Below are positions 1-64,000 of a stretch of 64,000 nt of DNA, one piece after another. Position numbers and translations under genes: made by a program. The notes below the pieces were generated by a model. The model did not search any database, was not told the origin of the DNA, and saw only the letters and a list, made by a program, of their open reading frames with translations. The DNA is from a bacterium (GTDB taxonomy: Bacteria > UBA8248). The stretch covers positions 3,712,001 to 3,776,000 of the forward strand of contig OZ241875.1 in NCBI GenBank assembly GCA_965203325.1. Reading direction: 5' to 3'. The number at the start of each line of letters is the position of its first letter. Within the stretch, counting starts at the first letter, position 1.

Positions 1-79
1 CCGGCTTGCATATTCCCCGAGCGGCGCGATATTCTTCGCGACGACGCTTGGCGCGCCAACCCTGCCGAGGGAGAGGGGG

Positions 80-1342
80 ATGTCCGGAAACGGCGCAACA
101 CGGTTCGAGGAGATGGTCGCTTTTTACAGCGGCCGCGCGCGCTCGCCGTTCGCCGACTATTTCGCCGATCCTTACCGATTCTTCGCGTGGGCCAGGGCCG
201 AGGCGCCCGTCCTGCACGTGCCGGAAGTCGACTGGTGGGCGGTCGCCCGTTTTGACGATATCATGTCGGTCTTCCGGGACCTGGAAACCTTCTCTACGGC
301 CAACGTCCGTCGGCCCATGGCGCCGCTTTGTCCCAGGGCAATGGAGATTTACGAGTCGGCCGCTATCCGGATGGAGCCGACGCTGATCGACGAGGAGCCG
401 CAGACCCATCGCCGTCACCGGCGCATCTTCGGCGAGGGTTTTTCCGCGCGGCGCGTCGAGCGCTACGAGCCGAGAATCCGCGCAATCGTTTCGCGCCTTA
501 TCGAGGATTTCGCGGGCGAGGGCCGCGCGGACCTTCACGTCCGGCTTCTGCAGCCGACCGCCGGCAGAATGACCTTTCATCTTCTCGGCGGCGCCGACGA
601 GGATTTCGATCTGGCCGACTGGCCAGGCGGGATGCGGCGGGTCGAAATCCTGGGACCCCCGACGGAGGCGGCGCAAGTCTCGTTCATGGAAATCCTCGCC
701 CGGTTGTGGCCCTTCGGCGGCAGGCTGGCCGAGGCCGCGATCAAAAATCCTGGCGACAACTATCTCGGCGACCTCGTCCGGCTGCGTCGCGAGGACCCCT
801 CCCTGTTCACGGATAACTACTTTCACAACGTCGTGCTCCTGCTGCAAACCGCCGGAGCGGACAACCAGAGCCACGCGCTGGCCAACGGTATCCGGGCGAT
901 GCTCGATGCCCGGACGCCTTGGGAGCGCCTGTGCGCCGACCCCGGCCTCATCCCCAACGCTGTGGAGGAAATCCTGCGTTTCGGCACGCCCCTCATCGCG
1001 TTTCCGAGGCTCGCGACCCGCGACGCCGAGATCGGCGGGCGGCGAATCGCCGCAGGCTCCGGGATTTTGCTGCTGCTCGCTTCCGGCAACCGCGACGAGA
1101 CCGTGTTCCCGGACGGCGAGACGCTGGACATCGAGCGCGAGAATGCCGGAGATCACCTCTCGTTCGGCTACGGTGCGCATTTCTGTCTCGGGGCGCCGCT
1201 CGCCCGACTCGAGATGAAGATTATCCTGGAGGAGTTGACCTCGCGCCTGCCCCACATGCGGCTGGCCGACGGCGGCGTTCCGGACGTATTTCGGACGTTC
1301 ACGTTCCGGGGGCTGAAGCGCCTGCCCGTCGAATGGGATTGA
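80..1342 (+). CDS. Cytochrome P450
   Basis: Heme motif FGYGAHFCLG, K-helix EEILR, I-helix AGADNQ; purine-rich SD (GGAGAGG) upstream. Confidence 0.95.
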   Translation: MSGNGATRFEEMVAFYSGRARSPFADYFADPYRFFAWARAEAPVLHVPEVDWWAVARFDDIMSVFRDLETFSTANVRRPMAPLCPRAMEIYESAAIRMEPTLIDEEPQTHRRHRRIFGEGFSARRVERYEPRIRAIVSRLIEDFAGEGRADLHVRLLQPTAGRMTFHLLGGADEDFDLADWPGGMRRVEILGPPTEAAQVSFMEILARLWPFGGRLAEAAIKNPGDNYLGDLVRLRREDPSLFTDNYFHNVVLLLQTAGADNQSHALANGIRAMLDARTPWERLCADPGLIPNAVEEILRFGTPLIAFPRLATRDAEIGGRRIAAGSGILLLLASGNRDETVFPDGETLDIERENAGDHLSFGYGAHFCLGAPLARLEMKIILEELTSRLPHMRLADGGVPDVFRTFTFRGLKRLPVEWD

Positions 1343-1547
1343 GCGGAGCCCGTCGCGCGTCCGGCCCCGGGCGACCGGGAGTGAGGCGGCGAGAGCGGGG
1401 CGCGTTGCCCTGCGCCGCGCCGGGGGACGGAACCCGCCTCGTTTCGTCGTTCGCAAACGCAGTTTCATGTCTGGATTCGACGGACTCGCCGCGGCCGCTC
1501 CGTTCCGGGCGATTCGTCGATATTCAACGGACCCAAGGAGGGAGCGA

Positions 1548-2420
1548 ATGAACCCCGCAGAAACGGCTTCGTCCGGTGGAAAGGAAATGGAGAGGTCGGT
1601 TTCCGACCTTTACGCCGCGCTGACCGAACTCGTGGTGAAGAAAAACCCGGATACGCTGTCGATTCATCGCGGCCTTTGGGGGCCGGACACGAAGACCAGT
1701 CGGGAAGGCCTGGAGCGCGCCAACCGCATTCTGGCGCGGGGATGCCGCCTCGACCCGGAACGGCGCGTGCTGGACGCCGGCTGCGGCGTGGGCGGCACGG
1801 CGATCTTCCTGGCTGAGGAATACGGCGTCCGGGTCACCGGATTGACGATCTGCGAGCCACATGTCGCCGTGGCGACTCAATATGCGGAAGAGCGCGGGGT
1901 CGGCCATCTGGTCGAGTTCCGGCACGGGGACTTCATGGATTTGCCGTTCGCCGACGAGAGTTTCGACGTGGTGCTGAACCACGAATCCTTCTGTTACGCG
2001 GAAGACAAGCCCGCCTATCTCCGGGGCGTCTACCGGGTGCTCAAGCCCGGGGGGCGCTGGCAGGCCCTCGACGCGGAACTGCTGAGCGGCGCGCCGAAGT
2101 CCGAAGAGCACCAGGCGCTCGTCGCCGCCGTGGAGCGAAACTGGCGCCTGCCGCCCCTCCCGCCGTGGCGCGACGTGCTCGCCATGGTCGAGGAGGCGGG
2201 CTTTACGGAAATCGAGGAACGGGACCTCTCCGCCGAAGCGCTGCCGTCGACGGAGCTCATCCGCAAGGGCTACACGTTGTTTTTATTCCTGAACCCGCAA
2301 TTCGGCGAGATGAATCCCGCCGCCCAGGAGTTTATGGACGCGAGCGTCTGCTACGCCCAGGGATTGTCGCAAGGCCTGTTCACTTACCGCTTCATCTCCG
2401 GAACGCGGCCGACTCAATGA
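1548..2420 (+). CDS. Class I SAM-dependent methyltransferase (sterol/tocopherol/RebM-like)
   Basis: IHRGLW, VLDAGCGVGG, FADESFDVV and RVLKPGG motifs; ATG 1548 follows AAGGAGG. Confidence 0.9.
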   Translation: MNPAETASSGGKEMERSVSDLYAALTELVVKKNPDTLSIHRGLWGPDTKTSREGLERANRILARGCRLDPERRVLDAGCGVGGTAIFLAEEYGVRVTGLTICEPHVAVATQYAEERGVGHLVEFRHGDFMDLPFADESFDVVLNHESFCYAEDKPAYLRGVYRVLKPGGRWQALDAELLSGAPKSEEHQALVAAVERNWRLPPLPPWRDVLAMVEEAGFTEIEERDLSAEALPSTELIRKGYTLFLFLNPQFGEMNPAAQEFMDASVCYAQGLSQGLFTYRFISGTRPTQ

Positions 2421-2585
2421 TCCCTGCCGAGGCGGCGCTCCCACTGCGAGCGCCGGTGGATCGGTTGGTGGCCGAGGGTTTAGACAGTCGCAACCGTCTC
2501 CGCATGGAGACTCTTCCCGTTTCAGGCGTCAGGTGATTTCCATCAGAGGTGAAAATCCGGCTAACAGTTGAATTCAGATTTGACA

Positions 2586-2748
2586 TGTGGAAGGCCTTGA
2601 GGACGGCGGCGGTGGACTCCGCCTCGCCCCAGACGGGCCGGTTGTCGAACTCGTCGGGGCCGGGGGTCGCGCCGAACAGCTGGGCCTGCTCGCAGACCAT
2701 GGCGGTGAAGGATTCGTTCTGCGCTTCGATGTTGTCGACTTCGTGCAT
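2586..2748 (-). pseudogene. Truncated N-terminus of a probable mobile-element protein (MHEVDNIE...LFGATPGPDEFDNRPVW)
   Basis: AAGGAG SD then ATG; GC-rich coding-like sequence changes abruptly at ~2585; family assignment uncertain. Confidence 0.35.
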
Positions 2749-2784
2749 GATCATCTCCTTGTGTGTCGCTGTGGCAGTCATCGT

Positions 2785-3300
2785 TCACTCCTTTGGTTGT
2801 CCTCGAGCGAGGGGATGGTTGAATTCGGGAAGAGCGTAGCCACGCTCGTTGCGCCCCACTTCTTTTGGCATCTCGTCGAGATACCCGGCGGCCCACTCGG
2901 CGGCGCGCCGGCGGTGGCGTTCGCGCTCTTTCCTGCGTCCCTCCTCGGGGTCCTTGTAGGGCATCCGTCTCTCCCCCCTCAGCGCCGACTGCTTTGGCCG
3001 AAGAGGCCGATCGAATAGACACCCCAATACTGGACTCCGCTGTCCCTGGTGCGCAGGCCCGTGCAGACGATGATCTCGTCCCGCGCGGGCCGCATCTCCC
3101 GGACGGCTTTCCGGGTGGCCGTAGCTTTCTTCGTCTTGCGCCCGCTCCCGGTCTTCGCTTCCGCAGCGGGCATGGGGCGGATCTCGCCGTCCATCGCGGA
3201 CTTGAACCGTTCCACGGCGTATCGCTCGTCTTCGAGCCCCCGGCCGAAGGTGTGGGTGAGGAAGGTGTTCGACTCTCGCATGGTCGCCCGCATCGCGCGC
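2785..3300 (-). pseudogene. Remnants of mobile-element genes (...RDSGVQYWGVY fragment followed by short Arg-rich MPYKDP ORF 2964-2785)
   Basis: Short, apparently truncated ORFs next to integrase relics; no complete domain recognised. Confidence 0.3.
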
Positions 3301-3824
3301 CTCCTTGCTGTGGGTGGTCGGGAAGGCGGAGAACGTCCTCTCCCGGACGCCCTTCCGCCGCCCCCTCCAGGCCAGGCTCTGCCTCTCGCCGGCGCGGGGC
3401 TTGGGCGAGGCGCTTTGCGGAAAAAATTTTTTGTCATATCCCCGCGCAGCCGGTCGTATGCGAGCCCCGCCCGTATGACGTCGGAGGATCGATCGGGACG
3501 AAGGTTCGAACGCGAAGGAGAGACGCATATGAACCGAAACGACGGGAACAGCCTGAGCGCACGAGTGCGCCGCCTGCTCGCGGCGGGGGCGGACCGCGAG
3601 CCTCTCGAGAAAAAATAATCACAAACTGCCTGGAAAATCAGGAAATTTCCCGGAAATCAGTTGCAATCCCTGTCACCTCGACCCACATTTGTTTCGTCCG
3701 CCTGCGCCGCTTCGGCGGGACCGGTTCTGCCGCCGGCGGGACGGCAAATGCGCGAAGGACGTCTTCGCACCGGCCGCTTCGGGTTCAGCAAGACTTCCCG
3801 GCGCCGAAGAAAGGGTGAATCACG

Positions 3825-4226
3825 ATGAGAATTCAGACGCGGCCCGTCATCATCGATCAGGCGGATTTGCCCTGGGAAGGGTGGGAGGATGCCGCTGTCG
3901 CCGCGCGCAGCGCCATCCGCTGGAAACTCCTGACCGCGGGCGAACGCACGGGGAGCGCCGGGCTCGTCACCGGCATCGCGGAGATTCCGCCGGGCGAGCG
4001 GCTCCTGTTGCATCACCACGGGCCGGAAGAGACCTATTACATCGTGCAGGGGCGCGGGCGCATGGAAATCGACGACCGTGCGGCCGACATCGGGCCCGGA
4101 TGCGCCGCCTATATTCCGCCCAATGCCAGGCACACGTTGCACTGTACCGGCGCGGAACCCCTCATCCTGGTATTCTCGTTCGCACGTGACCGCTTCGACC
4201 AGGTCGACTACCACTTCGACGAATAG
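3825..4226 (+). CDS. Cupin domain protein
   Basis: HHHGPEETYYIVQGRG and YIPPNARH cupin motifs 1 and 2. Confidence 0.9.
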   Translation: MRIQTRPVIIDQADLPWEGWEDAAVAARSAIRWKLLTAGERTGSAGLVTGIAEIPPGERLLLHHHGPEETYYIVQGRGRMEIDDRAADIGPGCAAYIPPNARHTLHCTGAEPLILVFSFARDRFDQVDYHFDE

Positions 4227-4431
4227 CGCCTCGCCGTCATCGGTCTGCGTATAACCGCTCAATGCGCGGACCGGGCCGTGCAACCCGATCGCGCCATGGC
4301 GGCACCGCTTCCCGCCGGAAATATTCGAGATCCTCATTCGTGCAGCGCTTTGCCGGCTGAAGAAGGAGTCGGGTGACGACCGCTCTTCGAGGCCGTCCCG
4401 CACCGGGGAGGATGTGTTCCGGAGGGTTTTC

Positions 4432-4673
4432 CTACAGCAGGTCTTCGGCGATGCTCTCCGCCACCCGCTCGGCGGACTCGCGCAGCGGCTCACCGTCACG
4501 CGCCTGGGGCCTTCCGGTCCACGCGCCTGGGCGACGTAGACTTTTGAGCCGGTGGGGTAGACCCGCACCTCGAAGCCGGTGAGGTCCCTGTCCCAGAACA
4601 CCGTGTCCTTCTCGACCGTGAGTTTCCTCACCAACCGGTTCGAGAGCGTTTTCATCATGGACTTCGTCGTCAT
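4432..4673 (-). pseudogene. Second tyrosine integrase with a large internal deletion
   Basis: Arm-binding N-terminus (VFWDRDLTGFEVRVYPTGSKVYV) joined out of frame to an integrase-like C-terminal tail (EPLRESAERVAESIAEDLL*, TAG 4434-4432); catalytic core missing. Confidence 0.75.
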
Positions 4674-5721
4674 CGCTCCATCCTCCCGTTCGTGACGTGG
4701 ACGCCGATGCTCTCGCCCACGCGGGCGGCCGCCGCCTTCTCGGCCTCGCGCATCAGGTGCGCGTAGCGCGCCGTGCTCACCACGTGACGGTGTCCGAGCA
4801 GCCTGCCGATCGCCGATAAACTCTCGCCGAGCGCCAGCGCCCGGCTGGCGTACGAGTGCCGGAGGTCATGAATGCGGACATCATGAAGCCCCGCCCGCTC
4901 CCTCACGGCCTCCCACTAGTAGGAGAGATTCAACGGGCGGCCGTTCCCGTTCCCTCTGGAGATCACCCAGGGGTCCTCCGGCGAGCGGGGGATCCCCTCC
5001 AGCACCCTCTTGGCGGGCGCCGTGAGCGGTACCATGCGCGGACCCGCCTTGGCGTCCCTCAAGCGCAGCTCGCCCGTCATGCGGTCCACGTCGTCCCAGT
5101 GCAAGTCCAGTATCTCGCCCCTCCGGCAACCGGTCAGCGGCGAAGCCCCCGGCAGGGGTTCTCCCCGGGCGGGAGAAGGCCCCACGCCTCGGCCATCTTG
5201 AACATCTTGGAGAGCAGTCCCAGGAACGCGTTGGCCGCGACGGGCGTCGCGCGCAGGCCGTGATGAAGCGCCGATACCTCCGCCCGGCCGACATCGGCGA
5301 GCGACTTCCCGCCCAGCGCCGGAAGGATGTGGTTCCCGATATAGGAGCGGTACGACTCAGCGGTGTCGGGCTTGCAGTGCGTTTCGGCATGGTCGCGCAT
5401 GAAGCGCCCGGCAAGCCCCGCCACCGTGGGCACGGCCTCGGGAGGCCCGGGCTCGGGCTCCTCGCCCCGCTTGATGCGGTCGATGACGCCGGCCGCCGTC
5501 TTCCTCGCCTCATCACACGACATCTCGCCGTGTCTGCCCAGCGCCACGCGCTTCGGCCCCCACGGACCCCGGGACTGCACCACGTAGACTTTCCGGCCCG
5601 TGGCGTATACCCGCACCCCGAAACCCGCCAGTTCCCGGTCCCAGAAGACGGCGTCGTCCTTCTCGACGGATAGCGCGTCGACGACGCGTTTGGTAAGCTT
5701 GCGTTCGCTTCTTTTGGGCAT
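4670..5721 (-). pseudogene. Tyrosine recombinase/integrase (Arm DNA-binding + catalytic domain), disrupted
   Basis: N-terminal VFWDRELAGFGVRV; LTGCRRGEI, HDLRHSYAS, LLGH and TARYAH motifs; deletion/frameshift at ~5140 and in-frame TAG at 4918-4916. Confidence 0.9.
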
Positions 5722-6006
5722 GGGCGCTCCCCGGAAAATCGTGTCACGGACCGGAGGACATGGACGAGCCGTAATCAAATCGCATACGTCCGGCATCAAA
5801 TATGCGTCCGTTATAGCGTAAATATGACGTAAACGAAAAGGGGAGCGAAAAAGAAAGTGTGATAATTACCGCTTTTAATACAGCAGTTTATCGTGTTTTA
5901 GGGTGTCCAGTCGTACGATTGTCCGTAGGGTGAGACTATGAACGTGTCTTTCGATAAATTTCTGAACAGAAAAAATGCCGGTGTGAGATAATTGCGTCCT
6001 CAAAAA

Positions 6007-6023
6007 TGGCGGAAGCGAGGGGA
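6007..6023 (-). other. tRNA 3'-end-like fragment (possible att remnant)
   Basis: Minus strand TCCCCTCGCTTCCGCCA with no tRNA 5' half; 14/17 identical to the tRNA-Ala 3' end at 19012-19028; ~290 bp from the integrase start. Confidence 0.45.
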
Positions 6024-6061
6024 GTACGCCCCCGGATCGATGGCGTAAAAGGAGGCGCGAG

Positions 6062-6505
6062 ATGGGCTTGACGAGCATCAACCATACGAGTTTCACGGTG
6101 TCAGACGCTCGGGCGATTGCCGAGTGGTACCGAGAAACCCTTGATTTTACGATACTTTCCGATGAAACCCGGCCCCAAGACTACAGCGAGAAGGTGACCG
6201 GCATCGCAGGCGCCGACCTCCGCATCGTCTACATCCGGGGCGGTGAGTACAACATCGAACTGGTCGAATACGTCGGCGCGCCCGGCGTCAAGATAGACAC
6301 GGCCACGAACAACGTGGGCAGTGCGCACATCGCCTATAACGTCAATGATCTCAATGGGATGTACGAGGCGCTCAAGCCCAGGGGGGTGCGGTTCGTCTCG
6401 CCGCCCGTGCCCGTCACCCAGGGCCCCAACAAGGGCGGCTTCGTCGTCTATCTCGAGGATCCGGACGGCAACACGCTCGAACTCATCGAGCGGCCGAGCA
6501 ATTAA
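6062..6505 (+). CDS. VOC (glyoxalase/methylmalonyl-CoA epimerase-like) family protein
   Basis: NHTSFTVSD, IELVEY, AHIAYNV and DPDGNTLELIE motifs; AGGAGG SD. Confidence 0.9.
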   Translation: MGLTSINHTSFTVSDARAIAEWYRETLDFTILSDETRPQDYSEKVTGIAGADLRIVYIRGGEYNIELVEYVGAPGVKIDTATNNVGSAHIAYNVNDLNGMYEALKPRGVRFVSPPVPVTQGPNKGGFVVYLEDPDGNTLELIERPSN

Positions 6506-6516
6506 GTCAAGCTAAA

Positions 6517-7224
6517 TCAGAGCGTTACGCTATCGCCGGGCTTTAAGACGATGATTTCCGTATTGAGGCCGCGTTTCCCGACTTCCTCGATGAACGCCTC
6601 GGGCGTTCCCGTCAGGTGGGGCAGGCTCGAGTGGTGGATGGGCACGACGCGCTTGGCTTCGAGCAGTTCACAGGCCAGCGCCGCCTGACGCGCGCCCATG
6701 GTGGCCCTGTCCCCGATGGGCAGGCAGCACAGGTCGGGCGCGTAGAGTTCGGCGATGATGCGCATGTCGCCGAAAACGGCCGTATCTCCCGCGTGATACA
6801 AGCGTTTGCCGTCCTCGAAGGTTAGAATCAGACCGCAGGGCTCGCCGGTGTATTTCAGTTCCGGCCCATAGGCGCCCCCGTGAAAGGCGTGGGTGAGCGT
6901 GAGCTGGACGCCGCCAAAATCGACCGTGCCGTCCTTTCCCATGGGGGTGGCGTGAGATCCTAAGTCGTATTCGGCGCCTATGGTGCGGATGAGGTCCATG
7001 TGGCCCGCCACGGGACATGGATTCGCCTCGAAAACGGGGATCACGTCACCCGTATGGTCGAAATGGCCGTGCGTGAGGCAGATGAGGTCCGCCTTCTGGG
7101 GTGTTTTGAGTTCCGGCGGGCAGACGGGGTTTTTCTCCAGCCAGGGGTCGATGTAGATGGTCTTGCCGCCGTCGGTTTTCACCAGAAACGTCGATTGTCC
7201 ATGAAATATCAGCGTGGTGCCCAT
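6517..7224 (-). CDS. Metal-dependent hydrolase, metallo-beta-lactamase fold (UPF0173-like)
   Basis: IDPWL, THGHFDH, YHAGDT, LPIGD and IPxH-type motifs. Confidence 0.9.
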   Translation of the reverse strand: MGTTLIFHGQSTFLVKTDGGKTIYIDPWLEKNPVCPPELKTPQKADLICLTHGHFDHTGDVIPVFEANPCPVAGHMDLIRTIGAEYDLGSHATPMGKDGTVDFGGVQLTLTHAFHGGAYGPELKYTGEPCGLILTFEDGKRLYHAGDTAVFGDMRIIAELYAPDLCCLPIGDRATMGARQAALACELLEAKRVVPIHHSSLPHLTGTPEAFIEEVGKRGLNTEIIVLKPGDSVTL

Positions 7225-7265
7225 GTTTTCAAATGCCTCCTAAATGGTTGATTTACCTGCGAATC

Positions 7266-8156
7266 CTATAAATGTTCCCGGAACCAGGCCGTCGTTTCCT
7301 TCAAGGCCATATCGAAGAGCCCCGGGTTGTTCACCTGGTAGACGTCGTTGTGGCGGCCCCTGGGAAGCATGACGATTTTCTTGGGTTCTCCACAGGCCGC
7401 ATAGCAGGCGTGCGCCTCGGAGGGGGGAACCATGACGTCTTCTTCCCCGTAGATGAACAGGACGGGCCGGGGCGAGATTTTACCGGCCACCCATTCGGGG
7501 CGATAGCGAAAACACGCCTCCACGCTTTCGAGGTCGAGTTCGAGCACTTCCTCGGAGCCGTGCTCCTCCAGCGTCATCGGTGGTTTGGGGTTGTCCGGGT
7601 CGTCTCTGTAAATGTCGTGGCGGATAATCGTTTCCCGCTCATTGGTGGTCACGCGCTTCCGGGCGGATTCCCGAACTCGGGACTTGAAGGCGAGCCATTC
7701 ATAAGGCCTCCTCAACGATTTCAGCCAGCGTTCGCCGTCGTGTACTCCCACGGCGGAGACGGTCGCCTTCACCCGCTCGTCGAACGCCGCCACCCAGATG
7801 GCGTGCGCGCCGCCGAAACTGGTGCCGTAGAGGCCGATTCGCTCAGGATCCACGCCATCTACTGTTTGCAGATAGGTGATCCCGTCGTGGGTGTCTTGGG
7901 CCTGTTCCAGCGGGCGGTGACGCCCGCGAGCACCCTCGCTGACGCCGTAGCCGCGATAATCGGGCGCGAGAGTGAAAAACCCTGCTTTGCTCAGGTGGAT
8001 GGGCATATCGATCGTGGCCAGATTCTTTCGACCGCTGTATCCCGTGACACAGACGATTCCCGGCCGAGGCGGGCCGCCGGGCCGCCAGTCGGGAGGACGG
8101 TAGAGATGCGCGGCGATTTTGAGGCGGTCGCTGAAATAAGTGATGTTTTCGTGCAT
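7266..8156 (-). CDS. Alpha/beta-fold hydrolase
   Basis: DYRGYGVSEG, nucleophile elbow GTSFGG, D(MVP) and late His (GRHND); ATG 8156 after AAGGAAG. Confidence 0.88.
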   Translation of the reverse strand: MHENITYFSDRLKIAAHLYRPPDWRPGGPPRPGIVCVTGYSGRKNLATIDMPIHLSKAGFFTLAPDYRGYGVSEGARGRHRPLEQAQDTHDGITYLQTVDGVDPERIGLYGTSFGGAHAIWVAAFDERVKATVSAVGVHDGERWLKSLRRPYEWLAFKSRVRESARKRVTTNERETIIRHDIYRDDPDNPKPPMTLEEHGSEEVLELDLESVEACFRYRPEWVAGKISPRPVLFIYGEEDVMVPPSEAHACYAACGEPKKIVMLPRGRHNDVYQVNNPGLFDMALKETTAWFREHL

Positions 8157-8364
8157 TTCCACTTCCTTTTTGATATGTGACATAGTTGTTTGCAGGATAC
8201 CGGGTTTTTGACACAAAGGGCCACTGCTGATAGGGGTAAGGAGGCGTGCTATACACGGATTCTCTGGAAGTTTCCGAGAAATTCAAGTCCCCCGGCAGAC
8301 CGCTCAAGGGTTTTACCGCATGGCTCGTCGTATCGCCGCTTAGAGAGGAGAGGCTGAAAATATA

Positions 8365-9690
8365 ATGTCTCGTCAAAAGGTCTTTATCGTTCTGGCCGTC
8401 GTGGTTCTGGCGGTCGGGGCGGTGATTACAAGACTGGTAATTCAAAATCGGCCGAAACCAGAGGTTGTAATTGCCCCGGAGCCGCGCAGATTCGTCAGAA
8501 CCATGCTCTTGAAAAAACAGAACAAAACCTTCTGGGTGAAGGGATTCGGAACCGTGCGGCCCAAGAGAGAGCTTTCCATCGTGCCCGAAGTGTCGGGGAA
8601 GGTGGTCGAGCGCTCGCCAGGCTTCAGGACGGGCGGCTTCATCAAAAAAGGGGATTTACTGTTTCAAATCGACCCGGCGGATTACGAACTCGCCATTGAG
8701 CGGCGCAAGGCGGAAATCGCGCAACTCAGAGCCGACATCGCTCGATTGAGACAGGAGGAGAAGAACCACCAGGCCGATCTGGACATCGCCGAGCGCCATT
8801 TGGAATTGGTTTCCCAGGAAAGGGAACGCAATAACAGATTGCGAAGGCAAGGCGTTATTTCTTCCGGGCAATATGATCAATCACAACAAAATTTTCTCAG
8901 GCAAGAAAGGACGGTCCAGTCCATAAAAAACGTTCTGGCGCTACTGCCCGTTCAGTTGAGGCAGAAAAGTGCGGCGCTCAGCGCGAGCCGCTCGGAACTC
9001 CAGAGGGCGGTATTGCAGTTATCACGCACGAAGCTCGTGTCTCCATTCGATGCGCGGGTGCGGGATACGAGTCTGGATGCGGGCGATTTCGCGGCAGCGG
9101 GGCAATCGGTGGGAAAGATTTATGACGTATCGGTGCTGGAAGTCCCGGTTTCCCTGCCTGTCGAGGATGCGCGCTGGGTGTTTCGCCGCAATCAGGGAGC
9201 GGCGTTTCTGCGTAGCCAGGAGGAGGTGAAGCCGTTTTTGCCCACGGCGAGAGTATCGTGGAGTCAGTTTGGAGAGAAGGTCGAATGGCGCGGGCTGGTG
9301 TCGCTGGTGGACTCGGGTCTGGATGAGTCCACGCGCGCGCTCACGCTCGTGGTCGAAATTCCTGAACCCATGAAGAATTGGATGCCCGGGGAGCATCCTC
9401 CCCTTTTCGTGGGCATGTTCGTTGAAGTGAATATAAAAGGCGTCACGATGCCTGACGTGTTTGTTATTCCGCGCGCCGCATTGCGAGAACGGGATCATGT
9501 GTATTTGTTGGACGAGGGGATACTCAGAATCCAGAAGGTGGAAGTCATTCGAAAAGGTCAGGATGGCGTCGTCATCAGAAACGGAGTGAACGAAAACGCC
9601 CGCATCATTATTTCCGCGATCCCCGACCCCGTTTCCGGCATGAGACTCAACGATCAAAACGGGATTGCCGGAGGGGCTTCCGCTCAATGA
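8365..9690 (+). CDS. RND efflux periplasmic adaptor subunit
   Basis: N-terminal TM helix, PEVSGKV lipoyl-like half, long coiled coil, SPFDARV; ATGA overlap with the permease. Confidence 0.9.
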   Translation: MSRQKVFIVLAVVVLAVGAVITRLVIQNRPKPEVVIAPEPRRFVRTMLLKKQNKTFWVKGFGTVRPKRELSIVPEVSGKVVERSPGFRTGGFIKKGDLLFQIDPADYELAIERRKAEIAQLRADIARLRQEEKNHQADLDIAERHLELVSQERERNNRLRRQGVISSGQYDQSQQNFLRQERTVQSIKNVLALLPVQLRQKSAALSASRSELQRAVLQLSRTKLVSPFDARVRDTSLDAGDFAAAGQSVGKIYDVSVLEVPVSLPVEDARWVFRRNQGAAFLRSQEEVKPFLPTARVSWSQFGEKVEWRGLVSLVDSGLDESTRALTLVVEIPEPMKNWMPGEHPPLFVGMFVEVNIKGVTMPDVFVIPRAALRERDHVYLLDEGILRIQKVEVIRKGQDGVVIRNGVNENARIIISAIPDPVSGMRLNDQNGIAGGASAQ

Positions 9691-12600
9691 AGCAAATTCT
9701 GAATTGGTCTGCACGGCATACCGTTTTCGCCAACCTTCTCATGGGGATAATGCTGATCATCGGTGTTGTCGCCGTTTTTCAAATCCGCAGCGAGTTGCTC
9801 CCTCAATTCGCCCTCGATCGGGTGAGCGTCAACGTGGTGTGGGAGGGCGCGAGTCCTGCGGAGGTCGAAGAGGGTATTTGCATCAAGATCGAAGAGGCCC
9901 TGACCGGCGTCGAAGGGGTAAAAAAGATCACTTCGGTTGCTTATGAGGGTCGTTGTGACATTGCCGTGGAACTACACGGCTGGTTCAAGAACTCCCGGGA
10001 TTTGATGGAAGATATCCGAAGCGAAATCGACCGTATCAGGACATTTCCCGAGAACATAGAAAGACCCGTCGTTTCGGAAGTAAAGCGGATAAATCAAGTA
10101 ATTCGTCTCTCCTTGTTCGGCAATGTGCCCGAAGAAGCCCTGAAACGAAAAGCCACGGAGATTAAAGATGAATTGCTGGATTTGCCCGACATTTCAAAGG
10201 TGGTTCTGAGCGGCTTGAGAGACTGGGAAATTTCAATCGAAGTCTCAGAGGAGATGTTGCGCCGCTACGGTCTGACGTTTGACCGGGTGGCGAATATCAT
10301 TCGCAAGAACGTGCTGGAGCTTTCAGGCGGGGATATCCGTTCTGCGGAGCGGAGAATCAGAATCAGGACGTTGGGAAAGCGTTATACGGGACCCGAGTTC
10401 GAGCGGCTTGAAATACTTGCCCAAAAAGACGGCGCAATTTTAAGGCTCGGTGATATTGCCCGTGTGGTCGACGCTTTTGAAGACAGCGATAAATCGGGTC
10501 GATTCAACGGAAAACCGGCTGCGCTCATCCTGGTGTATCGAACCGATGAGGAAGATGCGCTTTCGATTTCTGAAACGGTAGTTGAATATGTAGAGAAAAA
10601 GCGGAAAGAACTGCCCGAAGGACTGGATTTGGCCCATTGGGCGGATACCTCGCGCATGATACGGGACCGGATCGATCTTCTGCTGAGAAACGGTCGCGTC
10701 GGACTCGTTTTGGTTTTCATCTCCATGTGGCTGTTTTTGAACATTCGCCTTTCATTTTGGGTGGCGATGGGAATTCCCGTCTCCCTGTTGACGGCTTTGG
10801 GTTTTTTGAACTTCTCCGGCGGCACGCTCAACATGCTCTCGATGTTCGCCTTCATCATGGTTTTGGGGATACTGGTGGACGACGCCATTGTAGTGGCTGA
10901 AAATATCTATTCGCATATGGAAAGAGGCAAGAATCGCGTTCAGGCCGCTATTGACGGCTGTTATGAAGTCGTCCTGCCGGTTACCGCCACGGTCGTGACG
11001 TCCATTGTGGCTTTCGCTCCCTTGCTGATGGTGGAGGGAACGGTCGGGAAATTCATGGCGGTGCTCCCGGCGGCCATCATCGCCGCGTTAATCGCTTCTC
11101 TCATCGAATCGTTGTTTATTCTGCCGGCTCATCTGGGACATTGGGTGCGGCCACCCAGGACGGGTGGAATATCAGCGCGCGTCAGGAACGCCATCGATAG
11201 AGGCATAAACTGGCTCATCCATCGATTTTACGCGCCAATTCTGAGATTTTGCCTCAACGCCAGGTATCTGGTCCTCTCCCTGGCTTTGGTCGTTTTTATG
11301 GTGACGGTGGGTTTGGCTGTTGGCGGGCATGTGAGATTTTTGTTTTTTCCAAAAATCGATTCCGATTGGGTGCATGTCAGAATTCTGTTCCCTCCTGGAA
11401 CCCCGATTCGGCAAACGCAAAACGCGGCGCAAAGGATTGAGCAGGCAGCCGTTGCCCTTGACGGGGTTGTTCGCTCGAAAACGGGTGAGCCGGTCGTCAA
11501 ACATGTATTTACAATACTGGGTGAGAATATTGACCCAGGCGGCGGGCGCGTCGCGGGAGGGAGCCATATGGCGCAGGTGATCCTCGAGATGCTGCCCTCA
11601 GAAGCCAGAGGAATCAGCTCGGAGGAAATCATCCATCAATGGCGTGAGAATACAGGAGAAATTCCCGATGTAACGAGCCTTACTTTCAGTACAGGAGGAG
11701 CCGGTCCGCCCGGTGGAAAACCCATCGATGTGCAGTTCTATGGTGATGACATCGGGACTTTGATAAGAGTAGCTCAGGAATTCAAGCGAGAGCTGACCAA
11801 ATACCCCGGCCTATATGATATTCAAGATGATTTCCGGTCCGGCAAGCTTGAGTTCCGAACATCATTGAAGCCGCAGGCCCGCGTGCTGGGAGTGAATCTG
11901 GATGATCTGGGGCGTCAGTTGCGCGCGCGCTTTTTCGGGCTGCAAGTCCTGCGCCTGCAACGTGGCCGGGATGACGTGAAGGTCAAACTTCGCTATCCGT
12001 CCGAGGAGAGGCGTTCTCTGGAAGATATCAGGAAGATGAGGGTCAGGACGTCATCGGGGGCGGAAATCCCTTTCCATGAGGTGGCGGAAGTCGAGATGGT
12101 TCAAGGGCTTGATGCAATTAGGCGAGTAGCCAGATCAAGGGCGATTAACGTAACGGCCGAAATCGACCCGGACCGCGCCAATCCCACCGAGGTTCTGAAT
12201 GACTTGAATGCGAGTTTCTTCCCAGAGCTCCTGAGCCGCTATCACGGGATAGGAGTTCGATTCGAGGGTCAGGCCAAAGAGACGAGTGAATCATTCGCCA
12301 GCCTGTTTCGCGCTTTTGCGCTTGCAATAGCCGTTATTTTTGCGATTTTGGCTACATTGTTCAGAAGCTATTTCCAGCCCCTCGTCGTTATGAGCGCTAT
12401 TCCGTTCGGGATCGTAGGCGCAATATGGGGGCATATTGTCATGGGTTTCGATATCTCCATCTTGAGCATGATGGGGATATTGGCTCTTACAGGCGTTGTG
12501 GTGAATGACTCTTTGGTTCTTTTGGATTTCGCGAACCGAAGTATCAGAGACGGGATGCCTATAGAAGACGCGCTGCAGCGTGCCGGTGTCGCCAGATGGA

Positions 12601-12872
12601 GAGCCATTGTTCTGACTACACTCACAACAGCCGCAGGCCTGGGGCCGATGTTGTTCGAGAAAAGCTTCCAGGCGCAATTCTTGATTCCCATGGCGATTAG
12701 TTTATGCTTCGGACTGCTTTTCGCCACGGTGATAACGCTCGTTCTGGTTCCTGTCATTTCATTGATAGGAAACGACGTGGGGCGGTTTTGGTGGTGGATC
12801 TGGACGGGTAGATGGTTGACGAGAGAAGAAGTAGATGTGCATTCTCCACAGAAAGGAGAGATGAGCATCTAG
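9687..12872 (+). CDS. RND efflux permease (AcrB/AcrD/AcrF family)
   Basis: 1061 aa; GILVDDAIVVAENI, GVVVNDSLVL and RAIVLTTLTT motifs. Confidence 0.95.
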   Translation: MKQILNWSARHTVFANLLMGIMLIIGVVAVFQIRSELLPQFALDRVSVNVVWEGASPAEVEEGICIKIEEALTGVEGVKKITSVAYEGRCDIAVELHGWFKNSRDLMEDIRSEIDRIRTFPENIERPVVSEVKRINQVIRLSLFGNVPEEALKRKATEIKDELLDLPDISKVVLSGLRDWEISIEVSEEMLRRYGLTFDRVANIIRKNVLELSGGDIRSAERRIRIRTLGKRYTGPEFERLEILAQKDGAILRLGDIARVVDAFEDSDKSGRFNGKPAALILVYRTDEEDALSISETVVEYVEKKRKELPEGLDLAHWADTSRMIRDRIDLLLRNGRVGLVLVFISMWLFLNIRLSFWVAMGIPVSLLTALGFLNFSGGTLNMLSMFAFIMVLGILVDDAIVVAENIYSHMERGKNRVQAAIDGCYEVVLPVTATVVTSIVAFAPLLMVEGTVGKFMAVLPAAIIAALIASLIESLFILPAHLGHWVRPPRTGGISARVRNAIDRGINWLIHRFYAPILRFCLNARYLVLSLALVVFMVTVGLAVGGHVRFLFFPKIDSDWVHVRILFPPGTPIRQTQNAAQRIEQAAVALDGVVRSKTGEPVVKHVFTILGENIDPGGGRVAGGSHMAQVILEMLPSEARGISSEEIIHQWRENTGEIPDVTSLTFSTGGAGPPGGKPIDVQFYGDDIGTLIRVAQEFKRELTKYPGLYDIQDDFRSGKLEFRTSLKPQARVLGVNLDDLGRQLRARFFGLQVLRLQRGRDDVKVKLRYPSEERRSLEDIRKMRVRTSSGAEIPFHEVAEVEMVQGLDAIRRVARSRAINVTAEIDPDRANPTEVLNDLNASFFPELLSRYHGIGVRFEGQAKETSESFASLFRAFALAIAVIFAILATLFRSYFQPLVVMSAIPFGIVGAIWGHIVMGFDISILSMMGILALTGVVVNDSLVLLDFANRSIRDGMPIEDALQRAGVARWRAIVLTTLTTAAGLGPMLFEKSFQAQFLIPMAISLCFGLLFATVITLVLVPVISLIGNDVGRFWWWIWTGRWLTREEVDVHSPQKGEMSI

Positions 12873-13046
12873 TTTGGTGCCATTAAGTTCAATCGTTTGT
12901 TCAGCTTGCGGAAAGTTTGTAATTGATTTCCAGGAAATGTTGCATTCATTCCATCAATTGAATCTCGCGGACAAATGGATGAAGGAGAATTTGATTTTAT
13001 GTCCCCAAGGGTCGATGTGCGTTATGGTGAAGAGATAGGAGACAAG

Positions 13047-14099
13047 ATGGAAGCGGTTGTGATGACTGCTCCCGAAAATCTTGAAATTCAATCTGTTCCC
13101 GTTCCCGAACCGGATATCGGAGAGGTACTGGTAAAAGTAGAATGCACAACGATTTGTGGAACGGATATTGAAATCATCAAAGGCGGTCACCTCCCCAACT
13201 GGCCACCCAAACTTCCAGCTATCCTGGGACACGAGTGGGCCGGCAGAATCGTGGCGATGGGTCCGATGACCGAGGGATTCGGTCTTGAGATGGGTGATGC
13301 CGTGGCGGGTACGAGCCATGCAGGGTGCGGCGCCTGTCGCATGTGTCTGATCGGCCGCTACAACCTCTGCTACAATTATGGGAATACGGTTACGGGGCAC
13401 AGACAATATGGTCATATTACGCAAGGCTCATATGCGGAGTATGTGACAAACAATATACGCGCGTTGCACAAGATGCCGGAGGGGATGTCTTTTGAGCATG
13501 GTTCAGCCGTAGATCCGGCCGGTTGCGGGCTATGGACGGCGAAACGCGCAGGCGTCAACCCTGGTGATACTGTCGTGATATTGGGTTCTGGTCCCATCGG
13601 TGTTTTTGCTTATGAGTCAGCCAAAGCAATGGGCGCAGGGCGCGTGATTGTCGTGGGTGGTGGCCGGAGACTTGAGATATTAGAGGAACAAGGCGCTGAA
13701 GTAGTCAGTTACCGGGATGGTGGTGTGCCGGAACGAATAGATGAGATGACAGACGGAAGAAAAGCAAACGTGGTGCTGGAGACAGCTGGAACCACGGATA
13801 GCTTTAGATGGAGTGTGGATTGTGGTGGCAAAGGCGCGCGTGTCGCCATTACCGGCATACCGGAAAACATTCCTGATATGGCATGGAAACGCGTTGTGCT
13901 CGAAGAGATGGATATTTTTGGCGTTCGAGCGAACCCCAATTGCGGAGATGAGATTTTGGCGCTCATTCATGCAGGCAGACTGAAGGTGGATCCATACATC
14001 ACCCATCGGTTCCCCCTTAAAGAATACCAGGAAGCGCACGATACGTTTGTGGCTCGAAGAGATGGCGCTCTGCTGGTGAATCTGACTCCTGGAGAATAA
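13047..14099 (+). CDS. Zn-dependent alcohol dehydrogenase (MDR family)
   Basis: CGTD, GHE, CGACRMC...C structural Zn site, GSGPIG; AGGAG SD before ATG 13047. Confidence 0.92.
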   Translation: MEAVVMTAPENLEIQSVPVPEPDIGEVLVKVECTTICGTDIEIIKGGHLPNWPPKLPAILGHEWAGRIVAMGPMTEGFGLEMGDAVAGTSHAGCGACRMCLIGRYNLCYNYGNTVTGHRQYGHITQGSYAEYVTNNIRALHKMPEGMSFEHGSAVDPAGCGLWTAKRAGVNPGDTVVILGSGPIGVFAYESAKAMGAGRVIVVGGGRRLEILEEQGAEVVSYRDGGVPERIDEMTDGRKANVVLETAGTTDSFRWSVDCGGKGARVAITGIPENIPDMAWKRVVLEEMDIFGVRANPNCGDEILALIHAGRLKVDPYITHRFPLKEYQEAHDTFVARRDGALLVNLTPGE

Positions 14100-14104
14100 C
14101 GAAA

Positions 14105-14506
14105 ATGCCTCGAGGCGAGATGAAATATGGCGCGAGGATGATTGCAGAAGCGAACCTTGAAGCCGTTCCGAATCCTTCAAGGCGACGAGATTACGTAGTC
14201 GATTTTACTATTCCCGAATTCACCTGCCTTTGTCCGATCAGCAATTTTCCCGACTTCGCCACCATTCGTGTTAAATATGTTCCTGGAGAAAAGATAGTAG
14301 AATTGAAATCCTTGAAACTCTACATCAATAATTTCAGAGAGCGAGAAATTTTTCACGAGCAGGTGGTCAGCACTATACTTGATGACTTGGTTGAAATATG
14401 TGAGCCGAAGTGGGTCTGGATTGAAGGCGATTTTAATGTGCGGGGGAATATCAAAACTAAAATTCGAGCCACTTTTGGCACGAGACCATCCGATGTGCCT
14501 GAATAA
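14105..14506 (+). CDS. queF: NADPH-dependent 7-cyano-7-deazaguanine reductase (type I QueF)
   Basis: PEFTCLCP...PDFA and ELKSLKLY QueF motif; FHE; RGNI. Confidence 0.93.
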   Translation: MPRGEMKYGARMIAEANLEAVPNPSRRRDYVVDFTIPEFTCLCPISNFPDFATIRVKYVPGEKIVELKSLKLYINNFREREIFHEQVVSTILDDLVEICEPKWVWIEGDFNVRGNIKTKIRATFGTRPSDVPE

Positions 14507-14611
14507 ACAAACTTGTGAGTAAATTTGTGCGTTAGGTGGACTTGGTATTAAATGATTCATGAGTCACAGAAATTTCCAATGGGTTAAATTATATTTTTCT
14601 ATGAGGTGTAA

Positions 14612-16861
14612 ATGACAGACTATAAAGTAGCAGGTATGGGCCTCACCCGAATCGATGCCCCAGACAAAGTGGCTGGAAGCGCCAAGTATGCAGCTGACAT
14701 CCCGTCGAGTCGCTCACTCATCGGTCTCGTTTTAGGCAGCCCACATCCGTATGCGAAAGTGTTAAACGTGGATGCGAACGAGGCGCGCAAAATACCTGGC
14801 GTCCGTGCAGTCGTGACGCGAGACGAAGCTCCCCGAATCCGTTTCGGCGCCAATATCAAGGATCAGAGTTGGTTTGCGCAGGATGGTTTTGTTCGATATG
14901 GCGGTGAACCGGTGGCTGCCGTGGCCGCCGAAGATATGGATACCGCCCAAGAAGCCCTCGAATTGATTCGCGTGGAATATGAAGTTCTTGAGCCGGTAGT
15001 GAACGGTTTGGATAGCCGTGCCGGTAAAGGTCTTGCTGTTCATGAAGATTGGCGAGATTTAGGACTGGGCCCGAATGCGGACAAAAACATCATCGCCCGT
15101 TTTGAAAAAGAAATTGGAGATGTCGATAATGGGCTCAAAGAGGCGGATCGTATTTTTGAACATACCTTTTCCACGCCCTTCGTACATGCCGGTTATATTG
15201 AGCCCCATGCATGCACTGTTGAGGCTGGTACCGACGGGAAGGTCACAATCTGGACAACTACGCAGGATGCTTGGGCAATTCGCGCAGATGTAGCCGAGGC
15301 ACTTGGACTTCCGGCAACACATGTTCGTGTTATTCCTACTGAAATCGGGGGAGGTTTTGGCGCAAAGCTGAAGAGCACTTATGAGCATATCGCCGCACTT
15401 TTGGCTTTGAAGACTGATCAAGCTGTTCGCATGGAGATGACCCGCGAGGAAGATCACATCGGTGTGAATCCGAGGCACCCTCATTTCATAACGATACGCA
15501 CTGCGGTTAAGAATGACGGTACGTTTGTCGCTCGCGAACTTGATGTCACGATGGATCATGGAGCCTATGGCCGTGGCGCGCCGTTCCAGTGCAGTAGCAA
15601 GATGCTTATGGGTTCATGCTCATATCGTATTCCCAACGTCAGAATTCGTGCATGTACAGTGTATACCAATGGCCCTGTTTGCGGTCCCGTGCGTGCTCCT
15701 AGCGGACCTCAGTACCACTTTGCCACAGAAGTGCAGATGGACATCATCGCGCGCGAGATGGGGATTGACTCACTCGAAATTAGGCGAATTAACTCCCTTC
15801 GGCCAGGAGATGAGACACTGGCTGGAAAGGAGCAAAATCCATCCATGCGTAGCGTGCTCGACTCAACGGCCGTGGAAGGAAAATGGGGCAAGAAGATTGA
15901 GGCTAACGGAGAAATCGAGGGAGCTGGATGGAAACTTGGTCGCGGAATTGCTTGCGGATATTGGCCGGGGCCTGGAGAGGCATCTAGTTGCACGGTTCGC
16001 CTAAACCAAGACGGGACAGTACAAGTGGTAGCAGGAACGGTGAATCTTACTGGCATGAGCACTTCCATATGCCAACTCGCCGCAGAGGAATTGGGCGTAA
16101 GTTTAGATGAGGTGCGTTATACGAACGGAGATACGGATTCTGTACCTGAATCATCGGCAGCATCGGGAAGCAAGGCGACGCGTGCGGTGGGAATGGCTAC
16201 CTTGAGTGCTGCGCGTGATTTGCGAAGTAAGATTTTGAATGTGGCGAGTATAAAGCTCGAAGCCGCTGCGGACGATCTGATATTGGAAGATGGGCAAGTC
16301 AAAGTGTCTTCGGCTCCTGATCGTGCCTTGTCACTTGCGCAGGTAGCCAAGGCGGCGCCTGAAATTCAGGGATTTTTGATTGGACAAGGTGAAAGCGCGA
16401 AGCCGCCTCCATGTCCGATACATACCGGCCAGATAGCGGATGTGGCCGTAAATCCCGAACTTGGGGAAATCAGGGTTTTGCGACTCACATGTGTGCAGGA
16501 CGTAGGATTCGCCATCAATCCATTGTCTGTCATTGGACAGATTGAAGGCGCCATGATCCAGGGACTTGGATTGGCCCTCATGGAGGAGCAGCCCAGACGT
16601 CCAGATGGAAACCTGCACGGAGATACCTTCCACGAATATCTCATACCTACCAGCATGGATATGCCTGAACTGAAAGCCGTTTTGTATGACAACCCGGCCG
16701 AGGGCACACCTTACGGGATGCGGGGTGTGGGTGAACCTCCCATTGTGGCGACTGCGGCGGCGATTGTGAATGCCATACAAGACGCTGTGGGAGTACCTGT
16801 TTTTTCATTGCCTGTTGGCCCGCATCATATTCGAGAGGTTTTGGTTACGAACAGCGCATAA
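14612..16861 (+). CDS. Xanthine dehydrogenase/CoxL-family molybdopterin-binding subunit
   Basis: IGGGFGAK, DVGFAINP, GQIEGAMIQGLG and RGVGEPP motifs. Confidence 0.93.
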   Translation: MTDYKVAGMGLTRIDAPDKVAGSAKYAADIPSSRSLIGLVLGSPHPYAKVLNVDANEARKIPGVRAVVTRDEAPRIRFGANIKDQSWFAQDGFVRYGGEPVAAVAAEDMDTAQEALELIRVEYEVLEPVVNGLDSRAGKGLAVHEDWRDLGLGPNADKNIIARFEKEIGDVDNGLKEADRIFEHTFSTPFVHAGYIEPHACTVEAGTDGKVTIWTTTQDAWAIRADVAEALGLPATHVRVIPTEIGGGFGAKLKSTYEHIAALLALKTDQAVRMEMTREEDHIGVNPRHPHFITIRTAVKNDGTFVARELDVTMDHGAYGRGAPFQCSSKMLMGSCSYRIPNVRIRACTVYTNGPVCGPVRAPSGPQYHFATEVQMDIIAREMGIDSLEIRRINSLRPGDETLAGKEQNPSMRSVLDSTAVEGKWGKKIEANGEIEGAGWKLGRGIACGYWPGPGEASSCTVRLNQDGTVQVVAGTVNLTGMSTSICQLAAEELGVSLDEVRYTNGDTDSVPESSAASGSKATRAVGMATLSAARDLRSKILNVASIKLEAAADDLILEDGQVKVSSAPDRALSLAQVAKAAPEIQGFLIGQGESAKPPPCPIHTGQIADVAVNPELGEIRVLRLTCVQDVGFAINPLSVIGQIEGAMIQGLGLALMEEQPRRPDGNLHGDTFHEYLIPTSMDMPELKAVLYDNPAEGTPYGMRGVGEPPIVATAAAIVNAIQDAVGVPVFSLPVGPHHIREVLVTNSA

Positions 16862-16892
16862 ATTACCTATCCCACTTTTCGAGGAGAACCCA

Positions 16893-17558
16893 ATGTCTGT
16901 GGACGAAGGAACCAGTTTGCCGGATAGTTTGGGCGTGACCGAAGAGATGATGGCGTGTCCTTTGCCAAGGCTACCCTTTGTTGATCCTGAAAACATTCCT
17001 GAAGAACTCAAGGAGGAACTTGCTCCGCTCTATGATTGGTCGAAACGGATGTGGGGCACAGTCCCACGCTTTTTGCAGCTTTTGGGAAATTCGCCCCCCA
17101 CCGTGGAGGGATGGATGTTGCTCGACCAAAAACTGCGCACGAATCGATTGAAGACGGAGTCCGATTATATCCGCCTCATGGAGCTTGTCATCGTCAAAAC
17201 GGCCATATTGACAGAGTGCAACAACTGAATCGGGCACAACGTGGAGCTCGGTCGAGCTCTGGGTCTTACCCAGGATCAAATCAATCTGTTGGAAGGCGAT
17301 GACTGGCAAGACAGCCATTTGTTCGACGATAAGGAAAAAGCCGTCATCCGATGGGCGGATGAAGTATCGAAATTCAGGGCGAAGAATAACGACTTCGCAT
17401 TCAATGAGATGAAGAAATATTTTTCCAATCGGCAAATCGTAGAACTCACTTTTATTTGTGGTATGTGGCATCTTTCCGGGAGATTGGCCGAGGCGCTTCA
17501 CCTTGTGGTGGAACCGCCGGGAGGACGCATCGAATTTCAAGCGCAAGACATGGCCTAG
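16893..17558 (+). CDS. AhpD/carboxymuconolactone decarboxylase-family selenoprotein (CxxU; TGA 17226-17228 read as Sec), 221 aa
   Basis: Two track ORFs share one frame; joined sequence reads ELVIVKTAILTEC-N-N-U-IGHNVELGRALGLTQDQI...FDDKEKAVIRWADE...FSNRQIVEL, typical of CMD/AhpD; GAGGAG SD; SECIS-like hairpin follows. Confidence 0.85.
17229..17260 (+). promoter_or_regulatory. Putative bacterial SECIS element
   Basis: Stem GAGCTC(17244-17249)/GAGCTC(17254-17259), loop GGTC starting after 21 nt from the TGA. Confidence 0.75.
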
Positions 17559-18156
17559 ACACAGGCCTGTTGCCTAAAACATTTGTCGGGCGAGCCTTCG
17601 GTCGTTTCGTGTAGGCTCGGTGTACGCGCTTGAAACTCATCTTTCCGGCTTCCGTTCTTCGCCCTCCTCGAAAAGTTGACAGTTCACACGCACACCCGGC
17701 AACAATGCAAGAATTTGCTTTGAATAACATATTTTACTGGTTGAAAAATAAGGGCTTAGATATAGAAAAGGTTGCTTTTTTTAACGATTTCTGTATACTT
17801 GCCCGCTTTGTGATGTCGCCTGTGGCAAAGCCCGGGCTAATTTGCATAAAGCCGCCCGTAGGATGAGGATGAAATGATCGAGTTAAGAGATAGCGATGTC
17901 GTTTTGGATCACGAGTTTTTTGCAGAATCTGGAGATGTGCTGCCAAGCGATGTGGACTATGGTGTGTCTGACAAAGGTGTAGCTGATGATTTCTATATTT
18001 TGAGTGACGGCGAAGGGGGGAATGCTCCTGCTGTAGAATAGTGTTCCTTTTAAGAAAGGATTCAACGCCCGGTTGAAGTATCGGCCGGGCGTTTCTTTTG
18101 TCCTGAAATTTTTGCAGGATATGTGTTTTCCTTCATGAATCGGGAAAGAAAATGTG

Positions 18157-19002
18157 ATGGCTACGGACGAACACACGATTCACCATGAAGACATGCGAGG
18201 CCGGATTCTCTCAGCGGATTCGATGACGTATTTTGACGAAAGGGTTGGGGAAAGGGACGTTCTCATTGGAGGTTCTTACGCCGCACGAATGACGATTGCC
18301 TGGGCAATGCGGCTGGGTGCGAGAGCAATCATTGCCCATGCAGCGGGAGTCGGGAAGGATGATGCGGGGATCAGCGGCTTGTCTTTGGCTCAGGAATATC
18401 ATGTGCCTGCGCTGGCGTGTGAGACCATGTCCGCGAGGCTCGCCGCGGGAGAATCCGTGTATGAAGGCAAAGTCGGCCATGCGAATCAGGCAGCCCGAAG
18501 TCTTGGTGTTGAAATCGGTCAGTCGATTGCTGAAGCTTCGAATCATTTGCTCGATGCCGAGATGGGCCGGAAAGTAATTGTCGAGGAAAGTCTTGATGAT
18601 AGAATTTATGAACTAGAGCAATTTCCGAATGGTAACATACGCGCTTCATGGGGTATTCCCGTCCTGCGTTCCATCAAAGAACCAAGGCCAGATGATGTCT
18701 TTATCCAGGCTTCTCATTGCGGACTTACTCTCGTCCCTCATGTTATGGAGCTTAATCTGAAGGGTGTAATTGCGAATGATGCGGGCCGGGGGAAAGATGA
18801 TTCTGGTATCGCGTCTTTCCCCTATCTGTCGCGAGAGGGGATAGCCGTGGCGGCGGTCGGCGCAATGAGCGCGCGCATTGGCGATGTGATGAGCACATGG
18901 GAGGACGGCATCATTTCATGTATGAATGAAGTAGCCGAAAAGCGTGGGGTGCGAGAAGGCATGCGGACGCGAGAGGCGGCTCACGCCATGCTCAATGCGT
19001 GA
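18157..19002 (+). CDS. Hypothetical protein built from two homologous halves
   Basis: IIAHAAGVGKDDAGI...TMSARL...ANQAARSLGVEIGQSIAEA versus VIANDAGRGKDDSGI...AMSARI...MNEVAEKRGVREGMRTREA. Confidence 0.8.
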   Translation: MATDEHTIHHEDMRGRILSADSMTYFDERVGERDVLIGGSYAARMTIAWAMRLGARAIIAHAAGVGKDDAGISGLSLAQEYHVPALACETMSARLAAGESVYEGKVGHANQAARSLGVEIGQSIAEASNHLLDAEMGRKVIVEESLDDRIYELEQFPNGNIRASWGIPVLRSIKEPRPDDVFIQASHCGLTLVPHVMELNLKGVIANDAGRGKDDSGIASFPYLSREGIAVAAVGAMSARIGDVMSTWEDGIISCMNEVAEKRGVREGMRTREAAHAMLNA

Positions 19003-19011
19003 GGGTTTCAA

Positions 19012-19087
19012 TGGTGGAGGTGAGGGGATTCGAACCCCTGACCTCGTGGGTGCGATCCACGCGCTCTCCCATCTGAGCTACACCCCC
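19012..19087 (-). tRNA. tRNA-Ala(CGC)
   Basis: 76-nt cloverleaf GGGGGTGTAGCTCAG...TTCGAATCCCCTCACCTCCACCA; anticodon loop ATCGCAC; G3:U70 pair; encoded CCA. Confidence 0.97.
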
Positions 19088-19101
19088 ACAAAAGGAACTT
19101 G

Positions 19102-19130
19102 AAGGTAGGCGAAGGAGCTTCGGGTGTCAA
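19102..19130 (-). promoter_or_regulatory. Sigma70-type promoter of tRNA-Ala
   Basis: TTGACA-17 nt-TACCTT on the minus strand just upstream of the tRNA. Confidence 0.65.
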
Positions 19131-19140
19131 GTAAAATAGG

Positions 19141-19384
19141 GAGAGCCGATGAAGAACTCCCCCTAGGAGACTTCACCGGCTCTCGACCTGCCGCAGAGTC
19201 CGCCCGTTTCCCCCGCAGCAGGGAATTGCTTTTGACTTGAAACAGGAGCCGAGGACTCAACCCCTGAGGTGCATTATCCTCTACTCCCAATCCTGATTTT
19301 GGTGAGAGCCGGGGGATAACCCTCCGAGGATTTTCCCCCGGCTCTCGTCCCGTCGCAGAGTCCGCCCGTTTCCCCCACGACGGG
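19141..19384 (-). ncRNA. Unidentified tandem structured-RNA-like module (two copies of a two-hairpin unit plus one related hairpin)
   Basis: Units at 19304-19384 and 19141-19222; identical 12-nt loop GAAACGGGCGGA; stem differences are compensatory or G-U on the minus strand. Confidence 0.55.
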
Positions 19385-19393
19385 TAAATAATT

Positions 19394-22300
19394 TCAAGAA
19401 CACCCACTCGTTGCGCCACAAGTCATACACTTCAGACACGTGCCGTTTCGCACCAAGGTGAATGAACCACAATCGCCACATGCCTCACCCTCATACCCTT
19501 TGGCGCGGGCTTCTTCGATACGCGAATCGAGGGCGGAGCCTGCTTCTGCTATAGGCGTCAACGAAGCGATGGTGGATTCTTTCTCATAATTCAAACTTAT
19601 CCGGTCACTGCGCGGTGCACTCGCATCCGGTCCCGGGAATACCGTTTGAATCTCCTCTTCTTCTTCGGTGTCGAATTCCGGTATCTCTTCCTGAGGGCGT
19701 CCAATCGTGTCGCTCCTCAAATCCTCCGACACGACTTGTGCAAGATCGTGGCGACCGAGATATGAAACTGCCAACTCACGGAAGATGTAATCGATGATGG
19801 AGGTGCTCATCTTGATGTGCGGGTTTCCTGAAACCGCTCCCCCGGGCTCGAAACGTGTGAAGACGAAGGCATCCACGAATTCATCCAGAGGGACGCCGTG
19901 CTGGAGACCCAGCGAAATTGCGATGGCGAAACAGTTCATGAGGCTTCTGAAGGCAGCGCCTTCTTTGTGCATATCTATGAAAATTTCGCCGATAGAGCCA
20001 TCCTCGTATTCTCCGGTTCTAAGATATACCTTGTGTCCACCGATGACGGCTTTTTGTGTGTATCCACCACGGCGGGTAGGCAACTTGCGTCTTCTGGATT
20101 GGTAAATGATCCGGCGCACAATTTGCTGAGCTACGTGCACGGGAGCGCTTTGAGTAGCTGGTTCTTCCTCATTGATGTCAGCGAAGAGTTCTGCTTCGCT
20201 TTGCGCGGAAAGGGGTTGGCTTAGTTTCGAGCCATCGCGGTAAATCGCTATGGCTTTGGTCATCCGCTGCCACGATTCATGGTAGATGTCCAAAATATCT
20301 TGAATCGTTGATTCCGCGGGCATGTTGATGGTTTTGCTGATGGCGCCTGATATGAAAGGCTGCGCCGCCGCCATCATCCGGACGTGCGCCATGGGGCTGA
20401 TGAAGCGTTTGCCTTCGCGCCCGCATTTGCTCGCGCAATCAAATACAGCCAAGTGCTCTTCTTTTAGGTGGGGTGCGCCCTCAAGCGTCATTTTCCCGCA
20501 AACGAAATCATTCGCTTCGCTGATTTGCTCTGGAGTGAAACCAATGGCTTCGAGCAGATTCATATCCCAGTCGCTTATCTGCGATTCACTGAGTCCTAAT
20601 TGCTCACGACAGAAGTCTTCACCGAGGGAGTATTTGTTGAAGGCAAACTGGATTTCAAACGCCCCTTCGAGCGCGGCTTCCACTTTTTCCAGAGCCTTGC
20701 TCGTAAACCCTTTCTCATGCAAAGACTCCGGATTGATATGAGGCGCATTCGTGAGGGTGCCCCGCCCTCGGCAATAGGCGACGATTTCGCGGACCTCTTC
20801 ATCGTCATAGCCCAGATGCCGCAAGGCAACGGGAACGGATTGGTTGATGATCTTGAAATAACCGCCTCCGGCCAGTTTTTTGAATTTCACCAAGGCAAAA
20901 TCCGGTTCGATTCCCGTTGTGTCACAATCCATCACCAGACCAATGGTGCCTGTCGGCGCGATAACTGTGGCTTGTGCGTTCCGGTAGCCGTTTCGATAGC
21001 CGATGGCCAAAGCATCGTCCCACGCTTCACGCGCCGCTTGGAGAAGATAATCGGGACAGATACCCGCAGCAATTCCGTTTGGCGCTTTAGAGAGCATTTC
21101 GTATTCTGCTTCCGGTACGGAATAAGCTGCGCGGCGGTGGTTTCTCAGAACTCGTAGCATATGTTCTTGGTTATCTTGATATCTGACGAAGGCGCCCAGT
21201 TCTCCGGCCATCTCGGCGCTGGTGGCGTACGAGCAGCCTGTCATGATCGAGGTGAGAGCGCCGCACCACGCTTCCGCTTCCGGAGAATCGTAAGGGATGC
21301 CGAGAACCATTAACGCAGTGCCGAGATTGGCATACCCAAGCCCCAGGGTACGATACTCGAATGAGCGTTTGGCTATTTCCGGGCTGGGGAATTGCGCCAT
21401 GAGCACGGAAATTTCGAGGACAACCGTCAATAGACGAATGACATGACGATAGTCTTCTATCTGGAAATGATTCTTTTCAGTATCTAGGAATTTCATGAGA
21501 TTCATGGATGCCAGATTGCATGCGGTGTCATCCAGGAACATATATTCCGAGCAGGGATTAGAACCATTGATACGCCCATCAGTGGCGCACGTGTGCCAGT
21601 CGTTGATAGTCGTATCGAATTGAAGGCCTGGGTCTGCGCAACACCACGCCGCATACCCAATCTGATCCCAAAGTTCTTTTGAACTAACGGAGTCGGCGAT
21701 TTCACCATCGGTCCGCCGAATCAAGTTCCACTTCGTATTTTTCTCGATGGCTTTCATGAATTTATCTGAAACACGTACCGAATTGTTCGAGTTTTGTCCG
21801 GACGCCGAGGCGTAGGCCTCGCCTTCCCAATTCGTGTCGAATTCCTCGAACTCGATCTCGGTGATGCCTTGCTGCGCGAGTTGAAGAGTTCGATGAATGT
21901 AATTGTCCGGAACACCGGCGAGCCTTGCGGCGCGTATCGCTTTGGCGAGCGATGGGTTCTTGTCCGGCTGATGGAGGTTGCCATTCAAGGTCAGGTTCTT
22001 CTCTTTCCGGCAAGCTCCGAGAATGGCGTTCATGTGCCGGTTGCACATCTTGCTGCCCGATACGAGCGCAGCCACTTTCTGTTCTTCGTGCACCTTCCAG
22101 TTGATGAATTCCTCGATGTCGGGATGATCGATATCGAGCGTGACCATTTTCGCCGCGCGGCGTGTCGTGCCGCCCGACTTGATGGCGCCCGCAGCGCGGT
22201 CCCCAATCTTGAGGAAACTCATCAGGCCGGAGCTTTTTCCGCCTCCCGAGAGAGATTCTCCTTCTGCTCTCAAGCTAGTGAAATTCGTGCCGGTGCCCGA

Positions 22301-22984
22301 GCCGTATTTGAAGATGCGCGCCTCTCGCGTCCATAAATCCATGATCCCACCCTCGTTGACGAGATCATCTTTCACCGATTGGATGAAGCACGCGTGCGGC
22401 TGGGGACGTTCATAGGCGTTGGTGGAGCGGAGTATTTCCCCGGTTTCGGGGTCGCAATAGAAATGGCCCTGTGCGGGGCGCGTAATGCCGTAGGCCCAGT
22501 GGAGGCCCGTATTGAACCACTGCGGCGAGTTGGGAGCCGCCATCTGGCTCGCGAGTATGTATACAAGCTCCTCATAGAACGCCTTGGCGTCCTCTTCGGT
22601 GTGAAAATAACCGTGTTTCCAGCCCCAATACGTCCAGCATCCCGCCAGGCGGTGGAAAACGTCCCGTGCGTCTTGTTCGCTCCCGTATTGCTCATCCTCG
22701 GGCAGGGATTCGAGTTTTTCCGTGTCCGGCTCCGAGCGCTGCAGCCACTCGGGCACGCCGTCTTCGGGAATCTTTTTCGAGTGGGCGGGGACGCCGGCTT
22801 TTCGGAAGTATTTTTGCGCCAGGATGTCGACGGCCACCTGAGACCAGTTCTCCGGCGCCATGATGTCCTTCGCTTCGAAGACGACCGAACCGTCCGGGTT
22901 GGTGATGCGTGAGGTGCGCGGCGCGAAACCGACCTCGCTATACGCGTCATCTCCGTCCCGTGTAAAACGCCTCGTAAACTCCAC
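19394..22984 (-). CDS. nrdJ: Vitamin B12-dependent (class II) ribonucleotide reductase with C-terminal TSCPD-like region
   Basis: [29 protein letters not shown]-terminal CGDC...[14 protein letters not shown] start after AAGGAG. Confidence 0.96.
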
Positions 22985-23051
22985 TTCCCGTCTCCTTCGC
23001 AGGGCGCCCCGCTATGCCGGGGCATATTTAGTATGACGAAATCAAGCCGTA

Positions 23052-23166
23052 ACACTAAATGTAGTATGTTTTGCTATCGTCTGTCAATACCCTAAAAACG
23101 GATATGCACAAAATATATGAACTTACCCACACGTTATCCCCAAATGTTGTGTTTTCCTGTGGATAA
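23052..23166 (-). promoter_or_regulatory. nrdJ promoter with two NrdR-box-like sites and DnaA boxes
   Basis: ACACTAAATGTAGTAT (23052-23067) and TCCCCAAATGTTGTGT (23137-23152); TTGACA (23087-23082)-18 nt-TACATT; perfect DnaA box TGTGGATAA at 23158-23166 plus two one-mismatch boxes at 23123 and 23134. Confidence 0.7.
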
Positions 23167-23755
23167 GCGGCGCAAGAAGGGCAATTGGGGGCAGAGTACC
23201 GCGCCGTCAGCCCGCACCGCCTCGTTTTGAGGGGCCGCGACGCGCCCCGGGAAGGTGCGCCGGAGCGCCTGAATCTGGAGGGAAGAGCCGCCATCCGCCA
23301 GGCTGATACCGCGAAAAACGCCCTGCAACTCCCCGCATTTGCGCGCATTTCCCCTCGTTAATTTATCGAAAAACACCGTGAATTTATCTGAATTTATCGA
23401 ATTTTTCAGTATTGTTCAGGAATGGTAAGGCTCGGTTTCGCCGCCCGGCGTTCGCCGCAATGACCCCCTCTCCCTGAAACCCGGATAGCGCTGTGAGAGA
23501 TTCTGCAACGGCCGTCCTCCAAGCGGCGACCCGTGGCTTCAAGAGCGAAGACCGCGCGTCGAGCAGGGGGATGGTACACCCTTTCGGAACGCGCTTCTGC
23601 GGGGAAATGCGTGGTCGAACCCGTCTGAGGATGGGGGTCAAGCGCGAGTGAGGAGGGAGCGTTTGCCGACCAATGTGGGGGTCAGCTTTTCCGGTACGGG
23701 GGTAGGAGAGACTGAGGCAGGAGGGGCTGGGCGACGGATTAACACACAGGGTCGC

Positions 23756-24121
23756 TCAGTCCTGCTCCAAGAGTACAGCCAGCTTTTCGAGCGTCTCGCC
23801 CACCACGCGCGGCGGAGCCTGCGACGCGAGGCGCGCGCCTCTGGCGCGCCAATCGAGGCTCTTCACCTGATCGGCGAGAACCACGCCCGTAACGGGGCCT
23901 TCGGCGGGCAGCGTCACCTCGAAGGGATAGCCCTTGACTCTCGAGGTGATGGGGCAGAGCAGCGCCAGACTGCTTTTCTCGTTATAGCTTCGGGGGCTGA
24001 CGACCAGCGCGGGGCGGCGACCCGCCTGCTCGTGCCCGGCCTGGGGGGTGAAAGAAAGCCAGACGACGTCGCCTCTGCCCGGAACGTAGTCCGCGCCTGA
24101 AACCTCCCGTCTCGCTATCAC
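23756..24121 (-). CDS. mazF: MazF/PemK-family endoribonuclease toxin
   Basis: YVPGRGDVVWLSFTPQAGHEQAGRRPALVVS...KGYPFEV...DQVKSLDW; GTG overlaps the antitoxin stop. Confidence 0.93.
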   Translation of the reverse strand: MIARREVSGADYVPGRGDVVWLSFTPQAGHEQAGRRPALVVSPRSYNEKSSLALLCPITSRVKGYPFEVTLPAEGPVTGVVLADQVKSLDWRARGARLASQAPPRVVGETLEKLAVLLEQD

Positions 24122-24354
24122 GCCTCGGCGCCCTGCGCCGGACCGGCGTCTTGCTCGGCGTGTAGGTTGCCCGCGTTTATTTCGGCGAGCATGTCGGCCA
24201 GTCGGTAACCTCTCTTTCTCATCACCACCCGGTCGCCGCGCGCGTTCATCTCGATGGCCGAACCCTCGCGCACGCCCCATTGCTCGGCGATGGGCTTGGG
24301 GATGCGGACGGCCAGGCTGTCCCCCCATTTGGCGATGTGCGATTTTGCACCCAT
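24118..24354 (-). CDS. mazE: MazE/AbrB-family antitoxin
   Basis: KWGDSLAVRIPK AbrB motif; AGGAGG SD; coupled to mazF. Confidence 0.92.
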   Translation of the reverse strand: MGAKSHIAKWGDSLAVRIPKPIAEQWGVREGSAIEMNARGDRVVMRKRGYRLADMLAEINAGNLHAEQDAGPAQGAEA

Positions 24355-24531
24355 GCGGTTATCCTCCTATTGAGAAATCATATCTATAATATATATCTAA
24401 ATGAAAGCGTTGTCGAGAAAAACTGAGATATTGAATGAGATTAGGGATGATATGGCCTTGACGAATCGTTTATGGAAACGCCATACATCCACGTCGGGAA
24501 TAATCCATGTCGCCGGAAATGGAGAATGTAA

Positions 24532-24705
24532 ATGAACCGGATGAATTTGATTGGGAAAGACGAACTCTTGGCGCCCGTTGAACGCCCCGCTATCGAGCTT
24601 GATGATGAGGCCTACAATGCGTTTCTCGCGGCCTTCGATACGCCTGCCGAACCGAACGAGCGCTTGCGAGAGCGCCTTAAGCGCAGGCCGTTTTGGGAGA
24701 ATTAA
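24532..24705 (+). CDS. Small DUF1778 (TacA/AtaR-like antitoxin) C-terminal-domain ORF, 57 aa, possibly a remnant
   Basis: Below the ORF-track cutoff: MNRMNLIGKDELLAPVERPAIELDDEAYNAFLAAFDTPAEPNERLRERLKRRPFWEN; GGAG SD at 24521. Confidence 0.6.
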   Translation: MNRMNLIGKDELLAPVERPAIELDDEAYNAFLAAFDTPAEPNERLRERLKRRPFWEN

Positions 24706-24778
24706 TGGGATCCGAGCCACTCGTGGTGATAAGTTAGGGTGTCTTTATGGAGGCGCATCGAACAAGAGGACTTATACA

Positions 24779-25456
24779 ATGAACACAGATTTACAAGATG
24801 ATGACATGACAAAAGAGCTTCTCAACAATTTTGAATGGGTTGTTCAGGAAATGAATAAATTTGGACATGCTGTGCTTTGCGCCGTCCCGAAAAATAATCC
24901 TGAATTTAATGAAGAAATAGTTAACTGGCAGGAGATTTGGGAGCGGGATAAAGTGCAGGATTTGGCCGAATCACTGTCGGCTGAATCCGGAATAGAAATA
25001 ACGGGGATTCGCTCGAACCGTGATGATCCTCCTGACTGCTTCGCTATTCGGACGGGAGAAGGAATAGGAATCGAAGTTACGATATTAATCAAATCGAAAA
25101 TTCTCAGGCGCATTGCTCAAGCCCGGCCAGACCGGAGAAATCGAAAATCTTATCCATCCTGGGAAAAGTTCTTAGATGAGCAATGGACCCATGAAGAATT
25201 TATAAAGGAAGTCCAGAATCTAATCATTAAGAAAGATGATAAAGCCAAGAACAAGGTTATTATTGATGTGCTCCTCATATATACCGATGAAGGTGATTTG
25301 TCGCCGGAGCGTCTAAAGGATTGGTTGTCGAATCAGAAATTTTTTGCGACTAACATTAAAGAAGTGTTTTTGCTTCGTTCTTATTGGCCGGGCTACAAAG
25401 AGCACGCACCACTATTCAAGCCGAATATTGAACGTAGTGAAATTTCTGACGAATAG
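24779..25456 (+). CDS. Low-GC hypothetical protein, possible PD-(D/E)XK-like fold
   Basis: DDPPDCF...IGIEVT motif; GAGGA SD; markedly AT-rich. Confidence 0.6.
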   Translation: MNTDLQDDDMTKELLNNFEWVVQEMNKFGHAVLCAVPKNNPEFNEEIVNWQEIWERDKVQDLAESLSAESGIEITGIRSNRDDPPDCFAIRTGEGIGIEVTILIKSKILRRIAQARPDRRNRKSYPSWEKFLDEQWTHEEFIKEVQNLIIKKDDKAKNKVIIDVLLIYTDEGDLSPERLKDWLSNQKFFATNIKEVFLLRSYWPGYKEHAPLFKPNIERSEISDE

Positions 25457-25638
25457 TTTCGTGGACCCAAAACTTAATTCCCTAGGCATTTCATTCCACA
25501 TTCTGTCGATCACTGTTCGGCCGATTTTCTTTTGATGCTTAACCTCCCAACCCCTCCCCCCATTTGGCATCGGCGCGGAACCTTGGTCTAATGGGCGCGG
25601 TTTATCGTCTTTGGAGCGCCTAACCCGAAGGAGGAAAC

Positions 25639-27045
25639 ATGGCGGCGTATGACGTGGCGGTTATCGGCGGGGGGCCTGCGGGCTACGTGGCGGGCGTGCG
25701 CGTCGCCCAGAGCGGGGGAAGCTGCGTGGTCATCGAGCGCGACGAGCTGGGCGGCACCTGCCTGAACTGGGGCTGCATCCCCAGCAAGAGCCTCATCGCC
25801 GCCGCGGAAGTGTATCGGAACATCAAGAACGCGGACGCCTACGGCATCGAGGTCACGGGCGAAGTGCGCGCCGACTTGGCCGCCATGGTCGAGCGCAAGG
25901 ACAAGATAGTCGCAGGCCTGGTAAGGGGAATCGGCGGGCTGTTCAAGGCCCACGGGGTGGCCCACATGGCGGGCGAAGCCGAGATTCTGGAGATGGGCAA
26001 AATCTCGGTGCGCGGAGAAGACGGCGAGCACGAGGTGGTCGAGGCCGGTAAGATCATCATCGCCACGGGTTCCCGGCCCGCGCAGATTCCCGCCTTTCCC
26101 ATCGACGGCGAAAAAATCATCTCATCCGAACAGGCCGTGCACCTGAAAAATCTGCCCGAGAGGGTGCTCATCGTGGGCGCGGGCGTCATCGGCTGTGAGT
26201 TCGCGTGTCTGTATAGAGAGCTCGGGGCGGAGGTGACGATGGTGGAACTGCTCGACCGCGTCCTGCCCTTAGGAGACGAGGATGTCTCGAAACTCATGGC
26301 GCGCGAACTCAGGAAGCAGAAGATCAAGGTGCGCCTGAATGAAAAGATAACGGGCGTCTCGCGCAAGGGCAGGGCAATGGTCGCCGGCTTCGAGGGTTCG
26401 GATGATGAGGAGCGCGCGGACCTGGTCCTCGTCTCCGTGGGCCGGACGATGAACACCGACGGCCTGGGTCTCGATCGAATCGGCGTCGAACTCGGCCCGC
26501 GCGGCGAAATCAAGGTGAACGATTTGATGGAGACGAACGTCTCTGGCGTCTACGCGGCGGGCGACGTGGTGGGCGAGCCCATGCTCGCGCACGTGGCCTC
26601 CGCCGAGGGGGTCGCCGCTGCGGAAAACGCCATGGGCGCGGAGATACGGATGGATTACCGCGCGATTCCGGCGGGCATCTTCACGCATCCTGAAATCGGC
26701 GTCGTCGGCATGGCCGAACACGAGGCGGAGAAGGCGGGGCACGCGGTGCGCGTGGGCAAGTTCTCGGTTCGCACGCTCGGCAAGGCGCAGGCCGAACGCG
26801 CGCTGGAGGGAGAGGTTAAGGTCATCGCCGATGCGGGGGATGACGCCATCCTGGGCGTTCACATCGTAGGCGCCCACGCCGCCGACATCGTGCACGAGGC
26901 CGCCGTCGCCATGCAGCACCGCGTCACCGCTTCGGAAATGGCAAGCACCATTCACTCCCACCCCACGCTTTCGGAAGCCGTCATGGAGGCGGCATTGGAC
27001 GTCCACGGCGAGGCCATCCACGCCCCACCCAAGAAACGTTCATAA
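25639..27045 (+). CDS. lpdA: Dihydrolipoyl dehydrogenase
   Basis: GGGPAGY, GGTCLNWGCIPSK, GAGVIG and HPTLSE motifs. Confidence 0.97.
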   Translation: MAAYDVAVIGGGPAGYVAGVRVAQSGGSCVVIERDELGGTCLNWGCIPSKSLIAAAEVYRNIKNADAYGIEVTGEVRADLAAMVERKDKIVAGLVRGIGGLFKAHGVAHMAGEAEILEMGKISVRGEDGEHEVVEAGKIIIATGSRPAQIPAFPIDGEKIISSEQAVHLKNLPERVLIVGAGVIGCEFACLYRELGAEVTMVELLDRVLPLGDEDVSKLMARELRKQKIKVRLNEKITGVSRKGRAMVAGFEGSDDEERADLVLVSVGRTMNTDGLGLDRIGVELGPRGEIKVNDLMETNVSGVYAAGDVVGEPMLAHVASAEGVAAAENAMGAEIRMDYRAIPAGIFTHPEIGVVGMAEHEAEKAGHAVRVGKFSVRTLGKAQAERALEGEVKVIADAGDDAILGVHIVGAHAADIVHEAAVAMQHRVTASEMASTIHSHPTLSEAVMEAALDVHGEAIHAPPKKRS

Positions 27046-27070
27046 GGGGGTTGTTGACCCTCCCCCCAAT

Positions 27071-27661
27071 GGGATTGTTGAACAAGCCCTATCCACCTCA
27101 TCCTGAGTAGCGGCGGAGCCGCGTATCGAAGGTCAAATGCGATTGATGAATGAGCGCTTGCTCTCGCCCGGCGCGGCTGCCGAATTCGCTCTCGAACAGC
27201 ATTGCCATCCGGCGAGAGAGAAGAGAACCACTCTCCCTTGTCAGGGGATAAAGGCAACCCCCCCTACCCCCCCTTGACAGGGGAGTAAAAGCGACGCCCC
27301 CCGGCGAGGGGCTGTTGAGAAAGCCCCGTGGAGCGATTTTGGGAATTCAGGCAACCGACGAGAGAGAAGAAATCACTCCCCCCTTGAGGGGGAGTCGAAG
27401 AGGCCGAGCGGTTTGTGCGAAGGCCGATTCGGTGGGGGGAGCTTTTTCTGTGGCATGTCCCCCCACCGATTCGCTTGCGGGCTTACGCCCTTAGCTCATC
27501 GACTCCCCCTCAAGGGGGGAGTGAAATTCAACGCGCTCCCTCAGGGGACTTTTTCAACAGCCATGACAAGGGGGGGTGGTTTTCAAGGCGACAAGGCATC
27601 CTTCGATACGCGGCTTCGCCGCTACTCAGGATGAGGCGGAGAGGACTTTTTCAACAACCCC
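27071..27661. mobile_element. Non-autonomous MITE-like element with nested inverted repeats
   Basis: 62-bp terminal IRs 27071-27132/27600-27661 (56/62 match); inner IR pair 27310-27327/27545-27562; perfect 26-bp IR 27373-27398/27499-27524. Confidence 0.75.
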
Positions 27662-27701
27662 AACAGGGGTCGTCGAAACAACCTTGCGGATTTCGGGAGA
27701 A

Positions 27702-28682
27702 CTAATACGGCACGTCGATGAGCATGCCCTCGCCCGAGCGCATGTCCTCTTCCAGAAGCTCGCGCATCGCTTTGGTCACCGGGCCGGGCTTGCCGTCCCC
27801 GATGACCTGATCGTCCCACTGCACGACGGGGGCGACGTATATCGAGCTTCCGATGAGCATCATCTCCGCGGACGCCTTGGCCTCGGCCACCGGAATGTCG
27901 TCCACAACCACGTCGGCGATGACGCCTTGATCCACGAGGCGGCTTGCGAGTTCCAGAAGCCGCTTCACAGTGCAGCCGGAGAGGATGTTCTCGAACCTGG
28001 GATGCCTTAATACGTTGTCGTTCGTCACGAAGGCGCAGTTCATGTTCGAGCCCTCGCCCACGTTCCCCGCCTCGTCCACGAAAATGCCGTTGTCGAGGCC
28101 GTGTTCTTTCGCCTCCATCTGCATGAGGGTGTTGGGCAGGTAGTTCGTGCTCTTCGTGACGGCGTAGAGCGGCGGCTTGATGGGGTAGGTGGTCGTCATC
28201 ACCTTCATGCCCTCGGCGTAGTAGCGCTCGGGGTAGTCGAGGCCGCCGAAGATCATCACGAAAAAGGCGGGCTTGGCGTCTCCTGCGGGGATGAGTCCCA
28301 GGTTCCCAGTACCCGAGGAGGCCCAGTAGCGGATCGAACCCTCGCGGCGGCCGGAGAGCGCGCTCGTGCGGATGACGATCTCGCGCATCTCCTCGCGGCT
28401 CGGCAGTTCGAGTTTCGACGCCTCCGCTGAGCGGATGAAGCGGTCCAGGTGGTTTTCGAGGTCGTAGATCTTCCCCTCGATGATGGCCGCGGTGTCGAAG
28501 ATGCCGTGGCCCCGGTGGACCATGTGGTCGTCGAAGGGGATGACCATGAGGGCGGGGTCCGTCACCACGCCGCCCAGGTGGCTCGAATAAAACGCCGAAA
28601 AATCGACCTCCTGCGTCTCGCGCAGGTTCTTGAGGCTATCGAGTACGTCCTCTCTCGTGAGCACGCCAATGGTTTCCGCCAT
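27702..28682 (-). CDS. PLP-dependent aminotransferase class IV (D-amino acid transaminase/ADC lyase-like)
   Basis: DDHMVHRGHGIFDT, HLDRF, KSTNYL, EGSNMN and ILSGCT motifs. Confidence 0.92.
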   Translation of the reverse strand: MAETIGVLTREDVLDSLKNLRETQEVDFSAFYSSHLGGVVTDPALMVIPFDDHMVHRGHGIFDTAAIIEGKIYDLENHLDRFIRSAEASKLELPSREEMREIVIRTSALSGRREGSIRYWASSGTGNLGLIPAGDAKPAFFVMIFGGLDYPERYYAEGMKVMTTTYPIKPPLYAVTKSTNYLPNTLMQMEAKEHGLDNGIFVDEAGNVGEGSNMNCAFVTNDNVLRHPRFENILSGCTVKRLLELASRLVDQGVIADVVVDDIPVAEAKASAEMMLIGSSIYVAPVVQWDDQVIGDGKPGPVTKAMRELLEEDMRSGEGMLIDVPY

Positions 28683-28863
28683 GGTTTTCTCCTATTTGTT
28701 GCATCTATTCCCTGGAACTTCAGGGAGTCATCCGGGTTGTGGATACATATTTCATCTGATTTCATCCGCATGATGCCGCTTGGGTGATTTTCCGGCAAGG
28801 GCCTGCTACATTGTCGTCCTGAGAAAGTGCTGACGGGCGCGTGCGCTGCAGGAGAGACGGGTG

Positions 28864-30006
28864 ATGCAGGAAAATGGTTTTTTGAACGAAGAGCAGAAGA
28901 TGGTGCGCGATATGGTGCGCGATTTCTGCGAGCGCGAAATCGCTCCAAAGGCGGCGGATATAGACGAGGGCCGCTTCCCGGCGGAAGTCGTGAAGAGCAT
29001 GGGCGAACTCGGGCTGATGGGCCTCACCGTGCCGGATTCCTACGGCGGAGGGGGTGCGGACCCGGTCTCGATGGCGCTGGCTACAGAAGAAGTCGCCGCC
29101 GCGTGTCCTTCGACGAGCGCGATTTTCGCCGCGCACAATTCCCTGGTCTGCGAGCCCGTGCATCGCTTCGGGAGCGAGGGGCAAAAGAAAAAGTTCCTGC
29201 GCGGTCTGGCGAGTGGCTCGTGCATCGGCGCCTTCGCCCTGACGGAACCGGGAGCGGGTTCCGACGCCGCCTCGCTCACCACCACCGCCGTGCGCGAGGG
29301 AGACGTTTACCGCATCAACGGCGTCAAGCGCTTCATCACCAGCGGCAAGCAGTCGGGCCTGTGCCTTCTCTTCGCGGTGACGGATCGCGCCATGCGCCAC
29401 AAGGGGCTGAGCGCTTTCCTGGTGCCGCGCGACGCCCAGGGTTTCGAGGTCGTGCGCAGCGAGGACAAGATGGGGATGCACGGGTGTTCGATATCGGAGC
29501 TTCGCTTCGACGCCGTGGAATTGCCCGAGGAGAACCGCATGGGGGAGGAAGGGCAGGGCTTTGAACTCGCGATGCGCATCCTCGATTCGGGACGCATCAT
29601 CGTCGCGGCCCAGGGGCTCGGCTTCGCGCGCGCATGCCTCGACGCCTCGGTGGCCTATGCGCGCGAGCGCGAGACGTTCGGCGTCCCGATAAAGGATCAC
29701 CAGCCCGTGGCGTGGAAACTCGCCGACATGGCCACGCGCGTCCACGGCGCGCGTCTGTTGACCTTGAAGGCGGCGCGGCTCAAGGCGGCGAGCGCCCCCT
29801 ATTCGGCCGAATCCGCCATCGCCAAGGTATTCGCCACCGACGCCGCCCAGCGAAACGCCGAAGAGGGCGTACAGCTTCACGGGGGCAACGGTTACATGCG
29901 CGAATACCCCGTGGAGCGCTTCTACCGGGCTTCGAAGGTGACGCAGATATACGAGGGGACGAACGAGATCCTCCGCCAGGTCATCGCCAAGCACCTGCTC
30001 AACTGA
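28864..30006 (+). CDS. Acyl-CoA dehydrogenase
   Basis: GAFALTEPGAGSD, QLHGGNGY and IYEGTNEI motifs. Confidence 0.96.
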   Translation: MQENGFLNEEQKMVRDMVRDFCEREIAPKAADIDEGRFPAEVVKSMGELGLMGLTVPDSYGGGGADPVSMALATEEVAAACPSTSAIFAAHNSLVCEPVHRFGSEGQKKKFLRGLASGSCIGAFALTEPGAGSDAASLTTTAVREGDVYRINGVKRFITSGKQSGLCLLFAVTDRAMRHKGLSAFLVPRDAQGFEVVRSEDKMGMHGCSISELRFDAVELPEENRMGEEGQGFELAMRILDSGRIIVAAQGLGFARACLDASVAYARERETFGVPIKDHQPVAWKLADMATRVHGARLLTLKAARLKAASAPYSAESAIAKVFATDAAQRNAEEGVQLHGGNGYMREYPVERFYRASKVTQIYEGTNEILRQVIAKHLLN

Positions 30007-30032
30007 TACGAAATCCGCCCACCGCCCATATA

Positions 30033-31870
30033 CTGAACGCCATCAATGGAAGAAAGCTGTTTTGAAGCGCATCTATACAACACAAAATTGTTTGTGGAGC
30101 ACTTTTGGGCCGAAAGTGCGAGGAAACGCCGGTTTCTTCGAACTCGTTATAAGAAACATACCGTCGCCGCCCGGATAGAGAGCATAACGACGAACAGGAA
30201 ACCGATTTGCCGCTCACTTTTGGGCGAAAGTGATTGACAAGATGGCGCAAGTTTCATCTTCGAGAGAGAAACGCTATGTTCAGAGGTTCATTCAAAGGGT
30301 TGTGGAGCGGTTTTTTTGATTGGAGCCGTTGTTTCGTATACTTGAAGAAATTTAGAGAGGACTGATGGCCCCGGTTCATTATCACGAAGGGCGATTCCCT
30401 CCCGAGGCGCGTCTTGATTGGCCGACGCTGGTGCCGTTGATTGGCCCTGCGGTCGCGGCCCTCGCGCGCTACGACGGGGTGCTTGCCGCCATTCCCAACC
30501 CTGATGTCTTGCTTGCGCCCTTGACTACCCAGGAGGCGGTGCTCTCCTCGCGCATCGAGGGCACCCAGGCCACCATGAGCGAAGTGCTGGAGTTCGAGGC
30601 GGGGCAGGAGGTGGACTCATCCGAGCGACGTGGCGACATTGAAGAAATACGCAACTACCGCTCCGCTATGGGGGATGCGGAGAAGATGTTGGAAACATTG
30701 CCGCTTTCCGTAAGGGTCGTCTGCGAGGCGCATCGCGTATTGCTTTCGGGGGTGCGCGGGAGAAACAAATCCCCCGGTGAGTATCGGCGTATTCCCAACT
30801 GGATCGGGCCGCCGGGATGTTCCATCGACACCGCCACGTTCGTGCCCATCGGGGCGGAGAAACTCGACGGGGCCATGAGCGCTTGGGAGCGCTATATCCA
30901 TCAGGAGACGCCCGATCTGCTGGTGCAGGCGGCTGTCCTGCACGCCGAGTTTGAAGCCCTGCACCCGTTTCTGGACGGCAATGGCCGTCTGGGGCGGATG
31001 CTGGTGCCTCTTTTCCTTTGGCAGCGCGGTCTCATCAGCCGGCCCATGTTCTATGTCAGCGCTTATTTCGAGGCGCATCGCGATGCGTATTACGATGGGC
31101 TGCTCGCCGTCTCGCGCGACGAAGATTGGACGGGCTGGTGCACATTCTTTCTCGAAGGAGTCAGGGTGCAGGCGGAGGATAATCTGTCGAAAGCCAGGGC
31201 CATTCTCGATCTCTACGAGGATATGAAAATGCGCGTAGCGGAATTGACTCGCTCCCACTACGCCGTCCACGCCCTGGACTGGATGTTCGAGCGTCCGATT
31301 TTCAGCACCGCCTCCTTTGTGGCTTGGGCGGGGATTCCGAAACATACAGCGCGCCGCGTTCTGGGAGTACTTCGCCGGAGTGGAATCCTGAGTGTTGTTA
31401 GAGTCGGGGGAGGCCGCCGATCAACCATTCTTTCTTTTCCGGCTCTTTTGAACATTGCGGAAGGGAAAAAGCTGTTTTGAGGCGCATCTATGCAACACAA
31501 AGTTGTTTGTGGATCACTTTTGGGCTAAAAATGATCATCAAAATCGTTTGTTGCGCACTCATTAACAACAAGCGTATTGATACTACCCGAATATAGAGTG
31601 TCACGACACGAAGGGAAGAAAGCTGTTTTGAGACGCATCTATGCAACACAAACTTGTTTGTGGATCACTTTTGGGCCAAAAGTGTGAGGAAACGCCGGTT
31701 TCTTCGAACTCGTTATAAGAAACATACCGCCGCCGCCCGAATATAGAGCATAACGACGGCACAGAAACCGCTTTGTCGCTCACGTATGAACGACAAACTA
31801 TCTTGCCGCTCACTTTTGGGCGAAAGTGATTGACAAAACCCTTTGCCGTGCATTTATTAACAACAAACGC
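30033..31870. repeat. Direct repeats flanking the Fic gene, carrying five copies of palindrome CACTTTTGGGC(N)AAAGTG
   Basis: Long copies at ~30048-30240 and ~31615-31836, diverged copy at ~31464-31607; palindromes at 30100, 30215, 31515, 31666 and 31811. Confidence 0.85.
30365..31480 (+). CDS. Fic family protein (N-terminal SSxIEG region, Fic domain, probable C-terminal HTH)
   Basis: HPFLDGNGRLGR catalytic motif; EAVLSSRIEGT inhibitory-helix motif. Confidence 0.95.
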   Translation: MAPVHYHEGRFPPEARLDWPTLVPLIGPAVAALARYDGVLAAIPNPDVLLAPLTTQEAVLSSRIEGTQATMSEVLEFEAGQEVDSSERRGDIEEIRNYRSAMGDAEKMLETLPLSVRVVCEAHRVLLSGVRGRNKSPGEYRRIPNWIGPPGCSIDTATFVPIGAEKLDGAMSAWERYIHQETPDLLVQAAVLHAEFEALHPFLDGNGRLGRMLVPLFLWQRGLISRPMFYVSAYFEAHRDAYYDGLLAVSRDEDWTGWCTFFLEGVRVQAEDNLSKARAILDLYEDMKMRVAELTRSHYAVHALDWMFERPIFSTASFVAWAGIPKHTARRVLGVLRRSGILSVVRVGGGRRSTILSFPALLNIAEGKKLF

Positions 31871-31898
31871 ATCTTCGCCCCACTATGATGATGAATCG

Positions 31899-32576
31899 AT
31901 GTCGTACTCACTCGTTCGCTTGACTGATTCTCCGAAAAAGCGGGCGCCTCGTGCGCATTGGCGCCGGCGTCTTTCGCTTACTCTCGCTCTCGCTTTCCTC
32001 GTCAGCGGCTGTGTGACGCCGACGCCGAGGCGGCAGGGGAACATCTGCGAGGTGTTCGAGCAGCAGCCCGACTGGTACGACTACGCCCGCGCGTCGGAGA
32101 AGCGCTGGGGCACGCCGGTGCACGTGCAGATGGCGTTCGTGTGGAAGGAGTCGAGCTTCCAGAGCCACGCGAGGCCGCCCATGCGTTGGTTCCTGTTCAT
32201 CCCGCTCGGCCGCCCCTCCACGGCCTTGGGCTATGCGCAGCCCCTGAACCCGACCTGGGGGGACTACAAGGCGGAGCGCGGCACTTGGTTGAGCAGCCGC
32301 ACGCGCATGAAAGACGCGCTCGATTTCATCGGCTGGTACAACGCCAAGACACGGCGCGAACTGGGCATCTCCCTGAACGACGCGCACAGGCTCTACCTCG
32401 CCTATCACGAGGGAAGGGGCGGTTACCGCCGCGGCACCTGGAAGAAAAAGCCGAAGCTGCGGCGCGCCGCGCAGCGCGTGGCCCAGACCGCCCGGCGCTA
32501 CAAGGCCCAGCTCGCGCGGTGCGAGTCGAGGTTTCGGTGCGATTCCTGGTATCAGATCTGGCCCTTTTGCCGCTGA
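31899..32576 (+). CDS. Lytic transglycosylase (SLT-like) lipoprotein
   Basis: Lipobox VSGC; KESSF, GYAQ and LYLAYHEG motifs; start uncertain. Confidence 0.8.
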   Translation: MSYSLVRLTDSPKKRAPRAHWRRRLSLTLALAFLVSGCVTPTPRRQGNICEVFEQQPDWYDYARASEKRWGTPVHVQMAFVWKESSFQSHARPPMRWFLFIPLGRPSTALGYAQPLNPTWGDYKAERGTWLSSRTRMKDALDFIGWYNAKTRRELGISLNDAHRLYLAYHEGRGGYRRGTWKKKPKLRRAAQRVAQTARRYKAQLARCESRFRCDSWYQIWPFCR

Positions 32577-32586
32577 GGTGTTCTGA

Positions 32587-33267
32587 ATGTTCTCTTACCG
32601 TTTTCGTAGTTTTCCCATAATTGTCTTCGGTTTTTTGATTGCGCTTTTCGCCCTCGCACCCGGCGCTCTCCACGCGCAGGAGGTCGTGCTCGGCCGCTTC
32701 TCGGCGGGCGACCTCACAGGCTGGGAGCCCAAGAGCTTCGAGGGAGAGACCCGCTACCGCCTGACCAAAGACGGCGGTGGCGAAACCGTTCTCGAGGCGG
32801 TGAGCAACGCGGCTGCGTCCGGCCTCGTACTCAAGCGGAAGATAGACGTCACGAAAACGCCGGTCCTCATCTGGCGCTGGCGGATCGAGCGCCCCGTCAA
32901 TCCGCCGGATGAGCTCTCGAAAGAAGGGGACGACTTCGCCGTTCGCGTCTATTTCCTGGCTCCCGGCGCAGGCTGGCTCTCTTTCCCGGATTCGGTGGTC
33001 TACGTCTGGGCCAGCAAACAGCCGGAAGGCTCCGCCTGGCCGAACCCCTACACCAAGAAGGCCCACATGGTCGCCGTCGATTCGGGCGCGCGCCACGCCG
33101 GGCGGTGGCGCACCCATCGCCGGAACATGCGCGAGGATTTCAGGCGCTACTTCGGACGCGACATCACCGAGATCACCCACATCGCCATCATGACCGACAC
33201 CGACAACAGCAAGCTCTCTGCCCGCGGCTGGTACGGCGACATCCGCGTCGCCCCCGCAAAACCGTAA
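32587..33267 (+). CDS. DUF3047-like exported protein
   Basis: Signal peptide; WRWRI, GDDFAVRVY, YVWAS and IAIMTDTDN motifs. Confidence 0.8.
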   Translation: MFSYRFRSFPIIVFGFLIALFALAPGALHAQEVVLGRFSAGDLTGWEPKSFEGETRYRLTKDGGGETVLEAVSNAAASGLVLKRKIDVTKTPVLIWRWRIERPVNPPDELSKEGDDFAVRVYFLAPGAGWLSFPDSVVYVWASKQPEGSAWPNPYTKKAHMVAVDSGARHAGRWRTHRRNMREDFRRYFGRDITEITHIAIMTDTDNSKLSARGWYGDIRVAPAKP

Positions 33268-33448
33268 GGCGCTTCTCGCCGAGAGAACTTTCCCGCTTTC
33301 GGCGGAATGACGGCAGTGGTCAATTTCGGTCGAGGAGATTTTTTCCGAATCCGTCGCGACGCACCCGTAGCGTACAACTTATGTGGCGAATTTGGGTTAT
33401 TGGATGATTGATGCAGGAGCGCGTTTTCGGACGGCGTAAGGCTTCGCG

Positions 33449-34267
33449 CTACTCGCCGGATTGTTGTTTATGTTTTTCGATGGCCGCCATCGCATGCTCG
33501 CGGTCTTCGGGGTCTTCCACGCGGTGCGCGGTGTCGAGAGCAGCCTCGATTTGCCCGGCTTCGGCCTGCGCCACGGCGATGTCCCGATAGGCCCAGGAGC
33601 GGTAAAGCGCCTTGCTGATGCCGCTTGCGGAGTTGAGGGCGGCGGGGAAATCTCTCGCCTGTCCCTGGGCTGTGGCGATTTCCTGCAAGGCCCAGGAACG
33701 CCAGGCAGGGTCGCCGATTTCACGGGCGTTCTGAACGGCGGCGGTGAAATCTCCCGCCTTGGCGATGTCCATGACGCTTAGCCACGCTTTTTCGGAAAGG
33801 CTTTTTTCGTCGCGGATCTCCTCGATCGTCTCCAGAGCGGCGTTCAACGTATGGGTGGAAGTCGTAGCGCCGAAGCCACTCTTGATGGCGGAGAAGTGCT
33901 TGAGCGCCTCCATTCGATCGTCGGGGTCGTCGATGCAGCGTATCGTTTCGATGGCTTCGCTGATTTGTCCCGCCCTTGCCTGCGCGATGGCGATTTCCTG
34001 CAAGGCGGAGGCGTAAAAAAGAGCGCTGCCGATGCCTCGCGCGGTCTCGATGGCGGCGTCGATATCCCCCGCCTTCGCCTGTGATCCGGCGAGTTGACTC
34101 AGATGAATGGAGCGGTTGACGATCTCGCTGAGGAATCGGGCGTTTTCGGCCTCGGGCGTCTCCTCCCGGATTTCCGCGCTTTCGGGCAGGAAAGAGGCTG
34201 GCGCCTTTTCCTCCGCTTCGCGCGAACCCCCCAGAAATCGCATGAAACTCCGGAGTATGTTTCTCAT
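33449..34267 (-). CDS. TPR-like helical repeat protein
   Basis: Several ~37-aa repeats of ALxxIAxAQAxAGxxxxAxxxAxxI. Confidence 0.75.
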   Translation of the reverse strand: MRNILRSFMRFLGGSREAEEKAPASFLPESAEIREETPEAENARFLSEIVNRSIHLSQLAGSQAKAGDIDAAIETARGIGSALFYASALQEIAIAQARAGQISEAIETIRCIDDPDDRMEALKHFSAIKSGFGATTSTHTLNAALETIEEIRDEKSLSEKAWLSVMDIAKAGDFTAAVQNAREIGDPAWRSWALQEIATAQGQARDFPAALNSASGISKALYRSWAYRDIAVAQAEAGQIEAALDTAHRVEDPEDREHAMAAIEKHKQQSGE

Positions 34268-34509
34268 CCTGTTCCTGTCTTGTCCTGCACGGAAGAATTC
34301 GCCTTGGTTCAGGGCAATCGTCCACACAGGTTGGATATGATTGCGCCACCGCATGTAGTTATTATCTTCACTTTCAATTCATTTTGCAAAAAAAAAGTCG
34401 AATAGGCCGGAATTATGGTCTCCCGCCAAGAAATTGGCGCGCAAACGCATAATGAAACGAAAAACAGTCCCGATGCCGCGTTCGAGAGAGCGCGAAGCTC
34501 CCGCGGCTC

Positions 34510-36546
34510 TTACTCCTCGATCGCCTCGGCAACGAGCTCGGCGATGTCGGCGGCGCGGATGTTCTTATCCGGGTCGAGCGCCTTGAGCGCGTCGTCGAAC
34601 ATCTGCATGCAGAAAGGACAAGACACGGCGGCGGTTTGGGCGCCGCAGGCCTTCACGTCTTCGAGACGCTCGTGGTTGATGCGCTTTTGGGGCTCATCGT
34701 CCATCCAGGCGTAGCCGCCTCCCGCGCCGCAGCACAGCGAGCGCGAGCGGTTGCGCGCGAGTTCGGTGAAGCCGCCGTCTGATATCTGGTGCAGCACTTC
34801 GCGCGGGGCGTCGTATACGCCGTTGTGGCGGCCCAGGTAGCAGGGGTCGTGATAGGTGAGGGAGCCGAGCGATTTCTTGAGCTTGAGCTTGCCTGATTTG
34901 ATGAGTTCCGCGATGAGCTGCGTGTGGTGCACCACCTCGTAGTTTCCCCCGAAATCGGGGTATTCGTTCTTGTACGTGTTGAAGCAATGGGGGCAGGTGG
35001 TGATGATTTTCTTGACCTCGTAGCCGTTCAGCGTCTCGATGTTCTGCTTCGCGCACATCTGGAAGGTGAACTCGCCTCCGACCCGCCGGGCCGGGTCGCC
35101 CGTGCAGACCTCCTCCGCCCCCAGGATGGCGAAGTCCACGCCCGCTGCACCCAGAATCTTCACCATCGCCCTGGATACCTCGATGTTGCGGTCGATCATC
35201 GAACCCGTACACCCCACCCAGTAGAGGTATTCCGCCTTCTCGCCGCTTGCGAGGACTTTCACGTCGAGCCCCTCGTACCATTCCTCGCGGTTGTGCTGCG
35301 CGCCCACCCAGGGGTGGAGCCGCTCGTCCATGGATTTTAAGAACTGGCGCGCGTCCTCGCTCGTCTTCGATTCCATCATCACCAGATAGCGGCGCATGTC
35401 CACCATCTTGGGGATGTGCTCGATGAAGACGGGGCACTCCTGTTGGCAGGCCCCGCAGGTGCGGCAGCCCCAGAGTTCTTCCTCGAGAACGGCGGGTTCG
35501 TCCGCAGGCTCGCCGAACAGGGGCGGCCTCTCGCCCGCCTCACTGTTTTCCGCAAGCGCCGCCGGGCCCGCTTCGCTCAGGTGCGCCTTCATGTCCTGAA
35601 TCAGCTTCTTGGGGTTGAGCGGCACGCCGCTCATGTAGGCGGGGCAGACGTCCTGGCAGCGGCCGCAGTTCGTGCACGCGTCCAGATCGAGCAGGTTCTT
35701 CCAGGTGTATCCCTCGATCTTCTCTACCCCCAAAGTTTCGATGGCCTCGGGGTCGGCTTCCATCGTCGCCTCGATGTCGATGAAGCTCAGCTTGCCGCTG
35801 GGGGCCAGATTTCTGCAGAACATGTTCAACAGGCCGTACCAGATGTGGTTGAATTTGCCGAAACCCATGTAGCCGAGCAGGACGAATGCGGAAATGGCGT
35901 GGAACCACCAGTTGATGCGGTGGAGAAACCGGAGCGTCTCCACGCTCAGCCCCTGGAGGGTCAGGGCGACCGCGTAGCCGCCCGGCGACCAGGGGGCCAG
36001 GGACGGGTTGTCCCTGAGCTCGGTCGCCGCGATGCGCAGCCCCTCCACGACGAAGCCCTGCACGAAGACGAGCAGCAGCAGCCAGAGCGCAAGGTAGTCA
36101 TCGAGCACGGAGTTCATGCGCTCTGGTTTCACCACCAGGCGGCGCCACAGGGCCATCACGATGCCGACGATCCCAAGCAGCCCGAAGCCGTCGCTCAAAA
36201 GTGAGTAGCCCAGGTAGAGGTTTCCCTTGAGATAGTGGATTCCCGTCCATTCCTGAACGGCTATCATGGAGGTGGCGATGAGTTCGGCGAAAAAGCCGTA
36301 GAATATGAACAGGTGCATGAGGCCGGGGTAGGTGTCCCGCAGCATCCGGCGGTGGAGCACCAGTTCATCCACGACGCCCCACAGACGCTTTGCCGGATTA
36401 TCGGTTCTGAGCTCGCCGCCGCCCAACCTCCACAGGCGCACGCGCTGGTAGATGCCGTAGGACATCACGCCGATCGCCGCCGCGGCGAAAAGATATACCA
36501 GGGGGCCGAAGACGATGTTCCAGTAGATTTCCCGGGTGGGCGTCAT
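34510..36546 (-). CDS. Membrane-bound Fe-S oxidoreductase (FadF/HdrD-like)
   Basis: N-terminal TM region, [12 protein letters not shown] and [12 protein letters not shown] ferredoxin motifs, CCG domains ([16 protein letters not shown]). Confidence 0.92.
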
Positions 36547-36717
36547 ATGAGAATCCTGTGGGGCGATCCGTTGCGTTTTCGTTCATTACTGATTTTCCGA
36601 GGTTACGAAAACTCGGCCGAAAAGTCGACACACTCCCGAGTTCATTTGAATCGTGGTCTTCTTTACTTGATAATCATTCCTGGAACCTTCAGAAGCACAT
36701 CGAGAAGGAGGCGGCGG

Positions 36718-37131
36718 ATGAACGAGAGAAAAATACGGGTGCTGGTGGGCAAGCCCGGCCTCGACGGTCACGACAGGGGCGCCAAGGTGGTCGCGCGTGC
36801 GCTCAGAGACGCCGGCATGGAAGTGATTTACACCGGCATCCGCCAGACGCCCGAGCAGATCGCTTCGACCGCCATGCAGGAGGACGTCGACTGCGTGGGC
36901 CTCTCGATACTTTCAGGTGCGCACAACCATCTTTTTCCCAAAATTCGTGAATTGCTCGATGGGCACGGCATGGACGACGTCCTGCTCTTTGGCGGCGGCA
37001 TCGTGCCGGATGATGACATTCCCTTTCTCAAGGAGAAGGGGGTGGACGAGATTTTCACCCCCGGCGCGACGATGGAGGATATCGTCGCCTATGTGCGTGA
37101 AACGGTGGCCCGACGCAGGCAGAGCGCCTGA
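36718..37131 (+). CDS. Cobalamin-binding domain protein (methylmalonyl-CoA mutase small-subunit type)
   Basis: [22 protein letters not shown] and GGIVP motifs; AAGGAGG SD. Confidence 0.95.
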
Positions 37132-37232
37132 CGTCGCTGCTTCGTTGCGGCGCGAAGGCGCAGTTCGTATACTGCGCGCTCATTATCAGTACGAGGCGCA
37201 AGATTCGGGATGAAAATTATCGGAGCGGCGGG

Positions 37233-37700
37233 ATGAAGAACGTATGGCTGATGGCGCTGGCGATGGTCTGCTTGCTGCTCGTTTCCGCCTGTCAGCGCAA
37301 ACCCATCGAAAGGGCTGTGCGCGGCTCTCTTCCCAAGGCGGAGGAGAACGTGGTCGTCACGTCCTACTGCCAGAGTTGTCATCTGCACGCGAGTTTCCAG
37401 GCAGACCCCCACGTCGAGAAACAACAGCTTCGCTATGACGAAAAGAGCCCGCTGCGCGCCGCCACCCGGTGCCTCGCTTGCCACCTCGTTCGTCCCGAGA
37501 CGTTTTTCAAAGAAGAACTACGCAGCACCAAGTTCCCGCACGGCGCGTTGGTCGACATCGCCAAGATCCCCAAGCCGAAGGCTGCGCCCCGCCTGAAAAG
37601 AGAGAAAGGCGAGGGATCCGCGCCCAAACAGGAAGCTCCTCCCCCTGCCGTGAAAAAAGAAAAGAAGAAAAAGCGCTGGTATTTCCTCTATCTCTTCTGA
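37233..37700 (+). CDS. Diheme c-type cytochrome lipoprotein with Lys/aromatic tail
   Basis: Lipobox VSAC; CQSCH and CLACH heme motifs. Confidence 0.75.
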   Translation: MKNVWLMALAMVCLLLVSACQRKPIERAVRGSLPKAEENVVVTSYCQSCHLHASFQADPHVEKQQLRYDEKSPLRAATRCLACHLVRPETFFKEELRSTKFPHGALVDIAKIPKPKAAPRLKREKGEGSAPKQEAPPPAVKKEKKKKRWYFLYLF

Positions 37701-38497
37701 GTCGGGTCGAGTAAGTCTCTCAGCCCGTCGCCCAGGACGTTCAGGCCCATGACGGTAAGGGCGATGGCGATTCCCGGGTAAATCGTCAGGTGCGGAGCGA
37801 CGAGCAGAAAATCGCGGCCCTCGGCCAACATCGCCCCCCAGCTCGGCTCGGGCGGCTGTATGCCCAGCCCCAGGAACGACAGCCCCGATTCGGCGAGAAT
37901 CGCCCCCGCCATGCCGATGCTCGCCTCCACGATGACCGGCGAGATGATGTTCGCGAGCAGGTGGCGGGTGAGGATTCGCCCGGGCGTGGCGCCCGCGGCC
38001 AGGGCGGCGGTCACGAATTCGCGCTCGCGCAACGCCAGCACCTGCGCGCGGACGAGGCGCGCGTAGCCCACCCATCCGAACACCGAGAGCGATATCACGA
38101 TGTTCCACAGACTAGGCGCGAGCACGGACATGAGTGCGATGGCGAGCAGAATGCCGGGAAAGGCCAGGAACACGTCGGTGACGCGCATGATCGCCTCATC
38201 CCACACCCCGCCGAGATAACCCGCGATTCCTCCGATGATGACGCCCAGCAGCACGGATACCGACACGGCGGCGAAGCCCACGGTGAGCGAGGTTCTCCCG
38301 CCGTGTAAGACGCGGCTTAGGATGTCGCGGCCGAGCTTGTCGCGCCCGAAGGGATGCGCCGTCTCGGGAGCCGAAAGGCCTTGCGCCAGCTCCATCTCAT
38401 AAGGGTTTTGGGGCGAGAGGAGGGGAGCGGCCAGGGTGGCGGCCAGCAAGAGGGCGATGATGCCCCCGCCCAGATAGATGGACAGACCGCGCCTCAT
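37688..38497 (-). CDS. Peptide/nickel ABC permease (DppC-like)
   Basis: HPFGRDKLGRD, EAA loop, ESGLSFLGLG; ATGA coupling. Confidence 0.92.
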   Translation of the reverse strand: MRRGLSIYLGGGIIALLLAATLAAPLLSPQNPYEMELAQGLSAPETAHPFGRDKLGRDILSRVLHGGRTSLTVGFAAVSVSVLLGVIIGGIAGYLGGVWDEAIMRVTDVFLAFPGILLAIALMSVLAPSLWNIVISLSVFGWVGYARLVRAQVLALREREFVTAALAAGATPGRILTRHLLANIISPVIVEASIGMAGAILAESGLSFLGLGIQPPEPSWGAMLAEGRDFLLVAPHLTIYPGIAIALTVMGLNVLGDGLRDLLDPTQKR

Positions 38498-39414
38498 GTG
38501 AGCCTCACGCGCGGGTCGAGCCAGGCGTAGGCGATGTCGGCCAGAAAGTTCGCGCTCACGTAGACGGCGGCGATGAACAGCACGCAGCCCTGCACGAGGG
38601 GGTAGTCGCGAGACGCGATGGCCTGGATCACCAGGCGGCCCACGCCGGGCCAGGCGAAGACGGTCTCGGTGATGATGGCGCCCGAGAGCAGGGCGCCGAG
38701 CTGGAGGCTCAGGATGGTGATGAGCGGCAGGCACGCGTTCTTGAGCGCATGGAGCCAGAGCACCCTTTTTTCCGAAATGCCCTTCGCGCGCGCCGTGCTG
38801 ATGTAGTCTTGCGGCAGCACGTCCAGCAGGCTCGAGCGCGCCATGCGCATCAATATGGGGGAGAGCGCCGCGCCGAGCGTCACGGCGGGGAGGATGAGGC
38901 TGAATGTCCCCTCCCTGCCCGAGACCGGGAACCAGCCCAGGCCGATGGAGAAGACGATGATGAGCAGCGGCCCGAGCCAGAAGACGGGCATGCTCGCGCC
39001 CGCCACGGCGAGAAAGCCTGCACCCAGGTCGAGCGCCGTGCCCTGTCTTCGCGCCGCCGCAATTCCCAGCGGGAGCGAGATGAGCAGCGCAACGGCCATC
39101 GAGGCGAGCGTTAGCTCCGCCGAGGCATAGGTTCGCTCGAAGATGATGGCCGATACCGCTCTTTTCTGGTGGAGCGAATTCCCTAAGTCTCCGCGCAGCA
39201 GCCCGCCCATGTAATCGGCGTATTGCACGCCCAGCGGCCTGTCCAGCCCCAGCGTCTTTCGCAGTTGTTCGCGCTGGGCGGGGCGGGCGGTTTCGCCCAG
39301 CATCAGGTCCACCGGGTCGCCCGGTAGCACCTGGGTGACGATGAAGACGACCGTCGTCACCCCCCACAGGACGGGGATGAGGAGCAGAACGCGTCTTAAG
39401 AGGAATTTTCTCAT
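38494..39414 (-). CDS. Peptide/nickel ABC permease (DppB-like)
   Basis: PGDPV, TARAKG, ETVFAWPGVG and RDYPLVQG motifs. Confidence 0.93.
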   Translation of the reverse strand: MRKFLLRRVLLLIPVLWGVTTVVFIVTQVLPGDPVDLMLGETARPAQREQLRKTLGLDRPLGVQYADYMGGLLRGDLGNSLHQKRAVSAIIFERTYASAELTLASMAVALLISLPLGIAAARRQGTALDLGAGFLAVAGASMPVFWLGPLLIIVFSIGLGWFPVSGREGTFSLILPAVTLGAALSPILMRMARSSLLDVLPQDYISTARAKGISEKRVLWLHALKNACLPLITILSLQLGALLSGAIITETVFAWPGVGRLVIQAIASRDYPLVQGCVLFIAAVYVSANFLADIAYAWLDPRVRLT

Positions 39415-40991
39415 CTGTCGCCTCGCGCCGGGGAGAGAGTGGCCCTCGCGAGCGAGATGAAATCCGCATCCGGATATACCCGGTACCCCGATATGCGCTT
39501 GTCGAAGACGGCCACGTTCACGCTGTGCCAAAGATTGATGTAGGGAAGATCGCGGCCCAGGATGCGCTGTGTCTCGCCGTAGGCGCGGGCGCGAATCTGG
39601 GGGTCGGCGGACTGGTGGGCCTCTTCCAGGAGCGCGTCCACGCGCGTGTTTTTATAGCGGCCGCGGTTCAAGCCGGCCGGCGGGATGAAGCGGCTGTGAA
39701 AGATGTAGCGGTAGATGTCGGGGTCCGATATGCCGACCCACGTCAGGCTGTAGAGCTGGAAGTTCCCGTTTCTGATGTCGCCGAAAAACGTGCCCCACTC
39801 GTAGGAGCGGATTTTCATCTTGATTCCCACGCGGGCGAGTTGGTGGCCGAACACGGTGGCGATGCGGCGCCCCAGCTCGTTCTGCGAAGTTTTGTAGACG
39901 AGTGTGAAGCGCGGCTCGGGCCCCGGCCCGTCGGGGTCGGGAAAGCCCGCCGCATCGAGGAGTCTCATCGCCAACTCCGGGCGGTGCGCGTAGCGGGGAA
40001 GGCCTTTTTGATGCGCCCAGTGATCCGGCGGCAGCAGGCTGTCCGCCTCCTGTACCAGGCCCTTGTGGATGAAGCGCACGATGGGCCGTCTGTCGATGGC
40101 GTGGGCGATCGCGCGCCGCACCTCGAGTTTGGAGAGAATCGGGTCTTCCAGGTTGAAGCCGATGTAGGTGAAGTTCGTGCCCAGACGCTTTCGAATCTTG
40201 AGCCGCTTGTTCTTGATGAAGCGCGGCAAAATGTCGGGGGAAAAAGCGTTCTGGAGGAAGTCGACTCCCCCGCTTTCGAGTTCCAGGACGCGGATGGTTT
40301 CCTCCGGCAGAATCCGGAAGATGAGGTTCTCATAAGCGGGTTTGCCGGCGAAATGGCCGGGAAACGCCTTGAGTGCGATTCGTACGTCCGGCGCGAACTC
40401 CACGAACTGAAACGGGCCGGTGCCGACGGGTTTTTGGGCGAAACGGCTCCCCGCTTCGCGCGCGCTTTTGGGGAGAATGCCGACCATCAGCGATTCCGCG
40501 AACGAGGCGGAGGGTTCGGTGAGATGAAAGACGACACTGTGCGGCGTGGGCGTTTCGATGCGCGCGAGTTCCTTGAGTCCCGCCGCCTTGGGCGAGGCGA
40601 GAGAGGGGTCTCGAATGGAGTCGAAGGTGTATTTCACATCGGACGAGGTGAGGGCTTCGCCGTTATGGAACCGCACCCCGCGCCTGAGTTCGAAACGATG
40701 GACGAGGGGCGAGGGCCGCTCCCATTTCTCGGCGAGTTCCAGGACGATTCGGCCCTCGTGGTCATTCGATATCAGGCGGCTGAAGATGAAGCGCTGCACC
40801 TTGGAGGAGATGGCGTCCTGCGACAGCCTCGGGTCGAGTTGCGTGGGGTTGGTTCCGATGCCGACGACGATGGTGTCGCCTTTTGTTGCACCCTTCTCCC
40901 CGCAGGCGGATAAAGCGGCGCACGCCAGCATGAGGGCCATGAGAGCAAGCGGTTTGTTTCTCACCTGAGCATACCGGCGGGCGGGAGACAT
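39411..40991 (-). CDS. Peptide ABC substrate-binding lipoprotein (family 5)
   Basis: Lipobox LSAC; LRRGVRFHNG, PVGTGPF and VRRAIAHAIDR motifs; start uncertain. Confidence 0.92.
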   Translation of the reverse strand: MSPARRYAQVRNKPLALMALMLACAALSACGEKGATKGDTIVVGIGTNPTQLDPRLSQDAISSKVQRFIFSRLISNDHEGRIVLELAEKWERPSPLVHRFELRRGVRFHNGEALTSSDVKYTFDSIRDPSLASPKAAGLKELARIETPTPHSVVFHLTEPSASFAESLMVGILPKSAREAGSRFAQKPVGTGPFQFVEFAPDVRIALKAFPGHFAGKPAYENLIFRILPEETIRVLELESGGVDFLQNAFSPDILPRFIKNKRLKIRKRLGTNFTYIGFNLEDPILSKLEVRRAIAHAIDRRPIVRFIHKGLVQEADSLLPPDHWAHQKGLPRYAHRPELAMRLLDAAGFPDPDGPGPEPRFTLVYKTSQNELGRRIATVFGHQLARVGIKMKIRSYEWGTFFGDIRNGNFQLYSLTWVGISDPDIYRYIFHSRFIPPAGLNRGRYKNTRVDALLEEAHQSADPQIRARAYGETQRILGRDLPYINLWHSVNVAVFDKRISGYRVYPDADFISLARATLSPARGDR

Positions 40992-41119
40992 CTGGAGATT
41001 CGCACACGCCGCGCCCCATCGTCAACGCGGCGCGCCCTCGTGGTTTACAGCCCGCCCCGGGCGGATTAAGATTCGCCTCGGCGTGATTTTCCGGTTCAAC
41101 GGCTTGGAGGTTTTCCCCG

Positions 41120-41668
41120 ATGAGATGGAGCAGGAATCATTTGGCGCGAACCATGCGTCTGGCGGCGATGGCGCTCGCTTTCGTCCTCGTGAGCGCGGGC
41201 ATGGGGGCGGCGGCGCCTTTCGATGAGAACCGTCCCAAGGTGGGGGAGGAGGCGCGTAATTTCGAGATACAGGGCTTCAAGCTCTCCGGACTCAAGGGCA
41301 AGAAGAACTTGGTGATGGTCTTCTATCGGGGTCACTTCTGAGTGATCTGCCAACGGCAACTCGTCGAGTTCCAGAGATTTTCCGAAAAAATTCATCGGCT
41401 GCAGACCGAAATCGTCGCCATCAGCGCGGACAATGCGCTTGAAATGAACAAGACGACGCGGGAGTTGGGCATCCGGTATCTGTTGATTTCGGACCCCAAG
41501 AAGCGAATCATTCAACACTTCGGGGTGCTGCATCCGAGAGAGGGGATCGCCCGGCCCGCCACCATCATCATCGACAAGAGCGGCGTGGTTCGTTACGTTC
41601 ACGTGGGTAAATACCCCAGCGACCGCCCCTCGGTTCAGCAGGTGATGCAGGCCCTCGCTTTCTTGTGA
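41120..41668 (+). CDS. Exported peroxiredoxin-like (AhpC/TSA, thioredoxin fold) selenoprotein (UxxC; TGA 41339-41341 read as Sec), 182 aa
   Basis: Adjacent track ORFs share one frame: LVMVFYRGHF-U-VICQRQL...IVAISAD...LISDP...PATIIIDKSGVVRY; GGAGG SD; signal peptide; SECIS-like hairpin follows. Confidence 0.88.
41342..41375 (+). promoter_or_regulatory. Putative bacterial SECIS element
   Basis: Stem AACTC(41358-41362)/GAGTT(41366-41370), loop GTC starting after 21 nt from the TGA; lower TCTG/CAGA pairing. Confidence 0.7.
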
Positions 41669-41719
41669 GAATGATGCCCGGTATTCCCGCCCCCGCCCGG
41701 AGCGTGATGGAAACCGAAT

Positions 41720-43525
41720 ATGAGGATAAAGGAGCAGGATTCAGCGGGCCGGTTCTTGAGGTTTTCCGTTTGGGCGATGATTCTGTGCCTCACCGCCTTG
41801 AGCGCGTCGGACGCCTCCGCCGCAAGAAAAAAGCGCACTCCGAAAAAACAGGTCACTTCCAAAAAGGGCATTAATTCCAGGGCCGCCTTCCAGGCCCGGG
41901 TGAAACGCGCCGTAAAAAGGCAGTGCGTCCGCCCCGGACGCCTTGGTCTTTATATTCGATCGGTTTCCACATCGCAGACGCTTTATTCCCATAACGCCGC
42001 CACAAGTCGTATACCCGCATCGAACGTCAAACTCTTCACGGCCGCCGCCGCGCTCGCGCGCCTGGGACCGGACTATCGCTTCGCCACCGATTTTTACGCG
42101 AAGGGCAAGGTCCGAGGCGGCGTCGTCCGAGGCGACCTTTATCTCAAGGGTTACGGCGACCCGCTGTTCGTGCATGAAAAGATGCGCGACTTCGTGCGCC
42201 GGCTCAAGCTGCGAGGCGTGAGGCGCATCGAGGGCGACCTTGTGGCGGACGATGCGTTTTTCGACGACAAGAAACATGGGCGCGGGTGGCGCGTGGGCCG
42301 ATCCATCCGGCCCTATCTGGCGCCGCACGGGGCATTGTCCCTGAATTTTGGTTCGGCGAACGTGCTCGTGGCTCCGGGAGATGGGGTCGGCAGGCCTGCC
42401 GTGGTGAACCTCGAGCCGCCTTCGCGCGCGCTTCGCCTCCGGGCGAAGGTGAAGACCTCGCGCAGGAGCTTGAGAATCCGGCTCGGGCGCAGGCGCTCCA
42501 AAGGAAAGGATGTCGTTCAGATCAGCGGCTTGTTTCCGGCAGGGAACAGAATGAAGCTGTACCGGGTCCCCGTCACGGACCCCACCGCCTTCACCGCCGG
42601 GGCAGTCGCCGCCGAAATGGAGAGGCAGGGAATCGCCTTGAAGGGCGGAATCCGGCGGGCCGCCACGCCGCCGGATGCAAAGCTTCTCGCGCGGAACCTC
42701 TCGCCGCCCCTGAGCGAGGTGGTGAGCGGACTCAACAAGTTCAGCAACAATTTCGTGGCCGAGCAGGTTCTCAAGACGATGGGCGCCGAAACGCACGGCG
42801 CGCCGGGTACGGCGGAAAAAGGCCTGCGCGTCGTGCGGGATTTTTTGATCTCCACCGGCGTCTCGGCGAAGGAGATCGCCCTCGCCGATGGTTCGGGCCT
42901 GAGCAGGATGAACCGCTCCTCGCCGCGCGCTCTGGCGACTTTGCTCGAAGCGGCGCACAACGATTTCAGGCTGCGGCCGGAGTTCATGGCGTCGCTGGCC
43001 GTGTTCGGCGTGGACGGGACGGTGAGGAAAAGACGCCGACGCGGGGTCGATTCGCGCCGGGTGCGGGTGAAGACGGGCGTGTTGAACGGCGTGCGCGCCT
43101 TTAGCGGATATGCGGCCGCCGCAAACGGGGAAATTCTCGCTTTCTCTATTCTCATGAACGGAAACGCCTGCCGGCCCAAAAGCCTGACGGGCGAGGTGGT
43201 TCGCTCGATGGTTTCATTGAAGCGGAGCTTTTCGAATCCCGTGAACACTCATCTCAGGGGGGCTCGCGAGATAATGGCGCGCTCCATGCCGAAGCCTTCC
43301 ATCAGGGACGGATGGCGAAGGCGCTCCTCTCCGCGCCCGGGCCCGGTCGGAGAGGGTGATTTAGATTTAGAGGTCCTGGGTCCGGGGATCGTCCCGCTCG
43401 CCGAATCGCCCCTGGATGATTCCCCCGCCGAATTGTCCTTGGAGGATTCCGAAGAAGCAGCCCCGGCGGAAGGAGGCGCCGCATGGCCCTCGAAGAGCGA
43501 CCCGGGCGGGCGTAGCCGTGAGTGA
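41720..43525 (+). CDS. dacB: D-Ala-D-Ala carboxypeptidase/endopeptidase (PBP4, peptidase S13)
   Basis: PASNVK (SxxK), SNN, DGSGLSR and KTG motifs. Confidence 0.93.
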   Translation: MRIKEQDSAGRFLRFSVWAMILCLTALSASDASAARKKRTPKKQVTSKKGINSRAAFQARVKRAVKRQCVRPGRLGLYIRSVSTSQTLYSHNAATSRIPASNVKLFTAAAALARLGPDYRFATDFYAKGKVRGGVVRGDLYLKGYGDPLFVHEKMRDFVRRLKLRGVRRIEGDLVADDAFFDDKKHGRGWRVGRSIRPYLAPHGALSLNFGSANVLVAPGDGVGRPAVVNLEPPSRALRLRAKVKTSRRSLRIRLGRRRSKGKDVVQISGLFPAGNRMKLYRVPVTDPTAFTAGAVAAEMERQGIALKGGIRRAATPPDAKLLARNLSPPLSEVVSGLNKFSNNFVAEQVLKTMGAETHGAPGTAEKGLRVVRDFLISTGVSAKEIALADGSGLSRMNRSSPRALATLLEAAHNDFRLRPEFMASLAVFGVDGTVRKRRRRGVDSRRVRVKTGVLNGVRAFSGYAAAANGEILAFSILMNGNACRPKSLTGEVVRSMVSLKRSFSNPVNTHLRGAREIMARSMPKPSIRDGWRRRSSPRPGPVGEGDLDLEVLGPGIVPLAESPLDDSPAELSLEDSEEAAPAEGGAAWPSKSDPGGRSRE

Positions 43526-43604
43526 TAAATGAGGGATGCGCTTGTTCGGAGCCGATTCTCCAGGTGCTGCGCCTGCGGGCGGCGCAGGGGAGCATGAAGG
43601 GCCG

Positions 43605-45395
43605 ATGAGCGATTCCACAGGCCCGCTCGCCTTTCCCCGCAAGTGGACACTGCGTCCCGTCGATGAAGAATCCGCCGAAAAACTTTCCCGGGAATTGAAC
43701 GTCCCCCCCCTTCTGGGGAGGCTCCTCGCGCAAAAGGGAATCCGGCACCCCGATGAGGCGCGCAAGTTCCTGGACGCTCCCCTGGCGGGGCTGCACGATC
43801 CGTTTCTGATGAAAGGGATGGAAGACGCCGTTTCCCACCTCCTGGGGTGGATAAGAAACCGCCGCCCCGTCGGCGTTTATGGGGATTACGACGTGGACGG
43901 CATCTCCGCCACGGCGCTCCTTTGCCGGTTTTTCTCCCAGGTGGGCGTCAGGGTTCCCTACTACATTCCGAGCCGTCTGGATGAGGGGTACGGCCTGCAC
44001 CGCAAGGGTCTGGAAAAGCTCAAGGAAGCGGGTTGCGATACGGTGGTGACGGTTGATTGCGGGATCAGCGCGCACGCCGCCGCAAAAGAAGCCGAGGAGA
44101 TGGGCGTTTGCCTCATCATCACCGATCATCATCGCCCGCCCGATGAGTTGCCGCCCGCCCGGGCCGTCCTGAATCCCCGCCAGACGGGTTGTGAATACCC
44201 CTTTCGGGGTCTCAGCGGGGTCGGGGTCGCGTTCAAGCTCATCACCGCAATCCGGAGACGCTTGCATGAGGACGGATTCGGGGTGCCGCTCCCGAACCTC
44301 AAACAGCACCTCGACCTGGTGGCGTTGGGCACGGTAGCCGACGTGGTTCCCCTGCGGGATGAGAATCACATTTTCGTGCGCCACGGGCTTGGGATTCTCT
44401 CCCCGCCCGAAGTGGCCGAGGGCGGGTTCGAGACCCTGGATCGCCGCAAGGCGGGTGTCCGCGCCTTGCAAGCGGCTGCGAACCTCAAAGCCGGCACGCT
44501 CAACGTCGGGCACATCTCCTTTTTGATAGCGCCGAGGCTCAACGCGGCGGGGCGGGTGGGGGAGGCCTCCTTGGGCGTCGAGCTTCTCACCGCCGATGAC
44601 GAGGGCGAGGCGCGCTCGCGCGCGGAGGTGCTCGAGGAGTGGAACCGGCAGCGTCAGAATCTGCAGCAGCAAGCATGGGAGGAGGCGATGGCCATGATGA
44701 ACTCGTCGGGAGCGGCCGCTCGTGATGACGCCATCGTTCTCGCGAGCGGCAAGTGGCATCCCGGCGTGGTGGGCATCGTGGCCGCGAAGCTCGCGGAGGA
44801 GTATCACCAGCCCTCGGTTCTCATCCACTTAAAAGACGGGGTGGGGAAGGGCTCGGTTCGCTCCGCCATGGGTCTTCACGTATATGATGCGCTCGCGCAT
44901 TGTTCGGACCTTTTGATCCAGTTCGGCGGGCACAAGGGCGCCGCGGGCCTCAAGGTGGCGGAGGAGAAGATAGACGCCTTCAGGGAGCGTTTCCGGGAGG
45001 TGATTCGCGGGATGAAGAAATCCGGAGACGATGAGCGTGAACTCTTGCTCGACGCCCGCGTCGATTTTTCCGAAATGGACGCGCCGCTCCTCGAACGACT
45101 CGAAGAAATGGCGCCCTTCGGAGAGGAGAACCCGCGGCCCGTGTTCTGCGCCTCACGTGTCGAGGTGGCCGGAAGTCCCGGCGCCGTGGGCCGCGAGGGC
45201 GAGCACCTGAAGCTGAACTTGCGGCAGTTCCGCGAGGAGAGAGAAGCCATCGGCTTCGGCATGGGGGGGCTGCTCAAGGAGCCGGAGCGTTTGAGGGGCA
45301 GGCTCGACGTGGCGTTTTCCCCCGGCCTGAACCGCTGGCGCGGCAAGACCACGGTGCAGCTTGAACTGCGCGCCATCCGCCCGGCGGAAGTCTAG
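43605..45395 (+). CDS. recJ: ssDNA-specific exonuclease RecJ
   Basis: GDYDVDG, TDHH, GTVADVVPL, PRLNAAGR and GGHKGAAG motifs. Confidence 0.96.
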   Translation: MSDSTGPLAFPRKWTLRPVDEESAEKLSRELNVPPLLGRLLAQKGIRHPDEARKFLDAPLAGLHDPFLMKGMEDAVSHLLGWIRNRRPVGVYGDYDVDGISATALLCRFFSQVGVRVPYYIPSRLDEGYGLHRKGLEKLKEAGCDTVVTVDCGISAHAAAKEAEEMGVCLIITDHHRPPDELPPARAVLNPRQTGCEYPFRGLSGVGVAFKLITAIRRRLHEDGFGVPLPNLKQHLDLVALGTVADVVPLRDENHIFVRHGLGILSPPEVAEGGFETLDRRKAGVRALQAAANLKAGTLNVGHISFLIAPRLNAAGRVGEASLGVELLTADDEGEARSRAEVLEEWNRQRQNLQQQAWEEAMAMMNSSGAAARDDAIVLASGKWHPGVVGIVAAKLAEEYHQPSVLIHLKDGVGKGSVRSAMGLHVYDALAHCSDLLIQFGGHKGAAGLKVAEEKIDAFRERFREVIRGMKKSGDDERELLLDARVDFSEMDAPLLERLEEMAPFGEENPRPVFCASRVEVAGSPGAVGREGEHLKLNLRQFREEREAIGFGMGGLLKEPERLRGRLDVAFSPGLNRWRGKTTVQLELRAIRPAEV

Positions 45396-46552
45396 CCGAA
45401 CAGGGTTTCGAGAGACTCCCTGTCGTCGGGCTTCATCGAGAATTCGCTCAAATCATCGAGCTTCAGGTTTTTCGATAACATCATGACCTTGATGGCCCCG
45501 CCCAGACCCGTGGGGCCCATGATGCCCATGACGGACTGGCGTTCGCGCCTCGTCTTTTCATCGTCCTCGCCCGCCGCTTTTTCCAGCGCCTGTGAGAGGC
45601 CGGCGCCCAGGAGAAAGTGCGCCTGATCGGTGAAGCCCGCGAGTTTCATTCCGTGAGTGGCGGCCGCTCGCAGAATGGAAGTGAAGTCGACGTGGGTAGT
45701 GAGGTCGGTCTCCCCGGGATGTGAGAGAACGTCGTTCACGAGGGTGTGGTTCCTGTAGCCGCGGAGCGCGCCGTCGGGGCGGGTGGGGCTGTATAGGGCG
45801 CGCGCGGAGAAGCCGTAGTCGAAGATCAGGACCGCGCCCCGCTCCATCCGGCGCGCCACTTCGTTCACCCAATCGAAGGCGCACAGGTTCACCTCCGCCA
45901 TTTGGCCCCTGGAAAGTCGAATTTCCAAATCGGAGAACCAGTCTCGTAGGCGCTCATCCGAGGGCGGGCCTTCGCAAAACTGAAGCCTCTCGCCGCGCTG
46001 CGCCACGTATTTCTCTTGTAGATGTCTTTCTTTCTGGATGAGGGCGTGGACGGGCAGGGCGTCCAGGAACTCATGGGCGAGTACGACGCCCTCGAAGCCT
46101 GCGGGCGGATATAGGGAAGCGTCGGCGAATCGAATCTCATCGGAGACCTGGAATTTCTCCCGTATCCGCTTTCTCGCCTGTGCGCTTTGTTCGGCGAACG
46201 TATATGCGATGGCCCGGTGGAGGGCCGCAAGGGATGAGCGAGTCGCCTCGAGGATGTCGAAGGCGAGCCATCCCTCCCCCGGGCCGTATTCCCAAACGGG
46301 AAGCGAGGGCGGCTCATCCATGCTTCTCCGGATTTTCTCGAGTAGCGGCGCGATCATCCGTCCGAGCCAGGGGCTCTGGTGGGGAGAGGTGTAGAAATCC
46401 CCGTCAGGACCGATTCGCGAACTTTCCCGGCAATAGTAACCGCCCTGCGGGTGATAGAGGGCGATTTCCATGAAGTGCCGAAAGGGAATGGGGCCGTCTT
46501 CGAGCGCATTCGCCAATGCTTTTGAGAGGTCAGGATGAGAGGCGATGTTCAT
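45392..46552 (-). CDS. SAM-dependent methyltransferase, MidA/NDUFAF7 family
   Basis: FMEIALYHPQGGYY, GDFYTSP, EFLDALP, FDYG and DLTTHVDF motifs. Confidence 0.92.
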   Translation of the reverse strand: MNIASHPDLSKALANALEDGPIPFRHFMEIALYHPQGGYYCRESSRIGPDGDFYTSPHQSPWLGRMIAPLLEKIRRSMDEPPSLPVWEYGPGEGWLAFDILEATRSSLAALHRAIAYTFAEQSAQARKRIREKFQVSDEIRFADASLYPPAGFEGVVLAHEFLDALPVHALIQKERHLQEKYVAQRGERLQFCEGPPSDERLRDWFSDLEIRLSRGQMAEVNLCAFDWVNEVARRMERGAVLIFDYGFSARALYSPTRPDGALRGYRNHTLVNDVLSHPGETDLTTHVDFTSILRAAATHGMKLAGFTDQAHFLLGAGLSQALEKAAGEDDEKTRRERQSVMGIMGPTGLGGAIKVMMLSKNLKLDDLSEFSMKPDDRESLETLFG

Positions 46553-46685
46553 GGCGCAGAGTATACACTCGGAGAAGACGGGCAAGAAGTGCGAGCCGGC
46601 CGGCGCATCCCCTTGATTCCGCCGGTTGTAATATCTATCATCCGGGGAGAGAGGACTGATTGCAGCATCAAGAGTGAGGAATCGC

Positions 46686-46937
46686 ATGAAAGTTCGCGTG
46701 AAATGCTTCGCCTGGGCCAAGGAGGTGACGGGCGAGGACGAAATCGACCTGGAAGTGCCCGAGAGCGCCACGGTGGCCGATTTGAGAGATAGCCTCGCCG
46801 AGCGGTTTCCGGTTTTTTCCGGACGCATGGAGTCCATCGCGGTCTCCGTCAATCAGGAGTTCGCGGGCGAGGGCACGCCCGTGGATGCGGGCGATGAACT
46901 GGCGTTGATTCCACCCATCAGCGGAGGTTGCGCATGA
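46686..46937 (+). CDS. moaD: Molybdopterin synthase sulfur carrier with C-terminal GG-CA extension
   Basis: Beta-grasp pattern, VNQE...GDELALIPPISGG(CA). Confidence 0.92.
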   Translation: MKVRVKCFAWAKEVTGEDEIDLEVPESATVADLRDSLAERFPVFSGRMESIAVSVNQEFAGEGTPVDAGDELALIPPISGGCA

Positions 46938-47395
46938 TTTGCCGCATCACCGATTCTGCCATCGACATGGACGAGTTGACGGAGAGCCTCGATTCCCCTG
47001 AGCTGGGCGGGCTGTGCACGTTCGTCGGCAAGGTCCGCAACCACAGCGCGGGGCAGGGGGTGACGCATCTCGAATACCACGCCTACCCCGAGATGGCGGA
47101 GAAGAAGATGCGCCAGGTGGCCGAGGAGATCGAGGAGCGCTTCGGCGTCGCGCATCTGGCGATGGCCCACCGGGTGGGAACCCTTGCCATCGGCGATATC
47201 GCGGTGGGCATCGCGGCGGCCTCCGCCCACCGGGACGCGGCCTTCAAGGCGTGCCGCTACGCGATCGACCGCATCAAGCAGATCGTGCCGATATGGAAGA
47301 AGGAATACGGCGAAGACGGCGTGGCATGGGTCGAGGGCTGCGCGGTGGACGCGGAAACAGCGGAACCTCAGAAAGCGCAAAACGAGCGCGTTTGA
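46934..47395 (+). CDS. moaE: Molybdopterin synthase catalytic subunit
   Basis: FVGKVRNH, LEYHAY, HRVG and VPIWKKE motifs. Confidence 0.95.
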   Translation: MICRITDSAIDMDELTESLDSPELGGLCTFVGKVRNHSAGQGVTHLEYHAYPEMAEKKMRQVAEEIEERFGVAHLAMAHRVGTLAIGDIAVGIAAASAHRDAAFKACRYAIDRIKQIVPIWKKEYGEDGVAWVEGCAVDAETAEPQKAQNERV

Positions 47396-47611
47396 CTTTT
47401 TTTCCCCTCAAGCTAGAATTTACCTCATCCTCTAATGAATCGCGCCGCCCGGCGGCGGCGTTTGGTGTCTTTGACGTATTTTTGTTTCATTTCTTTAACT
47501 GAATACGCACATATAGAACTTCGTTTCATCCTGCTTTGGAAACATTTGAAGAAAGGGCGGATTTTCCGCCGTGAGATTAGATGTTTTTCCCACCTGAAAG
47601 GAGGATAGAAA

Positions 47612-48805
47612 ATGAAAGCAGCTCGCATCTTCATTGCAATCGCATTTGTGGTGACGACGGCGTTCTTCGCCAGCCCGGCACTGGCGGCGGACGAAATCCA
47701 CATGGGCGGAGCCATCTCCCAGACGGGCCGTTATGCGGAGCCGGCCGGCAGGTTCGTGAACGCCTACAAGTTGTTCATCGATCAGCTGAACGCCAAGGGT
47801 GGTCTGCTGGGAAAGAAGATTAAAGTCACTCTCCTGGACGACAAATCGGACAAGCAGACGAGTATCAAGCTCTACGAGAAGCTCATCACGCAGGACAAGG
47901 TCGATATCACGCTCGGCCCCTATTCGAGCGGCATCACCGACGCCGTGGCCAACGTGCTGGAACGGTACAAGTACCCCACGCTGGCGCCGGGCGCCTCCTC
48001 CGGCATCATCTGGAAGAAGGGCAGAAAATACCTGTTCAACCAGAACGCCATCGCCCAGAACTATCAAAGGGGCGCCGTATTTCTCGCCAAGGACATCGGG
48101 GTGAAGCGAATCGCCATCGTCGGCGAGGACAGCCTCTTCCCCAGGCAGTCGGCCGAGGGCGCCGTTCATTGGGCGAAGCATCTCGGCATCGAGGTGGTGC
48201 TGAACGAGAACTATCCGCGCAAACAGACCGACTTCACCGCGCTGCTTCAGAAAATCAAGGCGCGCCGCGCGGATGCGCTTATCTCGAACAGCTATTTTGC
48301 GGATGCCGTGGCCCAGATTCGCCAGCTCAGAGAGCTCAACATCAACCTCAAGATTTTCGCCGGAACCGTCGGCCCCGGCCTGCCCAAGTTCGCCAAGCAG
48401 CTCGGCAACACGGCGGAATACGTGCTGGGCTTCAGCCAGTGGGAGCCCCGGCCCGAGATTCTGAAGTTCCCGGGCATGGAGCATTTCATCGACTCCTACG
48501 TAAAGCGTCACAAAGTGAAGCCGAACTACCACGCCGGAATCGCCTGGGTATCGATGCAGGTTATGACCCAGGCGATAAAGAAGGCGGGTTCTCATGATCG
48601 CCAGAAGGTCTGGAAGACGCTTCGCACCTCGCAGTTCCAGACCATCATGGGAAAATGGAAGGTCGATGAGAACAACCTGAACGATCATGACGGCCTGACC
48701 TTCCAGATTCTCGACGGCCAGCGCAAGATCGTCTGGCCGAAGGAGATCGCGGAAGTCCCCTACAAGCTGCCGATGCCCAAGTGGAAGGACAGGGCCAAGA
48801 ACTAG
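47612..48805 (+). CDS. Branched-chain amino acid-type ABC substrate-binding protein, paralog 1
   Basis: Signal peptide, SQTGRYA, DDKSD and GPYSS motifs; upstream of livHMGF. Confidence 0.92.
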   Translation: MKAARIFIAIAFVVTTAFFASPALAADEIHMGGAISQTGRYAEPAGRFVNAYKLFIDQLNAKGGLLGKKIKVTLLDDKSDKQTSIKLYEKLITQDKVDITLGPYSSGITDAVANVLERYKYPTLAPGASSGIIWKKGRKYLFNQNAIAQNYQRGAVFLAKDIGVKRIAIVGEDSLFPRQSAEGAVHWAKHLGIEVVLNENYPRKQTDFTALLQKIKARRADALISNSYFADAVAQIRQLRELNINLKIFAGTVGPGLPKFAKQLGNTAEYVLGFSQWEPRPEILKFPGMEHFIDSYVKRHKVKPNYHAGIAWVSMQVMTQAIKKAGSHDRQKVWKTLRTSQFQTIMGKWKVDENNLNDHDGLTFQILDGQRKIVWPKEIAEVPYKLPMPKWKDRAKN

Positions 48806-48899
48806 GAAGTCGGCTTGTATGGCGAAGGTTGTTCAACTGCAGTGCGTCGTATTGTGATGGCGGCGCAACCTTTGAACTTCCATAAGAGGAGTATAGGAG

Positions 48900-50096
48900 A
48901 TGAAGAAAAGCCTTGTTTTGGTTCTCGGCTTTGTTCTCGCCCTCACGGCTGCTCCCTTCGTGGAGAAAAGCCACGCGAAGGACAAGGTCACACTGGGGAT
49001 CGCCATTTCGCAGACGGGCCGTTACGCCGAGCCCGCCGGACGTATGGTGAACTCCTACCATCTGTATGTGGATCAGATGAACGCCAAGGGTGGTTGGCTC
49101 GGCAAGAAAATCGATATGATCATCCTGGACGACAAATCGGACAAGCAGACGAGCATCAAGCTCTACGAGAAGCTGATCACGCAGGACAAGGTGGACCTGA
49201 CCATGGGCCCCTACTCCAGCGGCATCACCGACGCCGTGGCCAACGTGCTGGAAAGATACAAGTACCCCACGCTGGCGCCGGGCGCCGCCTCGGGCATCAT
49301 CTGGAAGAAGGGCCGCAAGTATCTCTTCGACATCATCGCCGTCGCCCAGGACTACCAGAAGGGCGCGCTCCACATCGCCAAGGACATCGGGGTGAAGCGT
49401 ATCGCCATCATCGGCGAGGACAGCCTCTTCCCGCGCCAGTCGGCGGAAGGCGCCGTGGAGTGGGCGAAGAAGCTCGGCCTCAAGGTGGTGTTGAACGAGA
49501 ACTATCCACGCAAGCAGACCGACTTCACCGCGCTGCTTCAGAAGATCAAGGCGCGCCGCGCGGAGGCGCTCATCTCGAACAGCTACTTCGCGGACGCCGC
49601 GGCGCAGATTCGCCAGCTTAGAGAGCTCAACATCAACATGAAGATCTTCGCCGGAACCGTCGGCCCGGGCCTGCCCAAGTTCGCGAAGCAGCTCGGCAAC
49701 ACGGCGGAGTACGTTCTGGGCTTCAGCCAGTGGGAGCCCAAGCCGGAAATCCTCAAGCGGCCCGGCATGAGGGCTTTCATCGCGGCGTATAAGAAGCGCT
49801 ACGGCGTGGATCCGAACTACCATGCGGGTCAGTCTTATGCGTCCATGCAGGTTTTCGGCGAAGCGGTAAAACGAGCCGGCTCCATTGACAGGGACAAGGT
49901 ATGGAGGACGATGCGCACCATGAGCACCACGACCATCATCGGTCCCTGGAAAGTGGACGATACCAACATGAACAATCACGAGGGCTTGACCTTCCAGATT
50001 CTCGACGGCCAGCGCAAGATCGTGTGGCCCAAGAAGATATCGGAAGTGCCCTACAAGCTGCCGATGCCCAAATGGAAGGAAAGGGCCAAGAACTAG
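48900..50096 (+). CDS. Branched-chain amino acid-type ABC substrate-binding protein, paralog 2
   Basis: Highly similar to paralogs 1 and 3. Confidence 0.92.
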   Translation: MKKSLVLVLGFVLALTAAPFVEKSHAKDKVTLGIAISQTGRYAEPAGRMVNSYHLYVDQMNAKGGWLGKKIDMIILDDKSDKQTSIKLYEKLITQDKVDLTMGPYSSGITDAVANVLERYKYPTLAPGAASGIIWKKGRKYLFDIIAVAQDYQKGALHIAKDIGVKRIAIIGEDSLFPRQSAEGAVEWAKKLGLKVVLNENYPRKQTDFTALLQKIKARRAEALISNSYFADAAAQIRQLRELNINMKIFAGTVGPGLPKFAKQLGNTAEYVLGFSQWEPKPEILKRPGMRAFIAAYKKRYGVDPNYHAGQSYASMQVFGEAVKRAGSIDRDKVWRTMRTMSTTTIIGPWKVDDTNMNNHEGLTFQILDGQRKIVWPKKISEVPYKLPMPKWKERAKN

Positions 50097-50142
50097 GGCG
50101 GCTTAAGGGATAAGAACCGGTTTTCCTGCGTAATCGCATGAT

Positions 50143-50174
50143 CCCGCCCCGCGCCCGGTTTCGCGTGGGGCGGG
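50143..50174 (+). terminator. GC-rich hairpin, probable terminator
   Basis: CCCGCCCCGCG...CGCGTGGGGCGGG followed by ATTT. Confidence 0.5.
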
Positions 50175-50233
50175 ATTTGCGCCGGGGCGAAAACTATTTG
50201 AGGGTTGTTCGCAAATTCTTTGTAAAACACCCT

Positions 50234-50292
50234 TTGACATATGAAACAATATGCGTATCATATCGCACCTATTGATAGCTTAAATGCGTATC
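50234..50292 (+). promoter_or_regulatory. Sigma70-type promoter with operator-like repeats upstream of paralog 3
   Basis: TTGACA-16 nt-TATCAT; ATGCGTATC repeated at 50251 and 50284. Confidence 0.55.
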
Positions 50293-50434
50293 CGGAACTT
50301 CGAGAAGTAGAATTTTCTCGCGAAGGAATAGTCTGAATTACCGCGATGTCGCCGTTATTTTACGAGCAGCAATTTCATCTTGTTTTCTGTTGTAAGGCAG
50401 TTTGTTTTTGTTTCCATCAAAGGAGTGTAAAGAA

Positions 50435-51631
50435 ATGAAGAAATGCCTTGTTTTGGTTCTCGGCTTTGTTCTCGCTCTCACGGCTGCTCCCTTCGTGGAG
50501 AAAAGCCACGCGATGGACAAGGTCACCCTGGGGATCGCCATTTCACAGACGGGCCGCTACGCTGAGCCCGCCGGCCGTATGGTGAACTCCTACAAGCTGT
50601 ACGTTGATCAGGTGAACGCCGGCAAAGGATGGAACGGCAAGAAAATCGACTTCACCATCCTGGACGACAAATCGGACAAGCAGACGAGCATCAAGCTGTA
50701 TGAGAAGCTGATCACGCAGGACAAGGTCAACCTGACCATCGGCCCCTACTCGAGCGGCATCACCGACGCCGTGGCCAACGTGCTGGAAAGGTACAAGTAC
50801 CCCACGATGGCGCCGGGCGCCTCCTCGGGCATCATCTGGAAGAAGGGCCGCAAGTATCTGTTCAACATCATCGCCGTCGCCCAGGACTATCAGAAGGGCG
50901 CGATTCACCTCGCCAAGGAAATCGGCGTGAAACGCATCGCCATCGTCGGCGAGGACAGCCTCTTCCCGCGCCAGTCGGCGGAAGGCGCCGTGGATTGGGC
51001 GAAAAAGCTCGGCATCAAAGTGGTGTTGAACGAAAACTATCCGCGCAAGCAGACCGACTTCACCGCGCTGCTTCAGAAAATCAAGGCGCGCCGTGCAGAG
51101 GCGCTCATCTCGAACAGCTACTTCGCGGACGCCGCGGCGCAGATTCGCCAGCTTCGCGAATTGAATATCAACCTCAAGATTTTCGCCGGAACCGTCGGCC
51201 CGGGTCTGCCCAAGTTCGCCAAGCAGCTCGGCGACACGGCGGAATACGTTCTCGGCTTCAGCCAGTGGGAGCCCAAGCCGGCCATCCTCAAGCGGCCCGG
51301 CATGAAGGAGTTCATCGCGGCGTACGAGAAGCGCTACGGCGTGAAGCCGAACTACCACGCAGGCCAGTCCTATGCGGCCCTGCAGATTTTCGGCGATGCG
51401 GTGGCGAAAGCCGGTTCCGCGGATCGGGTCAAGGTGTGGAAAGCGCTGCGCACCATGAAGACCATGACCGTCATCGGTCCCTGGAAGGTGGACGACACCA
51501 ACCTGAACCAGCATGAAGGATTGACCTTCCAGATTCTCGACGGCCAGCGCAAGATCGTGTGGCCCAAGAAGATTTCGGAAGTCCCCTACAAGCTGCCGAT
51601 GCCCCAATGGAAGGAAAGAGGCAAGAACTAG
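50435..51631 (+). CDS. Branched-chain amino acid-type ABC substrate-binding protein, paralog 3
   Basis: AAGGAG SD; highly similar to paralog 2. Confidence 0.92.
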   Translation: MKKCLVLVLGFVLALTAAPFVEKSHAMDKVTLGIAISQTGRYAEPAGRMVNSYKLYVDQVNAGKGWNGKKIDFTILDDKSDKQTSIKLYEKLITQDKVNLTIGPYSSGITDAVANVLERYKYPTMAPGASSGIIWKKGRKYLFNIIAVAQDYQKGAIHLAKEIGVKRIAIVGEDSLFPRQSAEGAVDWAKKLGIKVVLNENYPRKQTDFTALLQKIKARRAEALISNSYFADAAAQIRQLRELNINLKIFAGTVGPGLPKFAKQLGDTAEYVLGFSQWEPKPAILKRPGMKEFIAAYEKRYGVKPNYHAGQSYAALQIFGDAVAKAGSADRVKVWKALRTMKTMTVIGPWKVDDTNLNQHEGLTFQILDGQRKIVWPKKISEVPYKLPMPQWKERGKN

Positions 51632-51671
51632 GGGTTGCATGAAACGCGAAAATGCAATAAACACTTGAACT

Positions 51672-51708
51672 TTCGCGCCGGGGCTGTTAAAAGCGGCCCC
51701 GGCGCGAA
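51672..51708 (+). terminator. Strong intergenic hairpin (mRNA stabiliser/attenuator between binding protein and permease)
   Basis: TTCGCGCCGGGGCTG...CGGCCCCGGCGCGAA. Confidence 0.6.
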
Positions 51709-51758
51709 GACGAAAGTATCCGGATTTTTTGTTTCGTATACCGAGGATATATTTTCTC

Positions 51759-52748
51759 ATGCAGGAAAGAGCGGAAATCCGTAGCAAATACTGGCTGGCG
51801 TTGTTTTTGGTGGCGGCGTACACGGTTCCCTTCGCCGTCGGTATTTATACGGATAACGTCTTTTTTGATCTTCAGTGGCTGGCGGACCTGACCACCGTCA
51901 TCCTGAACGGCATCATGCAGGGCGGCGTTTACGCCATGTTCGCCGTGGGCCTCACGCTCATCTTCGGCGTCATGCGCATCATCAACGTGGCGCACGGCGA
52001 GCTGGTGATGCTGGGCGCCTACCTGACCTGGATGTTCTTCTTCTATGTGGGAATCGACCCGCTCCTCGCCCTGTTCCTCACGCTCCCTATCGCTTTTATC
52101 ATCGGGCTCCTTATCCAGAAGCTGCTGCTGAACGCCGTGGTGGGTGGGCCGGAACTGACGCCCTTGCTGATAACTTTCGGTATGGGCCTCACGATCATCC
52201 ATATCGTGGAAGCCATCTTCACCACGGATTACCGCACCATCCCCTACGCGCCCGACGCGTTCCAACTCACCGAGACCATCGCGGTGAGCAGAAGCAAGAT
52301 CATCAGCTTCGCGATGGCCGCCTTCATCTCCATCAGCGTATTCGTTTTTCTTAAAATACATCGCATCGGCAAGGCGATACGCGCGACGGCGCAAAATGCG
52401 GACGTCGCCATGGTCTGCGGCATCAACATCTTCCATATCTATATGATTACCTCGGGGCTGGCCGCGGCGCTTGCGGTGGCGGGCGGCGCACTGGTGTCGA
52501 TTCAGTTCGGCTTCAACCCGGAAACGGGTGTCTTGTATACGTTGCAAGCCTTCGCCATCATCGTGCTCGGAGGCAGGGGCCACTATATCGGTGCGCTCAT
52601 CGGAGGGGTGATGCTCGCGGTCATCGAGAGCCTCATATCCTTCATGATCCCCAACGGCACCGCCATGGTGGAAATTGCGTCCTACGGGATGATGGTTTTC
52701 GTGCTGCTTATCAGGCCCCGCGGTCTGATGGGGCCGAAAGAAAACTAG
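51759..52748 (+). CDS. livH: Branched-chain amino acid ABC permease
   Basis: GLTLIFGVMRIINVAHGE and GKAIRA motifs. Confidence 0.92.
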   Translation: MQERAEIRSKYWLALFLVAAYTVPFAVGIYTDNVFFDLQWLADLTTVILNGIMQGGVYAMFAVGLTLIFGVMRIINVAHGELVMLGAYLTWMFFFYVGIDPLLALFLTLPIAFIIGLLIQKLLLNAVVGGPELTPLLITFGMGLTIIHIVEAIFTTDYRTIPYAPDAFQLTETIAVSRSKIISFAMAAFISISVFVFLKIHRIGKAIRATAQNADVAMVCGINIFHIYMITSGLAAALAVAGGALVSIQFGFNPETGVLYTLQAFAIIVLGGRGHYIGALIGGVMLAVIESLISFMIPNGTAMVEIASYGMMVFVLLIRPRGLMGPKEN

Positions 52749-52759
52749 GAGAGATCTGA

Positions 52760-53698
52760 ATGGCCCAAAATGAACACCTCCGCAATTTCGGAATGCTGGC
52801 CATACTCATAATCGTACTGTGCGCGTTGCCCTCGAATATCAATCTGTATCAGCGCTCGGTGATTATGTTCACGATGATGTACGTCGTTCTCTCCTTGAGT
52901 TGGAACATCATCAGCGGCTATACGGGTTATGTGTCGTTCGGCCACGTGATGTTCTACGGCATCGGCGCCTACGCCACGGCCATTCTGGTCGTGGACTACG
53001 GCTGGCACTGGATACCGACTCTCTTCGTAGGCGTGTTCGTTTCCTTCGTGGTCTCGTTGATAATCGGGTTTCCGGTTTTGCGTCTCAAAGGCCCGTATTT
53101 CGCCATCGCCATGCTCGGCGCGGCAGAAGGCACGCGCGTGGTGGCCACGGTGTGGGAGGACCTCACCCACGGCGGCGAGGGAATCGGTCTGCCCAACATC
53201 GAAAACTCCTTTGAAACGTATTTCGCCATGCTGGTGGTCATGCTGGTCACCATTGTGGTGTCCTACTGGGTGGGGCATTCGAGGTTCGGGATCCGCCTGA
53301 ACGCCATACGCGAGGACGAAATTGCAGCCGAGAGCCTGGGCATCAACACCACGTTCTACAAGCTTTCCGCCTTCGCCCTTTCCGCCATTTTCCCGGCGGC
53401 GGCCGGCGGCATTCAGGCGTACAAGGTTCTCTACATAGACCCCGAAACCGAGTTCTTCATCCTTGTCACCATCTATATGAAGCTCTTCGCCATGTTCGGC
53501 GGCAAGGGAACGGTGATTGGCCCCATTCTGGGCACATTCGTCTTGTATATCGTTCAGGAAATTACCTGGGTGAAATTCCCCACGGCTCACCTCATCGCCT
53601 TCGGCGTCTTCATCGTCCTCGTGGCCCGTTTCATGCCGCGCGGATTGATGGGATACGCCATCGACAAGGGCTGGGCGCGCAAGGGAATGGTTCACTAA
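52760..53698 (+). CDS. livM: Branched-chain amino acid ABC permease
   Basis: GYTGYVSFGH, LRLKGPYFAI and AIREDEIAA motifs. Confidence 0.92.
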   Translation: MAQNEHLRNFGMLAILIIVLCALPSNINLYQRSVIMFTMMYVVLSLSWNIISGYTGYVSFGHVMFYGIGAYATAILVVDYGWHWIPTLFVGVFVSFVVSLIIGFPVLRLKGPYFAIAMLGAAEGTRVVATVWEDLTHGGEGIGLPNIENSFETYFAMLVVMLVTIVVSYWVGHSRFGIRLNAIREDEIAAESLGINTTFYKLSAFALSAIFPAAAGGIQAYKVLYIDPETEFFILVTIYMKLFAMFGGKGTVIGPILGTFVLYIVQEITWVKFPTAHLIAFGVFIVLVARFMPRGLMGYAIDKGWARKGMVH

Positions 53699-53719
53699 GA
53701 AACGGAGCAGCGCAAGAAA

Positions 53720-54445
53720 ATGGCAGATGCGGAAATCGCCCTCGACATTCAGAACCTGAAGAAGTACTTCGGGGGCATCAAGGCGGTGGACGGATGCACC
53801 TTTCAGGTGCCCAAGGGCCAGATATCGGGCCTGATCGGACCGAACGGATCCGGCAAGACCACCACGTTCAACCTGCTCACGGGCGTTCTCGAGGCGGACA
53901 GCGGCGAGGTGTTTTACAACGGAGAGAATATCGTCGGCTTGAGGCCCTATGAAGTCTTCAACAGGGGTATCAGCCGCACCTTCCAGATTACCCGTATCTA
54001 CCGCGAGATGACGGTGTTCGAGAACATGCTCTCCGCTTCGAGCATGAAGATGCCCGTGCGCGAGGCGCGCGCGCGGGCGGAGCAGTTGATGGAGTTCGTC
54101 ACGCTCACGAAACTTCGCGGCGAATATGGCGGGAACCTCTCCTACGGACAGCAGAAGCTCCTCGAATTCGCGCGCGCCCTGATGACGGACCCCGATCTCA
54201 TCCTCCTCGATGAGCCGGCCGCCGGCGTCAACAGAACCCTGCTCAACAACCTGCTGGAACACATTCACCATCTACAGGAAGACCAGGGGAAGACGATTCT
54301 CATCGTCGAGCACGACATGAACGTCATCATGAACCACTGCGAAAAGGTGTTCGTGCTCGACTACGGTGTGAAAATCGCCGAGGGTCTGCCCGAAGATATC
54401 CAGACGAACGAAGACGTTATCGAAGCATATTTTGGACACAGATAA
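53720..54445 (+). CDS. livG: Branched-chain amino acid ABC ATPase
   Basis: [15 protein letters not shown] and LLDEPAAG motifs. Confidence 0.93.
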
Positions 54446-55159
54446 ATGGCGCTATTAGAACTCAAGGACATCAATGCGGGGTACGGCAGAATCCAGATAC
54501 TCCACGACGTGTCGCTCCACGTGAACAAGGACGAGGTGGTGGCCGTCATCGGGCCGAACGGCGCGGGAAAATCCACGACCTTCAAGATCATCATGGGCTT
54601 CATCAACTACCTCGGCGGCGAGATCGAGTTTGATAGCCAGAACATCGTGGGCTTTCGCCCCGACCAGATTCTTGGCCGGGGGCTGGGCTACGTGCCGCAG
54701 GGCCGCATCGTCTTCAACCAGATGACGGTGAAGGAAAATCTCGAGATGGGCGCCTACATCGAGCGCGATCAAAAGAAAATCGACGAGGCGATGGATTACG
54801 TCTTCACGCTCTTCCCGCGCCTCGGCGAACGGCAAAAGCAGTTGGGGGGCACGATGAGCGGCGGCGAGCAGCAGATGCTGGCCATGGGCCGCGCCCTGAT
54901 GACGAGGCCCAAGATGATCATGCTCGATGAGCCTTCCCTGGGCTTGAGTCCTCGTTTCGTAACGGAAGTGTTCGAGAAAATCGTGAGCCTCGCCAAGGAA
55001 GGGCTGACCATCATGCTCGTCGAGCAGAACGCCGCGCGCGCCCTGGAGATTTCAGACCGGGGCTACGTGCTCGAACTCGGCAGGAACCGCTATGAGGGCG
55101 GCGGACACGAACTCCTGAACAACCAGGAAGTCAAGATGATGTACCTGGGCGGCGGCTAA
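54446..55159 (+). CDS. livF: Branched-chain amino acid ABC ATPase
   Basis: GPNGAGKS, MSGGEQQM and LDEPSLGL motifs. Confidence 0.94.
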   Translation: MALLELKDINAGYGRIQILHDVSLHVNKDEVVAVIGPNGAGKSTTFKIIMGFINYLGGEIEFDSQNIVGFRPDQILGRGLGYVPQGRIVFNQMTVKENLEMGAYIERDQKKIDEAMDYVFTLFPRLGERQKQLGGTMSGGEQQMLAMGRALMTRPKMIMLDEPSLGLSPRFVTEVFEKIVSLAKEGLTIMLVEQNAARALEISDRGYVLELGRNRYEGGGHELLNNQEVKMMYLGGG

Positions 55160-55327
55160 CAGGCAAACCCTTCTTTTCTTTTAGAAGTAGTAATCTCTCA
55201 GACCAAAAACCCCATATCCTCTGTGTGATGGTATCTTCTCGTTGCGCCCAAATTGCGTCCTTTATGCTAGGCTTGCGCTTCGACTCTATGCTATAAATGC
55301 TTGCTCCGCTCGGGAGGGTTTCGCGAC

Positions 55328-55978
55328 ATGATCCGCGTGAAGATTTGTGGAGTGACGACGGTCGAGGACGCGGAATTCGCCCTGGAAGCAGGCGCCGACG
55401 CCCTGGGGCTGAATTTCGTTCCGGGCACTCCCAGGTGCCTGGAGGTGGAGCAGGCGAGGGAGATCAGCGAAGCGCTCCCGCCATTCGGAACGCGAGTCGG
55501 CGTTTTCGTGAACGATTCTCCCGAGCGCGTGATGGAAATTGCGCGTCGCGTCGGGTTGGATGCGGCGCAGCTTCATGGCGATGAGACGCCGGAAGATTGT
55601 TGTTGGCTGATTGAACGGGGCTTGCGCGTCATTCGGGCCTTGCGGGTCAAGGGGCCCGAAACGATAGCGCAGATAGACGCTTTTCCCGGTTGCGCTATAT
55701 TGCTGGACGCCTACGTGAAGGGCGCGCTCGGGGGCACAGGCGAGACTTTCGATTGGGAATTGGCCCGGCAGGCGGCCGACGCGAGGCCCATCATCCTCTC
55801 GGGGGGTCTGAAGCCCGAAAATGTGGGCGAAGCCGTGAGGAGTGTCCAGCCCTACGGCGTGGATTCGAGCAGCGGAGTAGAGGGCGCCGTTTTGGGCCGA
55901 AAAGACCCCGGGCGGACCTTAAGTTTCATTCAAAACGCACGCGCGGCGATATCCGAATTTGAGGAAATGAGAAGATGA
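55328..55978 (+). CDS. trpF: Phosphoribosylanthranilate isomerase
   Basis: [20 protein letters not shown] and GVDSSSGVE motifs. Confidence 0.96.
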
Positions 55979-57192
55979 GCGAATTGGTCTCCAGGGGAAG
56001 GTTCGGTCGATTCGGGGGGCGTTACGTCCCGGAAACCCTCATGCCCGCTCTCGAGGAACTGGAAGTTGCCTACGAGGAGGCCCGGGACGACCCGGCGTAC
56101 CACGAAGAACTCGCCGCGTATCTGAGGGAATTCGTGGGCAGGCCCACGCCGCTATACCTGGCCGAGCGACTTTCTGATGATCTGGGCGTGCTCAGGGTCT
56201 ATCTCAAGCGTGAGGACCTCTGCCATACGGGCGCTCACAAGATAAACAACACGCTCGCCCAGGTTCTTCTGGCCAGGAGGCTGGGAAAGACGCGCATCAT
56301 CGCGGAGACGGGAGCGGGCCAGCACGGGGTGGCCACCGCCACGGCGGCGGCGCTTTTTGGCCTCGATTGCGACGTCTATATGGGCGAGGAGGACATCGGC
56401 AGGCAGTCTCTCAACGTGTTCCGCATGCGCCTTCTGGGCGCGCGGGTGATTCCGGTCACCTCGGGCAGCAAGACCTTGAAGGACGCCACCAACGAAACGC
56501 TTCGCGACTGGACGGCTTCGGTGCGGACGACCCACTACATCATCGGCTCGGTCGTGGGGCCGCATCCGTTCCCGGAGATGATACGCGATTTCCAGTCCGT
56601 CATAGGCCGCGAGGCGCGCGCGCAGATTCTCGAGGCCGAAGGTCGTCTCCCCGACGCCTGCGTGGCCTGCGTGGGGGGCGGCAGCAATTCCATCGGCCTG
56701 TTCCACCCTTTCGTGGATGACGATGACGTCGAACTCATCGGCGTGGAAGCCGGGGGCCGGGGTCTGGACACCGAGGAGCACGGCGCGTCCCTGACCGCCG
56801 GCCGCGTGGGCGTTCTGCACGGCTGCGAGACGTTCCTGCTCTATGACGATGATGGCCAGATCATCCCGGCCCATTCGGTGTCCGCGGGTCTTGATTATCC
56901 CGGCGTAGGGCCCGAGCATTCGCATTTAAAGGATTCCGGACGCGCGCGCTACGTGACGGTCGAAGACCACGACGCGCTCAAGGCGTTTCAGAAGCTCTCC
57001 GTGCTGGAGGGCATCATTCCCGCGTTCGAGAGCGCCCACGCGATTTCCTATCTGGACCGCCTGGCCGAGGAGACGAGAGAGGCGGGCGAAATGAAGACCG
57101 TGGTGCTTTGCCTCTCCGGCCGGGGGGATAAGGACGTGCATCAGGCGGAGGGCCTTTTGACGGAAATGCTCGATGACGAGGACGTGCGCTGA
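55975..57192 (+). CDS. trpB: Tryptophan synthase beta chain
   Basis: [17 protein letters not shown] and [13 protein letters not shown] motifs. Confidence 0.98.
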
Positions 57193-58010
57193 TGAGTCAT
57201 AGACTGGAAGCGTGTTTCGACTGTTTGCGCGCAGAGGGCCGGGCCGGTCTGTTCCCGTTTGTCACCGCGGGCGATCCGGACCTGGGCTTCACCCGCGAGT
57301 TGCTGCCTCTCATGACGGAGGCGGGAGCGGACGGGTTCGAAATCGGGGTTCCCTTCAGCGATCCCCTGGCGGACGGCCCCACCATCCAGCGATCGAGCAT
57401 GCGCTCGCTCACGGGGGGAACCCGCCTGAGCGGCGTCCTGGAAATGGTCGGAGAGGTCCGCGCGGATATACCCGATACGCCTTTGGTTCTGATGACGTAT
57501 TACAACCCCGTCATCGCCGTGGGTCTGGCGGAATTCGTGCGCGGCGCATCGCAGGTGGGGGCCGACGCCGTCATCGTGCCCGACCTGCCGCCCGAAGAAG
57601 CGGGTGCCCTTGTCGGGGTCATGAACGATTATCCGCTGGAGCCCGTCTTCATGCTCGCGCCCACGAGCACGCAGGAGCGCGTCGAGTTGGTGAACGACGT
57701 GGGTGGCGGTTTCATCTACTACGTCGGGCAGATGGGTGTCACCGGCGCGCGCGACGCCCTGGATTCGGATTTAGGCGCCACCCTGGCGAGGATCAACCGT
57801 GTGAAGAACCGGCCCGTCCTCGTGGGGTTCGGCATCAAGACGCCCGAGCAGGCCGCGGAGGTGGCCGGACACGCCGATGGGGTCATCGTGGGCAGCGCCC
57901 TGATAGACGTCATGGAGGCGGAAGCGTCGCGTGAGGAAAAGATGCGCGCGGCTTGCGATTACATCGCCTCTTTGCGGGAAGGTCTCGATCGTTCGAAGAC
58001 GGTTTCTTGA
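57192..58010 (+). CDS. trpA: Tryptophan synthase alpha chain
   Basis: EIGVPFSDPLADGPTIQ, GVTG and VGFGI motifs. Confidence 0.97.
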   Translation: MSHRLEACFDCLRAEGRAGLFPFVTAGDPDLGFTRELLPLMTEAGADGFEIGVPFSDPLADGPTIQRSSMRSLTGGTRLSGVLEMVGEVRADIPDTPLVLMTYYNPVIAVGLAEFVRGASQVGADAVIVPDLPPEEAGALVGVMNDYPLEPVFMLAPTSTQERVELVNDVGGGFIYYVGQMGVTGARDALDSDLGATLARINRVKNRPVLVGFGIKTPEQAAEVAGHADGVIVGSALIDVMEAEASREEKMRAACDYIASLREGLDRSKTVS

Positions 58011-58065
58011 CATTCAATTTCAACATGATGCGTAAGAATCTGTAGATTATTTCGAGGGTAATGCC

Positions 58066-59478
58066 ATGTCGAAAAACACGCTCTACGATAAGGTTTGGGA
58101 TTCCCACACCGTGGCCAAGCTGGATTCGGGCCAGGACCAGATATTCATCGGCTTGCATCTCATCCATGAGGTCACCACGCCCCAGGCGTTCGGGATGCTC
58201 AAGGAAATCGGGTCCGGCGTCGCTTTCCCCGACCGCACGATGGGGACCGTGGACCACATCATCCCCACGCTCAGCCAGATAAGGCCCTACGAGGACGAGC
58301 AGGCCGAGAAGATGATGGCCGCCCTGGAGCAGAACGTGAACGAGTTCGGCGTCCGCTTTCTGCATCTCGATACCGGCAAGCAGGGCATCGTCCACGTCAT
58401 CGGGCCGGAGTTGGGGCTCAGCCAGCCCGGCATGACCATCGCCTGCGGCGACAGCCACACGAGCACGCACGGCGCGATGGGCTCTCTGGGCTTCGGTATC
58501 GGCACGACCGAGGTGGGCCATGTTCTGGCGACGCAGACCCTGGCGCTGAACCGCCTGAGGGTGAAGCGAATCGAGGTCACGGGCGCTCTCGGCCCCGGCG
58601 TGACGCCCAAGGACGTGACTTTGCGCGTCATTCACGATCTGGGCATCAAGGGCGGCTTGGGTTTCGCCTATGAATACGGCGGCGACGTTTTCGACGCCAT
58701 GTCGATGGAAGGGCGCATGACGGTCTGCAACATGAGCATCGAGGGCGGCGCCCGCATCGGCTACGTGAATCCGGACGAGACGACGTTCGATTATCTGGAA
58801 GGCCGCGAGTTCAGCCCCGAGGGAGAAGCTTGGGAGCGGGGCGTGGCGTACTGGCGGGAGATCGCCTCGGGCGATGACGCGGAATATGACGACGTCTACG
58901 AGATTGCGGGCGAATCAATCGAACCGATGGTCACCTGGGGCATCAATCCGGGGCATTCGGTCGGGATTTCACAGCCGCTCCCCGAGGTGGGCAGCTTCGC
59001 GGGCGAGGACAGGAAGACGGCGGAACACGGCTATGACTTCATGGACTTAAGGCCGGGCGAGTCGATTCTGGGCACGAAGGTCGACGTCGCCTTCCTGGGT
59101 TCGTGCACGAATTCGAGAATTTCCGACTTGCGCGAGGGCGCGCGGTTGCTGAAGGGCAACAAGGTGCACCCCGGCGTCAGGATGCTGGTGGTTCCTGGCT
59201 CCCAGCAGGTGAAGCAGCAGGCCGAGGAAGAGGGCCTGCACGAAATTTTCAACGAAGCGGGCGCGGAGTGGCGCGAAGCGGGGTGCTCGATGTGTCTGGG
59301 CATGAACCCGGACAAGCTCGTGGGTGCGGAGAGAAGCATTTCCACCTCGAACCGCAATTTCATCGGGCGGCAGGGCAGCCCGCGCGGAAGAACCCACCTG
59401 GGCAGTCCGGCGGTCGTCGTCTCTTCGGCGATTGCGGGCTGCATCGCGGACCCCAGAGAGATGGGAGAACAAGCATGA
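58066..59478 (+). CDS. leuC: 3-isopropylmalate dehydratase large subunit
   Basis: [30 protein letters not shown] and STSNRNF motifs. Confidence 0.97.
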
Positions 59479-60083
59479 GCACGAAAAGAATCGAAAAAAT
59501 CGTGGGCAAGGCCATTCCCATGCCGCGCGACGACATCGATACCGACAGGATCACGCCGGCCCGCTTTCTCAAGTCCATCACCTTCGAGGGCATCGAGAAG
59601 GCCCTGTTTTGCGACGAGCGCGAGAACACGCCCGATCATCCCGTCGACAACCCCGCCCACAAGGGGGCGAACATGATGTTCGTGGGCAAGAACTTCGGTT
59701 CCGGCTCCTCGCGCGAGCACGCCCCCCAGGCGCTCAAGCGCTTCGGGGTCGACGTGCTCGTCGGGGTATCGTTCGCCGAGATTTTTGCGGGAAACTGCTT
59801 CGCCATCGGCGTGCCGCTCGGCGTCGCGTCGGCGGATGACGTGAATGAGCTGATCAAACAGGCGCAGGAAGAGCCGGAGACGCGCTTCACCGTGGACATC
59901 CGGAATGCGACGGTCGGCTACGGCGACCGCGTGATTCCCATCGACATCCAGGAGACGCGCAAGGCCGCCTTTTTGGCCGGCACGTGGGACATGCTCGCCA
60001 ATTTGCGGGCCAATCTGCCCCAGGTCGAGGAAGTGGCGCAGCGTCTGCCTTACGTCACGAATTTCGAGAGCGAAGCGGAATAA
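59475..60083 (+). CDS. leuD: 3-isopropylmalate dehydratase small subunit
   Basis: [13 protein letters not shown] and [11 protein letters not shown] motifs; ATGA overlap with leuC. Confidence 0.96.
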
Positions 60084-60098
60084 AGAGAGGAGTTTTCA

Positions 60099-61187
60099 GT
60101 GAGCAGTTACCGGATAGCCGTATTGCCGGGCGACGGCATCGGCCAGGAAGTGACGGCGCAGGCACGCTCCGCACTTGAGGCGGCGGGCGCTCGCTTCGGC
60201 GCGGATTTCGAGTTCGAAGAAGGCCTTTGCGGCGGCGCGGCCTATGACGCGACGGGTGAACCCCTGCCCGAGGAAACCCTCGCCCTCTGCCGCCGGAGCG
60301 ACGCCGGTCTGTTCGGCGCCGTGGGGGGGCCGAAGTGGGATGAGCTGCCGCGCGACAAACGTCCCGAACAGGCCATCCTCGGTTTGCGGAAAGAGCTGAA
60401 CCTGTTCGCCAACCTGAGGCCCGCCGTCATGTTCGATCCGCTGGTGGAGGCCTCATCCCTCAAGCCCGAGGTAGTTCGCGGCCTGGACCTTCTCGTCGTG
60501 CGCGAGGGCGTGAGCGGCATATATTTCGGCCAGCCGAGGGGCATCGAGCGGCTCTCGGCGGATGAGGAAAAAGCGGTCGACACGATGACGTACACCACGG
60601 GCGAGATTCGCCAAATCGTTCGCCTCGCGTTCGAGTTGGCGTCCGTGCGGGGGAAAAAACTCTGCTCGGTGGACAAGGAGAACGTTCTCGATAACGGCCG
60701 CCTGTGGCGCAGGGTCGCCGGGGACGTCGCCGCGGAGTTCCCGGAAGTCGAAACCAGCCATATGTACGTCGACAACGCGGCGATGCAGTTGATTCGCGAC
60801 CCGCTGCAATTCGACGTCATCGTCACGGGCAACATGTTCGGCGACATCCTGAGCGACTGCGCCTCCATGCTCACGGGCTCCATCGGCATGCTCGCCTCGG
60901 CGAACGTGAACGAGACGGGCTTCGGCTTGTACGAGCCGGTGCACGGCACCGCACCCGACATCGCGGGCCAGGACAAGGCGAACCCGATTGCGGCCATCAT
61001 GTCGGCCGCCATGCTGTGCCGCTATTCGTTAAAGCGCGTGGACGTGGCCGAAGCCATCGAGGCGGCCGTGGCCGGGGCGCTCGATGAGGGCCTCAGAACG
61101 TCCGACATCCACACGCCGGGCGCCACGGCGGTGGGTTGCGCCGAGATGGGCGAGCGAATCGCCGCTCTCGCGGGCGGAGCCTCGTGA
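60099..61187 (+). CDS. leuB: 3-isopropylmalate dehydrogenase
   Basis: [14 protein letters not shown] and [12 protein letters not shown] motifs. Confidence 0.96.
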
Positions 61188-62197
61188 TGCGCGTCGCCGT
61201 CGCAGGCGCCACGGGCGCCGTGGGCCGGGAGATGCTCAGGATTCTGGAGGAGCGCAAGTTTCCCGCCGAAGAGGTCGATTTGCTGGCGAGCGAGCGCAGC
61301 GCGGGCCGGAAAATCCCGTTTCGGGACTCGGAGCTTACGGTGAGCCGGCTCACGCAGGATGCGTTCTGTGGCGTGGACCTGGCGCTTTTCTCCTGCGGCG
61401 CTTCGCGGTCCCTTGAGTTCGCGCCCGCCGCCGTCAAGGCGGGGGCGGTGGTGGTGGATAACTCCAGCGCTTTCCGCATGGATGAGGATGTTCCCCTCGT
61501 GGTGCCGGAGGTGAACCCGGATGCGATGGCCGCGCACCAGGGGATCATCGCGAACCCGAACTGCTCGACCATCCAACTCGTAGTCGCGCTCAAGCCCCTG
61601 CACGACGCCGCCCGCATCAGGCGAGTCGTGGTGAGCACCTATCAGGCGGTGAGCGGGGCGGGGCAGGCCGCGGTAGACGAGATGCAGGCGCAAGTCGAGG
61701 GCGACGCCTCGGCGCCTGAGAAAATGCCCCATGAGATCGCCTTCAACTGCCTGCCCCATATCGACGTATTTCTCGACGGCGGCCATACGAAAGAAGAGAA
61801 GAAGATGGTCGATGAGACGCGGAAGATCATGGGCGCGCCAAACCTGGCCGTCAGCGCAACCTGCGTGCGGGTACCCGTTTACAACGCGCATTCTGAATCG
61901 GTGAACGTGGAGTTCGAGGAGTCCGTTTCACCCGGGGAGGCGCGAGCGCTTCTGTCGCGTGCGCCGGGCGTGGAGGTGGTGGACGACGTGGAATCGTTCT
62001 CCTATCCCATGCCCAAGGACGCGGATGGAGAAGACCCGGTTTATGTCGGCCGCATCCGCCGCGATGACTCGAGGGAAAACACCCTCAACCTGTGGGTGGT
62101 GGCCGATAATTTGAGAAAAGGCGCCGCGCTGAACGCGGTGCAGATAGCCGAGGCGCTGATTGAGAAGGGAATGCTCCGGGCGGCCCCGGTGAAATGA
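61187..62197 (+). CDS. asd: Aspartate-semialdehyde dehydrogenase
   Basis: GATGAVG, NPNCST and DNLRKGAALNA motifs. Confidence 0.97.
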   Translation: MRVAVAGATGAVGREMLRILEERKFPAEEVDLLASERSAGRKIPFRDSELTVSRLTQDAFCGVDLALFSCGASRSLEFAPAAVKAGAVVVDNSSAFRMDEDVPLVVPEVNPDAMAAHQGIIANPNCSTIQLVVALKPLHDAARIRRVVVSTYQAVSGAGQAAVDEMQAQVEGDASAPEKMPHEIAFNCLPHIDVFLDGGHTKEEKKMVDETRKIMGAPNLAVSATCVRVPVYNAHSESVNVEFEESVSPGEARALLSRAPGVEVVDDVESFSYPMPKDADGEDPVYVGRIRRDDSRENTLNLWVVADNLRKGAALNAVQIAEALIEKGMLRAAPVK

Positions 62198-62217
62198 TGT
62201 CGAACGAGGTTATATAA

Positions 62218-63071
62218 ATGTCTGATGCGGATATCGGGGTCATCGGCGGCAGCGGCCTCTACGAGATGGCGGAGTTGGGCGAGGTGGAAGAACGCGCGCT
62301 CGATACGCCCTACGGCGCGCCCTCGGCCCCCTACGTCTTGGGGACGCTCTCCGGCAAGCGGGTCGCGTTTCTGCCCCGGCACGGACGCGGGCACGTATAT
62401 CTGCCGCATGAGATTCCCTTCCGCGCCAACATTCACGGATTCAAACAACTGGGCGTGGAGTGGCTCATATCCGTCAGCGCGGTGGGCAGCCTGAAAGAAA
62501 ACATCCATCCGGGCGACATCGTGATTCCCGACCAGTTCATCGACCTCACCAAGACGCGCATCGCCACGTTTTTCGGCGACGGCGTCGTCGCCCACGTTTC
62601 GATGGCGGACCCGGTATGCGGGGTTTTGAGCGGGATTCTGATGGGAGCGGCCCTCCGGGCGGGCGCGACGGCGCACGCGGGCGGCACGTACGTGTGCATG
62701 GAGGGTCCCCAGTTCAGCAGCCGGGCGGAGAGTTTTCGCTACCGCGCCTGGGGCGCTTCTGTCATCGGGATGACGAACATGCCCGAAGCGAAGCTCGCGC
62801 GCGAGGCGGAGATGAGCTACGCCACCATCGCGCTCGCGACCGATTATGACTGCTGGCACGAGGAGGAAGAGGCGGTGAGCGTGGAGGCCGTGATCGCCCA
62901 GGTGATGAGCAACGCGGCCCTCGCGCAGGAGATCATCAAAGAGGCGATACCTGAAATCGACGGCGATAGCCCCTTCGCAGGCTCTTTGGCGACGGCCCTC
63001 ATGACCGACCCGGCCCGTATGCCGGATGAGACGAAAGAGCGCCTGAGCCACCTGATTGGAAAATACATATC

Positions 63072-63075
<4 letters not shown>
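62218..63075 (+). CDS. mtnP: S-methyl-5'-thioadenosine phosphorylase
   Basis: [29 protein letters not shown] and TDYDCW motifs. Confidence 0.94.

Positions 63076-64000
<925 letters not shown>

Follow-up and report, generated by a model that had tools for sequence, protein, structure and literature searches.

Bacterial SECIS elements are hairpins with a few conserved positions, namely G23, U24, and a bulged U17, of which U17 and G23 are contacted by SelB, according to the excerpted text of a review (PMC8659212). The broader bacterial consensus used by bSECISearch, as given in the excerpted text of a second review (PMC13188914), consists of a loop of 3–9 nt that has G within its first two positions and then G or U, an upper stem of 4–16 bp, a UGA-to-loop distance of 16–37 nt, and an MFE of −7.5 kcal/mol or lower. 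The same excerpt lists AhpD-like (TIGR01926, CxxU), CMD-like (PF02627, CxxU), and Prx-like (PF00578, UxxC) proteins among the selenoproteins. bSECISearch is a published tool that already serves searches for such genes (excerpts of PMC13188914 and PMC13326102), and relatives of the lineage analyzed here have 48–54 selenoprotein genes in the excerpted part of PMC13326102.

The window, i.e., the whole stretch of 64,000 nt that was analyzed, contains two genes on the forward strand with an in-frame TGA and a shared motif downstream of it. In gene 1, 18 nt lie between the TGA (17226–17228) and a downstream CTC-GGTC-GAG (17247–17256); in gene 2, a spacer of the same length lies between the TGA (41339–41341) and a downstream CTC-GTC-GAG (41360–41368). 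The apical loop starts 21 nt past the TGA in both. Because the loop G-U is at nt 26–27 in gene 1 and nt 25–26 in gene 2, counted from the U of the UGA, the loop starts of the two elements are in register but their GU positions are not. The regular expression TGA-N18-CTCG{1,2}TCGAG has just these two matches on both strands of the whole window, one for each fixed pattern, and none of 100 dinucleotide-preserving shuffles has any match. When the TGA constraint is removed, the core of 9–10 nt occurs four times in the window, including at +2872 and +55016. A hairpin with a G(G)TC loop was found downstream of both in-frame TGAs (2/2) versus none of the 26 TGA-terminated gene models (0/26, among 45 gene models in the window), a comparison in which spacers of 21 and of 15–27 nt were both tried with a stem of at least 4 bp. 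The sequence-only reading of this DNA had noted this spacing and core in two genes of different fold. The observation is confirmed, as is the difference in fold (CMD/AhpD-like versus AhpC/TSA thioredoxin fold); the end coordinate then given, 41375, lies just beyond the end of the gene 2 hairpin at 41372.

Gene 1 (16893–17558, + strand) codes for an AhpD/CMD-like selenoprotein of 221 aa whose CxxU motif is C109-N-N-U112, judging from its translation, Pfam, and homologues. Its probable start, 16893, was picked for the GAGGAG just upstream. The Pfam match to CMD (PF02627) is borderline (23.0 bits for a cutoff of 23, E = 8.3e-5), and the NCBIfam matches to the YciW-related (seleno)protein model and to TIGR01926 are both under cutoff. 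The codon of U112 (17226–17228, + strand), assigned from the translation and the homologue alignment, falls on a conserved Cys column, with Cys in 17/22 protein homologues, whereas 3/22 stop one residue short of U. One database protein, P0020, has W in this column and was presumably translated under another code. Among 55 loci related to gene 1, 47 keep the TGA; these are spread over two paralogue groups, extend down to ~60% protein identity, and all have a frame that stays open for more than 100 codons to either side of the TGA, with the exception of L040 (54 codons downstream). The codon is TGA in 48/48 Sec-form sequences and TGC or TGT in 8/8 Cys-form loci.

The gene 1 hairpin (17242–17261, + strand), identified by folding and family conservation, has a stem of 8 bp in the window, with a conserved 6-bp core that pairs 17244–17249 with 17254–17259, and a GGUC tetraloop at 17250–17253, which corresponds to nt 25–28 from the U of the UGA. 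It folds with an MFE of −14.6 to −20.3 kcal/mol, the latter over 60 nt (z = −2.4 relative to shuffles), and the minimal hairpin has −10.7 kcal/mol. The core pairs are intact in 38–39 of the 39 distinct sequences of the family, and the hairpin is present in all TGA-keeping loci (47/47) and absent from the Cys-form loci (0/8). In the 48 sequences of the family, the hairpin codons are GAG (48/48), CTC (48/48), GGT (48/48), CGA or CGG (19 and 29, respectively), and GCT (45/46), with a mean codon entropy of 0.22 bits versus 1.10 bits for 90 other conserved degenerate columns. These codons are rare in the genome, in which GGT accounts for 13% of Gly codons and GCT for 10% of those for Ala. CGC makes up 39% of Arg codons in this genome but is never used in the hairpin of the family. 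Pair 23–30 is only U-A (16) or U-G (23) in the 39 distinct sequences. The hairpin codons of this family are frozen save for pair-preserving changes, which is a constraint at the RNA level. With its frozen rare codons, pair-preserving synonymous changes, and hairpin-free Cys forms, the family provides a clean natural case of RNA-level selection on SECIS elements.

Gene 2 (41120–41668, + strand) codes for a Prx-like (AhpC/TSA family) thiol:disulfide oxidoreductase selenoprotein of 182 aa with a U74-V-I-C77 (UxxC) motif, again judging from translation, Pfam, and homologues. The N-terminus is signal-peptide-like, either 41120 or 41153 is a possible start, and the true stop is the TGA at 41666–41668. 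The match to the Pfam domain AhpC-TSA (PF00578) is strong (86.7 bits, cutoff 26), Redoxin matches with 72 bits, and the NCBIfam models for SelL-related proteins and PrxU are under cutoff. The codon of U74 (41339–41341, + strand) was assigned as in gene 1, from the translation and the homologue alignment; in the columns of U74 and C77, 109/135 aligned homologues have CxxC, and gene 2 has UxxC in its place. Close relatives of gene 2 in protein sets are solely pieces cut at the TGA, of 107–108 aa or 73 aa. For example, six relatives (85–97% identical) begin at, or one codon past, the codon after the TGA, and P0039 terminates at the residue before U. No homologue of gene 2 was found within the loci related to gene 1.

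The gene 2 hairpin (41355–41372, + strand), delimited by folding and by the architecture of E. coli fdnG/fdoG, consists of a 5-bp stem that carries a GUC triloop at 41363–41365 (nt 25–27 from the U of the UGA) and, below a bulged C (41357), two further G-C pairs. It is weak, with an MFE between −7.1 (45 nt) and −8.7 kcal/mol (60 nt) and z values of +0.6 to +0.9, i.e., no better than shuffles. The minimal hairpin has −4.1 kcal/mol; the corresponding E. coli values are −4.2 (fdhF) and −4.5 (fdnG). Set against the excerpted bacterial consensus, both genes have loops and stems of suitable size (4 nt and 6–8 bp in gene 1; 3 nt and 5 bp, plus 2 bp past the bulge, in gene 2), a loop G followed by G or U (GGUC and GUC), and a suitable UGA-to-loop distance of 21 nt. 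The MFE of gene 1 is well below the limit over its whole range, and that of gene 2 is borderline and depends on the length folded. The SECIS families of Rfam gave no match at the gathering score in the whole window, nor at E ≤ 10 in the two 141-nt regions, and neither element is matched by any other Rfam family.

Taken together, both in-frame TGAs are very probably Sec codons in known selenoprotein families, with general E. coli-type SECIS hairpins and not a lineage code. The earlier argument that two independent nonsense mutations are unlikely is borne out in that both TGAs are Sec codons at Cys-aligned positions. The stem-loop found inside the coding sequence after each TGA is a bacterial SECIS element, to which, if E. 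coli is a guide, the elongation factor SelB would bind through its C-terminal domain. With the UGA in the A site, SelB would then deliver Sec-tRNA(Sec) to the ribosome, so that release factor 2 would be outcompeted. By this analogy, both hairpins are predicted to bind SelB and both UGAs to be decoded by Sec insertion. The two elements have in common the general SelB determinant, i.e., a short, G-C-closed stem that carries, at ~25 nt from the UGA, a G(G)UC loop whose G-U is exposed. It equals that of E. coli fdhF (GGUC) and fdnG/fdoG (GUC), set 2–3 nt further downstream. Genes for SelB, SelA, SelD, and tRNA-Sec were not found in the window, where the sole tRNA is tRNA-Ala.

The sequence-only reading had taken the motif for a lineage-specific SelB recognition element. 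A SECIS element for SelB is indeed the reading that best fits the data, but its lineage specificity is not supported. The motif that the two genes share does exist, yet it is a commonplace one: its loops and architecture are those of E. coli hairpins, and both elements fit the general bacterial consensus in loop, stem, and distance from the UGA. An unlikely alternative is that the SelB of the lineage reads an extended element (loop exactly 21 nt after the UGA, closing pairs C-G, U-A, and C-G, and G(G)UC), common to most selenoprotein genes of the lineage and therefore minable. Two unrelated genes do agree in spacing, in loop type, and in their three closing pairs. The strict pattern has no chance match in 100 shuffles, and outside the family it matches just once when both strands of the related loci (979,441 bp) are scanned. 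In addition, both hairpins lie 2–3 nt farther downstream of the UGA than their E. coli counterparts, which could be a lineage-typical spacing. Yet there are just two independent instances of the element, their loop and architecture are already those of E. coli, and their GU is out of register. The middle pair is U-G in 29/48 sequences of the gene 1 family, which the literal CTC...GAG therefore misses. The same core is also kept in loci of this family labelled Nitrospinota, Tectomicrobia, and a Rhodospirillaceae MAG, and since these carry several phylum labels the core travels with the gene. Furthermore, in a related MAG (L024), a selenoprotein gene of the UGSC family has an unrelated stem of 10 bp, the GUG loop of which lies 19 nt past the TGA, whereas the gene 1 orthologue of the same MAG has the CTC-GGTC-GAG form. 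Because stem, loop, and spacing all differ, this UGSC gene does not fit the proposed TGA-N18-CTC-G(G)TC-GAG grammar.

The identity of the three closing pairs (CUC/GAG) is most likely the result of coincidence and of inheritance within each gene family, not of a lineage code. We estimate roughly, i.e., by judgment and not by computation, a chance of ~1 in 1000 that two unrelated genes would agree in these three pairs as well as in spacing and loop type. Such a coincidence is improbable for independent elements, so that some local preference may be at work. One form of it, which we regard as quite doubtful, is that the SelB of this selenoprotein-rich, Nitrospinota-labelled lineage prefers an extended element, with the G(G)UC loop 2–3 nt further out than in E. 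coli and closed by C-G, U-A(G), and C-G. If this were true, a profile tuned to the lineage would beat the generic model for bacterial SECIS elements, and selenoprotein families that lack annotation there could come to light. The motif had also been offered as a ready query for new selenoproteins, a use for which it is weak. The strict pattern finds 18/48 known Sec sites in related loci; the relaxed pattern has 6 matches in the window for 3.9 expected by chance; and a covariance model built from the gene 1 family does not detect gene 2.

It is very improbable that the TGAs are real stops, with the genes being split or pseudogenes and the hairpins chance or unrelated structures. This would agree with the splitting of gene 2 relatives at the TGA by public gene callers, and with the thermodynamically unremarkable hairpin of gene 2. 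It would not account for a TGA kept in 47 loci down to ~60% protein identity with the frame open on both sides, for the alignment of U with a redox Cys in both families, or for hairpin codons frozen against codon bias, and both families are known selenoprotein families in the excerpted list of PMC13188914. Least probable of all, to the point of being negligible, is a reassignment of TGA to Trp or Gly, i.e., to one of the standard amino acids, which would make the hairpins irrelevant, for which the W of P0020 in the U column might speak, but 26/45 gene models of the window, gene 2 included, end in TGA, no further credible gene with an in-frame TGA was found in the window, and both in-frame TGAs are at redox-Cys positions.

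The main value of this result is in annotation: genes 1 and 2 code for full-length selenoproteins, yet both are found cut at the TGA in public gene calls. It opens no new question. Hairpins of this E. coli type have long been known, and existing tools have already served to catalogue the selenoproteomes of relatives of this lineage.

Among proteins, gene 1 resembles the AhpD/CMD-like selenoproteins by its CMD domain, its CxxU, and its Cys homologues with C for U, but differs in that its Pfam score is only at threshold and the NCBIfam selenoprotein models are all below cutoff; in many of the Cys homologues, S replaces the first Cys. Gene 2 resembles the Prx-like selenoproteins (PF00578), with an AhpC/TSA domain and UxxC where CxxC is expected. 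It differs from canonical peroxiredoxins, in that U74 aligns with the Thr of their TxxC and C77 with its Cys, which would be the peroxidatic one. Among SECIS elements, neither gene has the loop G-U at nt 23–24 as in the E. coli type (26–27 in gene 1, 25–26 in gene 2) or a bulged U placed 6 nt upstream of that G, since gene 1 is bulge-free and gene 2 has a bulged C. Gene 1 is closest to E. coli fdhF (UGA codon 140), with which it shares an identical GGUC tetraloop, a hairpin inside the coding sequence directly after the UGA, and a loop that opens on a codon boundary (GGU, a Gly codon). The differences are in the loop position (nt 22–25 in fdhF, nt 25–28 in gene 1), the stem (a 4-bp upper stem with a bulged U17 versus a continuous, bulge-free stem of 6–8 bp), and the closing pair (A-U versus C-G). 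Gene 2 differs from E. coli fdnG/fdoG (UGA codon 196) by a 2-nt shift of the loop (nt 23–25 versus nt 25–27), by a bulged C for a bulged U, and by the stem sequences, but it has the same architecture (GG, 1-nt bulge, 5 bp, GUC, 5 bp, CC), with the bulge in both cases 6 nt 5′ of the loop G.

Both in-frame TGA codons discussed here are correctly read as selenocysteine (Sec) codons followed by predicted SECIS hairpins; alignment with Cys and conservation in the family of the first gene uphold the sequence-only reading on this point. Gene 1 (16893-17558, forward strand; TGA read as U) encodes 221 residues with the motif C-N-N-U112. It scores right at the threshold of the Pfam CMD (AhpD-like) family (23.0 bits, cutoff 23), and its matches to the NCBIfam models "YciW-related (seleno)protein" and TIGR01926 are both below cutoff. 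Among 22 homologues from protein searches, the U112 column contains Cys in 17 and W in one, three end one residue before it, and one is out of frame. Gene 2 (41120-41668, forward strand) encodes 182 residues with a signal-peptide-like N-terminus and the motif F-U74-V-I-C77, and matches Pfam AhpC-TSA at 86.7 bits. The folds of the two proteins are unrelated (CMD/AhpD-like versus AhpC/TSA), as had been proposed. CMD-like (PF02627, CxxU) and AhpD-like (TIGR01926, CxxU) proteins, together with Prx-like thiol:disulfide oxidoreductases (PF00578, UxxC), figure as known bacterial selenoprotein families in the available text of a 2026 review (PMC13188914).

A word-indexed protein search with gene 2 returned seven proteins, all of them short pieces of 107-111 aa, and the six of them at 85-97% identity start at, or one codon past, the GTG next to the TGA. 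The exhaustive search gave 3489 proteins at E ≤ 0.001, and among the best 150 of these the 135 with at most 320 aa were aligned. The columns of U74 and C77 are CxxC in 109 of the 135. Nine are fragments without these columns, including P0039, a protein that ends exactly before U. The other 17 show SxxC (six), WxxC (four), SxxS (two), TxxC (two), -xxC, NxxC, and AxxD (one each). In solved peroxiredoxins, the Thr of TxxC lies opposite U74 and the Cys opposite C77. In public protein sets, the relatives of gene 2 (P0025-P0030 and P0039) occur only as C-terminal pieces of 107-108 aa and one N-terminal piece of 73 aa. This type of selenoprotein (41339-41668 in the window) is systematically mis-annotated in these sets.

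On the forward strand, 18 nt separate the TGA at 17226 from CTC-GGTC-GAG (17247-17256) in gene 1, and the TGA at 41339 from CTC-GTC-GAG (41360-41368) in gene 2. Within the 64-kb window, counting either strand, a regular expression for TGA-N18-CTCG{1,2}TCGAG finds only these two sites; the 9-10-nt core without the TGA spacing occurs four times. Each fixed pattern has a single match in the window, and none of 100 dinucleotide-preserving shuffles contains one. Hence, the shared motif is real and not a product of chance, and the N18 spacing noticed in both genes stands. The sequence-only reading had also considered that the pattern might be equally frequent after ordinary stops; in the small sample offered by the window gene models, it follows none of the 26 true TGA stops and both in-frame TGAs. 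TGA is otherwise a stop codon in the window, as 26 of the 45 gene models end in it, gene 2 included. The terminal TGA of gene 2 (41666-41668), after which there is no hairpin, lies 327 nt past the Sec codon, so the same codon is read in two ways within one mRNA.

The relatives of gene 1 allow a closer look at its hairpin. A search of genome contigs with a five-sequence alignment gave 55 loci, taken with 10-kb flanks (979,441 bp in total), mostly from MAGs labelled Nitrospinota or "bacterium," the others being labelled Tectomicrobia, Rhodospirillaceae, Anaerolineales, and Alphaproteobacteria. No gene-2 homologue was found in these loci by tblastn. The U112 codon is TGA in 47 of the 55 (Sec forms) and TGC or TGT in eight (Cys forms). 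The Sec forms include orthologues (71-99% identity) and a second paralogue, around 62% identical and also of the Sec form, which shares a chromosome or contig with the orthologue in at least 10 genomes. The paralogue (CNN-U-LGHN, same hairpin core) is found in loci L027-L039, L041-L043, L045-L047, and L056, at about 10001-10648 in most of them. The orthologue at L040:10001-10664 has a second in-frame TGA and a match length not divisible by three; this indicates a frameshift close to the 3′ end, and the gene is either a pseudogene or affected by an assembly error.

The pattern TGA-N18-CTC-GGTC-G(A/G)G is present in all 47 Sec-form loci and in the window, versus none of the eight Cys forms, which have CTG-GCCC-GAG or CTC-GGAC-GCA in its place. 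The six core pairs are intact in 38-39 of 39 distinct 45-mers. The single one that varies is U-A 16 times and U-G 23 times, and double compensatory changes are absent from the core in this set. In 48 sequences of the family, the hairpin codons GAG, CTC, and GGT are invariant (48/48 each), GCT is found in 45 of 46, and the Arg codon is CGA in 19 and CGG in 29. GGT makes up only 13% of Gly codons and GCT 10% of Ala codons in the window; CGC accounts for 39% of the Arg codons of window genes, yet it never occurs at the hairpin Arg. Mean codon entropy is 0.22 bits in the hairpin versus 1.10 bits in 90 other conserved degenerate columns, and of 96 five-column windows only two reach values this low, one of them being the hairpin and the other lying around the UGA. 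Such frozen codons show selection acting on the RNA, linked to the Sec forms of gene 1.

The claim that the pattern is a ready query, also put forward earlier, is weak. The literal pattern has 19 matches in the related loci, 18 of them gene-1-family sites, and thus finds 18 of the 48 known Sec sites (47 of the family plus one UGSC gene). The form tolerating G(A/G)G finds 47 of the 48. The nineteenth literal match (L040:20039) falls between genes, has a short open frame, and was taken as chance. Relaxed hairpins in the window number two versus 0.67 expected from 100 shuffles (spacer 21, stem ≥4) and six versus 3.9 expected (spacer 15-27, stem ≥5). In the loci, the relaxed pattern has five non-family matches, all outside credible genes. 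The window has 316 in-frame TGAs flanked on either side by open frame; screens by Cys proximity, codon usage, and a hairpin filter, with separate inspection of 36560-37690, revealed no credible selenoprotein gene there beyond genes 1 and 2. The codon-usage screen has limited sensitivity, since at its stricter threshold gene 2 was missed and only 29 of the 48 sites of the gene-1 family passed. The same screens in the 55 loci gave only a UGSC-family gene in L024, from a related MAG (L024:7798-8334, TGA at 8095; NF041046 132.2 bits, cutoff 125), around 2 kb upstream of that locus's orthologue of gene 1 (72% identical). Genes for SelB, SelA, SelD, and tRNA-Sec are absent from the window. The host lineage is already known as selenoprotein-rich, MAGs of this group (including the source of locus L021) having 48-54 selenoprotein genes by homology and bSECISearch, according to the available text of PMC13326102.

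Other features of the window deserve mention. It looks compositionally mosaic, with third-position GC among ORFs of 0.36-0.88 (about 0.45-0.50 in 12975-16861 versus 0.83 in 25639-27045). A class II ribonucleotide reductase (19394-22984, reverse strand, 1196 aa) has its barrel domain in two separate stretches and a TSCPD domain, and may contain an inserted element. A 190-aa ORF (23756-24328, reverse strand) has a PemK/MazF toxin domain within its C-terminal half, and a Fic/DOC-family gene lies at 30365-31480 (forward strand); small ORFs in the neighbourhood have no Pfam match. Two CxxCH motifs are present in a lipoprotein-like small ORF (37233-37700, forward strand) that has a Lys-rich tail and, at E ≤ 1e-5, no Pfam match.

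The sequence-only reading took the shared element for a SelB recognition grammar specific to this lineage, and the evidence is mostly against it. The core of gene 1 is also present in loci labelled as other phyla, and was therefore inherited with the gene. What favours such a grammar is that the loop start and the three closing pairs coincide in genes 1 and 2, in two independent instances. The G-U is one base out of register between them. With a covariance model of the gene-1-family SECIS, gene 1 scores 70.2 bits; 61894-61932, outside any gene, comes next (E 0.43), and gene 2 is absent from the 12 matches at E ≤ 10. The UGSC gene of L024 has a different stem and loop (10-bp stem, GUG triloop at nt 23-25), so that two quite different SECIS elements are present in one genome. 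Both window elements lie further downstream of the UGA than those of E. coli, which fits a lineage-specific grammar, but their loops are E. coli-like.

Both hairpins are instead ordinary bacterial ones of the E. coli kind, and the selenoprotein families of the two genes are known. In gene 1, the tetraloop GGUC occupies nt 25-28, counting from the U of UGA, on an 8-bp stem; over 60 nt the fold has -20.3 kcal/mol (z -2.4). In gene 2, G-G and a bulged C precede a 5-bp stem that holds the triloop GUC (nt 25-27); at -7.1 to -8.7 kcal/mol, this fold is weak and not more stable than shuffled sequence. The minimal hairpin of gene 2 (-4.1 kcal/mol) is as stable as those of E. coli fdhF (-4.2) and fdnG (-4.5), taken from NC_000913.3. 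No Rfam SECIS family matched the whole window, or the two 141-nt regions at E ≤ 10. Both elements fit the general bacterial model in the available text of PMC13188914 (loop of 3-9 nt, stem of 4-16 bp, G[G|U] loop start, spacing of 16-37 nt), gene 2 being borderline on the energy criterion. The conserved SECIS positions are U17, G23, and U24, of which SelB contacts U17 and G23, in the available text of a review (PMC8659212). By analogy with E. coli, SelB would bind and Sec would be inserted at both genes. The loop of fdhF is GGUC at nt 22-25, and gene 1 has the same loop 3 nt further downstream. In fdnG/fdoG, the triloop GUC (nt 23-25) lies between the two strands of a 5-bp stem, the first preceded by G-G and a bulged U and the second followed by C-C; gene 2 has this architecture moved 2 nt downstream, and its bulge likewise lies 6 nt ahead of the G of the loop. 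Both spacings differ from those of E. coli, gene 1 lacks a bulge, and the bulged base of gene 2 is C instead of U. The alternation between GGUC and GUC, first written G(G)TC, is the one found between E. coli fdhF and fdnG.

Follow-up and report, generated by a model that had tools for sequence, protein, structure and literature searches.

Tandem, covarying two-hairpin RNA modules behind the ribonucleotide reductase gene nrdJ in one family of Nitrospinota

What is a series of related hairpins doing between nrdJ and a tRNA-Ala gene, on which strand is it maintained, and what might it bind? To our knowledge, structured, sequence-specific elements are few in bacterial 3' untranslated regions (UTRs), and tandem ones are fewer. 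The locus lies in a window of 64,000 nucleotides (the whole stretch of DNA that was analysed), for which a sequence-only reading, made without database searches, had described a duplicated two-hairpin RNA module on the minus strand. Every hairpin and loop of that description, together with the spacer and the linker, was found in its place on the minus strand, and the locus behind nrdJ is laid out as follows (coordinates of the window).

19394..22984, minus strand: nrdJ, an open reading frame (ORF) of 1196 aa with the Pfam domains Ribonuc_red_2_N, Ribonuc_red_lgC and TSCPD
19396-19394, minus strand: nrdJ stop codon TGA, followed by a 9-nt spacer before hairpin I
19349..19384, minus strand: hairpin I of module 1, with a 12-bp stem (sequence, fold, covariation and a match of 104 bits to covariance model R1)
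19361-19372, minus strand: loop of hairpin I of module 1, GAAACGGGCGGA, 12 nt
19304..19346, minus strand: hairpin II of module 1, closing stem GAGAGCCGG/CCGGCUCUC, apex CCUCGGAGG (sequence, fold, R1)
19245..19287, minus strand: remnant of a middle module, a lone hairpin II of 43 nt (fold; comparison with three-module relatives)
19187..19222, minus strand: hairpin I of module 2 (the last), with loop GAAACGGGCGGA at 19199-19210 (sequence, fold, R1 match of 93.9 bits)
19141..19184, minus strand: hairpin II of module 2 (the last), probable terminator stem of nrdJ (sequence, fold, terminator-like scan)
19131..19140, minus strand: U-rich tail CCUAUUUUAC after the last hairpin II (sequence)
19102..19130, minus strand: putative tRNA-Ala promoter, TTGACA (19130-19125), 17 nt, TACCTT (19107-19102) (sequence); it bounds the RNA element and is not part of it
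19012..19087, minus strand: tRNA-Ala, anticodon CGC, the downstream neighbour (Rfam match)

Each module consists of a hairpin I and a hairpin II and measures about 85 nt. At the top of stem I, G-C pairs alternate with G.U pairs, and hairpin II consists of a long stem that covaries; in module 1 the two are joined by a linker of 2 nt, and the A-rich stretch ACCAAAAU lies directly 3' of hairpin II. The six differences between the two copies of stem I all keep the pairing, exactly as had been described, with two double changes and two C-G/U-G swaps, and the 12-nt loop said to be invariant between the units is indeed GAAACGGGCGGA in both copies. The term 'duplicated' needs correction: the array is more than a simple duplication, and the 43-nt hairpin between the two full units is hairpin II of a third, decayed module. 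Model R1 recognises no full module at 19245..19287, and two mismatching bases stand in the 5' arm of this hairpin. The genome under study thus carries two full modules and one decayed copy; by comparison with three-module relatives, hairpin I of the middle module was deleted in the lineage of genomes G000 (the one under study), G012 and G016, and the remaining stem is decaying.

On the minus strand the predicted fold consists of the described hairpins and reaches -137 kcal/mol (z -7.46; none of 200 shuffles did as well), and the plus strand folds more weakly, at -108.8 kcal/mol (z -5.65), though still better than shuffles. Covariation was assessed in two alignments. In the first, made with MAFFT from 70 distinct modules of relatives and used as the source of model R1, 98.9% of the cells of hairpin I are paired, double-sided changes occur in 6 of its 12 pairs, and the covariation score was reached by none of 500 shuffles. 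The second, of 103 modules (83 distinct), is model-fitted, and such fitting leans towards the structure of the model; among its 83 distinct modules 96.1% of the cells of both hairpins are paired, with double changes in 25 of 31 pairs and, in the outer stem of hairpin II, in 13 of 13. None of 500 shuffles matched the model-fitted values, and sliding the partner by one to three columns left pairing at only 46-55%. Two pairs at the stem top of hairpin I are kept as G.U, in 68/83 and 82/83 modules respectively. Since these conserved G.U pairs would be A.C mismatches on the opposite strand, the constraint lies on RNA of the nrdJ sense strand, and the earlier remark that the wobbles work only on the minus strand is borne out. 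Judged by covariation in both hairpins, the invariant loop and the conserved G.U pairs, the structure of the module is under selection on the nrdJ sense strand, as had been proposed.

Selection also extends to individual letters. Across the family the lower stems vary freely while the loop and stem top, with 13 invariant nucleotides, stay fixed. The letters identical in all 83 modules are CGGGCGGAC, which comprises the 3' part of loop I and the first stem base, plus three G in the 5' arm and another C in the 3' arm; the next bases, U, U and G, recur in 81-82 modules. The 12-nt loop I ends in the invariant ACGGGCGGA. Both loops are G-rich and they differ from each other: loop I ends in GGA in 83/83 modules, whereas the apex of hairpin II, with the consensus CCU-NGG-RGG, has an A after NGG in only 30/83. 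Comparison of the modules in this way supports the claim of a sequence-specific loop in the nrdJ 3' UTR, CGGGCGGAC and the further bases being the same in every module. Two structural explanations of the loop were rejected, namely a loop that begins like GNRA (its opening positions are variable among the 83 distinct modules, with G/C/A and A/U/C/G) and a two-quartet G-quadruplex in GGGGGAAACGGGCGG (the G runs are not preserved in other genera).

The distribution of the element is narrow. In the 4.39-Mb genome, model R1 gives two full matches, both at the nrdJ locus. The 12-nt loop sequence occurs six times in the genome, the four other sites having no stem, and a permissive genome scan for a lone hairpin I elsewhere returned 183 candidates with 7-8 of 8 stem pairs and the full motif only at the two known sites. 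The whole spacer between nrdJ and the tRNA gene is conserved at one locus in 20 of the 22 other genomes of the genus. R1 places the element in 37 of 51 genomes of the phylum (G000 counted); it is carried by 36 of the 41 other genomes of the GTDB family, always as one cluster on one contig, and by 0 of 9 genomes of three sister families, in which nrdJ has the same zinc-finger C-terminus and is then followed by unrelated sequence, without the tRNA and without modules. Five genomes of the family gave no match: nrdJ ends about 10 and about 41 nt from a contig end in two of them, and its C-terminus was not found in the remaining three. No assembled counter-example, that is, an nrdJ 3' flank without modules, was found in the family. 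On G017:C9 and G056:C333 (loci L251 and L252) the contig breaks 10-41 nt past the nrdJ stop, and tandem modules may be the cause of these breaks in short-read assemblies.

A pattern scan of 185,579 species genomes returned 66 loci. Members account for 29 of them, with 11-12 of 12 stem pairs and a hairpin II, under record titles naming Nitrospinota, Nitrospinaceae, 'Tectomicrobia' or a MAG; the other 37 are chance matches in coding sequence with at most 10 stem pairs. nrdJ lies directly upstream in 29/29 member loci and tRNA-Ala(CGC) downstream in 24/29. The same kind of scan in metagenomes found at least seven further members, seven of seven behind nrdJ (80 of 119 stretches examined). 'Tectomicrobia' was rejected as a second phylum: locus L060 is the same stretch as locus L109 of genome G041, whose genus belongs to the same GTDB family, and the distribution is therefore that of one family. 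Searching genome and relatives with a covariance model, a check that had been suggested from the sequence, yielded a single locus in each carrier, always in the context of nrdJ, with covariation in both hairpins. The element is thus confined to one Nitrospinota family, with a single locus in each genome that carries it and nrdJ invariably in front.

The element also agrees with the earlier impression that it belongs to no known family. At the gathering score, Rfam 15 matches only the tRNA in the whole window; with E up to 10 over 18900-19600, the module stretch draws only sub-threshold matches, chiefly to miRNA and snoRNA families, of 10-22 bits against gathering scores of 43-128 and with E of about 0.3 or worse. 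A full-text literature search, judged from the search results, returned no description of an nrdJ module element.

Palindromes that stand in tandem between two genes, next to a tRNA gene, on a stretch whose plus strand also folds better than shuffles, could in principle act as DNA: as a palindromic repeat of the REP type, as a protein site for the tRNA promoter, or as a recombination site. The REP and BIME elements of enterobacteria are GC-rich palindromes, often in tandem and located in 3' UTRs or intergenic regions, which stabilise the upstream mRNA against exonucleases; REPs occur in hundreds of dispersed copies in both orientations. The nrdJ element differs from them in its one locus, one orientation and invariant loop. 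Many dispersed copies had been named in advance as the mark of such a repeat, and blastn with the units found nothing in the 4.39-Mb genome beyond the two local copies, as did the covariance model. All members have the array in one orientation with respect to nrdJ, the conserved G.U pairs would be A.C on the opposite strand, the compensatory changes keep RNA-type pairing, and the pattern has 0 matches in viral contigs, for which reason a phage origin was rejected as well. Function at the DNA level therefore appears extremely improbable. A CRISPR array was likewise rejected, since the copies of hairpin I differ in their stems and what would be the 'spacers' are hairpin II units of about 69 nt, which are conserved and covary.

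If the element is RNA, the next question is whether it belongs to the nrdJ transcript and where that transcript ends. In RNA libraries, contigs that belong to relatives and are for the most part 85-95% identical extend from the nrdJ coding sequence into the modules (X1, X3 and X4). Record 4 of X1, of 1898 nt, aligns over 19311-20900 and has 154 further letters beyond 19311, part of them placed by a joint that ends at 19220; record 18 of X3 covers 19347-19569, record 27 of X4 covers 19330-19519, and record 11 of X2 covers 19157-19295. These contigs come from relatives, are blind to ends, strand and level, and may include carried-over DNA, and they are weak positive evidence that the modules are co-transcribed with nrdJ; they speak, to the same degree, against the lack of transcription that had been named as a refuting outcome.

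On the 3' end the sequence-only reading needs correction. It had reported no U-tracts, which is wrong for the last module: behind its hairpin II stands CCUAUUUUAC (19140-19131), at a site flagged as terminator-like; the scan picks out 19165-19137 plus the U tail, in an alternative register that abuts UUUU. Among the modules of relatives, the 10 nt that follow hairpin II contain four or more U in 27 of 33 last copies, compared with 11 of the 55 internal ones; in 45 of these 55 they contain four or more A. Like an intrinsic terminator, the last hairpin II is GC-rich and precedes a U-rich tract; unlike one, it has its U tract begin 2-4 nt past the full stem, and the A-rich tracts after internal copies of hairpin II, hairpin I and the conserved loops are not terminator features. 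From this arrangement, the last hairpin II and the U-rich tract probably terminate nrdJ. At 19137-19165 (minus strand) of the last module, an alternative 11-pair hairpin, UAGGGGGAGUU ... GGCUCUCCCUA, runs up to UUUU and is incompatible with the full hairpin II; it may have a role in termination or switching, and the full hairpin II is far more stable.

Downstream of this point, the tRNA gene does appear to have a promoter of its own, as had been noted: TTGACA, 17 nt and TACCTT are present and conserved, though a scan for consensus promoters left this site before tRNA-Ala unflagged, and a TTGACA-N16-18-TAnnTT pattern comes after the modules in 24 of the 33 distinct loci. Locus L013 has kept its modules with no tRNA downstream, in keeping with a link in cis to nrdJ. 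These observations bear on the idea that the nascent two-hairpin module binds RNA polymerase, alters its response to the terminator and so tunes read-through from nrdJ into tRNA-Ala, in the manner of put RNA of phage HK022, two adjacent hairpins that act in cis on the transcribing polymerase. The hairpins of a module are joined by only 2-3 nt, are conserved in sequence and lie upstream of a terminator-like site, and the order nrdJ-modules-tRNA is conserved in 24/29 loci. Against it, the tRNA-Ala gene has its own conserved promoter, and modules persist without the tRNA (L013; 5/29 loci); we regard this action on polymerase as very improbable. In lambda sib, the case of RNase III retroregulation, cleavage of a 3'-UTR hairpin decides the fate of the upstream message; put and sib are both single-copy phage elements, and the nrdJ pattern has no match in viral contigs.

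The same 3' end might be entirely passive, with hairpins that need no specific partner to halt 3'-to-5' exonucleases, end nrdJ transcription and shield the tRNA-Ala promoter from read-through. The stems are very stable, the U-rich tail of the last hairpin lies directly before the tRNA promoter, and copy number is flexible, one hairpin I having been lost in a lineage. Such a barrier has no need of 13 invariant nucleotides in loop and stem top, or of conserved G.U pairs, while the stems drift family-wide, and the sister families manage their nrdJ without modules; we consider a purely passive end doubtful, with a small chance of being right. Sequence-specific docking is favoured over it because a passive barrier needs neither the invariant letters nor the G.U pairs.

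How far the number of modules matters can be judged from its variation. Among 33 distinct loci, four have one module, eight have two, sixteen have three and five have four, and relatives within the genus have 2, 3 or 4 at a period of about 100 nt. Because one module suffices in 4/33 loci and a hairpin I was lost in one lineage, multiplicity is not essential. The junction with the gene is variable too: the nrdJ stop codon is TGA here, TAA in L004 and L026, and TAG in L053 and L060, and in the loci that were read the spacer from stop to hairpin I measures between 6 nt and at least 17 nt. A SECIS or recoding hairpin was rejected because the stop codons vary among relatives. In the genus that includes records labelled 'Tectomicrobia', two small ORFs of 83-94 aa, paralogous to each other, flank the array between nrdJ and tRNA-Ala (L060:432-683 and 1122-1364, plus strand; L088:811-1095 and 177-431, minus strand) and share the motif EQKLFG...EEADKYA. 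They were rejected as a general partner of the modules, since they belong to no Pfam family and have no homologue in the window's genome.

By its Pfam domains (Ribonuc_red_2_N, barrel and TSCPD), nrdJ encodes a class II, B12-dependent ribonucleotide reductase. The barrel domain PF02867 matches only nrdJ in the genome, and PF00268 and PF13597 match nothing there, so that neither a small subunit nor a class III enzyme was detected; no ribonucleotide reductase other than that of nrdJ was found in the genome.

For the function of the modules we tentatively favour, with a confidence that comes close to an even chance without reaching it, a cis-acting platform in the 3' UTR, made of sequence-specific docking hairpins that control the fate of the nrdJ mRNA; we take the module stretch to be the 3' untranslated tail of this mRNA. 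Hairpin I, and perhaps also the apex of hairpin II, would recruit a sequence-specific factor, with a protein as the likeliest candidate. Occupancy of the hairpins would set the survival time of the nrdJ message against 3'-to-5' decay or endonuclease attack, the copy number of modules would set the strength of the effect, and the last hairpin II with its U-rich tail would end nrdJ transcription just before the tRNA-Ala promoter. The closest functional analogue for such docking may be the tail of the transferrin-receptor mRNA, whose 3' UTR contains tandem iron-responsive elements (IREs) and is protected from decay by the protein bound to them. Tandem hairpins, an invariant loop, covarying stems and a 3'-UTR position are common to both. 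IREs are eukaryotic elements with a six-base loop and a bulged C, and their binding protein serves a regulon of several mRNAs, whereas the nrdJ modules occupy one locus per genome.

This last difference is also an argument against a docking regulator, because regulators with a hairpin operator usually have several targets and a single target is unusual. That sister families have an nrdJ with the same zinc-finger C-terminus and no modules counts against docking as well, and so do the dispensable multiplicity of the modules and the limits of the RNA-library contigs. Among candidate binding factors, CsrA, Hfq and DUF1127 proteins were not found in the genome, and a MazF-like gene is not co-distributed with the modules. 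A CsrA sponge of the CsrB/RsmZ type, a kind that has GGA in the loops of many hairpins, was rejected on the grounds that PF02599 has no match in the genome, which is 95% complete (in a control it matches 3 of 14 reference genomes). The MazF-like gene is a MazF/PemK-like toxin ORF at 23756-24328 (minus strand), just upstream of the promoter region of nrdJ, with a Pfam E of 2e-25 for a domain at residues 85-186 of a 190-aa frame. It adjoins nrdJ in several relatives and is present in 12 of the 22 other genomes of the genus, and it was rejected as a processing partner because of this patchy presence and its absence from several module carriers. A type III toxin-antitoxin system like ToxI was rejected too: the gene downstream of the modules is tRNA-Ala, and the MazF-like gene lies upstream of nrdJ, again in 12/22 genus genomes.

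Instead of acting in cis, the modules might be freed from the 3' UTR by cleavage, perhaps at the A-rich linkers, and serve as between one and four homologous small RNAs, or as a sponge, acting in trans through the G-rich loops and coupling other genes to nrdJ expression. Such an architecture equals that of the CcsR1-4 'cuckoo' RNAs, tandem two-hairpin units released by RNase E (PMC8034643). CcsR1-4 are tandem homologous units in the 3' UTR of ccaF1 of Rhodobacter sphaeroides, matured by RNase E, bound by the DUF1127 protein CcaF1 and affected by Hfq (PMC8034643). The two systems are alike in their tandem two-hairpin units, in their conserved loop motifs, in their place in the 3' UTR of a protein gene, and in a copy number and arrangement that vary between lineages (PMC8034643). 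They differ in that the cuckoo loops are C-rich (CCUCCUCCC, anti-Shine-Dalgarno) and alike in both hairpins, whereas those of the nrdJ modules are G-rich and differ, and in that the upstream gene is a small DUF1127 RNA-binding protein there and nrdJ here (PMC8034643). With neither CCUCCUCCC in both loops nor an adjacent DUF1127 gene, and with no Rfam match, the nrdJ modules are not placed in the cuckoo/CcsR group. By analogy, they may work like the CcsR kind without being a member of it, and in architecture CcsR1-4 are the closest described system (PMC8034643).

The small-RNA explanation draws further on the A-rich, single-stranded linkers behind internal modules, on the hairpin and U tail in which the last module ends, much like the 3' end of a small RNA, and on the one locus per genome, which fits a small-RNA gene. 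Against it, an Hfq-dependent small RNA was rejected because PF17209 is without a match in the genome, and a cuckoo-type system because DUF1127 (PF06568) is without one. The loops, being G-rich, cannot pair with Shine-Dalgarno sequences, and neither nrdJ nor the rRNA operon showed a conserved complementary site. Pairing of the loop to the nrdJ coding sequence, where there is a 13-nt complementarity at 19531-19543, was rejected since the core heptamer is present in only 4/26 loci; pairing with rRNA was rejected since TCCGCCCG is absent from the rRNA operon, the nearest occurrence lying 3-5 kb upstream of the 16S site. Invariance moreover reaches into the G.U stem top, beyond the needs of a pairing seed, and the RNA data are contigs only, blind to processed species. 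We judge release of trans-acting RNAs unlikely, if still worth serious attention.

A further set of explanations takes the strict association with nrdJ alone as its starting point and makes each module a small aptamer for a metabolite of the B12-dependent reductase, a nucleotide or cobalamin, with tandem copies giving graded or cooperative control of termination or decay. The invariant loop nucleotides would suit such an aptamer, tandem sensors do occur among riboswitches, and the alternative shorter hairpin at the U tract competes with the last hairpin II. Yet the full hairpin II is far the more stable of the two, the element lies downstream of the gene that it would regulate, and aptamers do not typically consist of long perfect stems that have conserved terminal loops but lack conserved junctions and internal loops. 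Even with E relaxed to 10, Rfam yields no riboswitch family, and a cobalamin or other known riboswitch class was rejected on this ground and on that of the position downstream of nrdJ. An aptamer has, in our view, a slim chance. A protein operator is favoured over it because long perfect stems and conserved terminal loops are usual in protein operators.

It is also conceivable, though doubtful, that the modules form a dedicated sensor on the 3' UTR of the sole B12-dependent reductase, bound by NrdJ itself or by a small ligand (nucleotide or cobalamin), in which the number of occupied modules sets decay or termination. Beside the route through NrdJ we note that, compared with the protein of three sister-family genomes without modules, NrdJ has four insertions of 29-84 residues, at residues 163-191, 312-381, 739-822 and 1076-1106. 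If such a sensor exists, it would parallel, in a bacterium, the multi-IRE tail of transferrin-receptor mRNA, or be the first multi-copy riboswitch in a 3' UTR.

Nitrospinaceae, and Nitrospinota more broadly, are described as the main marine nitrite oxidisers. Because the element sits on the message of the sole ribonucleotide reductase, it bears on the control of DNA-precursor supply in organisms of the ocean nitrogen cycle. With an invariant set of 13 nt in loop and stem top, conserved G.U pairs, covarying stems and one to four copies, the modules, which we favour as docking sites for a sequence-specific factor, offer a handle for finding a new RNA-binding regulator or ligand, and the natural loss of a hairpin I in the lineage of G000 provides a ready-made comparison.

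Two other observations were made along the way. A dispersed repeat of about 200 nt has 10 copies in the genome, none inside the window (for example L129:3140-3330, at about 1715640-1715830 of G000:C1); the one copy whose context was examined, that in L129, lies behind a 622-aa ORF without a Pfam family. The repeat forms a long-range helix, GGGGGUUGCCCGUUG ... CAACGGGCGGCCCC, around a conserved core and has no Rfam match at E up to 0.01. A likeness of the modules to this repeat (GGGGGAACAACGGGCGGC) was rejected and is taken as chance, the shared letters sitting in the long-range helix and not in a loop. On the other side of nrdJ, at 23040-23170 of the window (minus strand), AT-rich imperfect palindromes lie upstream of the gene around a TTGACA; they may represent NrdR boxes, whose consensus they seem to resemble.
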